Source: the human T2T-CHM13v2.0 reference genome, Homo sapiens. From it: a stretch of 64,000 bases of DNA. The DNA lies in assembly GCF_009914755.1 (NCBI RefSeq), contig NC_060928.1; one strand, given 5' to 3'. The notes under the pieces are model-generated. The model searched no databases. It saw only the letters and a list, made by a program, of their open reading frames with translations, and was not told where the DNA came from. This document shows, piece by piece, positions 1-64,000 of this stretch. Both the position numbers and the translations under genes were made by a program. Position 1 is the stretch's first letter, and the number at the start of each line of letters is the position of its first letter.

Positions 1-963
1 AAGACATAAGAGACTCCATTTTGAGAAAGACCTGTACTTTCAACAATTGCTTTGCTGAGATGTTGTTAATGTGTAGCTTTGCCCCAGCCACTTTGACCCA
101 ACCTGAAGCTCACAAAAACATGAGTTGTATGAAATCAAGGTTTAAGGGATCTAGGGCTGTGCAGGACGTGCCTTGTTAACAAGATGTTTCCAAGCAGTAT
201 ACTTGGTAAAAGTCATCGCCATTCTCTAGTCTCAATAAACCAGGGGCACAATACACTGTGGAAAGCCACAGGGAGCCCTGCCCTTGAAAGCAGCGTATTG
301 TCCAGGGTTTCTCCCCATGTGATAGTCTGAACAGTGGCCTCGTGGGAGAAGAAAGACCTGAACGTCCCCGAGCCCGACACCAGTAAAGGGTCTGGCTGAG
401 ATGGATTAGTCAAAGAGGAAAGCCTCTTGCAGTTGAGAGAGAGGAAGTCCACTGTCTCCTGCCTGCACATGGGAACTGAATGTCTCGGTTTAACACCCGA
501 TTGTACATTTGTTCAATTCTGAGATGGGGGTAAAACCGCCCTATTGTGGGAGGTGAGACACGTTTTCAGCAATGCTGCCTTGTTATTCTTTACTCCACTG
601 AGATGTTTGGGTGGAGAGAAACTTCAATCTGGCTTGCGTACGCGTCCAGTCATAGTACCTTCCCGTGAACTTCATTATGACATAGATTCTATTGCTCACA
701 TGTTCGTTGCTGACCTTCTCCTTATTATCACCCTGCCCTCCTACTACATTCCTTTTTGCTAAAATAATAAAAATAATAATCAATAAAAACTGAGGGAACT
801 CAGAGGTCTGTGTCAGTGCAGGTCCTTGGTATGCTGAGCGCCGGTCCTCTAGGCTCACTGTTGTTTCTCCATACTTTGTCTCTGTGTCTTATTTCTTTTC
901 TCAGTCTCTCGTCCCACCTAACTAGAAATACCCTCAGGTGTGGAGGGACGGGCCACACCTTCA
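1..963 (+). mobile_element. HERV-K (HML-2 group) LTR5A-like LTR, 5' end outside the window
   Basis: LTR5 motifs GGTTTCTCCCCATGTGATAGTCTGAA and CCCGACACCAGTAAAGGGTCT; AATAAA at 782; ends ...CCTTCA at 963 followed by AGTGAG; TATA position reads TTTAACA (489-495). Confidence 0.9.
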
Positions 964-1221
964 AGTGAGTGTTGAGGGACGGTCGGGAGCCTTGTTTTGT
1001 TTCCTCCTCAGGACAAACAGCAGAGTGAGCTGGGCAGATCGGAGGAGACCAATGTGCAAACTATCCTCTCAGCAGTGTGGAGTTTCTGTTCCTGGTTGTG
1101 CTGGGGGTCTCAGAAATCTACTTCAAAATTTTGCTACCCTCCCCCACTGGTTGTCCTTTTCATAGACATCTCACCCACGATAGCAGGGAATGAGTCCCTC
1201 TAAACTATTCCCTCAGGAATA

Positions 1222-3940
1222 GTGAGAGCCAGCCCCTCTTCCCACCCTGGATCTTAGGACCCCCATCGCAGGGTGGTGAGGGACCCCCCGCGATGCTTGG
1301 AGTAAGAGCCAGCCCCTCTTCCCCCTCTGGCTCTTAGGACCCCCATCGCAGGGGGGTGAGGCACCCCCCGCGATGCGGGGAGTAAGAGCCAGCCCCTCAT
1401 ACCCCCCGCCGGCTCTTAGGACCCACATCGCAGGGGGAGTGAGGCACCCCCCGCGATGCGGGGAGTAAGAGCCAGCCCCTCTTCCCCCCCTGGGTTTTAG
1501 GATCCGCAGTGGACTCACAGCCTGTTTATCACATTGTGAGTAATATCATCTCCCCTCTGGAAATTATGAACTATTTCACAGACAGGTGTACACCGTCTGT
1601 ATTGGTAACAATATCATCCTCGTTCTCCCTGAATATTAAGAACAGTATCACAGGGGTGTTTCTACTCCCTGCGATATTGGGTGTCATATCCTCCTCTCCC
1701 AAGTGGCAATTAGAGACAATATCAGTGGGGTCGTGTCCACCTTCTGTGATATTTAAAGTAAGATCATCCTCTTCCCTCCAGGATCATGGGAACAATATCC
1801 CTAGGGGGTGTCCACTTTCTGCGATATATGTAGTCATATCACCCCCTCCGCCTTGGAATATTACGAAGGACCATCTCACACGGGGGTGTACACTTCCTGC
1901 GATATTGGAAGTAATATCAACCTCTCTTCCTCTTAATATGAGGAAGAATATCACAGGGTGGGTGTACACCTCCTGCTCTATTATGGGGAGGCATATCTAT
2001 CTATTATGGGGAGTAATATCATCCTCTCCCTTTCAGGATATTAATAACAATATCCCAGGCTGGGTGAACACAGCCTACGATGCTGGAATTATTGTCACCC
2101 TCTCCCCTTCGGGATACTAGGAACAATATCACAGAAGAGGTGTACACTCCCTGCGATATTGGGAGTAATAGCATACGCTTCTTCCGTGAATATTAGGAGC
2201 AATATCACCGGGTGGCTGTACATTCATTGCTATGTTGGCAGTCATGTCATACTCCACCCTCTGGATATTAGGATCAGTGTCACAGGGTGAGTGTACACCT
2301 ACTGCGATATTAAAACTAATATCAAGTTCTCCATCCCTGGATATTAGGAACAATATCACAGGTAGGTGTACACCCCCTGCGGTATTAGGAGTAATAATAT
2401 TATGAATTATTAAACATCAGTCTCATTAATGATTATAAATGGTAATATTAATTTATAGTATAACTTTATTAGTCATTAATGATTATTTTAAAGATATGAT
2501 TGTGCATGATTAAAATTAATTCTTACTATTAGTGCCATTTTTAATAATATTAGTTATTAATATTAACATTAATCATTGTTTTATTACCAACATCACTTAT
2601 GATGGATTTAAGTAACATTAATTACTGATATTATTATTTTACTATTAATATTGATATTGCTATTATTAATTGTAATCATGAATATTTTTAATCCACATTA
2701 AGTTTTACTGTCTCCACTGTAGTTATTAATATCAATGATTACTATTAATTGTTATTATATTTATTAATATTAATAATTAATAAAACTGTTCCCGATATCC
2801 GTGGGGGAGAGGATATTACTCCCAATATCGCAGAAAGTGTACACCCCTCTATGATGTTACTCCTAATAGCCAGTGGGTAGAGGATGACATTATGGAAAAT
2901 ATCGCAGTGGGTGTACATCCCTTCGGTCATCTTGTTCCTAATATCCTGGGTGGGAGCGGATGTTACGACTCCCAAAATCGCAGTGGGCGGAGACCTCCCC
3001 CGTGATACTGTTCCGAACATCCAAAGGTGGAGAGGATGATATTTCTTCCAATTTCGCCGGGGGTGCCCACCACCCCTGTGATATTGATCCTAATATCCAG
3101 GGGGCGAGAGGATATTAGTCTGAATATTGCAGGAGGTGTACACTCCCTAGGGTTATTGTTCCTAATATCCAGGGACAGAGAGGATGATATCACTCCCAAT
3201 ATAGCAGGGGGTGTACACCCCTTGTGTGACATTGTTCCTAATAGGCAGCGGGGGAGAAGAAGATATCACCACGAATATCGCAGGGGGTGTACACCCCCTT
3301 GTGACATTGTTCCTTCTATCCTGGGAGGGAGAGGAAGATACTAGCGGCAATGTCGCAAGGGCTGTACACACCCACTGTGATATTGTTCCGAATATCTGGA
3401 GGGGGAGAAAATGATGTTACTTCCAATATCGCAGGGGGCTTACATGCTCCTGAGATATTGTTTCTCAGGTTCAGGGGGAGAGGATGATATTACTGCCAAT
3501 ATCTCAGGGGTTGTACACACCTCCCGTGATGCGGGGAGTAAGAGCCAGCCCCTCATACCCCCCGCCGGCTCTTAGGACCCACATCGCAGGGGGAGTGAGG
3601 CACCACCCGCGATGCTGGGAGTAAGAGCCAGCCCCTCTTCCACTCCTGGCTCTTAGGACCCCCATCGCAGGGGGCTGAGGCACCACCCACCATGCGGGGA
3701 GTAAGAGCCAGTTCCTCTTCCCCCACTGGCTCTTAGGACCCCCATCGCAGTGGGGTGAGGCACCCCCGCAATGCGGGGAGTAAGAGCCAGCCCCTCTTTC
3801 CCTCCCTGGCTCTTAGGACCCACATCGCAAAGGTGTGATTCACCCCCCGCGATGCGGGGAGTACAAGCCAGCCCCTCACCCCCCATGGCTCTTAGGACAC
3901 CCATCGCAGGGGGGTGAGGCAACCCCCGCGATGCGGGGAG
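1222..3940. repeat. SATR1/SATR2-type satellite, higher-order unit 1: GC variant 1222-1500, forward AT-type array 1540-2395, AT-rich core 2395-2785, inverted array 2785-3520, GC variant 3525-3940
   Basis: Tandem ~75 bp monomer CCCCTGCGATATTGGGAGTAATATCATCCTCTCCCCCCTGGATATTAGGAACAATATCACAGGGGGTGTACA and ~80 bp monomer GCGATGCGGGGAGTAAGAGCCAGCCCCTCTTCCCCCCTGGCTCTTAGGACCCCCATCGCAGGGGGGTGAGGCACCCC. Confidence 0.88.
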
Positions 3941-6590
3941 AGCTGAGACTGGGGTCCGGGCTGTTCCGGACTTCAACACTCACCCTTTGTCCCCACGCAG
4001 GGCTATGGCGTGTGCTCGGTGGAGCTGGAGCGGCTGGCTTACCTCCTCGTGGCTTACAGCCTGGACGCCTCAGTCGCCTCACTCCTGGGCCTGCTGGGCT
4101 TGTGGCTGCCACGCCCGGTTTCCCTCGTGGCTGGAGCAGGGGTGCACCTGCTGCTCACCTTCATCCTCTTTTTCTGGGCCCCTGTGTCTCGGGTCCTTCA
4201 ACACAGCTGGATCCTCTGTGTGGCAGCCGCCCTTTGGGGTGTGGGCAGCACCCTGAACAAAACTGGACTCAGCAGTGAGTATAGCTGTGGGCACTGGGAG
4301 GGCGGGGCAGGGTTCTTTATGGCTATCTGTGGGTGGTTGGCTAGACATAGACATCCCAGGGACAGATATGGGGTCCCATGGTCACATAGCGTCCTGTGGA
4401 CATGGCGGAGGCCGGTGGGGCTTCCTGTGGACACTCCAGGGGTGGAAGGGAAGTCTCATGGACACACTGGGGGCAGATGGGTAGGGCGTGGACACCCTGG
4501 AGACAGGTGTGGGGGTTCCACGTCATGGACATTCCGTTAATAACCCAGGGTGGGCACAGGGCCCCATCAACACTGGAGGGTCAGTGTGAAATCTCGTGGC
4601 TACACGGGGCAGGTGTGGGGCTCTGTGGACACCCCTTAGGGACAGTATGAAAAACACATCAGGGATTCTCCCTTTTCATACCAGGGGACAGAGCTTACCT
4701 TGTCATAGTTTTCGTGACACTTGGAGCATATGTTTTGGTCTCTGCCTCACGGAGCATGCGGTAGGAGCAAGTGGCCTGTTGTACATCCACAGCATAGATA
4801 CAGACATGGGACTTTGTATAGAGAGGAGCAGGCCTGCAGCCCCAACCCAATCTGCTCAGTACCAGAGTCCAGGCCCCAGGTCTGGGCTGCTGGGGAACAG
4901 GGCCCTGTTTGCAAAAGGCAGCGAGTGGGCCCATGTTCAGCTCCAGGATGCTCCCTGCCCACAGATGGGCACATGCAGTGACACACAGCTAACACACATG
5001 GGCACAGTCCTGCAGGGCATCCATGTCAGTGTCTGTTCTGATGGGCCGAAGCCATGAACAGATTTGAACGTCATCCTTGGGGGTGTGGAATGGCACAGGT
5101 CATGCCTGCTGCTGGTAGGACAGAGGCTGGCTGGGTGTCTCTGTCTGTAGCAGGGGCTGGAGCCTCATACTGCACCACAGTCTCTTGGCTGTTTTGCCCA
5201 AGGATAGCCAATTCTGGGCAGAGTCCAACCTGGGTATCTTGGACCCATGTTGTGCCCTGTCTGGTCATGGCATCCCCTTGCCCAGCTCCATATCCCATCT
5301 CCATAGGTGAACGCTGGGGTATCCTTGTCTCTTCATAGCAGCACTGTGGGGGTAAAGTCACCCTGCAGGGCCCCAAGACAGGAGTGTTCATGTCCTGAGT
5401 GTGTGGTGAAGGTGTTAATAGTGGCCCCTATGATTTGGCAGGTGCCATGCCCACTTTCTCACTTTAGAACTTCAGAACACAGCACACAATAGGCATAGGC
5501 TCATCTCACCATTGGGAAAAGCAGCTCTGGGGAGTTAAGTACCCAAATCACCCACAGAGCCAACGTTACAGTCCTGAGAACGAGTGTGCATCTTCTGACT
5601 CCCAATGCATTACTCTTGTTGCCCACCCTGGGAGGACTCACTGGAAAGGAAGCCCCCTCTCCATGCTTAGCTTCAGGTTTGATTTGCAGAGTTGGCAGCT
5701 GCAAACAGTTCGATCTCTCTAGTCCCGGCTGAGGAGGAGAAACAGCGCCTGCAAGCTTGGCACTGCACACCTGCGGTTGGGGACAGGACATGACTAAGCA
5801 CAGAGCTTTCTTCTTTTGAGGCCACGCATGTGGTGCAGAGCGGGACCACCTGCATCCACACAGCCCGGCGCACCTGCTCCTACTTCTGCTTAGCGTGTGA
5901 GCAGCTTGGTGACCAGGGTCTCCACCAGGGGGCAGGCCAGGACCGGCTTACAGCACTTTCTAGGGGTTCTCTGGTCCCGGGCTGGGACACATACAGGGCT
6001 TAGTAAAGTTCATAGATGGTAGCTAGGCAGCCCCAGGCCCCAGGTGACACCTCTCCCCTGCCTGCCCTGTACTGCCTGCCTGCAGCACTCCTGGGAATCT
6101 TGTACGAAGACAAGGAGAGACAGGACTTCATCTTCACCATCTACCACTGGTGGCAGGCTGTGGCCATCTTCACCGTGTACCTGGGCTCGAGCCTGCACAT
6201 GAAGGTGAGACTGGGCAGGGTTGGGGGCCCCATTCCCAATGACAGGTATTTCCTTAGCCCCTGCCCTGGCTTCACAGCTTCCTAAACGCCACCCCTTCCC
6301 AAGCCAGTCTCTGGGCCAAGGCCCCATTCCTGCAGCCCACTGGGTGGCCCCCAACTCAGCACCCCACTTACTGGACCACCTCCAGCCAGTCTCAGTTTGC
6401 CCACCTCTGAGGGGATTTGTGGGTGCATCACAGCCATCCTGTGGGCTGTTTGGTACCCGGTTGTCCAGATGTTGCGTCTGTCTCCCTTCATGGCCTGAAC
6501 GGGAGCAAGCTCCTCATGCTCTGCTCCCAAAAGATGGTGGCCGGTCTAGCAAGTCCCAGTTGCTAAACATTTTTTAAAAATAGAACTAAA

Positions 6591-6884
6591 GGCCGGGCAC
6601 GGTGGCTCACTCCTGTAATCCCAGCACTTTGTGAGGCCGAGGCGAGTGGATTGCCTGAGGTAGGGAGTTTGAAACCAGCCTGACCGACATGCTGAAACCT
6701 CGTCTCTTCTAAAAATACAAAAATTAGCCGGGCGTGGTGGCAGGTGGCTGCTACTCGGGAGGCTGAGGCAGGAGAATCGCTTGAACTGGGAGGCGGAGGT
6801 TGCAGTTAGCCGAGACGGGGCCTTGGCACTCCATCCAGCCTAAGCAACAAGAGCGAAAATCTGTCTCAAAATAAAAATAAAAAT
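6591..6884 (+). mobile_element. Alu (AluS-like)
   Basis: GGCCGGGCACGGTGGCTCA start, A tail, TSD AAAAATAGAACTAAA. Confidence 0.95.
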
Positions 6885-6913
6885 AAAAATAGAACTAAAA
6901 ATAGCAGGGAGTG

Positions 6914-7229
6914 GGCCGGGAGCAGTGGCTCATGCCTGTAATCCCAGCATTTTGAGACGCTGAGGTGGGGGTATCACCTGAGATCTGGAGTTTGAGACCG
7001 GCCTGGGTAACAGGCTGTGAAACCCTGTCTCTACTAAAAACACAAAAATTAGCTGGGCATGGTGGCACGTCCCTGTGATCCCAGCTTCTCTGGAGGCTGA
7101 GGCACAAGAATGGCTTGAACCTGGGAGATGGAGGTTGCAGTGAGCCAAGATTGTGCCACCGCACTTCAGCCTGGAGGACAGAGCGAGACTCTGTCTCCCA
7201 AAAAAAAAAGAAAAAAAGAAAAAAGAAAA
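6914..7229 (+). mobile_element. Alu
   Basis: Dimeric Alu consensus with A tail. Confidence 0.93.
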
Positions 7230-7239
7230 GCAGTGAGTG

Positions 7240-7556
7240 GGCTGGGCATGGTGGCTCACGCCTGTAATCCCAACACTTTGGGAGGCTGAGGCAGGAGGAT
7301 TGCTTGAGGCCAGGAGTTCAAGACCAGCCTGGGCAACATAGGAGACCCTGTCTCTACAAGAAATTTAAAAATTAGCTGGGTGTGGTGGCGCGTGCGTGTA
7401 GTTCCAGCTGCTTGGGAGACTGAGGTGGGAGGATGGCTTGAGCCTGGAAGATTGAGGCTGAAGTGAGCGTGCCACTGCGCTCCAGCAGTGGTTGGGGGAA
7501 GGGAGGGAGGGGGCGCGGTGGGGAAACGGAGCGACCGTGTCTGGAAAAAAGAAAAG
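7240..7556 (+). mobile_element. Alu (AluJ-like) with G-rich insertion near its 3' end
   Basis: GGAGGATTGCTTGAGG and GGAGGATGGCTTGAGCC diagnostic stretches. Confidence 0.9.
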
Positions 7557-7929
7557 AGCAGGAAGTATGCATACAGATATGTGTGTATGTACTGAGCTAT
7601 GGTGTGAAATCATTCCTGACTGCGGGTTATAGTCAAATCCCCATGAAGAGAATCACTACAGCCCACGGGTGTGTCAGGGACACAGTGTTGTGAGCCCTGG
7701 GAAGGCAGGGCCTGTGGCCAGCACTTTATCAACACTGGCACATGCACCCTATGAGGCAAAGGGATTTGCATTGTCCCCTTACAGAGTGGGACACTGAGGT
7801 CGCCAGGGGCATGGCGACTGTAAGGGACAGTGCTGGATGTGAGCCTCGCCTGCAGGAGGCGGTCCAGGAAGCGTGGGTGGAGCGGCTGGAGAAGTTGAGG
7901 GTCGCGTGGCCCGGGAGGCTCCCGGAGGA

Positions 7930-8960
7930 GGGAAGGGCCTATCTCAGCGAGGGGCATAGGCGGGGAAGGTGCGGGGCGAGGCGGCCGCGGGTCCCTGGCA
8001 TCCCTCTCCGTACACCCAGGCTAAGCTGGCGGTGCTGCTGGTGACGCTGGTGGCCGCCGCGGTCTCCTACCTGCGGATGCAGCAGAAGCTGCGGCGGGGC
8101 GTGGCCCCGCGCCAGCCCCGCATCCCGCGGCCCCAGCACAAGGTGCGCGGTTACCGCTACTTGGAGGAGGACAACTCGGACGAGAGCGACGCGGAGGGCG
8201 AGCATGGGGACGGCGCGGAGGAGGAGGCGCCGCCCCCGGTGCCCAGGCCTGGCCCCAAGCCCGCTGGACTCGGCCGCCGGCCCTGCCCCTACGAACAGGC
8301 GCAGGGGGGCGACGGGCCGGAGGAGCAGTGAGGGGCCGCCTGGTTCCCGGACTCAGCCTCCCTCCTCGCCGGCCTCAGTTTACCACGTCTTAGGTCGGGG
8401 GGACCCCCTCCGAGTCCCGTGCTGTCTTCAAAGGCCCCAGTCTCTCCTCCCCCACGTTGGGGACGCCCCTCCCAGAGCCCGGGTCACCTCCGGGCTTCCG
8501 AAGCCCCCTCTAAGGCGGAGTGGAGCCTTGGGAACCCCTCGGCCAAGCACAGGGGTTCGAAAATACAGCTGAAACCCTGCGGGCCCTTAGCAGGCGCCCC
8601 AGCGCCGGAGCAGGGTCAGGGTCTTCTTGCGACCCGGCCCCGCTCCAGATCCCCCCAGCTCTCGGCCTCGGACCCGGGCCGCGTGTGAGCGCGCTTTGCA
8701 CCTCCTATCCCCAGGGTCCGCCGAGAGCCACGATTTTTTACAGAAAATGAGCAATAAAGAGATTTTGTACCGTCCTGACTGGGGAGTCCCAGGCCGCGTG
8801 GGACGGAGCGCCCCTCGGATGCAAGCCCGTCTGGCCCAGCCTCTGGGCGCGGTGGTGACAGGCCCTGACCTAGAGGGACCGCGGGGTGTGGGGAGTGCGG
8901 AGCCCTACTGGGGCGGGGCGAGGTGTCCGTAGGCCCCGCCCACCAGCCCTTCCTCCCTCC
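7930..8960. promoter_or_regulatory. CpG island over the UNC93B1 last exon and 3' end
   Basis: Very high GC content with dense unmutated CpG. Confidence 0.75.
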
Positions 8961-10680
8961 TGAGGCCCCGCCCCCCATACCTGCCTGCCTTTGCCAGCCC
9001 CAGCCAGGAGAAGGGAGTGGCGGAGCGGCTGGCAGAGACAGAGGAGGGTGTGACGGCGTTGCTGGCCCCCCATGGGTCCAGAGGGCGAGACAGACTCTGG
9101 AGGCACACCCTCCACGTGCCTGTGTAGGCATCCTCGGCCCTCCAGCGACCACCCCCACGTCGGACAGGGTCCACTTCCAAGCCACGGTGGGGTCACCCTG
9201 TGCCCAGTAGGGGCCTTGGAAGTGGTGGTTGGAGGCCAGGTACGCTCGGTTACTACCCTTTCCCGGCTACAGCCTCAGCTGCGATGCCCACGAGAAACAG
9301 GCTGGTGGAGGGGCAGACCCCCTACAAGACCTGAAGGTGCCGTTCCTCCACCCGCTCTTCTTGTGGCCAGAGGAGAGGGACACCCCCGCCATGAAGAGCT
9401 CTGAACAGTTGGGTGAGGACAAGTGGGGGCCGTGGGAGGGCCATGGAGCCCCCAGCTGCACCCCAGCAGGCCCGGGGTTGGCCCACACCATTCCTCACTC
9501 CCCACAGCCTCTCTTCCCCTGACTTTGGCGAGACCCTCTTCCGTACCTCCAGGCTCCATGCCTGCCTCAGCATAGCTCTATGGATTCTCCCAGCCCTAAA
9601 CTGGCCCCATCTCTCCTCTCTGCCCTCATGTGAGTTTGGTTCTTGAAGCCTCTAGTGGGCCCTGGGGCCAGACTCTGTGGCCTTGGACAGGGAGTCTCCC
9701 ATATGAGCCACAGGTTCCTTCTCTGTTGAGTGTGTGAGGGAACATGTTGGAGCCCTTAGTGTGGTGGCTGCAAGCACCCCAGGCCCTGTAAGAAACACAA
9801 AAGGGTGCGGTGGGAGACTTGACATTTTCTAAATCTGGGAGGGAACGCTGCCTTCCTCACGCCGACCTTCAGTGAAAAGCAGACTCAGAAGCGGTCCCGA
9901 GGTGCCACCGTAAGCTGGGTGAAGGCCAGCACTGTGTGCTTCCAGTTCCCCCTCAGCATCTGTAGATTGAGTGTTCTCTGGAGGTGGCTGGCGACATCCT
10001 CCTGGCAGCTTCCAGCAAAACCAGTCGGAGTTGGGCAAACTGAAGCTCGGATGATTCACCTCTGAATGGAGGGCAAGGTGATATTTGGAAGGGTGTTGGC
10101 CCCTGGGATGCTGGGCAAACGGGGAGCGGGTGCCTGGATAGTGGGCCTACAGCTCTTCCCAGTTCTGAGTCAATTCCATTGTCCATGGTGCCAAGGAACA
10201 GAGGCTCTGATGTTGAGGAGACTTGAAGGTGATCCAGGCACATAGAGTGGCCACTCGGGGGTTTGGCTCCTGGCTGTGCTCTTCCTACCTGGGCATTTCC
10301 CATGAGAAGGCTTCACAGGCCACCTGGCTGCTCCTGGCACATGGAGAATGCCCAGATGGTGACATGTGCCAGACAACACATATTTGCACCTGATAGGCCA
10401 CACACATGCAACATGCAAACACACGTGGCGGGTAACACCTGTGACAGACACTACATGACAACGCACGTGCACACATGATGGGAAACACATATCACAGGCC
10501 GTGCAACAGGAAACACACATCACAGGCTGTGCGACGGGAAACACAGCGCAGGCAGTGCGACGGGCCCTGGCAGCAAGCTCAGCAGGCTGGCTCTTTTCGA
10601 GCAGGAGAAGAGCTCATTGTAAGAGATGACACTGGCGTAGGTGGCACCTCCCCTGTCTCCATCACCCTCGGATAAGGTGA

Positions 10681-11120
<440 letters not shown>

Positions 11121-11276
11121 TGATTTTTCAATTATGTGATTCCAAGAATCTCCAGTCCAAGATTTTCCCTATCTTTAAGTTCTCAGTAGCAGGTTAGATA
11201 ACCTGAGAAGTCTCCCTCTTCAAGACACCTAGAAATGCTGGGTAAGAAACAAATGTCCTTTTAACTATAGAGCTGA

Positions 11277-11732
<456 letters not shown>

Positions 11733-12005
11733 TTACAAGGCAGGTGGTCAGGGTTACAGTCAAGCATGATGAATTTGGGACCACAGAAATGCAACACCTT
11801 TAGAGAAAGGGACAGAAACATTTCCACCCAGGGGAACAGAGAGAGGTGAGAAAATTTGAGCTTTAGGTGGTGAACAAGTTTCCCATGAGATCGTTGCATT
11901 TTCAGGCCTCTCTTATATAAATGTGGAACTCCTACAATGAAGTCATGCTACCTGTGTGGTCTAGGAATGCCAGAGTTGAGAAACTAACACTAAAAAGTTG
12001 CTTTG

Positions 12006-12294
<289 letters not shown>

Positions 12295-12569
12295 GTTGCC
12301 TTGGCTTAGTGGTACCCTGGGGCCCCTGGAAAAGCCAAATAGAAAACCTCTCTAGGTGGCTCCCTCAAATCTGGCCACCCAGGATTCCCCACATAAAGCC
12401 CCTCTGAAGCTGAGCTCACGATCCAAAATTACAGAACACACAGGAAACACATCACCGCGAGAAAAGGCAACAGACATACAAAAGAGCAGGATTCGACACC
12501 CGCTCCAAATACCCCCAGCTAGGAGAGAGAAGCTGTCCAACAGGTATGTGAGATAGGCAGCTTCTATAA

Positions 12570-13471
<902 letters not shown>

Positions 13472-16400
13472 CAGCCCCTCTCCCCCGCTGGCTCTTAGGA
13501 CCCCCATCGCAGGGGGTGAGGCACCCCCCGCGATGCGGGGAGTAAGAGCCAGCCCCTCTTCCCCCCCTGGTTTTTAGGATCCGCGGTGGACTCAGCCTGT
13601 TTACCATATTGTGAGCAATATCATCTCCCTCTCTGGAGATTATGAACTGTTTCACAGACGGGTGTACACCCTCGGTGTACAGAGGGTGTACACCCGTCTG
13701 TATTGGGAGTAATATCATCCTCTTCCTCCCTGAATATTAAGAAGAGTATCACAGGGGTGTTTCCACTCCCTCGGTTATCGCGTGTCATAACCTCCTCTCC
13801 CACGTGGCAATTAGAAACATTATCGGTGGGGGCGTGTCCACCTTCTGTGATATTGAAAGTAATATCATCCTCTTCCCTCCAGGATCATGGGAAAAATATC
13901 CCTGGGGGGTGTCCACTTTCTGCCATATAGGTAGTCATATCACCCCCTCAGCCTTGGAATATTATGAAGGACCATCTCACACGGGGGTGTATACTTCCTG
14001 CGATATTGGGAGTAATATCAACCTCTCGGCCTCTGAATATTAGGAAGAATATCACAGGGTGGGTGTACACCTCGTGCTCTATTATGGGGAGTCATATCTA
14101 TCTATTATGGGGAGTAATATCATCCTCTCCCTTTCAGGATATTAATAACAATTTCACAGGCTGGGTGAACACAGCCTGCGATGCTGGAATTATTATCACC
14201 CTCTCTCCCTCGGGATACTAGGAAGAATATCACAGAAGAGGTGTACACTCCCTGCGATATTGGGAGTAATTTCATACGCTTCTTCCGTGAATATTAGGAG
14301 CGATATCACCGCGTGGCTGTACCTTGATTGCTATGTTGGCAGTCATGTCATACTCTACCCGCTGGGTATTAGGATCGGTGTCACAGGGTGAGCGTAGACC
14401 TACTGCAGTATGAAAACTAATATCATGCTCTCCATCCCTGGATATTAGGAACAATATCACAGGTAGGTGTACACCCCCTGTGGTATTAGCAGTAATAATA
14501 TTCTGAATTATTAAACATCAGTCTTATAAATAATCAATGGTAATATTAATTAACAGTATAACGTTATTAATCATTAGTGATTATTTTCTAGATATGATTA
14601 TGCATATTAAAATTAATTATTAATATTAATGTCACTTTTAATATTAGTTATTAATCTTAATATTAATTATTGCTTTATTACCAACATCACTTATGATTGA
14701 TTGAAGTAACATTAGTGATACCACTATTTTATTATTAATAGTGATATTGCTATTATTAATAGTAACCATTAATATTTTTCATCCGTACTGTTTTAATGTC
14801 TCTACTGTAATTGTTAATATTGATGATTACTATTAATTGTTATTATATCTATTAATATTAATAATTAATAGAACTGTTCCCGATATCCGTGGGGGAGAGG
14901 ATATTACTCCCAATATCGCAGAAAGTGTATACCCCTCTATGATGTTACTCCTAATAGCCGGGGGGTAGAGGATGATATTATTGAAAATAGCGCAGTGGGT
15001 GTACATCCCTTCGGTTATCTTGTTCCTAATATCCTGGGTGGGAGCGGATGATATGACTCCCAATATCGCAGGGGGCGGAGACCTCCCCCGTGATACTGTC
15101 CCTAACATCCAAAGGTGGAGAGGATGATATTTCTTCCAATTTCGCCGGGGGTGCACACCAACCTTGTGATATTGATCCTAATATCCAGGGGGAGAGAGGA
15201 TGGTATTAGTTTGAATATTGCAGGATGTGTACACTCCCTAGTGATATTGTTCCTAATATCCAGGGACGGAGAGGATGATATCACTCCCAATATTGCCGGG
15301 GTTGTACACCCCTTGTGTGACATTGCTCCTAAAGGGCAGCGGGGGAGAGGAAGATATTACAGCCAATATCGCAGGGGGTGTACACCCTCTTGTGACATTC
15401 CTCCTTCTATCCTGGGAAGGAGAGGAAGATACTAGCGGCAATGTCGCAGGGGCTGTACACACCCACTGTGATATTGTTCCGAATATCCGGAGGGGGAGAA
15501 AATGATGTTACTTCCAATATCGCAGGGGGTGTACATCCTCCTGTGATATTGTTTCTTATATTCAGGGGGAGAGGATGATATTACTCCCAATATCGCAGGG
15601 GTTGTACACACCTCCTGCGATGCGGGGAGTAAGAGTCAGCCCCTCTCCCCCCCTGGCTCTTAGGAGCCCCATCGCAGGGGGTTGAGGCCCCACCCCGGGT
15701 ACGGGGAGTAAGAGCCAGCCCCTATCCCCCCTGGCTCTTAGGACCCCCATCGCAAGGGGGTGAGGCCCCCGCTATGCGGGCAGTCATATCACCCCCCTCT
15801 GGATATGACGATTCACGTCGCAGGGGGGCGGGCGCCCCCCGCGATGCGGGGAGTCATATCACTCCCCCCCTGGATATGAAGATCTACAGTGGTCACACAG
15901 CGTGTTCACGTTATTGTCAGTAATATCTTCTCCGCCTCTGGAAATTACCAACTATGTCACAGACGAGTGCACATCCTCTGCGCTCTTTGGAGTAATAGCA
16001 TCCTCTTTCCCCTTGATATTAAGAACAATATCACAGGAGTGTTTTTACCCCTAGGGGCATTCCGTGTAGTATCATCCTCTCCCACGTTGAAATTAGGGAC
16101 AATATTACTGGGGGCGTGTCCACCCCGTGCGATATTGAAAGTAACATCATCCTCTTCTCTCCTGGATCATGGGAACCATATCACTGGGGTTGTGTACACT
16201 TTCTGCGGTATTGGGAGTAAGATCATCCTCTCCGCCTTGGAATATTAAGGACCATATCACAGTGGGGTTGTACACACCCTGTGCTGTGAAGAAGAGTATT
16301 ATCATCCCCTGCCCTGCACACTGGAAAAAATATCACAGAGTGGGTGTACACCTCCTGCGATGGGGGTGGTGATATCATCTTCTCTTCTTCTGGATAATAG

Positions 16401-17330
16401 CAACAATAGTACACGGGTTTGTACACTTTCTGTGATATTGGGAGTAATATCAACCTCTCCACCTTTGAATATTAAGAACAATATCACAGACTGGATGTAC
16501 ACCCCTTGCGATATTGGGAGTCATATCAGCCTCTCCTCTCCATGGATATTAGGAATAGTATCCCAGGATGGGTGTACACCTCCTGCTGTATGGGGAGTCA
16601 TATCGTCCTGTCACTTCCTGGCTGCTAGGAACAATATCAGAGGGTGGGTGTACACAGCCTGCGATATTGCAAGTACTACCACCCTCTCCCCCTCCGGATA
16701 TTAGGAACAATGTCACGGAAGGGTTGTACACTTCCTGAGATACTGGGAGTAATAGCATTCTCTTCTTCCGGGAATATTAGGAGGAATATCACCGGGTGGA
16801 TGCACACCCACTATCTTGGGAGTAACGTCCTACGCCACCCCCTGGAGATGATATTCAGATCAATATCACCGGGTGGGGGTACACCTACTGCGATATTGAA
16901 CGTCATGTCATGCTCTCTCCCTCCCTGGACTTTAGGAACAATATCACAGGTGGGTGTACACCCACTGAGGTATTAGGGATAATATTCTTATTAATTCTTC
17001 CTCATTTATTAGCATGAATATGTATTACCAATATTAATATTAATATTAAGAAATCATTGCTAAAAATAGTGTTCAGATTATTAAAATTAATGTTAATTAT
17101 TAGGAGCTAATATGACAGTTTTCTAATGAATAAGATCAATATCACTCTTTAAGACCAGGAGTCATTAATCATTAATATTCATCATTTATTGTTAATGTGA
17201 GTATAACTCTTTAATATGAATTATCATTATTATCGGTATTGATTTTAAGAATTATATGATCAGTTATTAATATTGACAATTATCAGTATCAATTAATAAT
17301 TGAGATTATTAATTGTGGTAAGTAACATTG
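13472..17330. repeat. SATR-type satellite, higher-order units 2 (13578-15880) and 3 (15881-17330, truncated after its AT core)
   Basis: Collinear with 1501-3560; the landmark GATCCGCAGTGGACTCA recurs in variant form at 13578 and 15881; AT cores at ~14490-14870 and ~16980-17320. Confidence 0.9.
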
Positions 17331-17336
17331 CGCCAT

Positions 17337-18395
17337 TCCACCCCTTCCTCGGCAGCTCGTTTACGACCCAAAACGGGGATCCAAATGCCCCTGAGAGAGC
17401 AGCGGCATACTGGGAGAGAGGAGGATGCTCACGTGGTGGAGAGGCGTGTTTTTGTGTAAAAGCGCTTCACCTCTGCCGACCTTCTCAACCGGGAAAACAA
17501 TACGCCGTCCTAGAGCGAAAAGCCGCAAGCCCTAATTGATTTGCTCCAAACTGTTATCCAGACCCACAACCCCACCTGGGCTGATCGTCACCGGTTGCTC
17601 ATGTTACTCTTTAAGAGAGATGAAAGGCGAAAGGCGGAGAGGGCTCCAAGCAGCAACTAAGTGGCTAGAGGAACATGCACCAGCTGATTATCAAAACCCC
17701 CAAGAGTATGGAAGGACCCAGTTACCAGGAAACCACCCCCAGTTGGGCCCACATGAAAGAGAGGATATGCAAAGGCTAAACCGAGACAGGGAAGCGCTCT
17801 TGGAAGGATTCAAGAGGGGAGCTCAGAAGGCCACAAACGTTAACAAGGTCTCTGAGGTCATTCAGGGAAAAGAAGAAAGTCCAGCACAATTTTACCAGAG
17901 ACTGTGAGGCCTATGATATGTATACTCCCCTTGATCCCAATAACCCTGAAAATCAGCGCATGATTCACATGGCTTTAGTCTGTCAAAGAGCGGAAGACGT
18001 TAGAAGAAAACTGCAGAAGCAGGCTGGGCTTGCAGGGATGAATACATAACCTTGATGAGAAATAGCTAAGCAGGTGTTTGTAAACAGGGATGCAGTAAGC
18101 CGCGAGGGAAAGCGCAAAGAGAATGAAGGTCAGGCCTGGTGAAACGCTGACCTGTTTGTTAGCTGCAGTAATCAGAGCTGTCCCCCCAAAGAAGCAAGGG
18201 AAGGGGGGCCTTGGGAAAGAAACTCAGCTTGGCTGTCCGAGTTTGCAGCGTAACCAGTGTGCTTATTGTAAAGAAATAGGACAGTGGAAGAACAAATGCC
18301 TTCAGCTCAAAAGTAAACAAGGTGACTTAGAGCAGGAGGCCCCGGACAAGGAGGAAGGGGCCCGGCTCAACATGGCAGAAGGGTTATTGGACTGA
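17337..18395 (+). pseudogene. gag: Defective retroviral gag (capsid and nucleocapsid)
   Basis: KATNVNKVSEVIQGKEESPAQFYQRL major-homology region; zinc knuckle CAYCKEIGQWKNKC (His replaced by Gln); frameshifts; TGA-GGG-AGA stop in frame with pro. Confidence 0.9.
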
Positions 18396-18437
18396 GGGAG
18401 ACCGGGCTAAAGTGTCCCCAAAGAGCCTCTGGTCAGA

Positions 18438-18797
18438 ATGACAGTCGAGGGTGGAGACATTGATTTTCTTGTAGATACCGGTGCTGAACATTCGCTAGTA
18501 ACTGCCCTGGTCGCCCCCTTATCCAGAAAGACTATTAACGTCACCGGAGCCACGGGGGTTTCAGCAAAGCAAGCTTTCTGCTTGCCTGGGACTTGCAGTG
18601 TAGGAGGACATCAAGTGATTCATCAGTTTTTGTACATGCCTGACTGTCCCTTGCCCTTGTTGGGAAGGGACTTGCTTAGCAAGCTGAGAGCTGCTCTCTC
18701 TTTGACAGAACACAGCTCTTTGCTGCTAAAGTTACCCGCCACGGGAGTCATTATGACCCTTACCGTCCCCCGAGAGGAGGAATGGAGACTTTTGTGA
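18438..18797 (+). pseudogene. pro: Retroviral aspartic protease domain
   Basis: FLVDTGAEHS active site, GATG flap and PLLGRDLL; flanked by in-frame stops. Confidence 0.92.
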
Positions 18798-18799
18798 AC

Positions 18800-21182
18800 T
18801 GAGCCGGGCCAAGAGAGAAGACCAGCTCTGGCTAAGCGGTGGCCAAGAGTACGGGCAGAAGACAACCCTCCAGGATTGGCCAGTTAAGACTGGGGCCCAG
18901 CCGCTTAGGCAAAAACAGGACCCGGTCCCCAGAGAAGCTCTTCAAGGTATCCAGGTCCATCTTAAGCACCTAAGAACTTTTGGTATGATAGTTCCTTGTC
19001 AGTCTCCACGGTATACTCCCCTCCTGCCTGTTCCCAAGCCATGGACCAAGGACTACAGGCCGGGACAGGATTCGCGCTTGCTTAGTCAAGCTATCCTGAC
19101 ATTCCATCCAACAGTACCTAGCCCATCCACATTGTTGGGGTTGCTGCCAGCTGACGACAGCTGGTTCACCTGCTTGGACCTGAGAGACGCTTTCTTTCCT
19201 ATCAGATTAGCCCCTGAGAGCCAGAAGCTGTTTGCCTTTCAGTGGAAAGATCCGGAGTCAGGTGTCACTACTCAGTACACTTGGACCAGGCTTCCCAAAG
19301 GGTTCAAGAACTCCCCCACCATCTTCGGTGAGGCGTTGGCTCGAGACCTCCAGAAGTTTCCCACCAGAGACATAGGCTGCGCGTTGCTCCGCTAGGTGGA
19401 TGAGCTTTTGCTGGGACATCCCACGGAAGTCGGGTGCGCCAAGGGAATGGATTACCCTACGTCGACACCTGGAGGACTGTGGGTGTAAGGTGTCCAAGAA
19501 GAAAGCTCAGATCTGCCGACAGCAGGTGCGTTCCTTGGGATTTACTATCCGACAGGGGGAACGCAGCCCGGGATCAGAAAGAAAGCAGGTCATTTGCAAT
19601 CTAGCAGAGACTAAGAGCAGAAGGCAGGTGAGAGAATTCTCAGGAGCTGTGGGGTTTTGTAGACTGCGGATCCCAAACTTTGCGGTATTAGCCAAGACTT
19701 TTTATGAGGTCACCAAGGGGGCGGGGACCGGGAACTTTTTGAATGGGGATCCCAACAACAGCAAGTCTTTCATGAGTTAAAGGAGAAACTTATGTCAGCC
19801 CCAGCCCTGGGGCTACCCGATCTGACAAAGCCTTCTCCATTGTATGCATCAGAGAGAGAAAAGATGGCAGCTGGACTTTGAACCCAAACTGTGGGGCCCT
19901 GGCCGAGGCCGGTGGCCTGCCTCTCTCTACAACTAGACGGGGTTTCTAAAGGATGGCCCCCCTGTTGGAAGGCCTTGGCAGCAACTGCCCTGCGAGTACA
20001 AGAAGCAAATAAGCTGACTCTTGGGCAGAACCTGAAGAGAAAGGCCGCCCATGCTGTGGTGACTTTAATGAATACTAAAGGACATCATTGGCTAACGAAT
20101 GCCAGACTCACCAAGTACCAAATTTTGCTCTGTGAAAATCCCCGTATAACCATTGAAATTTGTAACAGCCTACATCCCGCCACCTTGCTCCCGGTATCAG
20201 AGAGCCCTGTCGAGTCTGGTTGTGTAGAAGTGTTGGACACAATTGACTCTAGCAGACCTGACCTCCAGGGCCAGCCTTGGCCATCAGTAGACTGGGAACT
20301 ATACATGGATGGGAGCAGCTTCTTCAACCCCCAAGGAGAGAGAGGTGCAGGGTATGCAGTGATAACCCTGGACACTGTTGTTGAAGGCAGATCATTGCCC
20401 CAGGCCACTTCAGCCCAGAAAGCTGAACTCATTGCTTTCATTCGGGCCTTAGAACTCAGTGAGTATGAGACTGTCAACATTTACGCTGACTCTCGGTATG
20501 TCTTTTGAACCCTTCAAGTGCATGGAGCGTGATAGAAAGAAAAGGGCCTATTGAACTCTGGGGGAAAAGGCATAAAATATCAACAGGAAATCTTGCAATG
20601 ATTAGAAACAGTATGGAAACCCCACAAGGTGGCAGTTATATATTGCAGAGGACACCAGCGAGCTTCCACCTTGCTGGGTTTGGGGAATTCCCGCGCTGAC
20701 TCAGAGGCTCGAAAAGCAGCATCTGTCCCCTTCTGGGCATCAGTGCTCCCTCAAGCACCTGATCTTGGACCTACTTCTTCTAAAGAAGAAAAGGACTTTC
20801 TCCAAGTAGAGGGAAGGACAAGTGATGGAGGAAGGATGGATTCGGTTACCAGATGGGAGAGTAGCTGCGCCACAGCTGCTAGGAGCTGCAGTTGTACTGG
20901 CTGTGCAAGAAACCACCCATCGAGGTCAGGAGTCACTGGAAAAGTTGTTAGGCCGGTATTTCTACATCTCGCCTTTGTCAGCCCTTGCCAAAACCGTGAG
21001 GCAGCGATGTGTTACCTGCTGACAGCATGATGCGAGGCAAGGTCCAGCCATTCCGCCCGGCATACGAGCTTATGGAGCAGCCCCCTTTGAAGGTCTCCAC
21101 GTGGACTTCACAGAGATGCCAAAGTGTGGAGGTAACAAGTATGTACTAGTTCTTGGGCGTACCTACTCTGGGTGGGTGGAGG
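18800..21182 (+). pseudogene. pol: Defective pol (RT, RNase H, N-terminal integrase)
   Basis: LDLRDAFF and LPKGFKNSP; YVDD reads stop-VDE at 19393; RNase H YMDGSS, SAQKAELIA and NIYADSRY; integrase breaks off after DFTEMPKCGGNKYVLV...SGWVE. Confidence 0.93.
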
Positions 21183-21187
21183 TCTGG

Positions 21188-22325
21188 GTCTTCCTCCCCA
21201 AATCTGGATGTTAGCAACGAGATCACAGAGGGGGTGTACACACCCTGCGACATTGGAAGTAATATGATCCTCTCCCCACCTGGATACTGGGAAAGATACC
21301 ACAGCGCGGGTATACGTTTCCTACTCTGTTGCGAGTAATATCATTCTTTTCCTTTCTGGATATTAGGGAGAATATCACAGGGGTGCTGTACAATTACTTT
21401 GACATTGGGAGTAACATCATCCTCTATTTTCCTGGACATTGGGCACAAAAACACAAAAGGGTGTACAACCCCTGCGATATTGGGAGTAATAGCATACTCT
21501 CCATCCTTGGATGTTAGAAAACAATATCATCAGGGCTGAACACCCCCCGCGATAATGGGAGTCATGGTTACTCTTTCACAGGCCATTTGGAACAATATCA
21601 GAGGGGGTGTTTACACACAGGGGTGATGTACACCCCCTGTGATATTGGGCGTAACATGATTCTCTCCACCTCCGGATATTAAGAACAATATCCCGGCGAG
21701 ACGTGGTACACCCCCAGTGATATTGGGAATAATGTCATCCTCTCCTTCCCTGGATATTAGGAATAATATCACAGGGGGGTGTACACCTTCTGTGATATTA
21801 GAAGCAATATCATCCTCTCCCCCACTAGATATTAGAAAAAAAATCACTCACGGTGTACACCCACTGTGATATGAGGAGTAATATCTTCCTAGGGTATTAC
21901 GAATAATTTCACTGTCTGTACACACATGGTGTACACTCACTGTGATATTAGGAGTAATGTCTACCTAGTAGATAACAAATAACATCGCAGTGTGTACACC
22001 CACTTTGATATTAGCTGTAATATTTTTCTAAGTTGTTACAAATAAGATCACAGGGTGTACCAACATGGTGTACACTCACCGTGATATTAGGAGTCTTATC
22101 TCTGTAATATATTATGAATAATATCACAGGGTGTACACCCACTGTATTATTAGGAGTAATATCTCTGTAGGATATTACAATTAAGATCACAGGGTGTAGA
22201 GCCAGCGTGATATTAGGAGCAATATCTTTCTAGGATATTACAAATAATATCAGAGGGTGTACGCCCACTCTGCTGTCTGGAGCAATATCTCCCTAGGATA
22301 TCAAAAATCCTATCACAGGGTGTCC
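21188..22325 (+). repeat. SATR-type satellite, forward array grading into a shorter monomer variant
   Basis: Same GGTGTACACC-centred monomer; period 75 bp at 21706-21781. Confidence 0.88.
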
Positions 22326-22328
22326 AAT

Positions 22329-22543
22329 CTCTGCCTTCCAGGTTCTAAGGGATTCTCCTGCTTCAGCCTCCTGAGTAGCTAGGGTTACCCGCCACCACGC
22401 CCGGCTAATGTTTTTTTATTTTCACTGGAGACGGGGTTTCACCACGTTGGCCAGGCTGGTCTGGAACTCCTGACCTCAGGTGATCCATCAGCCTCAGCCG
22501 CCCAAAGTGCTGGGTTTACAGGTGTGAGCCATGGTGCTGGGCC
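22329..22543 (-). mobile_element. Alu truncated at the satellite junction
   Basis: Reverse Alu lacking its 3' end and tail. Confidence 0.9.
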
Positions 22544-23177
22544 AAGAGTTATATATTCAATTCATTTGGAAACTCAGCTCCCGTCTTTGAGTGTGTATGT
22601 ACTTTTATGAAGAAATGGTGTCAGAAAACCGAAGGATGATAATAAATACAAAAAGTAACAGGCATGTGAAAAGGTCTTCCGATTGATAACTATAAGGTTT
22701 GATTTCGTTTTCAGATAATGGGGTCCTAGCTCTTGTGTCGTCCTTTTACATATTCTACATCAATGGAAGTTGTAGCACGGTGTCAGAATAAAGTAGAGTG
22801 TATTTCATGGCTTCTTAATTTTTTCAATTAGACTGAGATGTTTTTCCTAAAGAGAGAAGGATATTGTCATGGCATTGTATTTTTTCTGAAAAGAGTAGGC
22901 CGTATTTTACTGAGATCACGGATTTGTTATATATGACGTTTTGGTCTTCTAATATTCTTCAGTGGATTTTCTCTAAAGTAGTATGTACAGAAAGCCTTGT
23001 ATAGCAAAAAAGTAAATCACGTAATAATTCTGAGATTTTTTGGAATTGTCATAACTGAGAAACATTGCTGGCGATGTATGGTCCGCAAGTGTGAAACTGT
23101 TCCTTGTGAATTGCTTGCATCCAGCATTAAAGGCTGGTTTTTATCGTTTATTTTTCCAATCCTCTTTCCTTCTCAAG

Positions 23178-24182
23178 GTGTCCAAGACACACAGAGCCAC
23201 GGAATCTCACAGATGTCTGAGAATTCCTCCTCCTGGGACTCTCAGAGGATCCAGAACTGCAACCGGTCCTCGCTTTGCTCTCCTTGTCCCTGTCCATGTA
23301 TCTGGTCACGGTGATGAGGAACCTGCTCAGCATCCTGACTGTCAGCTCTGTCTCTCCCCTCCACACCCCCATGTACTTCTTCCTCTCCAACCTGTGCTGG
23401 GCTGACATCGGTTTCACCTCGGCCACGGTTCCCAAGATGATTGTGGACATGCAGTCGCATAGCAGAGTCATCCCTCATGCGGGCTGCCTGACGCAGATGT
23501 ATTTCTTGGTCTTTTTTGCATGTATAGAAGGCATGCTCCTGACTGTGATGGCCTATGACTGCTTTGTAGCCATCTGTCGCCCTCTGCACTACCCAGTCAT
23601 CGTGAATCCTCACCTCTGTGTCTTCTTCGTTTTGGTGTCCTTTTTTCTTAGCCTGTTGGATTCCCAGCTGCACAGTTGAATTGTGTTACAATTCAACATC
23701 ATCAAGAATGTGGAAATCTCTAATTTTGTCTGTGACTCCTCTCAACTTCTCAAACTTGCCTGTTCTGACAGCGTCATCAATATCATTTTTATATATTTCG
23801 ATAGTACTATGTTTGCTTTTCTTCCCATTTCAGGGATCCTATGGCTTACTATAAAATCGTCCCCTCCATTCTAAGGATTTCATCGTCAGATGGGAAGTAT
23901 AAATCCTTCTCCACCTGTGCCTCTCACCTAGCAGTTGTTTGCTGATTTGATGGAACAGGCATTGGCATGTACCTGACTTCAGCTGTGTCACCACCCCCCA
24001 GGAATGGTGTGGTGGCGTCAGTGATGTACGCTGTGGTCACCCCCATGCTGAACCTTTTCATCTATAGCCTGAGAAACAGGAACATACAAAGTGCCCTGCG
24101 GAGGCTGCGCAGCAGAACAGTCGAATCTCATGATCTGTTCCATCGTTTTTCTGGTGTGGGTGAGAAAGGGCAACCACATTAA
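23178..24182 (+). pseudogene. OR7E: Olfactory receptor family 7E pseudogene
   Basis: [60 protein letters not shown] and [12 protein letters not shown]; stops at ~23218, 23677 and ~23943; frameshift at ~23845. Confidence 0.96.
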
Positions 24183-25050
24183 ATCTCTACATCTGCAAAT
24201 CCTGCCTCTTAGTCACATTCTTTTTGTGGCTGATGGCTTTTATTCCTTTCCGCATTTCCTTTGTGAATATTGCTTTCTTCGTTATGCCTTTCACTGGAAT
24301 GGGTGAAGATTCTGGGACCCTTTGTTTTGCAGAAACCTCATGACAGAATCCTCTATACCTAGGCGGCCTCCTTTAGTTTCTGAACAACAACCTTGTCATC
24401 CAGGTGGAATCACAACCATCTTTTTATATACACGAAGTCCTCACTTCGTTTTGGAATTCCCTGAAAACTGACTTTATGGAAAAAATGTACAGGAGGTCCT
24501 CCAACACAATTGGTTGTTCAAAGTTGTGTAGTTATACTGTTGATGAAAAATAAGTGGTTTCACTATACATAATTTTGCTTCAAGGTGAAGTTTCCAAGAG
24601 ACTTTCAAAGATGTTAAGTGAGGACATACTGTACATCAAATTCATATCCTCTTCCACAGTTCATGTGGAGTTTTTTTATGAACTGCTTCTAGAGAATCTA
24701 TTTAGGCAGGTTAAGTGTAGAGATCCATGTTGCCGTTCTCAATCTTGGTTTTGAGTCAACTCACCTAGGGAGCTTACAAATGATGAGGCCTGGGTCTCAA
24801 TACCTGAGATTCTGATTTCCTTGCACCTGTGTGAGTATGTGGATTTTTTTTTTTCTTTTAAAGCACCACAGGTGGTTCCAATGATGAAGTTTTTAGAGGC
24901 ATCAAGCTCCAATGAGTGAGAACAGAAATTAATTGTAATATGATTTCTTCAATTATTATCTTCAAATGCATTGTCCATCAACACCATACAAATGTTTATT
25001 ATGCTGTTTTTTCTTACCATTTCGCATTTTCTATTTCTTTCTTTTCCTAA

Positions 25051-25349
<299 letters not shown>

Positions 25350-25718
25350 ACCACTCAGCATTTACATTTTACATTTGTTGAAGTTGTAGATTTATACACA
25401 CATTGATTGCTGCTTTGTGGTACACTTGCATATACATAAGATGGGAAATAGAAAAGAATAAAATGGGCACAGTATCCCTGAAGTTTCACATTCTGAGACA
25501 TTTAAAAAATATTTGCTCTTCAGAAATTTGTTTCAATGAAGAAACTGTGGTATACACACCCAGTGAAGTATTATTCAGCCTAAAAGGGAAGAAACTCCTC
25601 TCTGCTGCAGACAAAATGGATGAGATTGCAGGTATTTATATTAAATGAAATAAGCCAGGTACAGAATGACAAATATTTCATGTCCTCACTTCTATGTAGG
25701 AAGGAAAAAGAACACCTT

Positions 25719-25999
25719 GGCCAGGTGTGGTGGCTCAGGCCTGTAATCCCAGTACCCTGGGAGGCCGAGTTGCACGGATCACTTGAGTCCAGGAGTTCGA
25801 GACCCGCCTGGCCAACATGGTGAAACCCCGTCTCTACGGAAAACACAAGCAATGAGCCGGGCTTCGTGATGCGTGCCTGTAGTCTCAGCTACTCAGAGGG
25901 CTGAGGCCCAAGAAGCGCTTGAACTCGGGAGGTGTAGCTTGCAGTCAGCCCAGATTGTGCCTGCGTACTCCAACCTGGGCAACAGAAAGAGACTCCATC
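25719..25999 (+). mobile_element. Alu within an old L1 3' fragment
   Basis: Alu consensus; flanks resemble L1MA 3'UTR. Confidence 0.9.
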
Positions 26000-26285
26000 A
26001 CACACCTACACACAAAAGGAATCTCAGGAAGATGGAAAGTATAAAGGTGATCAGAAGATGCTAGGAAGAAAAGGGCTGGGATAGGGAATGAAGACAAGTG
26101 GATAATTGGGTCCCAAAATACAGAAAGATGGAATAAGTGAGTTCTAGTGTTTGATAGTACAGTATGAAAATTTTAGTTCACAAGAATTGCTTGCATATTT
26201 CCAGATGCTTTGGTAAGAAGCTTCCTAACTTTCTCATTATGCTGGTTTTTAAGCTCTTCTCTTTCTGCTCTTGAAATCATGCTGG

Positions 26286-26590
<305 letters not shown>

Positions 26591-27628
26591 ATGCTGTATC
26601 CTTACCTGTTGTCTGTTGTTGTTTGTTTCTGTTGGAGCCCAGAAATAACTTCTCACCTATATGTTCAAATGATTTTTCACATGAGTGCTAAGAAAGCTCA
26701 ATGGTGGAAAAGCAGCCTTTTCAATAAATGGTGTTGGAGAAACTTGATTTCCACATGCAGAAGAATGAAGGTGGACCCTATGTCACACCAGGTGCAAAAA
26801 TTAACACAAACTGGATCAAAGACCTCACCCCAAGCGCTAAAAGTATCATACACCTAAAAGAAAACATTGGCCACACTTTCATGACATCAGATTGGGCAAT
26901 GTTCTCTGGGATATGACACCAAAAGCATAGGCAACAAAAGAAAATTAGATTCCTTGGATTACATCTAAATGACAGATACTTTTGTGCAGCAAAAAAACAC
27001 TGTGAACTGAGTGAAAAGATAACCCATGGATTAGGAAAAAGATTTGCAAAACATATATCTGAAAAGAGGCTGATAGCCATCATATATAAAGAACAGCTAG
27101 AACTAAACAACAAGAAACCCAAAGCATCCCATCAACAATGGTCAGAAGACTCGAGTAGACGTGTTCCTAAAGAAGATATAGCAATGGCCAATAAGCATCT
27201 AAAATGATGTTCAAAGTCACTCATCATAGGGAAGCGCAAATCAAACCAAGAATGTGATACCACACATTAGGATGGATATGATAAACAAACAAGCATTGGT
27301 GAGACTAGAGGGAAGTAAGAATGCTCGAATATGATCGGAGGGAATGTAAAACCGTGAAGGAACGGGGAAAGTAGTATGGCGTCTACTGGAAAAATCGAAA
27401 AAGAATCATCAGATGTTCCCGCAGTTTCATTTGTGGGTACCTACCAAAAAGAATTAGAAGCCAGGAGTGGAAGACAGATTTGTGTACACCCATATTCATA
27501 GCAGCATTATTCACAACAGCCAAAATGTGGAAGCAACCCAAGGGTTCGTGGACAGATGAATGAAAAAGCACACTGCAGTTCCTTCATACAATGGAAGGCT
27601 ATTCAGCCTTCAAAAGGCAGGCATTTCT

Positions 27629-28350
<722 letters not shown>

Positions 28351-29115
28351 AATTAAACACGGTATGATTCCACTTATCTATCAAGTGTCTAGAGTAGTTA
28401 AACTCATAGAGTTGCAAAGTAGAAACGTGGCCCCCAGGGGTGGGCGAGAGAGAGGAGTGGAGAGCTTGGTAAATGGGTGCAATTTCCATTTTGAAAGATA
28501 AAACTGTTCCAGAGACAATGACGGTGATGGTTGCTAAACAATGTGAACGTACTTAATGTCATGAAACTGTAAACTGAAAAAGAGGGGAAATTGTAAATGT
28601 TTATACTGGCCATTCTATATGAACTAATATATATTTATAATTTTTAATATTTACACGTGGTATATTTTCCCATAATAAGAGACTAAAATTAAAGCAGTTG
28701 GATGTTTCAAAAGAAAAGAAAGAAGTGAAGAATACACACCAGCTTTCTCCTGATTAGAGGAAGAGCCCCAAACTTCTATGGACACTCACTTTTCTCTTCT
28801 TCTTCTTGCATTGTTATGAGGAAATCCTTCGTGGTTGGGGAACTTGGGCGACTTTGGCTAATGAGGAGCTCTGTGCCTTGAGCCCCCAGGGCACAGAATA
28901 GTAAATAGTCAGTCTGTGCCTCCAGCCCTGCAGTGTGAAGTTTCAGTCCTGTGGACTCCACAGACATCACCTGTATCAGGAGGCTCATGTCTTACCCTGT
29001 CTTCTTGCCAGCCTCAAGGATGGAGTCTGAGCCTCCATGGTGCTCCATGCAGGGAGGTCAGTGGACCTGTTCTGCGAGGTCACGGCCCAGTAGAGGGGAA
29101 GGGCAGTTCAGTGAG

Positions 29116-30145
29116 TGTAGGCAAAAGAAAGAGCGATCAGACTCTTACTGTGTCTATGTAGAAAGGAAAGACATAAGAGACTCCATTTTGAAAAAGACCT
29201 GTACTTTCAACAATTTCTTTGCTGAGATGTTGTTAATCTGTAGCTTTGCCCCAGTCACTTTGAACCAACCACTTTGACCCAACCTGAAGCTCACAAAAGC
29301 ATGTGTTGTATGAAATCAAGGTTTAAGGGATCTAGGGCTGTGCAGGACGTGCCTTGTTAACAAGATGTTTCCAAGCAGTATACTTGGTAAAAGTCATCGC
29401 CATTCTCTAGTCTCAATAAACCAGGGGCACAATACACTGTGGAAAGCCTCAGGGAGCTCTGCCCTTGAAAGCTCCGTATTGTTCAAGGTTTCTCCCCATG
29501 TGATAGTCTGAAAAGTGGCCTCGTGGGAGGAGAAAGACCTGACTGTCCCCGAGCCCGACACCAGTAAAGGGTCTGTGCTGAGGTGGATTAGTCAAAGAGG
29601 AAAGCCTCTTGCAGTTGAGAGAGAGGAAGGCCCCTGTCTCCTGCCTGCCTCTGGGAACTGAATGTCTCGGTATAAAACCCGATTGTATATTTGCTCAATT
29701 CTGAGATGCGAGAAAAACCGCCCTATAGCGGGAGGTGAGACATGTTTGCATCAATGTTGCCTTGTTATTCTTTACTCCACTGAGATGTTTGGGTGGAGAG
29801 AAACATAAATCTTGCTTAGAGACACGTCCAGTCATAGTAACTTCCCTTGAACTTCCTTATGACTTAGATTGTATTGCTCACATGTTCGTTGCTGACCTTC
29901 TCCTTATTATCACCCTGCCCTCCTACTACATTCCTTTTTGCTAAAATAATAAAAATCATAATCAATAAAAACTGAGGGAACTCAGAGGCCTGTGCCGGTT
30001 CAGATCCTTGGTATGCTGAGCGCCGGTCCCCTAGGTCTACTGTTGTTTCTCCATACTTTGTCTCTGTGTCTTATTTCTTTTCTCAGTCTCTCGTCCCACC
30101 AGACTAGAAATACCCACAGGTGTGGAGCGGCAGGCTACCCCTTCA
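29116..30145 (+). mobile_element. Solo HERV-K LTR5A-like LTR
   Basis: TG...CA termini; 6-bp TSD AGTGAG (29110-29115 and 30146-30151); TATAAAA at 29671; AATAAA at 29964. Confidence 0.95.
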
Positions 30146-30479
30146 AGTGAGTGCTGAGGGACGGTCGGGAGGCTTGTTTGTTTCCTCCTCCTCAGGACAA
30201 ACAGGAGAATGCGCTGGGCAGATGTGAGGAGACCAATATGCAAACTCTGTGCTCAGCAGACTGTGGAGTTTCTGTTCTTGGTTGTGCTGGGGGGTCTCAG
30301 AAATCTTATTCAAAATTTTCCTTTCCTCCCCCACTGGTTGTCCTTTTCATAGACATCTCACCCATGATAGCAGGGAATCAGTCCCTCTAAATTATTCCCT
30401 AAAACAACAAAGAGATTATGAAGGTGATGATGAGGATAAAGAGGATGACGACAGACACCATGGCATCATGAACCCTTAC

Positions 30480-30690
30480 TGAGGGCTTCCTAAAGGCCAG
30501 GCTCTGAGCTCTGTGCTCTATGCAGCTGGTTTCATTTCATCTGCATAGTCTCCACGTTATTAGTGCACATTTCATGATGATTTTACAGACCAGAAAAGGC
30601 GCAACAGATTTTCATGTAGCTTGTACCAGATCACGAAGTCACAAAGGGTGAAGTCCAATTTGAACCAGGCAGTCTAAGTCCAGACACAAG
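30480..30690 (-). mobile_element. MIR fragment
   Basis: ATTTTACAGA...ATTTGAACCAGGCAGTCT core-like sequence. Confidence 0.55.
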
Positions 30691-31079
30691 GCATTTGGCC
30701 AGTCCTCTCCCTGCAGCCAACCTGACCTCTCAAATCCTCGTCACTCAGGCCGATGGCCCTGCTCACCGTGCCCTTCCCTTTGGGGGTTCCTTGTAGACCA
30801 CAGCTAGACCAGTGGGTGCCACAATCACTGTGTCATGTATAGAAAGGGCAGCTGAGGTCACATCAAGGATTCCAGAAAGAATTGGCACAGGATCATTCAG
30901 GACGCATCCCTCCCTTGCCCCTGTTCCTGGCTTTCCTTACAGCTCTCGACTTCCTCAAAGGAGTCATCAATTCGGAATTTGGCTTCCATTCCTATTGAGG
31001 AAGCTGGAAAGCATTTCAAAAATGCTCCTCTGATGTGCCTGTGCTTAAGACCTCTGAGCTCTGCTTAAAACTTTTGGAA

Positions 31080-31390
<311 letters not shown>

Positions 31391-32142
31391 TACGAAAAAA
31401 TGTGCTTGGATGGGCTTGGCAAACTTTAGCCATTAGCTCACGTACCACTTTGGAAGGGCATACCTTTAGTCACTTCACCCTTTAATCCCTTTGCTCAAGA
31501 CTAAAGTTCCGAGAGGAAGTCTAATTGACTGAGTTGTGTCCATGTGGGCAGTGCAGGAAAGGGTGCAACGGGAGGCGGCTCCAGGGACGTCTTTGGCTTC
31601 CATCATGGGGGAGCAAGCGCCTGGATTATCCACCCTAACAAATCTGGACAAAGGAAAACGAGGTTCTCTGAGGAAGGAGACATAGAGCCCAAGGAGCTAA
31701 CCAAGAGACTAATAGTCATCCTGTCTTGTCATTTTCTTTTACACATGTGTGTGCATTATCTTACACTTATCACTTTGTTTTCTTTCTCTCCTTTAATTGC
31801 ACCCTGTTGCCAAAAGTTAAAATAAAATGAAAGTATTGAGATAGCTCAGTAACTGACTTTTGGTCAATTGCCTTTTCATATAGTGAACAGCTGCCCAAAC
31901 TATTGTCTCTGTCACTGTGCAAATTTGCAAGCGTTTGCATGATAACTCCCAATCCCCCAACACAGGGCTGTGTTACAGCACAATTTAATTCAGTGTTTTG
32001 CTCTCTGCAACAGGGAGGTTCTCATCCATTACAGGTTGCAGTAAAAACAGGGGTACCATAAGCAACCACCTCTTTCCTCAACGATGTGATGAAAGCAAAA
32101 GCCAAGTAGCTCCATATATCCAACTTAAAAATATAAAAAGTT

Positions 32143-32640
32143 ACGCCCCTGGGCTGCAGTTGGAGCTATGGCGGCAGTAGCTGTCAGTGCGCCTAGCCCG
32201 CCGTGTGGACCTGGGGACTCACCAGAAGGGCCCGATGTGGAGTCTCACGGAGCGTCGGCGGAAGGCGCACAGGATGCTAAAGCTTTACAACGGCCTTTGG
32301 GAAGGGGAGGCTGTGGGACTCCCCACAGGGCCCGACCCCCTGGACCCCACCGATCTGAACGGGGCACACTTCGACCCGGAAGTTTACCTAGACAAGCTGC
32401 CTAGAGAGTGCCCTCTGGCCCAGCTGATGGACAGTGAGACAGACATGGTGCAGCAGATCCGGGCTCTAGACAGCGACGTGCAAACCCTGGTATATGAGAA
32501 CTACGATAAGTTCATCCCAGCCACAGAAATTGACAAACAACATAAAACTGTATGAGGAATTGCAGGAGACCCAGAATTTCCCAAATAACCTTGTAAAAGA
32601 AGAACAAAGTTGGAAAACTCACACACACAAATATATATAT
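32143..32640 (+). pseudogene. VPS51: Processed VPS51 5' fragment fused to an L1-derived segment
   Basis: [22 protein letters not shown], frameshift, then [13 protein letters not shown]...[22 protein letters not shown]...[19 protein letters not shown]; intronless; TT/AAAA site at 32125 and a probable TSD ending AAAGTT. Confidence 0.92.
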
Positions 32641-32659
32641 ATATATATAAAGTTGTGTT

Positions 32660-32940
32660 TTCGTTCAGTTGTAAATGTTTAGTAATTTCTATTGTGATTT
32701 TTCATTTAACTCATGAAAGGATGTTTTTAATTTTCCTAATGTATGCTTGTGTTTAGCTATCTTCTTGCTGTTGACTTCTAATTTTGTTGCATTATGGTCA
32801 GGAAAATGTGGTCTGGACAATGTCAATCGTATAGTGGATTTTGTTGAGACTTCTTTATGGCCTAATATGTGGCCAGTTTTTTTTTTTTTTTTTTTGCAAA
32901 TTTGCCACGTTGTTAAAAAGAATGTGGATTTTTTTTTTAG
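32660..32940 (-). mobile_element. Old L1 ORF2 endonuclease-region fragment
   Basis: Minus-strand GHILGHKEVS...DHNATKLEVN. Confidence 0.75.
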
Positions 32941-33034
32941 GAGAGTTTTTATTTTTAAATAGATAAGTTTCTCAGTGTAATTGAAATCTAGCTTCAATTA
33001 ACAATATGCTAGATCTCTCAAACCTTAAGATGTT

Positions 33035-33410
33035 AGTCAGTGTAACAGCAGACTGCTGCTGAGACCAATAAACCCTGAACTCTCAGTGGGTTGGCATCCA
33101 TAGCATAGTCTGGTGCAGGGCAGGTGTTCTCCTTGGGGGCCCTTGTCCAACAGTGATTCAGAGATTCTGGAGGTTTCCATCTTTTAATTCTGCCATCTCA
33201 GAGTTTTTCACTTGTAGCCATATGGATAGGAAGAGAGGGAACATAGCTCACCCTTGCCTTTGATAACCTTGGCCTGAAGTTATTTCTTACATTCCTATTG
33301 GTGGAAATGCAGTCACATGGTTCCAAACTAACTGCAAGTAAGGCTGGGAAATGTAGTCTTTCTGCATATCCAGGAAGAGGAATGGTGTGAACACAGCATT
33401 GTCTTTGACA
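33035..33410 (-). mobile_element. MLT1K/L-like MaLR LTR
   Basis: AGTCACATGG...AACTGCAAGTAAGGCTGGGAAATGTAGTC motif. Confidence 0.6.
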
Positions 33411-33823
33411 CACTAAACATGTGCTGAAGAGTTCTTACTCTTAGAGGAGGTTTGTCTGTCCTGTGTAACTTTCTCAGTTTTTGCTTAGATAGTTTCAGGC
33501 AATGTTGTTTGGTGCGTTCAGCTTGATGATTATTATGTCCTATTGGCAAAGTAGTCAAGATTCCCATCAGTCTGAATGAAAGTGTTTTACAGATAGGTCA
33601 GGAAATGTTAATACTTTAAAAGGCCCTTCTATTCCTCCACTCTACAGATAAGAACAACAGAGTCCTAGAGAGAGGAGGTCATGGGTCTCGCTCATGAGTG
33701 GCAGAATTGAAACCAACATGGTAGTAACTTTGCCTTTCCCCCATCATGTTGTTCTCACTCTGTCTTCAATCTGCTGATTTCTTCACTTGCTCCATACAGA
33801 CCTCCCAGTGCCAAGTGTATAAG

Positions 33824-35219
33824 TGTGTCTGGAATTGGTGGGTTCTTGGTCTCACTGACTTCAAGAATGAAGCCACGGACCCTCCTGGTGAGTGTTACAG
33901 TTCTTAAAGGTGGCGTGTCTGGAGTTTGTTCCTTCTGATGTTCAGATGTGTTTGAAGCTTCTTCCTTCTGGTGGGGTTCGTGGTCTCACTGGCTCAGGAG
34001 TGAAGCTGCAGACCTTCATGGTGAGTGTTACAGCTCTTAAGGCTGCACGTCTGGAGTTGTTCATTTCTCCCAGTGGGTTCATGGTCTCACTGGCTTCAGG
34101 AGTGAAGCTGCAGACCTTCTTGGTGAGTGTTACAGCTCATAAAGGCAGTGTGGACCCAAACAGTGAGAAGCAACAAGATTTATTGCAAAGAGCGAAAGAA
34201 CAAAGCTTCCACAGTGTGGAAGGGGACCCCAGCAGGTTGCCACTGCTGGCTCGGGCAGCCTGCTTTTATTCTCTTACCTGGCCCCACTCACATCCTGCTG
34301 ATTGGTCCATTTTACAGAGAGCCTGAGTGGTCTGTTTTGACAGGGCACTGATTGGTGCGTTTACAATCCCTGAGCTAGACACAAAGGCTCACCACATCCC
34401 CACTAGATTAGCTAGATTCAGAGTGTCCACACAAAGGTTCTCCAAGTCCCCACCATAGTAGCTAGATATAGAGTGTCAATTGATGCATTCACAAACCCTG
34501 AGCTAGACACAGGTTGCTGATTGGTGTGTTTACAAACCTTGAGCTAGATACAGAGTGCCGACTGGTGTATTTACAATCTCTTAGCTAGACATAAATGTTC
34601 TACAAGTCCCCACCAGACTCAGGAGCCCAGCTGGCTTCATCCAGTGGATCCCGCACAGGAGCTGCAGGTGGAGCTGCCTGCCAGTCCCTCTCCATGCGCC
34701 CACACTCCTCAGCCCTTGGGTGGTCGATGGGACTGGGCACCATGGAGCAGGGGGTGGTGCTCATCGGAGAGGCTCGGGCCACGCAGGAGCCCACGGAGGG
34801 TGGAGGCTAAGGAATGGCGGGCTGCAGGTCCCGAGCCCTGCCCCACGGGGAGGCAGCTAAGGCCCGGCGAGAAGTCGAGCACAGCAGCTGCTGGCCCAGG
34901 TGTTAAGCCCCTCACTGCCCGGGCATGCAAGGCTGGTCGGCAGCTCCTAGTGCGGGGCCACCAAGCCCACGCCCACCCAGAACTCCAGCCGGCAGGCAAG
35001 CAGCATGCGTAGCCCCAGTTCCAGCTCATGCCTCTCCCTCCACACCTCCCTGCAAGCTGAGGGAGCCAGCTCTGACCTTGGCCAGCCCAGAAAGGGGCTC
35101 CCACCATGCAGCTGTGGGCTGAAGGGCTCCTCAAGTGCCGCCAAAGTGGGAGCCCAGGCAAAAGAGGCGCTGAAAGTGAGCGAGGGCTGTGAGGGCTGCC
35201 AGCATGCTGTCACCTCTCA
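33824..35219 (-). mobile_element. Solo ERV9 LTR12C-like LTR
   Basis: TGTGTCTGGAATTGGTGGGTTCTTGG...GCTGTCACCTCTCA; U5 repeats GGAGTGAAGCTGCAGACCTTC; CCAAT-containing U3 repeats; 4-bp TSD TAAG (33820 and 35220). Confidence 0.95.
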
Positions 35220-36469
35220 TAAGGAGTGATTAATCTGAGCTTCTCCAGAAAGTCCATTCCTGGTAGGCACTGGGAATAGGAAATCTCAGAGTATAGAAAA
35301 CATCAAGTGGTAGCACTTTTGTGAATGGCTCCCAAATTAGATCCTTTACCTTTTTTTTCATGAAGCACAGTTGCACAAAACACGCTTAGCCTGAGATGAA
35401 GCACGTATTAGAGAAAAGTTCTCTCTATAACATTATGTATTACTCAAATGAGCATTAAAAAGAGGAGATGGGACACGCTCTCTCTAGCTATTATTACCTC
35501 CATCATACAGTTGATATACACAAGGTCATTATTGCATTATGCTTTATTCAACAAAATAACTTTAATGTTGAAGCTTAAATTGAATTTGTTAAAACATCTT
35601 TGTCTCCAGCATAATGTGCCTCAAGTGTCTTCTTGGTGCCTGAATTTTCTCCAGAATTATAGTGCTGAAGCTATGGAAATGGTGAAATTATATGCAATCT
35701 GCAAAACAATGTGGCTATAAAGTGGTAATTGGCCTTCCACATAATTAAAGGAACATTTCCTCATCAGAGCTGTTCCGTCAGAGACCCAAATGCTATCGTT
35801 GTACAAATCGCCCACTTAGGAAAACCTTTATTCCCAGTAGCCTATAAAAATCTGGTTATGCAAACAGATTTGCTTACTCAGTAACATTAATGGCTTCTCA
35901 TATTTAAAAAGTCATCAATGCAATTGACCTATAATCTGTTTCCTCTGTGACCAAGTGTCATTTTTATTTTGACAGTTAGGAGCCTTTTGACTCTTTCACA
36001 GCTGGCATGAAAGCACAGGGAGGGAAATCTCAAAAACCAACAACCTGTGTATTCCCAGCCTATTAATCAATAGAAAATCACTCAACTGGATTGGAGTCTT
36101 GTACCTGGCAGAAAGGCTCTTATGGACATTGGAATTGGATTTTTTCACTTGATATGACACCTCCTTGAGTCAGATCAGATTTGTGTTTGATAGACTCTTG
36201 CCGAAAAATTGCTCCAGGGTCTGTGCAGTAGCTAAAGTCTTTTTGTTGCTGTTGTTGTTTTAAAAGCAGCATTAAATGTTTTCATGAAGACCTTCCCAGC
36301 AGTGATGTTATTGGGAATATGGTCTTTAGCTCTGGTCCTGAATAACTCACACTGAGGAAACCTCTAACAAGTGTTTTATTGGAAGATGTCTGATGGATGG
36401 TTGGTTTTAATAACAAATCTCTTCCCTTTTTCTGTCCCCTGTGTTCTATTCTCCTTTCTCTACACATTA

Positions 36470-37150
36470 TTCTGGGAGGATTCACCTATTCCCAAAGTCC
36501 TTTCCTCTTTATTTCCATTCCAGAGCTCTCTGTATAACTCCAGGCTGATGAATCCAACTGCCCAGTTGTTATCTCCACTTGGCTGTCTGTCTTGCATTGA
36601 CCTCATCTTACCTTTCCTCTCCTGATTTCCTCTTCTGCCTGGGCTCACCACGTCAGATTCACACCACCATCCACCCAGCTTCCAAAACACCTGGGCCTCA
36701 TCCTTCATTCCTCCCTCTTTCTCAGTCAAGTTAGTCTACTGTCTCCTCTCCATCCTCACTGCCACAGCCTTGGTCCAGCCAACCATCTTGTCTCACTTGG
36801 TGTATTGCAGCCTCCTACCTGGTCTACTCACCTCCCACTCTCCTCCAGCCAGACTTCTCTTTTCATAGCACAAAGTGGATCATTACTCCCCTGCCTGAAA
36901 ACATCTACTGTCTCCCTTTGTCTACAGGATAAACACGACAAAGAGCCTTTAAGATTTGGCTCCAACTTACCTCTACATTAGTCACTTTTTACAATTATAT
37001 GAACATCTCTCAGCTCCTCACTCTCTCATGTCTCGATTTTTGCACATGCTCTTCCCTCTGCTGGGAATGATCTTCCACACCTCTCCTATCGACCTGGCTA
37101 ATCCCTACCATTTTCTAGTCTTCAACTGAGGAGTCCTGTGATGGATAAGG
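36470..37150 (+). mobile_element. L2 fragment
   Basis: CTCCTCTCCATCCTCACTGCCACAGCCTTGGTCCAGCC...GCAGCCTCCTACCTGGTCT. Confidence 0.75.
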
Positions 37151-37196
37151 ATTTCTGACCACCTGATATAGATTGCATGCCCACCCACCTCCGAGC

Positions 37197-37632
<436 letters not shown>

Positions 37633-38084
37633 TGAAAAGAGGACGGTGGGTTTTCACTGTTGTACTCCTAACCTTTGACTCAGTGCCCTGAGCTCGGCTC
37701 TAGAGCTGTGCACGCATGTTCAGACATTGGAGCACATCTTGTCTGGCGCCTCTTTTAGGTGGCTTGGAGAAAACTCAGTAGGTACTTCCCCAAGGATGAA
37801 ACAGAAGCTTCACCTAAGTCAGGAGTTCTTCAACTTCAGCCTGCATTGGAATCCTCTGACAGCTTGTTAAAAATACAGTCTCCTAGAGCCCACTCTTCGA
37901 GAGTCAGTGAGTTGCTTCATCATCAAAATATATACAGAATCCAGCCGGTCTTCAGCACCAGCCTGGTCTGAGCCACTGTGGACTGCCACCTGCAGAATCT
38001 CCCTGCTGGTCTCCTTGCTTCTGCTCTTACCTTCATACCATCCATTCAGGTAGCCAGGGTGATCCTTTTTAAAATTTTTTTAAA

Positions 38085-38325
38085 TTTTTTTGAGATGAAA
38101 TCTCACTCTGTTGCCCAGGCCAGAGTGCTGTGGTGCTATCTTGGCTCACTGCAGCCTCTACCTCCTGGGCTCAAGCCATCCTCCCATCTCAGCCTTCTGG
38201 GTAGCTGGGAACACAGGCAAACACCACCACACCCGGCTGATTTTTGTATTTTTTGTAAAGAGAGGGTCTTGCTATGCTGCCCACGCTAGTCTTGAACATC
38301 TGTGTGCACCCACCTCAGCCTCCTG
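38085..38325 (-). mobile_element. Alu (AluJ-like, partial)
   Basis: GGCTCAAGCCATCCTCCC. Confidence 0.85.
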
Positions 38326-38393
38326 CATTTTTAGGAAGCCCCACTTGTAGGGATTTTGATGCAGAGGCCTGGGTGCCTCATGTTTCCTCCCAT

Positions 38394-38457
38394 CTCTCTG
38401 TCTTTCTGTCTCTGTCTCTCTCTCTGTCTCTGTCTCTCTCTCTCTCTCTCTTTCTCT
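38394..38457. repeat. (TC)n/(TCTG)n microsatellite
   Basis: Direct inspection. Confidence 0.9.
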
Positions 38458-39103
38458 TTGCCTTATAGCTGCCCTGGGGACTAGACTCTGCCTTAGGCAT
38501 CCCTCTGACTCCTGTTTGCTTTTACACTGAGGCTGCTTTAAGTTGCACCTTGATCTGAAGCCTTGGGATTCTGTTCCTATTGCTTGCTTTTGTTGGAAGG
38601 GCCCTGCAACTCCTTGACAAATTGCAAAGGTGCCCACTAGTTTCCAAGTCCCCGAGAACCAAACCAGATGACAAACAAGGATGCAGCCCACAGCTGGGGA
38701 GACAGATTTCATGTCCACACAGAGACTCCAAGATGCTGAATGGAAATCCACCCCGAAACCTGTTTTCTCTCTCATTTAAGTTCAATGTCACCTGGGCGCT
38801 TGCAGGGCAGGGCTGGTGACCATTCACAGGGCAAAGATGCTTCGAAATGTCAACTGAGAATGGTGTGGTGGTTGACAGATGGCATGTCAGAACATAGATT
38901 AACATGGAAAGAGAAACTCATCCCTTGGGGGTAGTGTGTGAGGCTGGCAGCCACACAGAGGGCTTTTCCTGCGAGCTCTCGCACAGATGCAAACAGCCAG
39001 GAGGTTTTGCTTTCTGAGCCTGAGTGGAACCGTGTTCCTCCCTGCACATGGTCGCTCTGCAGCAAATGTTTATTCCTGTTGCATTGATTAAAAGTGCTTA
39101 CCA

Positions 39104-39403
39104 GACCGGGCGCGGTCGCTCACGCCTGTAATCCCAGCACTTTGGGAGTCCGAGACGGGTGGATCACAAAGTCAGGAGATTGAGACCATCCTGGCTAACA
39201 CGGTGAAACCCCGTCTCTACTAAAAATACAAAAAATTAGCCGGGCATGGTGGCGGGCGCCTGTAGTCCCAGCTATTTGGGAGGCTGTGGCAGGAGAACGG
39301 CATAAGCCAGGGAGGCGGAGCTTTCAGTGAGCTGAGATTGCGCCACTGCACTCCAGCCTGGATGACAGAGCAAGACTCCGTCTCAAAAAAAAAAAAAAAA
39401 AAA
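39104..39403 (+). mobile_element. AluY-like
   Basis: GAGACCATCCTGGCTAACACGGTGAAACCCCGTC; TGCTTAC flanks both ends. Confidence 0.93.
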
Positions 39404-39639
39404 AACTGCTTACTGAAGGGGTTTGAGGGGAGTGGTGACAGTGTGAGTTATGGCTCTGCCGGCTGCCAGTGGAGCCAGCCGCTCTGCACAGCTGTGCAAG
39501 GGTGTTTTGAAAAGTGGCTCAGCCTGCCAGGAATGACTGAGTGTAAATTTTGCTGCCACAACATCTTGTAGCCTGATTGGGGCCGTGTTTGCAGAACCCC
39601 TAAACCACTACACTTGTTCAGGCTTAAAAATAAGCTTAC

Positions 39640-39950
39640 TTTTTTTCTTTGTTTGTTTTGTTTTGTTCTATGAGATGGAGTCTTTGTTCTGTCGCCGGGT
39701 TGGAATGCAGTGGCATGATCTCGGTCCACCGCAACCTCTGCCTCCTGGGTTCAAGTGATTCTCCTGCCTCAGCCTCCTGAGTAGCTGGGACTACAGGCGT
39801 GTGTCATCATGGCCAGCTAAGTTTTGAATTTTTAGTAGAGACGAGGCTTCACCATGTTGGCTAGGATGGTCCGATCTCTTGACCTCCTGATCTGCCCGCC
39901 TCAGCCTCCCTAAGTGCTAGGATTACAGGCGTGAGCCACCGTGCCTGGTC
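39640..39950 (-). mobile_element. Alu
   Basis: Reverse Alu consensus. Confidence 0.93.
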
Positions 39951-40269
39951 AAACATAAACTTATTTTCTTACCTCTTCTGTTGAACTCTATTTGCTTTTT
40001 TTCCCAAACGTCTTTATCCAGAAGAGCTTTTAGCAACAAAGTTACCCAATGACCTTCCCTAGTCTCTCCTTGCAACTGGCTCTCAGCGGTGGAGTGGGGT
40101 GGATAGGAGGAAATCCTTGACAGAACCAATTTACATGACTGTTTGGAGGACTCTCGCTAGCCCCAGGAGGTGTTTGCATTTTTAAATTGGTTACTAGTGT
40201 CAGACTGTTTCATGAGTAAGAGCACAGCTTCTAAGTTGGATGCCCTGAATTTGAATCTCAGCATTGCCG

Positions 40270-40850
40270 CTTTGTACATAACCAGCGGATGGATTTGGGG
40301 ACCCAATGGATCTATTATGACATGAACTTGCACCAACATTCACCTGAACTCCAAAATGCCTATTCTGACTGGTAGACGCTAGTCTCGCCCTGGTGTCTCG
40401 CCCTGGTGCCAGTTCAGAGCCTGTGTCCAGTGATCCTGCACAGGTCCCATTAGTCCCTTTTCCCCTGTTCAGTCATCCTGGTAAAAGGCTGTGTATTCCT
40501 TTGGGGGCAGGCTGGGAGAAAGATTGACAGTATAAATTTTTGGCAGTGGAGCAGAGTCCTTTCTGGAGGGGACCTGGCTTCCCATTCAGACAAGGGCCTC
40601 CGGGTCTGTGAACTGGCTTATGTCTGGGAATTGTCTGGGGACTGTGACTCTGTTTTTATGATACAGATTAGACTTCTGCTCATCTGACCTAGAACTCTTC
40701 TGTAAACACAGATCAAGTACAAATGTGGCAGGCTTCTTATCTATTTTACCTCTAGGAATGGCACGATCAGCTGGCATCATAGTTCTCTGTGAGTCAGACT
40801 ATCCCGGTTGTAGCTTTGACTCTGCTGTCTTTTATGGTAACTGCGACCAC
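40270..40850 (-). mobile_element. ERVL/HERV-L internal gag-protease fragment
   Basis: Minus-strand QFPDISQFTDPE and protease-site-like SLDTGSEL (~40410-40435). Confidence 0.75.
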
Positions 40851-41324
40851 CTTGCCTTTGGGGATTGAGTGCTGCAATCACTTGGTCCTGGCCCCTGTAG
40901 TGTGCCTATGTCACTTACCCTCTTCATACCTCAGTCCCCTCCTCTGTAAAATGGGCATCCTAATAGCACCAAACCCCAGGGCTGCTGTGAGGTATACATG
41001 GATTAGCATATGGAAAGCAATAGAAGAGGGTCCAAAGCCCATGTGTCGTTATTAGAATTATTTCATGACAGGGGAGAGCTGGAGGAGAGAGGAAGGTGCT
41101 GAGCAGACCCATGTGCTCTCCCACCAGTGTTTCCTGAGCACCTACTATGTGCTGCCCCCTGTGAGAGCTGTTAGGGTTGAAATAGGGAGCACAGCAGGGT
41201 AGGGGCCGCCATTAGGAGCTTAGTGGGGAGACCATTGTGCAACATGGTTCCAGCGCTTGGGGTGGGGAAGCTCAGGGAGTAGATGGGCCTAGGATCCCGG
41301 GCAGAATCATGGAAAGGACACAGC

Positions 41325-41440
41325 CTCCCCAGCCTCTCCTGCCTCCACTGCCTCCCTGGCCTCCTCTGCTTCCCTGGCCTCTCCTGCCTTCCTGGCTTCC
41401 CCTTCCTCCCTGGCCTCCCCGGTCTCCCCTGTCTCTCCTG
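41325..41440. repeat. Degenerate pyrimidine-rich minisatellite (CCCTGGCCTCCTCTGCTT-like)
   Basis: About 5-6 imperfect copies of ~18 bp. Confidence 0.7.
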
Positions 41441-42289
41441 CTTTTGAGGTAGGCCAGGAGCTGCTGGTGCTCACTTAGCCTGTCCTGGACTCTTGGTGTA
41501 GCACCTCGTTGTCCATAAAATACCCAAGGGTTCAGCTCATCACACAGCCAAGGAAGGAGCTCCACACTGACACTAAGGGTGCATCCTGGGCTCATTCATC
41601 AGGGCATGCCTCCAAAATATTTCTCCACGTCTCCTCCCTTTGCCCACCTGCACTGTCTCTGTGCCTGAGCCCCGGCTGGGGGCCTGCAAGGATCCCCTAT
41701 CTCCTCTGTCCCTGCAGGGCTGGGTCCCAGGCAATCTGTCCGCCCACAACCCCTCTCTCCCCTTGCCCACCATGCTCCAGCCTCACAGTCTTCTTTCTGC
41801 TTCTTTCCCAGCCTCTGGGCTTTTGCACACGCTGAACCCTCTGCCTGAACACCCTCCACTGGGCTGAGAACAACTCTCTGAGACCTCTCTCAGCTGTTGC
41901 TTCCTTTGGAACAGCCGCTGCTGCTGTCCCTCTCCCAGCTCCAAGACCTGCTGAGCCTCCTGTCTTTCTCAGTTCCCATGCCCCCAGCACTTCTCCTTGG
42001 CCTCCTTTGGCCCAATTGACAATGTCCATTCTCAATGCCTTCTCACCCAGCGCTGAGTCCCACTGGGTGAAGGCCATGCCTTTCATGTTCACCACAATAT
42101 CCCCTCCCCCATCACCACGCCCGGTCCACAGTGATGCTCAAAAAAGATCTGTTGGTAGGCAATGCGAAGGTGCATTCATGTCATCCTGCAGGCGGAATTC
42201 TCCAAGAGTTTTGAGCAGCCTCGGTTTTCCCACCACCTCCAAATCATGCAAGACACAGGGTAAGAGCAAAGACAAGATGGCTGTGGCCG

Positions 42290-43350
42290 ATGTCCACCCT
42301 CTCGGGGCGTCCCTTCTCTTCTCTCCTCCTTGGGCAGGGAGACCTTCGGGGTGCAAACTGGCTGGGGCGGGGAGGAGGTGCAGGGCCTGGCCGGAGCGGG
42401 CCTGGCCACGGGCAGGGGACAGCGACCACCTGGGCCGGGGCAGGTGAGCGCGGAACAGGCCCCGGCCCGGCGTGTCCGCGGTGCGCGCGAGCGGCCAGCA
42501 GAGGGCGCCAGAGAGCCAGGAGCGGCCGGCGGAGGAGCCCGCGCCGACCCCGTTGCCCAGCTCCGCGCCGCGCGGACCCAACGAGCTCGCGCTCAGACGC
42601 CCCAGCTCCGCCCAGAGGCCGCTCGCGCCGGGTCCTTCCTCTAACCCAAGTGCAGGCAGAGCCCCCGGAGCCATGGCCAGCCCTTCCGGCAGCTCCAAAG
42701 CCACAGGCAAGCCCCGAGGCTGGGATGGCCGGCCCAGGAGGGAGGAGGACGACGTACCTCCCGAGGAGAAGAGGCTGCGGCTGGGGCTGGAAGGGGGAAG
42801 CGCACAGCCCGAGGACTGCGAGGACGGGGAGGACGCGCCGCGGCCAGGCAGGGAGGAGACCGGCACCCAGACAGGTGGCGACGGCAGAGGAGTAAGTGAC
42901 GCGGGCGTGGGCGTCCGGGGGTGCGCGGTAGGGGCGGCGGGAGGCTCAGTGGCCGGCCCCGGGTTGAAGTTGGTAACTGAGCGGCAACTCCGGCGGGCGC
43001 GGAGTTACAGCTCGTGACGGCCTCCGAGACGCCAGCTGCCCCTTCTCGGATGTGTGGCTTCGACTTCCTGATTCTCCCACGACGTCCCTGGCTGGGAGAC
43101 CCGCTGGACTCTGCGGCTGGCCAAAAGGGGAAGGGGAGCCCCGCGTCCTGGGGGCCCCCAGCAGGGGAAGGGGGGGGTCGCGCTGGGCATCCTGTCTGGG
43201 GCATCTGTCTGGGACTCTGTCGGTGCCTCTCACCTGGCGAGGGGCTTGTGGTGGGGGTAGGCGGGAAGTCCTTGGCGCCGGGCTTGGCCAAGCCCTGCTC
43301 TGCTGGGCTGCGGGCTGGTGGCGCTCACCCAGCTCCTCACCTGCCCCGCG
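42290..43350. promoter_or_regulatory. CpG island / probable promoter
   Basis: Dense CpG; GC boxes GGGGCGGGG (42365) and GGGGCGG (42931). Confidence 0.85.
42673..42891 (+). CDS. Candidate first coding exon (73 codons) MASPSGSSKATGKPRG...PPEEKRLRL...ETGTQTGGDGRG
   Basis: Strong Kozak GGAGCCATGG; open 219 nt; consensus donor GA/GTAAGT in phase 0; lies inside the CpG island; downstream exons not identified. Confidence 0.5.
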
Positions 43351-44289
43351 TCCTCCTGTTTTTCTTCCTTTTCTGGTTGGACAACGAGAGTTGAGAGGAG
43401 GCAGATGGCTTCCATCCCAGAAATCGCTCTCCTCTTTCCATCCCTACAGAGAGGGACAGAGAGGCAAAGTTCCTTGCATCCCCTGGGGCGCTGTCCCTGT
43501 GAGCTCCCGGTGTCCTGCACACGTGGGCCCCTGAGTCACCGGGCCTGTGTGTGTGCGATGGGGCTCCGTGGCCAGCCTGGCCTCCTGGGGTTCACTTTCT
43601 GCTTTCCTACCCCAACTCTTCCTGTGTGGCTTTGCTGGCCTTCCATTGGGGAGGCACATGGGTTTGGAGGGCAGATGAGGGCCCGCTGGAGAGCTGTACC
43701 CCTCAGTGAGGGCCGCCACCTTGATGGTTTTTGATGGATAATGGGGTTGACCTCTTTGTTCCTTCCACATGTTTTTATGTTTGACCATTTAGTCAGCTGA
43801 GCTTGTCTTAATCATTTGATTCGTGGTGAATGAGCCCCACATGGGCGAGAGGGCGACCTTCATTCTGAACCCATTTAGGCAGCACGGGCAGCCCTCCTCG
43901 CCGTGGGCTGCATCAGAGCCCCCTGCCCAGTCTTGGGGTTGCTCCCGGATGCTGTCTGGGAGGCTTGCTCATGGTGACATCCTCATCTCCCCATGCACTT
44001 TACTGCATTCAGAGCTTGGGTCACCTGGACACTGAACTCAGGTGAATTTTCTCTGAGATCCCGGGAGAAGGAGGACAGTTCTCTGGAAGGTTTTCCACGG
44101 CCGATCACGGAAAGGGTGAGAAAGGAGAGGTCCTGGTCGGCGACACAATTACGGTGGCAGTGTAACGCCAGGAAACTTTATTGCGTGAAGTCCCTCTCAC
44201 TCCCTCTCCCTCCCTCTTTTACGTGGACTCTGCCAAAGACCAGGATACCAGAATGCAGTGGAGTGACCAAGTGTAGTGGGACCTTGGGA

Positions 44290-44520
44290 ACACGAGTCTG
44301 GAGCCAGGCGGCTGGGGTTTGCATCCTGGTTCTGCCCCTCCTTAGCTGGCTGGCATGGCACAAGCCACTTACCCTCTCTGAGCCTTACTGTCTTCAGTGG
44401 CAAATGGATCTGTCAACAGGCCCCATTGCCTGGGGTTGTTACTGCTGAGATTAAGGGAAGCTCGTCCATAGAAGCACTTAGCGTTGTGCCTGACACATAG
44501 TGTTTGGTGGATAAATGGGA
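44290..44520 (+). mobile_element. MIR
   Basis: TCTGGAGCCAGG...CTCTCTGAGCCT...AAGCACTTAGC. Confidence 0.75.
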
Positions 44521-44600
44521 CTTAGGACTGAAACTCATGCATTGGTGTGTTTTTGCAGTGACGTTTTGTTCTGGAGTGCATCACAAGAGAAAAGATTCTT

Positions 44601-44892
44601 GGCCGGACGTGGTGGCTCAAGCCAATAATCCCAGCACTTTGAGAGGCCGAAGGCAGGGGATTGTTTGAGCCCAGGAGTTTAAGACTAGCCTGGGCAACGT
44701 GGCGAAGCCTCATATCTACCAAAAGAAAAAAAAAAAAGCCACGTATTGTGGTGTGTGCCTGTAGTCCCAAGTACTTGGGAGGCTGAGGTGGGAGGATTGC
44801 TAGAGCCTGGAAGGTCGGGCTGCAGTGTGCTGTGGTCATGCCACTGCACTCCAGCCTGGGTGACAAAGTGAGACCCTGTTTCAAGGTAAAAA
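44601..44892 (+). mobile_element. AluJ-like
   Basis: Alu consensus. Confidence 0.9.
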
Positions 44893-46197
44893 GAGAGAGA
44901 GAGAGACAGACCCACAAGAGTCTTAAGCCAGAATCTCCATTAAAATGCTTTCTGGAGGCTAGAAGGATGGTATGTTGATAATGAAATATTTAAAAGGCAG
45001 AAACCCCACTGAATTGTTTGGTCCACAGAGGGAAATGGGAATCGCATGACCTGAAGGATGATGCAGGAACTGAACAGAAACCATCCTTGTTTCCTGAATC
45101 TGAATATGGCACCATCTTTTCACGGTGCCTGTATCTGCTCAGTCCAGCGGCCCCTCGAAAAGAGGGAGTCTTGATTTTCAAACTTAAAATTTGGCCCAAA
45201 GCTCACTGCTGCCCACAATGCCCGCCAGACACATTCCTCTTCCCTTTTAGTTTCTATGGGAATACTCTCTTTGAAGAACCCATGAAGCAGTGTCAGGCTG
45301 GTTAGAGGATCAGCAGCGATTTGTTTGAGCAGGAGAGCCCATTTCTTCACTCACAGGCCATATCTGAGTGGATCAAGAAGAACAGAGTGCACTTTTATGA
45401 GATTTTGTCTGCGTAGACCATTAGCTTGGTAAAAATGTCAAAACCATCCTCGTTCTTTAATAGCAGATTATTTTGGACTTTTCTCTGCAAGAAGCAGTAT
45501 GGGCATTCAGATGCTTTTAAGGATAAAATGTTCTTCCTCATCACCAGGCCTGGTGCTCTGGATGGCTGAGGTTTTAATGTGACTTGGTGTTCCTTGGAGT
45601 GGCTCCTAGGCTGTGCTCTTGTGGTTGGGTGGCAAGGGGTTGCTTTATTCGGTGGTGGCTAGAGGACATTTTAGCAGGTAAATCGGGCCCCCAGGAGCCC
45701 CTGAGTGCCAAGTCCTGCTGCAGGGCATGTGTTTATGGTGGGGATGTGGGGGGGTGCAGGGTAGGGGGCATTGATTTCCTGCCAATATCAGAAGTTTCAC
45801 AGGCTTCTTGTGTATCCACAAACACCCACCCCATTGAGAAGGCCTAGAAAACCTGGCCCTCCCCAAGCCTTTATTGACTGCTTGTGAGTGATCCCAGGGT
45901 GTGTCTGACCCACAGCTCCTCCTGGAGGGAGAGAAAAGTCTCTCCTAGGTATTTGGTTATCAACCTCAACCACTTGCTGAGCCTTCCTCAAGACCAGGCA
46001 CCTTGGCAGAGATTTCTGGGTTGTCAGGCGGAACCGAGCATTCAAGGGTAATTCATTGGTGTCCCTGAAATCCCTGATGGACGCACCAGGTAAAAGCATC
46101 CAGGGTTGAAACCAGATCAGGAAGGTTATTGTCAGCCTGGGGCTCCTGTAGAGGTGCATCCACGTTGCAGGGATTTTCCTTCTTGCTGAGGAGAAAC

Positions 46198-46430
46198 CTG
46201 GGTTTCTCAGCTTTGGCACAGTCACAACACTTGGGGTCAGACCATTCGTGGTGCTGGTGGTGGGGCCATCCCGTGTATTGTAGGATGGTTAGCAGCATCT
46301 CTGGTCTCCATCCTCTAGGTGCCATTCTACCCTCCCAGCTATGGCTACCCCAGATGTCTCCAGACGGTTTCAAATGCCATGGAGCAAGGGAGTCGTATGT
46401 GAGCAAAACCACCCCAGTTGAGAGCCATTG
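46198..46430 (+). mobile_element. MER20 DNA transposon
   Basis: TGTAGGATGGTTAGCAGCATCTCTGG...AGATGTCTCCAGAC...CCCAGTTGAGAGCCATTG. Confidence 0.8.
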
Positions 46431-46585
46431 GTCTACACTTGTGGAAATGTTTGAGGGTAAGAGTGTTGAGCTTGGGTCCCTGCTGTACCCTTTATGAGCA
46501 ATGCTTTCTTGGAAAATTACTACTACTCCAGGGGCCTCAGTTTTCTCATCTATAAAATGGAGATAAATGAGATACACTTTCATAG

Positions 46586-46952
<367 letters not shown>

Positions 46953-48287
46953 GGGCATAGCATTGTAACACAGACAAAGCACAAAATACTTGGGCAATAT
47001 CTTTTTACATTTGGCTTGTCTAGACTGCATCCTCCATCCCCTCATGCGCTGGTACAGTGCAGACCAGAATATCGCCCACCTAGACTGCAGAGTGGATTTG
47101 GGTGGCATCTTGGCTTTCTGCACAAGACTTGCCTGTTCCCCACCACATCCCCCTGGTTCTCAGGGTCCAGGATTCCAGGAGTCTGGGATGTGGTCAGGCA
47201 GGGCAGGTGGCCCACCCAGTTCACTCCCACACTGGGGACCTGCAGAGCCGGCTGTCTGAGACAGGGTGTTTGGACCAACATCTGGGTTTCTGGATTTCCA
47301 TTTGAGCACAGCTGGACTACACAGCTCTCTCTGCCGAGATATAGATATTTCCCTGTCGACAATGTTTCAAGCTGACATGAAGACATGGCCACCCACTGGA
47401 ACGTGGTGTGTCTGCTGTGGCGCTCTTGTAATTTGTGAGGCAGGCTCCTGAGGAATGCAGTGAGTAAGTGGGAAATGGCGGGAAGTTCTCCCATTCCCCC
47501 CCGCCCCTCCAAAAGTGCTGCTTGCGCAGGTTGGTGGACGGTCCTCTGAGCAGGAAGAAGACAAGGAGCACATTCCTGTTAGCTACCACAGAGAGGGGGA
47601 GGGTACGCACTGGACATTTCAAACCCCTGCAGAGAAGCAAGTCTTACTGTGCTGGGAGTACTTGTGGAGTGCGGGCTGTGTTGCCCTGGGCTTTAATTAT
47701 TTCAGGAACATTTAACCACTGGGCTGGCCGGCTGGATCTTGATATGTGTTTCTCAGTTGGAAAGACTTTGGTCCATAGGGAAATGTCTTCTCAATTCTTT
47801 TAATTTCATTAAGGTGGTTATTTTTCTTCTTGTGGCCTCTGGAATGTGACACAGAACTCAAGGGACAGGAAGGAGATGAGTTGGAGGCTGGGTCAGGGGT
47901 CCCTGCCAGGGATGCTGGTGACTCACGTGACGGTGTTGATGTGTGGAGTCCGGTGCCTGGTTTGGGGAATGTTCGTGGGATATGTTCCACAGCACTGACG
48001 GATCTATCAGGTACTGGAGGTGAATGGTCAAGTCTGATCTCAGGGCTGACAGTGTCAGGCAAGGACAGGAAGTTGACATTGGACTCATTGGCTGAGGTTG
48101 CTGGGGACCCAGGGGGCAATGTGTGCCAGGACAGATGGGTCTGGGGCTAGGAAGGCAGGTTTGGGCTGGAGACTCGATCTTGGGAGGCATCCCATTAGAC
48201 AGTGGTTGAGGCTGTCAAAATGACTGTGATTGCCTGGGATGAGAGTGGAGACAGACAGGATGGGGGTTTTGCTCTAAGCCTGGGGAA

Positions 48288-48500
48288 CCCACCTCCCAGG
48301 TTCAAGCAATTCTCCTGCCTCAGCCTCCCAAGTAGCTGGGAATGCAGGTGCGTGCCACCATGCCCTACTAACTTTCGTATTTTTAGTAGAGATGAGGTTT
48401 GGCCAGGCTGGTCTCAAACTCCTGACCTCAAGTGATCGGCCCACCTTGGCCTCCCAAAGTGCTGGGATTACAGGCATAAGCCACCATACCATGCCTGACC
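48288..48500 (-). mobile_element. Alu, partial
   Basis: Reverse Alu lacking its 3' end. Confidence 0.88.
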
Positions 48501-48674
48501 ATTTTTAAATATTAATTTTTATGAAATATTTTCAAACACATTTTACTGTACATTGGAAAAGTCAATCATGATTTCAAAACTTTATCAAAATCCAATCAGA
48601 AGTCAATTAACCATTTAATTGTGGATAGGTAAGGAGACTATTTTGACCAAATATGTTAGAACAATTACCACTTA

Positions 48675-49035
<361 letters not shown>

Positions 49036-49099
49036 TGGAATTCTGAATTTTATTTTTAATAATTATTTTTGTAAAGAGAATGTCTTGTTTTTTGGAGTT

Positions 49100-49930
49100 G
49101 TTGAATTTATTGAATTGACAAAAATTATGTACAAGAGGGTGTACAACATGATGTGATTGAAGTATGTATACATTACGAAATGGCTAAATCAAGCTAAATA
49201 ACATATCACCTCCCAGACTTATTTTTTTGTGGTGAGAACACTTTAAAAATCTACTCTCTCAGTGATTTCCAAGTGTATGATATGTTGTTATTAACTGTAG
49301 GTAACATGTTGTCCCATGGATCTCCTGAACTTAGTCTTCTTCTCTAAAAATGACATTCTGTGTCCTTTGGCATCTGCCCACTTCCCCACCCTGGCAACCA
49401 TCATGCTACTCTGCTTCTGTGAATTCAACTTTTTTCTTTTCTTTTTCTTTTTCTTTCTTTCTTTTTTTTTTTTTTTGAGACAGTCTCATTCTGTTGCCCA
49501 GGCTGTAGTGCAGGGGTATGATCTTGGCTCACTGCAGCCTTGACCTCCCAAGCTCAATCAATCCTTCCACCTCGGCCTCCTGAGTATCTGGGATACAGGC
49601 ATGCACCACCACGCTCCACTGATTTTTGTATTTTTATGTAGAGATGGGGTCTTGCTATGTTATGCAGGCTGGTCTCGAACTCCTGGGCTCAAGCAATCTG
49701 CCGGCCTCAGCCTCCCAAAGCGCTGGGATTGCAGGCATGAGCCACCATGCCTGGCCGAGTTCAACTTTTTAAGATTCCACATATAAGTGAGATCATGTGG
49801 TATTTGTCGTTCTGTGCTTGGCTTATTTCACTTAACATAATATCCTCCAGGCTCATCCATGTGGTCTCAAATGGCAGGATTTCCTTCGTTTTGAAGGCTG
49901 AATAGTATTCCATTGTGTACATACACCACA
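49100..49930 (-). mobile_element. L1MA-like 3' end split by an AluJ (49430-49756)
   Basis: TTCCACATATAAGTGAGATCATG and GGCTGAATAGTATTCCATTGTGTA. Confidence 0.85.
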
Positions 49931-50324
49931 TTGTTGCTGGAAGTGTAATGGAGGCCAGTTTGGGGAGGAGGGGGAAAAGATTCACTCTAAGTCTAGATGC
50001 TCCAGCACCCACCCAGGATGTGTGCAAGGAAGTGCAGGATGCTCCTGATTTTGCAAACTGTGGTTTGTGGGACTCCAAAGCCCCTATCCTTCCACGATGC
50101 TTTCTGTCTTGTTATCACATTTCCTTGGAGGAGAACCCTGCTCTGGCTTTGTCCCTGGGCATGAGATGGCAAAGGATGGTGCTGCTGGGAGACCCTCACG
50201 TCTGCACACTAAGGGCTGCTTTCCTTCTCCATTCCTCCTTCAAGTATCTGAGCAGCTCCTGTGTGCCAGCTGCTGGTCTAGGAGATGGATGGGTCCTTGG
50301 AGATCACGCTGTAGCAGAGGAGGC

Positions 50325-50545
50325 AGGCTGTAGCCCACAGGCCAGAACCAGCCCCCTGCCTGTTTATACAAATAAAGTTTTATTGGAACACAGCCACACC
50401 CATTTCAGTGCATATTGTCTGTGGCTGCTTTCCTGCTACAGTGGAGAGTTGAATAGTTGGGACAGAGACCCATGGCCTGCAAAGCTGAGCTATTTACCAT
50501 CTGGCCCTCAAGAGAAAGGAAAAAAAATGCTGATCCTTGTACCCT
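50325..50545 (+). mobile_element. MER58A DNA transposon
   Basis: AATAAAGTTTTATTGGAACACAGCCAC...TATTTACCATCTGGCCCT. Confidence 0.85.
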
Positions 50546-51078
50546 GACAGTCTTAGTTTAAGAGGACTTTGTACCACCCTGACGTCCCAGGCGGCCATGA
50601 GTCCAGCTGCCCTTGAAATGTACATAAGTCTGGGCTAGGGTTTCAGCAGGTGAGTCCCAGTTTTGCAGGTCTTTGGCATCAGGGGCACAACCCAGGATTT
50701 TGAGTGGGGTTTCCTCACCACTATGGCTGGGCACTGGGCTAGCGTGCTTTCTGATTTTTGTATGGGGAAGAGAAAGGAGGGAGGAAATGGCCACTTGTTG
50801 CCCTGTTCTAACATTTTCCTAAGATGGGTCTCCAGGCAAGGGCTTGGGATCTCACCTTGCACAGCTTACAAAACCCAGTGAGGCCAGCTGTCTTGGCGCT
50901 GCCACTCTGAGGGATGGAGACCCCAACTTACCAGGAAGGGAGATAAAAGAATGGTTTCTGCAAGCACGAGAACGGGCGTTATTGAAATTAACATTTCCCC
51001 CAAGTTTTATAAAGTCTAGGCATGCATATTTAAGTGTCTGTCTCAAAAGTTCATGCTAATAACCAGATGGTGCATTTA

Positions 51079-51795
<717 letters not shown>

Positions 51796-52415
51796 TCAGA
51801 ACAAGAGGAGGAGGGAAGAGAAGGGAGCTGTGGGGCAGCAGCCAGGACCTTAAAAGCACAGAAGAGGCAGCTTGGATTTCCAATTCCAAAGGACATGAAG
51901 ACAAAGTCACACACCTTTATTTAACCTGCTCCAGGTGAGGCTGGGCTTTGTGTATTTTCCTTATCTTGATTTTCCTTGTGTTCAGGCTGTTGTAGAAACA
52001 GGTACACAGGGGCTTTGTGTAGCGCCGTGTTCTGGGGGCCTTCAGGAAGCATGGGCTGCCCTGATTTCCTTGGCTTTGTGTCCCCCTTTCCTCCTGCCAC
52101 CCCTGACTGTGCACCCCACCTTATCCCTCAGACCATCCTCCTGGAGGGGCTTGGCCAGGTCTTGTGTCCTTGCTAGTCTCTGGGGAGGAAGACTCTGTGG
52201 CTTGAAAGCCTGTCGGCTTAAGTTGCAAGGTATAGGTGCCTGGGAGGGCACGTGCACGGCCCTCTTGACTGATCCATTCATGTTTTTCTTTTTTGACTCT
52301 GTTCTATGTTGTCCTGATGGAAGGGTAAGTCCCTGCCTTCTTCCTTTCCTGCCTTGGACTCTTGCAATTGGGCCAGATGAGAGGGTCTATGTGGTCTGAG
52401 AATTCAAGCAATGCA

Positions 52416-52798
52416 GGCCAGGTGTGGTGGCTCACACCTGTAATCCCAGCACTTTTGGAGGCCAAGGCGGGTGGGTCAGGAGTTCGAGACCAGCTTGGCC
52501 AAAATAGTGAAACCGTGTCTCTACAAAAAATACAAAAGTTAGCCGTGCTTGGTGGTGCTTGCCTGTAATCCTAGTTATTTGGGAGGCTGAGGCAAGAGAA
52601 TCACTGGAACCCAGAAGGAACATGTTGCAGTGAGGAGCAGGTTGCAGTGAGGAGGTTGCAGTGAGGAGGAGGTTGCAGTGAGGAGGGGGTTGCAGTGAGG
52701 AGGAGGTTGCAGTGAGGAGGAGGTTGCAGTGAGCCGAGATTGTGTCCCCGGACTCCAGCCTGCACAATAGAGCAAGACTATTGTTCAAAAAAAAAAAA
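52416..52798 (+). mobile_element. Alu with internal 7-copy minisatellite
   Basis: GTTGCAGTGAG repeated 7 times at 52624-52733. Confidence 0.93.
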
Positions 52799-52908
52799 TT
52801 ATATAGAAAACAAAACACATAATTTCCTCTTGATTTGATTTTCTTGATCTTGCTTCTCAGAGGTAACACTGGGGAGGGTGGGGGTATACCTCTCCACACC
52901 TTTTTCTT

Positions 52909-53185
52909 TTATTTTTATTTTTTAAGTTCTGGGATACATGTGTAGAATGTGCAGGTTTGTTACATAGGTGTACATGTGCCATGGTGGTTTGCTGCACCTG
53001 TTAACCCGTCATCTAGGTTTTAAGCCCCGCATGCATTAGGTATTTGTCCTAACGCTCTCCCTCCCCTTGTCCCCCACCTCCGACGGGCCCTGGTATATGT
53101 TGTTCCCCTCCCTGTGTCCATGTGTTCTCATTATTCAACTCCCACTTATGAGTGAGAACACGCAGAGTTTGGTTTTCTGTTCCTG
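52909..53185 (-). mobile_element. 5'-truncated L1PA 3' end
   Basis: GTGCAGGTTTGTTACATAGG and CTCCCACTTATGAGTGAGAACA; 16-bp TSD TCCACACCTTTTTCTT (52893 and 53186). Confidence 0.93.
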
Positions 53186-54547
53186 TCCACACCTTTTTCT
53201 TCTGTGCACACAAGCACATGTATTTGCACATAAGTGTTTATTGTAACCTTTTTTAAAAAAATGGAATAATGCTATATTTATTCTTTGGAAAGCCTGCTTT
53301 TCAGGCAGCATGTCTTTGACATTGTCTCACGTTGGAACCTGGGAACCACCTTCTTCTCCCAGCAGTTATTCTGACGTGTGGATGCACCACGCTTCGTTTA
53401 ACCAGCCCTGCACCGATACGTCTTTGGATGGTTTCTGCCTTTTCCCAATCACAGACGGTGTTCTGATGAATTTCCTCGCACACATCACTTGGTGCTCTGT
53501 GCGTGCATTTCTGTGAGATGTTCCTGGAGGTGGGCTGTCTAGGTCAGAGGGGGATCTGCGCTTAATTTGCATCCTGTGCAAAATTCCATCCAGTCATCCT
53601 GCTTCCCAAGGGCTCACATGGTACTGTCCTCTGTAGACATCATCTTCTGCAGATGATGGCACGACCGCCTCTCTTTCTTTTACTCACACCAGTCTGCACC
53701 CTGGTGTCCTGGGGGGGTCCAGCCCCTACCCGCTTGTCTGCCCCCAGTCCCCACAGCCCCTGCTAACAGGGACTCTGTCTTCTGAGCTCTGGCAGACTGC
53801 TTCACTCTGGAGAAGTTTCCTTTCTCAAACATTCCTGGCAATGTTACTGTAAATCCCGAGGCCTGTGTTTGCCTTCTTCAGGCCTCAGTTTTCTCATAAG
53901 TAAAATGGGGATAATGTGATGCTACTGTCTGCATCCTAGAGCTGCCATGAGGGTTCAGTGAGATCACTGTTGAGAGCACGTTCACAGCGCTGGCCTTGTG
54001 CACAGTCAGCACATGTTGGGCAGGGCTGTTGCTGATACATGGTTGACTGTCATTGCTAGACTGTGGCTTTACCAGGGGCATTGTCTTTATTGCCGAGCCC
54101 AGAGCCACCCCTAGTACCTGCTGTGTTTATAGAGTGATTGAGTGGCGGGGTCAGAGACTGGGGCAATGGCAGCAGAAACAGAGGAAAGAAGTGGGGCTTC
54201 TAATAGGTCCTGAGCCAGTGGGCCTTGAGATGAAGCCTTCTTGCCAAGGTCTGGGGCTGTGCTGTGTGTTCTAGGCCCGAGACTGGAAGCTAGGCCTGGC
54301 TGCAGCTCCCGCTGAGCTGGGGAAGTGCAGGTCAGCATCCTGCTTCATTAGGACACCTCCAAGCCCAGCTTAGACGTGGATGCCAGGTGACCCCCTGTTT
54401 ACTCTGAGCCCAGACAGAGGACAGGGAAGTGTGCAAGGGTGGGGACCCCCATCACAGCCCTTGACTCTGTAAGGCATATGGGTTTGTGCACCTGTTTGAG
54501 CACGGCCGTGGCTTCTCTGAGTTTCAAGCTCGAGGTTGTGTTTATGC

Positions 54548-54735
54548 AGGGTTAGGCTTCCCAGGTAAAATACAAGAGGTCCAATTAAACCTGAATTTCT
54601 TATTAACCTTTTTTTTTTTTTTTTTTTTTTTTTGGTGCACATATATCCCATGAAATATTTGGGACCTGCTTACCCTAAAAAATGATTTGTTGTTTATCTG
54701 AAATTCAAGTTTAACTGGCATCCTGTCTTTTCACT
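54548..54735. mobile_element. MER53-like palindromic MITE
   Basis: TAAAATACAAGAGGTCCAATTAAACCTGAATTTC ... GAAATTCAAGTTTAACTGGCATCCTGT inverted arms. Confidence 0.75.
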
Positions 54736-55453
54736 TCCTACGTATGAGAGTTCCATGTGGGGGTTATCAGTGTGCATTTGTGAGTTCCCATGTGAAGGAC
54801 TGTCTCCAAGTGTCTGTAGGTGCCAGGATGGAGATGGACAGAGAAGATCCTCTCGGGCTGCTTTAGTGACACCTAGAGGCTGTGGGGTTGGACACTTCAG
54901 CCCCAGGGGCCTGGGCAGCACTGTCCAGCACCTGCCTGCTCCTGTCTTCTTCACGGGGGCTGACTTCCCTGCCATCTTTCTCCAAATACGGTGGCAAGAG
55001 CTATCCCATCCACCCCCATCTGGAGCTCAGCTGCCCAGCCAGACAAGATGGCAAACAGTGTGCAGATGGCTTCAAAGCTTTCCCCAGCTCCTTCTGCAAG
55101 GGGCCTGCAGATGAAATGGAAGCCCTCATCCTCACCGCCTCCCCCTTCCAGAAAACCCAGGCAACAGCCACCTCTGAATGCTGCTTTAGAAGCTTCTCCC
55201 TCCTGGTGATTAAACCACTCCAGACAAATAAAAAACTGCATTTCCACCATAGGTTTGTTCACATGCATGCAGCCAATTGTCTTGGATCCGCCTGTGTGCC
55301 TGATTCATCAGGGGGAGGGGTTCTCCTCTGAGGTGCTTGCAAAGAGCTGCTTGCAAAGAGCTGCTTAATTTTCATCTGAAAGACTCTCTGTAGAAACCAG
55401 GTCCAGCTTTGGAAGGAAGCCCTTTCTCCCCCTTTAGCAAATTCTGTGTCATT

Positions 55454-55758
<305 letters not shown>

Positions 55759-57632
55759 GGAATTCTGTGTCATTCTGGATACTTATCATGACTTCAAGCA
55801 TCCAGGACTCTGTCCTGGGTATCCTGAGCCTGAGGGTGTATGTGTGTCCAGCTGGCTTGGAGGTTGTCTACAGGCAGGTTGAACTTGGCCTCTGAGTCCA
55901 TGGCAGCCTCACATGGGAAATACCACCAAGGAGCCTCATGCTGCGCTTTTAGGAGATAGTTTCTATTTAGTCATTGCTGAATCTGTTACAGACAGGGTCT
56001 CAATTTCTTGCAAGTCCTGTATGAGGTGGGTGCTGTGATTATCCACATGTTCACTTGTTCTCTCTGGCCTCTTTCAGGCTCTTGCATTTCCTTTGCTGTT
56101 TTCCTGCCACAGGGCCTTTGCACATCCTGCTCTTTCTGCCTGAAAGATTTTCCCTCTCCCTACCTCTTCACCTGGTCACAGTCTCATCTGACAGTGGAGT
56201 CACTACATCCTCAGGGACGCCTGGCCACACTGAGTCAGTCACAGCAACCCCCTGTTATCTGCTTTCATGACACCAGGTGCCTCTCTGTGGTAGACACTAG
56301 CTCAGCTACGGCTTCCTATTTCTGAGCATGTCATCCTTCCCCTTCAAGACTGTGGTCACCATGAGGGCCAGAGCCATGCCTGTTCCTGATTCTCATTTGT
56401 GTCTCTCGTGTTTAGTATATGCTCACCTAGAGTTTGATTAATGAATGACAGCATACCCATTTTACGGATGAGAAAGTTGAGGCTCAGGAACATTATGTAA
56501 CTTGCTCAGTATTAGGTGGTGATGGTTTGAAGCCATCTGACTGGTCGCTGGGTGCACACTCTTAACCACTTCACTATGGTTCTTCTCTCATGGTAGCTCT
56601 CCAACAGCAGGAGTGAGAGACAACTTTAGGATAGGTGTAACCAGAATCTCAGGGCTTATCCTAGAAGGTGGTGTCAGGAACATGCTTGCCTATGGGCCTT
56701 CTTACTGTATTGCATAAAATACTCCGTTTTTCTGACTCGCCTTTAGTAAAGACCTTAGCAATATTTGAAGCACAGTTGTCAATAGGAAAGGGTTGGTGTT
56801 TACACTTTTTTAAAAAGGAGTCTATATCATATTTATCTTGTGGTCTGCCATGCCCCCCCGATCTTCTTCAGCTTCAGTTATGCAAAATTAACACTTCTTC
56901 TCTTGACAGCCTCTCTCTTACCTGTTCAGTTTCTTTTCTGTGTTCGAGATTGCTTAGAATTTTTCCCCATTACTACAGCCTGCTTCCCACCTGCATCCCC
57001 CACCCAGCTTGTTCTGGATTTTGTCAACAACAGTTCCAGCATTTAGTGAGGGCTGGATTGAAGGAAAACCTTGGAAAAGGATGTGTGATGAAAGATGAAG
57101 ACACCTAATGGGCAGGCAGTCATCAGGGTTAATTCAAAGGCTGGAAGAAGGGCTGACCTGGAGGACTGGAAATGTCTTTGAGCTGAAGGTCATGTGCAGG
57201 TGGAGTGAAGAGTGTGAGCCTTTTGGGGTGAACTGCAAGTATTTGATAAGATCCCTGTCCCCATGGTTGGGGAAGTCTTGATAAGCATCCTTAATGTGAT
57301 GCAGGGATTAAGGAACCCCTGGCTCTACCTGCCCAGCATGGCAGTAACATGACATGGCCAAATTATTAATTATTGGTTGTCCAGCTATCATCAGATCAAC
57401 ATCTTCTGTTAGTTATAGCTGTAATTTGCATTAGTTGTCAATGCCAGTTTTGACTTTCCTGGTCAATAAAGTGTTCTGAGAGTGGTGACTAAGGCTGAGC
57501 ACTACCCATTATCATGAGTATTACAGAGGCAAGCCCCCTTGCCCACCCACCTGCAGGTGATGAGACACCCTAGGGAAATCACTCAGTTCTTTGAAGGACC
57601 CTGCATAAATGCTCAAGTTCATCTGTTCTTCT

Positions 57633-58045
57633 GTCCATCCATCCATCCACCCTTCCATCCATCCATCCATCCATCCATCCATCCATCCAGACATGTATAC
57701 ATCCATCCACCCCCTACCCATCTGTCCACCCACCCACCCATCTATCCATCCAACCCACTCTCTTACGCACCCAGCTATCATCCATCTACCCACCTACCAA
57801 CCCATCTATCCATCCACTCACCCATGCATCTATCCACCCATTCACTCATCTACCCATCTATCCACCCACCCGTCCATCCATTTATCTATCCCTCCACCCA
57901 TTCACCCACTCATCCATTTCTCCACCCACTCAGCCATCCCTTCACCGACTCAACCATCCATTCATTCGTCCACCTCCCTGCCCACCCATCTTTCCATCCA
58001 CCCATCTATCCACCCACCCACCTATGTATCCGTCCATCTGTTTGT
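57633..58045. repeat. (TCCA)n degenerate simple repeat
   Basis: Direct inspection. Confidence 0.95.
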
Positions 58046-58953
58046 CCTTCTGTTCATTTATTCCACAAAGACTCATTAACCACCTACGAGATTCTGGGGA
58101 GGTATCTGCTCTAGTAATTGAGAACACGGTCTCTGGAATGTGATTCCCTGGGCTCAAACTGAGCTGCCTCCTAGCTAGCTGCTTGGGTAAGTTACAGAAA
58201 CTGTGCTTTGATTTTCTTATCTGAAAATTGGCTATTAATAGCTTCTACTCTTGCAGATATAGTGAGGATTAAATAAGATGTCACATTAAAAGTGCATCAT
58301 CGACACTCAATAGAGATTAGGTTTTACCATTCATTATTATTGGCAGATGCTGCAGATAACGTGGAGAGCATATGAAAGACATATGTTTGAACCAATACTG
58401 ACATACAGGTGCTAAGTTCTGCAGTAGGGGAAGGGCAGAGAGCCATGGAGAGGGTCTGGCCCAATCCTGGAGCCTCAGAAAAAAGTTCCCGTTGATTTGC
58501 TGTTTTAGCTGAGACTTGTGGGATGGGTAGTAGTTGGAGATCCCAGACAGCAGGTGACCGAGTTAGCCAGGGAACAATTGGGTCCTGGCACCCCTGGCAG
58601 AGTTGAGCGATCCAGTCCTTCTGTCTCCTCTGGCTGGAAGTCCACCAGATCTGGGAATGTCCGGTTGGAGGAGGGGGCTGACAATGATCATGACCTTCAC
58701 CTGTCCTCACATATCCTCGGTGTGTCTGTAAAGCCTCTTCCTCAGTCTCCTCTTCTGGAAAGTGGTATTGGAAACCACATCTGCTTCTCTCCCAGGACTG
58801 CTAGGAAGACAAGATTAGATGGCAGGTGAGAGCTCTTTGAAAATGAAAACATTCTGCTATTTGAATGCAAAGTGTTCTTCTTTGCCTGTGATGTTTCCTA
58901 ATCAGTGAACTCATACTGGACCTCGAAGCTGTCTATTAACAAAAATAGCAAAG

Positions 58954-59255
58954 TGGCTGTTCAGGGTGGCTCATGCCTGTAGTCCTAGCACTTTGAGAAG
59001 CTGAGGGCGGTGGATCACTTGAGGCCAGGAGTTCGATACGAGCCTGGCCAATATGTGAAACCCCATCTCTACTAAAAATACAAAAATTAGCCAGGTGTGG
59101 TGGTGTCTGCCTGTAGTCCCAGCTACTTGGGAGGCTAAGGCACAAGAATCATTTGAGCTCAGGAGGCAGAGGTTGAAGTGAGCTGAGATGGCGCCACTGC
59201 ACTCCAGCCTGGGCGACACAGCGAGGCTCTGTCTGAAAAAAGAAAGAAAAAAAAA
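58954..59255 (+). mobile_element. Alu
   Basis: Alu consensus; GCAAAGTG flanks both ends. Confidence 0.93.
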
Positions 59256-60170
59256 GGCAAAGTGAACACTTCCTCCATCTCTCCCCCGGGGGAGGCAATT
59301 TGTCAAAGATTGTTGTTGGATTTTACACACAGGGAAATCTAAGGAAGGTGTGGAAACCAGACCAGGACTCCAGACTCTGGTCTCCCTGTTTACAGGTTCT
59401 TAAATGGGGGAGACACTTTGGATTCTTTCCACAAGATTGCTTTGTAAATAAAAACAAGAAACAAACAAACAAAAAAAAAACTCAAAAAAGCAGCCCTGAC
59501 CTAAATATTCACAAGGGACCTTAGGCAATATCTGCAAACAAAAGTGAGTGATGAGTGGAATCTGTCATCTTTACAACTAAGACAGCTCCAGAGTTGAAGC
59601 AAGTGGAAATATTTCTAGAGACAGAGATTTGGGCAGGTTTTGCCAGTAACAAAGTATGAGAACCTGGGCAGGTTTACCTCTCTGAGCTTCTGTGACCTTG
59701 TAAAATAGGCTGCATTGCACCAAACATGCAGGAGGAATCCCAGCATCCTCCTGTGCACAAGGCTGGTTTCTTCCCATCCTTTTCCTTGTTCTGCCTCTCT
59801 CCTCCTCTCCAAGAGATAAATACATGTGGACCCAGCAGGGGCCTATGTTTGCAAAAGCTCTCAGGTGATTCTCATGCAGCCAGCCTGGCTCTGGCACTGA
59901 GTTCTTTGACACTTCTGGGGGCGCATTTACTATTGAGGAAGGTCACTGTGTGTGAAAGGCATGATTCATCTTCCATTCCTTTCTTCCATGAAGCAAGGCG
60001 CATGGGTCGACTGAGCTGGGAGAGTCCACAGAGTCAGCCTCCCCCATGCTTCCCTCCCTCCTTATTCCTTGTGTGCTGTACTTTGTCTTGATTTCCTGTA
60101 CTCTGCACCAAGCCAGGAGATGGTAAGATCTCAAAAAAAATCATTTTTTGGGGAAATGGGATCAAGAGGG

Positions 60171-60474
60171 TTTTTGTTTGCTTGTTTGTTTGTTTGAGAC
60201 AGGGTCTGTCACCCAGGCTGGAGTGCAGTGGCATGACCTTGGCTCACTGTAGCCTTGACTTTCTGGGCTCAGGTGATCCTCCCACCTCAGCCTCCTGGGT
60301 AGCTGGGACTGCAGGTGCACACCACCATGCCTGAGTAATTTGTCTATTTTTTGTACAGAGGAGGTTTCACTATGTTGCCTAGGATGGTCTCAAACTCCTG
60401 GGCTCAAGCAGTCCTCCATCCACCTCGGCCTCCCAAAGTGCCGGAATTACAGGCATGAGCTGCTGTGCCTGGCT
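60171..60474 (-). mobile_element. AluJ-like
   Basis: Reverse Alu consensus. Confidence 0.92.
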
Positions 60475-60922
60475 AAGGTTTTTATTATTATTATTATGAA
60501 AAATTTTCAATATACATAAAAGTAGACTAGTTTAATGAGCTATCATATACCCATCACATAGGTTTAAAAACTATTAACATTTGCAATATTTACTCCATTT
60601 GTTTTTCTGAACTATTTAAAAAATAGTTTACAGTAGTTATGTAATTACATCATGATATTCACCCCTACGTAATTTACTTTCCCTCTAAAAACATGAGGGC
60701 ATTTTTTATATGATCATTGTCATACCCAATCAAATTACCAGTAATTCCTTAATATCCTTTAAGATCAAGTTTACATTCAGATGTCTTGTCCTCAAAATGT
60801 CAATTGTGATAATTTTTTCTTTGAGCAAAGATAATAAGATCTAAATATTTAATGACAGAGATTCCATGTTAGCACTGATGTCTAAGCTCTGTGGTCCATT
60901 GTGGCTTTACTTGAAAGTCTCA

Positions 60923-61215
60923 GGCTAGGCGTGGTGGCTCACACCTGTAATCCCAGCACTTTGGGAAGCCAAGGTAGGTGGATCATGAGGTCAAGAGATC
61001 AAGACCATCCTGACCAACATGGTGAAACCCTGTCTCTATTAAAAATACAAAAATTAGCCAGGTGTGGTGGCGGGCGCCTATAGTCGCAGCTACTCAGGAG
61101 GCTGAGGCAGGAGAATTGCTTGAACCTGGGATGCGGAAGTTGCAGTGAGCTGAGATTGCACCACTGGATGCCAGCCTGGGTGGCAAGAACGAGACTCTGG
61201 AAAAAAAAAAAAAAA
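60923..61215 (+). mobile_element. Alu
   Basis: Alu consensus; AAAGTCTC flanks both ends. Confidence 0.93.
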
Positions 61216-62215
61216 GTCTCTCACTGTGGTCTCATAATAAAAGGACACTCCATTTCCCATCTGGCCCCTGCTCCTTAATGTTAGCCCCCTCCTGTGGGGA
61301 GGAGGGGGTGACCTTCAGCGCAGGTTCAAGCATTCCCAGGGCTGGCTCTGTTCCCGATAAAGCCCATCGTCATGAATGAGTGTTTTCCTTGCAGGTTATT
61401 CTAAGTATTGTAAATAGTGCACATGGAGCATCCTCATGATGACTGGGATGGTAGTGAATATTTATAGGTTTCTTTTAGTACCTTTTTTTTTAGCGTTTTC
61501 CATAGTTCCATGTTTCTACAACCCATGGGAACATCAGAATCATGTGTGTGTGGGTGCTTATTAAATACACCAATTCCTGGGCTCACTCCCAGAGACTCCC
61601 AGTTTGATGATTGGGGGCTCAGCTAGGACCTATGTTTTCAAAAGCTCCCAGGTGATCTCATGCAGCCAGACTGGCTCTGGCTCTGGCTCTGGGAGCTGGG
61701 TTGGGAACTAGTCTTTGGTGCTATTCTGCTGAAACTTCAAGTTGGGCTCTTTGACTCCATCTTGTATTGTCATCACTTGTATTCAGGTCTGTTCTTCCTC
61801 TGGATTGTAAACTCCTTGATGTCTGGGTCATCTCAGCTCATGAGCTGAGCTTTCAGTCGGTGCTCAGTGGAACAGGTGCTGGATGCAGTCAGGCTCTAGG
61901 GAGGCCAACGTGTGTTGGTAAGTGAGTGAAAAAAATCATTTTAAAAAGAAACTTTTTGCTCTTCAGTTTTGTTTGCCATGAGTTAATGTGATTTACTCTA
62001 GTGGAAGCCAGTGCAGCTTAAGTGGAGGTCTTGCCCTGAAATGGAGCCAGGTTATGGATCAGCAGAGCTGCCGAAAGCATTTTGGGGGAAATGTTTCTCT
62101 GTCACCCTCAGTTGACTGAACTCAAGTTTTCACTCCCGTTTAACACGACGTGGGGGCCATTCTGACTTCTGCGGAGTGAGTATGATCAGATCTTCTGTAA
62201 AAGTGTAAGTGAGGA

Positions 62216-62567
<352 letters not shown>

Positions 62568-63094
62568 TCATCTACTGAACAACAAAAACCATGGGATACC
62601 AATGCTGGAGGAAGAGGCATCATCCTCAGTTTCTACTAACTCAACCACGCATGAGATGGGGACTTGGTGTCCAAGAGAAGAGCCTCTTTTTAGGTCTTCA
62701 GCCTTGATCAAACCATTTCTGAATCCCTTACACACATATAATCAGGTGCTATGAGTGGTACCGATTGGATAATCTTTCTGTCTTTTCCTGTGCTAGGAAG
62801 GAAAATACATGTACAGCCAACTTCCTTGAGGGTTCATTCTTTTGCATCAGGGTGTCTCAAATTCCTGCCCTTAAAACACCTGTAAGAGAATCATCCAGGC
62901 GGCTTGCTCACTCTGCATGCAGGCCCTTTAGAATCAGTCAGAATCCCTGGGGCTGGAGCCACAAAATGAAATGACATTTCAACAAGTTTGTCATCACATA
63001 AGAGAGAATAGGTGAGTATTTGGATACCTATAATACAAAGTAGATTCAAAAAGAATGACTTGATTATTTTAAATGTTGTGTTTTAAAAAATTTA

Positions 63095-63446
<352 letters not shown>

Positions 63447-63789
63447 TTACTGAATACAGAAAAGTACAAAAAGGGAGAGAAATCACCCCAAATCTCACGA
63501 CCCCAAGAAATAAACCTCCTAATATTAAGTGAACAGCATTCCTTGCTATGCACAAAGATGGCTAGAGACATGAACAGACACTTCTGATCACACAAAATGA
63601 GATTTTAAAAACAAGAAGTAGCAAATTGAATGCTGGGTAAATTTATCAGAAGAAAAAGAAATGGAAGTGAAACTGAAGGAACTGGTCAACTCAGATAAAT
63701 GTAGTTTTTCCTCACTAAAAATCAGTTTCTAGAACATCTAAGAAATCAAAGATGATGAAAAATATTAAGATGTTTTATATATATGTAGA

Positions 63790-64000
63790 AGTCCTTACAG
63801 TTGAGTGATCATCTCATGAAAAATTTGTACAGTCACTGCAAATAAAGTCATTGCAAAATCTTTACTCCTTTTGCTTTTTGCCAGCACTGACATTGGCCTT
63901 TGCAGTCTCTTGACTTCATTCTGCCCTTGCATTCCTTTTGCTGTTTTCTTGAGGTCATCTTCTTCTCATGCCAGCCGTGTCTTGCAAGTCTATGTTTGAG
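63790..64000 (-). pseudogene. RPS24: RPS24 processed pseudogene, 3' part (continues beyond the window)
   Basis: Minus strand KHRLARHG...TSRKQ...TAKANVSAGKKQKE* (TAA at 63862-63864), intronless, with frameshifts, followed by RPS24-like 3'UTR. Confidence 0.9.

What the first reader, a model, noticed from the sequence alone, without database searches (positions are those of the whole stretch)
1222..22325. Satellite monomer is a structure-conserved double hairpin with compensatory changes across three sequence variants
Seen in sequence: the AT-type monomer pairs TAATATC with GATATTA and CTGCGATATTG with CAATATC(A/G)CAG. The GC-type monomer pairs TAAGAGCCAG with CTGGCTCTTA and GCGATG(C)GGG with CCCCCATCGC. 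A third variant at 15783-15809 pairs GTCATATC with GATATGAC. The AT and GC types both keep an unpaired purine-rich internal loop (GGAG opposite GGAA/GGAC), and all three keep a C/T-rich apical loop. The second dyad also co-varies: GGGTGTACACCC, GGGTG-AGG-CACCC and GGGGCG-GG-CGCCCC (15823-15840). The array can therefore fold in two alternative registers. Inference: multi-base compensatory substitution is not expected from neutral satellite drift. It points either to quasi-palindrome template-switch correction or to a selected ssDNA/RNA structure. I know the SATR family as an annotated repeat but am not aware of this covariation being described.
Basis: partly seen in the sequence, partly recalled or inferred. 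Interest (0 to 1): 0.8.

Follow-up and report, generated by a model that had tools for sequence, protein, structure and literature searches.

The report
Palindromic satellite repeat, no structure selection
This is the known SATR satellite that flanks a human duplication-prone element; each repeat unit is a double near-palindrome, and its AT-rich and GC-rich versions changed both halves of each palindrome together once or twice long ago, but the copies otherwise decay as unselected DNA.

Summary
The sequence features are real. The 76-bp AT-type and 80-bp GC-type monomers are homologous. Both carry the same two dyads, hairpin A and hairpin B. Between the two consensus sequences, four base pairs changed on both sides and stayed complementary, and a 3-nt insertion lengthens stem A.

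These changes map to only two internal branches of the monomer tree. All 15 differences are W->S. Under a W->S-restricted null, the chance of four or more compensated pairs is about 0.012.

I found no covariation anywhere else:
- 64 AT monomers of the window: none.
- 112 GC monomers from other chromosomes: none.
- 30 paralogous copies of an 11-monomer AT unit: measures equal the shuffles (263 pairs, covariation score 0.048 observed and shuffled).

One-sided, stem-breaking changes outnumber compensated ones by tens to one. Stems evolve as fast as loops. RNAalifold predicts no consensus structure. Real AT monomers fold about as well as shuffled sequence (one of six folds better as RNA); one near-consensus GC monomer folds strongly and two of the other three GC-side monomers moderately.

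Best reading: a known satellite (SATR1/SATR2 in the SATR-HERVE-SATR flank of a Xiao/DA duplicon) with an inherited quasi-palindromic monomer. New subfamilies arose by rare arm-to-arm templated change in a founder monomer, which was then amplified and decayed neutrally. A selected RNA or DNA structure is not supported. Interest is low to moderate.

The parts
1221..1512 (+). GC-type 80-bp monomers (3 full copies plus 1 truncated); probably SATR2
   Evidence: TRF finds period 80, 3.5 copies, 89% matches. nhmmer GC profile E 3e-22 to 4e-12.
1539..2389 (+). AT-type 76-bp array, forward orientation (11 monomers); probably SATR1
   Evidence: nhmmer AT profile; sequence read.
2397..2786 (.). AT-rich spacer (18% GC) between the forward and inverted AT-type arrays
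   Evidence: Composition. Only short imperfect inverted repeats, arms of 34 nt or less at 71-95% complementarity.
2787..3531 (-). AT-type 76-bp array, inverted orientation (about 9.5 monomers)
   Evidence: TRF period 76, 9.4 copies. nhmmer hits on the minus strand. Array-scale inverted repeats of 70-76% with 1539-2389.
3496..3537 (.). Orientation-switch junction inside the hairpin-B palindrome. The left arm is AT-type (from the inverted array) and the right arm is GC-type (from the forward array).
   Evidence: Sequence read. Half-monomer hit 3496-3531(-) covering model positions 39-74, followed by a GC monomer at 3537. The same junction lies at 15587-15628.
3537..3938 (+). GC-type 80-bp monomers (5 copies), ending about 60 bp before the first UNC93B7 pseudogene exon
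   Evidence: TRF period 80, 5.3 copies; covariance model R1 scores 88-94 bits.
13463..13590 (+). GC-type monomers (1 boundary copy plus 1 truncated); paralogue of 1221-1512
13614..14490 (+). AT-type array, forward; monomer-by-monomer paralogue of 1539-2389
   Evidence: paralogue comparison.
14491..14880 (.). AT-rich spacer; paralogue of 2397-2786
14900..15621 (-). AT-type array, inverted; paralogue of 2787-3531
   Evidence: TRF period 76, 9.6 copies.
15628..15781 (+). GC-type monomers (2 copies)
15782..15918 (+). Third variant (2 copies). Hairpin A is AT-like with an A-T pair replaced by C-G. Hairpin B is GC-like with a GCG..CGC centre. It sits at the boundary between a GC block and an AT array.
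   Evidence: Sequence. Fold of -19.5 kcal/mol, z -2.5. Groups with the GC clade on the tree.
15919..16977 (+). AT-type array, forward (14 monomers). Positions 16140-16977 form an 838-bp, 11-monomer unit present at 30 or more loci genome-wide at 81-100% identity.
21182..21876 (+). AT-type array, forward (about 9 monomers), starting where the retroviral fragment ends
21877..22330 (+). Short variant of the AT-type (63-bp and 76-bp units). The loop of hairpin A is cut to about 7 nt, and the stem is GTAATATC/GATATTAC in the best copy.
   Evidence: TRF period 63, 6.2 copies. Fold of 22152-22214 gives z -3.6; 22089-22151 gives z -0.95.

Best explanation
This is the known SATR1/SATR2-type satellite in the SATR-HERVE-SATR flank of a Xiao/DA core duplicon.

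The monomer is an inherited double quasi-palindrome made of two about 38-bp hairpin-like sub-repeats that share AATATC...GATATT arms. The GC-type is derived from the AT-type. It arose through a small number of old, concerted events in a founder monomer, in which one arm of a dyad was copied as its reverse complement from the other arm. The copying could have been intrastrand replication template switching in a quasi-palindrome. It could also have been gene conversion between monomers aligned in the inverted register, which the palindromic monomer and the adjacent inverted arrays allow. A strong W->S bias accompanied these events.

The founder was then amplified by unequal exchange and spread with the segmental duplication. 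After that, all monomers decayed without any constraint on pairing.

Shown here: the homology, the dyads, the both-arm changes on two branches, the lack of any within-family compensation or stem conservation, and one inverted-register junction inside hairpin B. Inferred: the copying mechanism and the W->S drive.
For: 1. Homology and polarity.
- The AT and GC profiles hit each other collinearly.
- In the AT consensus the arms of hairpins A and B match each other at 8/10 and 9/11 positions. In the GC consensus they match at only 3/10 and 5/11. So the AT state is ancestral.
- AT monomers are 67% identical to each other, GC monomers 86%.

2. Concerted change.
- There are 15 consensus substitutions outside the centre, all W->S.
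- Five pairs changed on both sides, and four of them stayed complementary. P = 3e-5 under the naive null and 0.012 under the W->S null.
- The same hexamer AATATC became AAGAGC in both arms of hairpin A but CCCATC in both arms of hairpin B. Sequence context alone therefore does not explain it.
- A CAG insertion in the 5' arm of A pairs with a CTG present in both types.
- Two branches carry two or more compensated double events. The six slid controls give 0, 1, 0, 0, 0, 0 such branches.

3. No selection afterwards.
- AT type: 115 one-sided against 4 compensated changes in hairpin A, and 211 against 6 in hairpin B.
- GC type, 112 monomers: 176 one-sided and 7 two-sided in hairpin A (7.3 expected), none Watson-Crick compensated.
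- 30 paralogues, 263 pairs: 76.5% paired observed and shuffled; covariation score 0.048 against 0.048, reached by 90 of 500 shuffles.
- 825 one-sided against 21 two-sided changes, with 24 expected.
- Paralogue differences are 8.6-9.6% in stems and 6.4% in the loop.
- On the tree, 223 events go from paired to unpaired and 25 go the other way.
- The large GC arrays fixed two uncompensated T->G changes that break hairpin-B pairs.

4. Inverted-register exchange did happen. The junctions at 3496-3537 and 15587-15628 join an inverted AT monomer to a forward GC monomer at the homologous point of the hairpin-B palindrome.

5. No array of half-changed monomers exists. Monomers with a GC 5' arm and AT 3' arm: 0 genome-wide. 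Monomers with an AT 5' arm and GC 3' arm: 2; the one I read is a boundary monomer. Pure forms number 56 (GC) and 733 (AT).

6. The mechanism is established elsewhere (PMC8794818 and PMC5453318; I saw only the abstracts in the listing).
Against: - No direct trace of template switching. None of 148-217 mutation clusters in 30 paralogues creates an inverted match within 100-200 nt. The process, if real, was rare and old.
- Hairpin B of the GC type is not a clean copy: it has one bulged A and one bulged C, and one pair changed on both sides to C.C.
- The statistical case rests on two branches and is post hoc. Under a W->S-only null, P is only about 0.012.
- Templating does not explain why all 15 changes are W->S, nor why 9 of 15 are transversions.
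- Every change also makes the hairpins more stable. Stem A goes from 7 to 10 bp, and the fold goes from -4 to -8 kcal/mol to -29.7 kcal/mol. That is what selection for a stronger hairpin would also give.
- No outgroup species was available here.
Confidence: 0.5

Rival explanations
1. Structure-favoured amplification. Monomers that form stronger hairpins or cruciforms are more likely to be amplified or to found new arrays, for example through fold-back or hairpin-primed synthesis or replication stalling. Dyad symmetry would then be selected at the birth of each subfamily but not maintained afterwards.
For: - All 15 AT-to-GC changes are W->S. Twelve lie in stems and two more extend stems.
- One mismatch (A.C) becomes G-C, and stem A grows from 7 to 10 bp.
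- The best GC monomer folds exactly as the double hairpin, at -29.7 kcal/mol with z -6.3.
- The third variant and the 63-bp variant also have tightened stems.
- The macaque preprint reports that the GC-rich SATR1v is the most expanded SATR family there (passages).
Against: - The share of changes in stems (12 of 15) is what the distribution of W sites predicts: 25 of 33 W columns lie in stems.
- The largest human GC arrays carry two fixed changes that break hairpin-B pairs.
- The AT type, whose real monomers fold about as well as shuffles (one of six folds better as RNA), is by far the more abundant in human: 733 exact hairpin-A matches against 56 (folds in 37, 59).
- Nothing here tests amplification itself.
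Confidence: 0.2
2. Directional W->S change alone (for example GC-biased gene conversion in a recombining array), with the complementary outcome arising by chance.
For: - All 15 substitutions are W->S and none is S->W.
- Given W->S on both sides of an A-T pair, half of the outcomes are complementary.
- Under that null, P (four or more compensated) = 0.012 and P (five or more double changes) = 0.02. These are not extreme for a post hoc observation.
Against: - The same hexamer changed differently in hairpins A and B but identically within each hairpin.
- The 3-nt insertion is exactly complementary to the opposite arm.
- Transversions outnumber transitions, 9 to 6.
- Two branches carry two or more compensated events, against 0-1 in slid controls.
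Confidence: 0.15
3. A functional structured RNA or single-stranded/cruciform DNA element whose pairing is maintained by ongoing selection.
For: - The dyads are far above slid controls at consensus level: 72% paired against 35-50%.
- A covariance model of the GC-type structure scores its 18 best AT monomers above a sequence-only model: 15.2-30.8 bits against 7.0-25.6.
- hsa-mir-3683 is listed as SATR1-derived (PMC3059204, passage).
Against: - No covariation within the AT type, within the GC type or among the paralogues.
- Stems are not conserved.
- RNAalifold gives 0 pairs.
- Real AT monomers fold about as well as shuffles; one of six folds better as RNA.
- No Rfam family matches in the satellite. 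The only hit there is mir-786 at 25.5 bits against a gathering score of 93, E 0.15.
- In the model comparison, several AT monomers score lower with structure (for example 2821-2894: 6.1 against 18.6 bits). The two models are also not scored alike, one end-to-end and the other locally.
Confidence: 0.04
4. Palindromic binding sites of a dimeric DNA-binding protein, with both half-sites changing together when the specificity changed.
For: - The arms are short inverted repeats of the kind bound by dimers.
- ZNF141 and ZBTB24 ChIP signal over SATR repeats is reported (passages).
Against: - The half-sites are not conserved within families.
- The proteins reported are multi-zinc-finger proteins, which do not need palindromes (my own knowledge).
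- No binding motif was tested here.
Confidence: 0.03

Closest known systems
SATR1 / SATR2 satellites in the 'SES' (SATR-HERVE-SATR) flank of Xiao/DA core duplicons (PMC2700803 passage; PMC5088589 passages)
   Same: - Tandem satellite blocks on both sides of a broken retroviral gag-pro-pol fragment.
- They lie beside an OR7E pseudogene in 4p16 (hub annotation).
- The same blocks recur on many chromosomes at 80-96% identity.
   Different: Nothing differs at the level of the element. The papers I read describe the repeats as breakpoint markers. They do not mention the dyads of the monomer. No Repbase or Dfam consensus was available to test it.
Macaque SATR1 / SATR1v / SATR2 mixed arrays (preprint 10.1101/2025.08.04.668424, passages)
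   Same: The core unit has the same layout: a GC-rich variant array, an inverted SATR1 array, an AT-rich repeat, then a forward SATR1 array. That is the order seen here at 1221-3938 and 13463-15781. SATR1 is about 44% GC.
   Different: The macaque arrays are subtelomeric and greatly expanded, and SATR1v is 81% GC. The text has no occurrence of 'hairpin', 'secondary structure' or 'non-B'. 'Palindromic' there refers to array-scale configuration.
Template-switch (quasi-palindrome) mutation that creates and maintains hairpins (PMC8794818 and PMC5453318; abstracts in the listing only)
   Same: Several nearby bases change at once so that two inverted arms stay or become complementary, including templated insertions that lengthen a stem.
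   Different: Those papers infer events from polarised alignments of species. Here the inference rests on two consensus sequences in one genome, and a scan of recent mutation clusters found none.
Dyad-symmetric satellite DNA / non-B DNA at centromeres (PMC5889037; Tribolium macro-dyad satellites, PMC13081366; abstracts in the listing only)
   Same: A satellite monomer with short dyad symmetries able to form hairpins or cruciforms.
   Different: SATR is not centromeric here. It is part of an interstitial segmental duplication. No evidence of structure formation in vivo was seen.
Palindromic AT-rich repeats (PATRRs) of recurrent translocations (PMC4940405; abstract in the listing only)
   Same: An AT-rich stretch flanked by inverted sequence, in a region known for rearrangement.
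   Different: The AT-rich spacers (2397-2786 and 14491-14880) are not long near-perfect palindromes. Their arms are 34 nt or less at 71-95% complementarity.

Membership tests
SATR1/SATR2 satellite of the Xiao/DA duplicon | Tandem array of a short monomer | tested here: met
   TRF finds periods of 76-80 bp, with 3.5-11.7 copies per block. 84 monomer hits at E <= 1e-3.
SATR1/SATR2 satellite of the Xiao/DA duplicon | SATR blocks flank a HERV fragment and lie beside an OR7E gene or pseudogene (SES structure) | tested here: met
   Gag_p30, RVP, RVT_1 and RNase_H fragments lie at 17536-20505 between the satellite blocks. OR7E83P lies at 23088-24252 (hub annotation). The SES structure is described in PMC2700803 and PMC5088589.
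SATR1/SATR2 satellite of the Xiao/DA duplicon | Match to the curated Repbase/Dfam consensus | not testable with these tools
   No repeat library is held. The names are inferred from GC content (about 44%) and from SATR2 blocks of about 377 bp.
Structured RNA family (Rfam-type) | Significant covariation supporting the helices | tested here: not met
   A1: 13 pairs with two-sided change, against a shuffled mean of 17.6. A2: all measures equal the shuffles. Tree-based: 7 events against 3-9 in controls. RNAalifold gives 0 pairs.
Structured RNA family (Rfam-type) | Match to a curated family | tested here: not met
   No hit in the satellite at E <= 0.1. The only hit is mir-786 at 25.5 bits against a gathering score of 93.
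Structured RNA family (Rfam-type) | Fold more stable than shuffled sequence | tested here: inconclusive
   GC monomers: z -6.3, -1.3, -3.5 as DNA and -4.9, -0.8, -2.8 as RNA. Six AT monomers: z +0.9 to -1.9 as DNA and +0.7 to -2.7 as RNA.
Quasi-palindrome template-switch product | A multi-base change that keeps or raises complementarity to a nearby inverted copy | tested here: met
   Four pairs compensated on two branches. A CAG insertion complements CTG. An A.C mismatch becomes G-C.
Quasi-palindrome template-switch product | Polarised by an outgroup so that the change is derived and simultaneous | tested here: inconclusive
   Only internal polarity is available: the sub-repeat arms are alike in the AT type and unlike in the GC type. 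No half-changed arrays exist in the genome. No other species was available.
Quasi-palindrome template-switch product | Recurrent events of the same kind in related copies | tested here: not met
   None of 148-217 mutation clusters in 30 paralogues creates an inverted match.
PATRR | A near-perfect AT-rich palindrome of several hundred bases | tested here: not met
   The longest arms are 33-34 nt at 71-82% complementarity.

The most novel reading that the evidence does not exclude
Dyad symmetry in this satellite is kept by the amplification machinery itself and serves no function for the cell. New SATR subfamilies would be born when a monomer's arms are re-copied from each other. Hairpin-stabilised founders such as the GC type would be preferentially amplified. 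The hairpin-B palindrome would act as a strand-switch point that flips array orientation. The resulting inverted arrays would help make Xiao/DA duplicons recurrent breakpoints of 4p16/8p23 rearrangements.
Probability: 0.15. Interest if true: 0.55.

Novelty: new member of a known kind. Interest (0 to 1): 0.25.

Why it matters
The satellite is already annotated and its genomic role as a breakpoint marker of the Xiao/DA duplicon is in print.

New here is the monomer-level picture. Two related subfamilies differ almost only in their palindrome arms and changed both arms together, while hundreds of later mutations ignore the pairing.

That makes it a clean natural example of apparent 'compensatory' substitution in a hairpin arising without selection on structure. 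It is a caution for covariation-based calls of structured RNA in repeats.

If the inverted-register junction in hairpin B reflects a general strand-switch property, it could bear on why these duplicons sit at inversion and translocation breakpoints. Nothing here shows that.

Tried and rejected
1. Selected RNA/DNA structure. Rejected on four independent data sets, on RNAalifold and on the folds of real AT monomers.

2. Non-homology of the AT and GC types. Rejected.

3. Stem-specific conservation. The AT family diverges 16-17% in stems and 22-25% in loops and linkers. This follows base composition: A and T columns diverge 12-21% everywhere, while most C and G column classes diverge 22-29%. Recent paralogue differences are not lower in stems.

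4. Recent template switching. Scanned with flanks of 2-5 nt and a search range of 100-200 nt. There were 0 inverted matches. Direct matches were 0-1 for the new sequence and 2-6 for the old. The scan needs exact matches, so it could miss short or imperfect events.

5. Half-changed intermediates. Exact-pattern searches of the genome found 0 and 2. The one I read (L061) is the first monomer of a GC block next to a degenerate AT array.

6. Inner-dyad 'covariation' GTG..CAC against GCG..CGC, and the pair 57-82 (G-C in 11 monomers, A-U in 10). Both involve CpG/TpG/CpA and can arise from CpG decay on both arms. I count them as weak evidence.

7. Covariance models. The model with structure scores the 18 best AT monomers higher than the sequence-only model, but scores others lower. 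The two models differ in weighting and in end-to-end against local scoring, so this is not a clean test.

8. PATRR-like palindrome in the AT-rich spacer: not found.

9. Earlier findings of this scan were not open.

10. The script stopped with an index error after hairpin B at shift +2. The inner dyad was therefore counted only later.


Full report
**What is there**

The window holds five satellite blocks between 1221 and 22330.
- TRF finds 80-bp arrays at 1221-1502 (3.5 copies, 89% matches) and 3518-3940 (5.3 copies).
- It finds 76-bp arrays at 2812-3518, 14900-15621 and 15929-16962.
- It finds a 63-bp array at 21923-22323.

Profile searches give 84 non-overlapping monomer hits at E <= 1e-3: 14 GC-type and 70 AT-type. 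AT-type arrays occur in both orientations. The order is:
- GC(+) 1221-1512
- AT(+) 1539-2389
- an 18%-GC spacer at 2397-2786
- AT(-) 2787-3531
- GC(+) 3537-3938

This order is repeated at 13463-15781. Broken retroviral gag, protease, RT and RNase H fragments lie at 17536-20505, between satellite blocks. OR7E83P follows (hub annotation).

This is the 'SES' (SATR-HERVE-SATR) flank of a Xiao/DA core duplicon, as described in PMC2700803 and PMC5088589 (passages). A macaque T2T preprint describes the same layout of GC-rich variant, inverted SATR1, AT-rich repeat and forward SATR1 (passages). The names SATR1 for the AT type and SATR2 for the GC type are inferred. No repeat library was available to check them.

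The AT consensus reads AGTAATATCA-(C/T loop)-GGATATTAGGAACAATATCACAGGG..GGTGTACACC..CCTGCGATATTGGG. The GC consensus reads AGTAAGAGCCAG-(C/T loop)-CTGGCTCTTAGGACCCCCATCGCAGGGGGGTGAGGCACCCCCCGCGATGCGGGG.

The two types are homologous and collinear.
- The AT profile hits 7 GC monomers at E 1.7e-5 to 6e-3.
- The GC profile hits AT monomers at E down to 4e-7, in register.

Both types carry hairpin A, closed by the C/T-rich loop. Both carry hairpin B, a long palindrome centred on GTAC in the AT type and on an AGG loop in the GC type.

For the tool count I used alignment A1: 62 AT monomers, 11 GC monomers and the third variant, 74 rows in all. Two AT monomers with long insertions (21557-21649 and 21877-21952) were left out. 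In A1, 72.1% of 1855 cells are paired, against 35-50% when the partner column is slid by 1-3.

A tandem repeat of a unit that is symmetric about one centre always has a second centre half a period away.

**The AT/GC split is compensated, but it is one or two events**

Outside the centre of hairpin B the two consensus sequences differ at 15 aligned positions.
- All 15 are W->S.
- 12 are in stems. This matches the share of W columns that lie in stems (25 of 33), so there is no enrichment.
- Five pairs changed on both sides. Four stayed complementary (T-A to G-C twice in hairpin A; A-T to C-G and T-A to C-G in hairpin B). One became C.C, next to a bulge.

The chance of four or more compensated pairs is 3e-5 if 15 changes fall anywhere. 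It is 0.012 if they are restricted to W sites and to W->S changes.

Three further details argue for copying between arms and against parallel mutation.
- The hexamer AATATC occurs four times per AT monomer, twice as its reverse complement. It became AAGAGC in both arms of hairpin A and CCCATC in both arms of hairpin B.
- A CAG inserted in the 5' arm of A pairs with a CTG that both types already have, lengthening the stem from 7 to 10 bp.
- Nine of the 15 changes are transversions.

The AT state is ancestral.
- In the AT consensus the arms of A and B match each other at 8/10 and 9/11 positions. In the GC consensus they match at 3/10 and 5/11.
- AT monomers are 67% identical to one another, GC monomers 86%.

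On a tree of the 74 monomers the GC type plus the third variant form one clade. The hairpin-B changes map to its stem branch and the hairpin-A changes to the GC branch. Two branches carry two or more compensated double events, against 0, 1, 0, 0, 0, 0 in six slid controls.

**Everything else decays**

Within 64 AT monomers (the alignment):
- Hairpin A has 441 cells, 78% paired, with 115 one-sided and 15 two-sided changes. Four of the two-sided changes are still paired. Slid controls give 1-5.
- The outer part of hairpin B has 703 cells, with 211 one-sided and 16 two-sided changes, six still paired. Slid controls give 12 and 12.
- Eleven AT monomers carry GTCATATC with no compensating G. Only the third variant has the G.

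I also collected 127 distinct GC monomers from other chromosomes. The 112 of the large-array type show 176 one-sided and 7 two-sided changes in hairpin A (7.3 expected), none Watson-Crick compensated. The figures are similar in hairpin B.

The consensus of those large arrays differs from the window's GC type at four sites. Two T->G changes break hairpin-B pairs without compensation. One change makes a G.T pair. One creates a C-G pair.

Thirty paralogous copies of the 838-bp, 11-monomer AT unit (81-100% identity) give 263 pairs and 7578 cells.
- 76.5% are paired, against 76.5% shuffled.
- 16 pairs changed on both sides, against 16.0 shuffled.
- The covariation score is 0.048 against 0.048, reached by 90 of 500 shuffles.
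- My own count is 825 one-sided and 21 two-sided changes (24 expected), with 10 still paired against 4-12 in slid controls.

Parsimony on the A1 tree gives 366 one-sided events: 223 from paired to unpaired and 25 the other way. It gives 7 compensated two-sided events, against 3-9 in slid controls.

Stems are not protected.
- Divergence from the AT consensus is 16-17% in stems and 22-25% elsewhere. This tracks base composition.
- Differences between the two duplicated blocks of the window are 8.6-9.6% in stems and 6.4% in the loop.
- Those blocks show 58 one-sided differences, 4 two-sided and 0 compensated.

**Folding and RNA tests**

- The best GC monomer (1301-1380) folds exactly as the double hairpin: -29.7 kcal/mol with z -6.3 as DNA, and -48.9 kcal/mol with z -4.9 as RNA.
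- Two other GC monomers give z -1.3 and -3.5 as DNA. The third variant gives z -2.5.
- Six real AT monomers give z from +0.9 to -1.9 as DNA and +0.7 to -2.7 as RNA.
- RNAalifold predicts no consensus pair on A1.
- Rfam has nothing in the satellite beyond a chance-level mir-786 hit. The other hits are Alu-derived.
- A covariance model of the GC structure scores its 18 best AT monomers higher than a sequence-only model (15.2-30.8 against 7.0-25.6 bits). It scores others lower (for example 2821-2894: 6.1 against 18.6 bits). The two models are not scored alike, so this shows only that the better-preserved AT monomers fit the shared architecture.

**Mechanism**

The pattern is a few old multi-base, arm-symmetric changes followed by unconstrained decay. 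It fits templated copying between arms in a founder monomer, followed by amplification.

Two routes are possible.
- Replication template switching within a quasi-palindrome. This mechanism is shown elsewhere to create and maintain hairpins (PMC8794818 and PMC5453318, abstracts only).
- Gene conversion between monomers aligned in the inverted register.

The second route has one direct trace here. At 3496-3537, and again at 15587-15628, an inverted AT monomer is joined to a forward GC monomer at the homologous point of the hairpin-B palindrome. The same array order in macaque suggests that this junction is old.

Against frequent templating, none of 148-217 recent mutation clusters creates an inverted match. 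Half-changed monomers do not exist as arrays:
- GC 5' arm with AT 3' arm: 0 matches genome-wide.
- AT 5' arm with GC 3' arm: 2 matches. The one I read is a boundary monomer.
- Pure forms: 56 (GC) and 733 (AT).

I cannot separate templating from a birth-time advantage of more stable hairpins, because every change also strengthens the stems. I cannot explain the W->S bias either.

**What is in print**

- Thirty-one papers in the library mention SATR1 or SATR2.
- Three papers hold both SATR1 and 'hairpin', and three hold SATR1 and 'inverted repeat'; two of each were listed. Those I read do not describe the monomer's dyads or their co-variation.
- One paper lists hsa-mir-3683 as SATR1-derived.
- The macaque preprint uses 'palindromic' only at array scale. 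It has no occurrence of 'hairpin', 'secondary structure' or 'non-B'.
- Supplements of the preprints are closed. Figure S17 of 10.1101/2025.11.03.686349 holds ssDNA data for SATR1/SATR2 that I could not see.

**Verdict**

This is a known satellite. The dyads and the compensated AT/GC difference are real. There is no evidence for a selected structure. The interest lies mainly in the example it gives of compensation-like change without structural selection.

Noticed in passing
window 3496-3537 and 15587-15628: The switch from the inverted AT-type array to the forward GC-type array falls exactly inside the hairpin-B palindrome. The left arm is AT-type and the right arm GC-type. This looks like a strand-switch or inverted-register recombination point.
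   Followed up: partly
window 17536-20505: Broken endogenous-retrovirus fragments on the + strand between satellite blocks: Gag_p30, retroviral protease, RT and RNase H in separate short frames. This fits the SATR-HERVE-SATR flank of Xiao/DA elements. I only observed them.
   Followed up: partly
window 16140-16977; loci L031-L060: The 11-monomer (838-bp) AT-type unit is a fixed higher-order block, present at 30 or more loci on at least 13 chromosomes-numbered contigs at 81-100% identity. The satellite therefore spreads mainly as part of the segmental duplication and not by local turnover.
   Followed up: partly
loci L005-L030 (contigs C9, C13, C12, C7, C3): Multi-kb arrays of an 80-bp GC-type monomer that starts ACTGAGAGCCAG and ends GCGAGGCGGGG. 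It differs from the window's GC type at four fixed sites, two of which break hairpin-B pairs. This may correspond to the 'SATR1v' of the macaque preprint. I did not test that.
   Followed up: partly
window 2397-2786 and 14491-14880: AT-rich (18-24% GC) spacers of about 390 bp sit between the forward and inverted AT-type arrays. They hold many short imperfect inverted repeats but no long palindrome.
   Followed up: yes
alignment A2 columns 121/158 (window about 16253 and 16288): One stepwise compensation among the paralogues: A-T in 11 copies, C.T in 11 and C-G in 7. It is the only clear case among 263 pairs and is in line with the shuffles.
   Followed up: partly
window 3537-3938 with 4000-4274: The GC-type block (62-70% GC, CpG-rich) ends about 60 bp upstream of the first annotated UNC93B7 pseudogene exon. 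Whether it acts as a CpG-island-like promoter was not examined.
   Followed up: no
GC-type monomers, minus strand (for example window 1301-1380): The minus strand carries four G-runs of 4-6 bases within one monomer, and the plus strand four C-runs. G-quadruplex or i-motif folding is therefore an alternative non-B form to the hairpins. The loops (4-19 nt) are longer than the classical motif allows.
   Followed up: no
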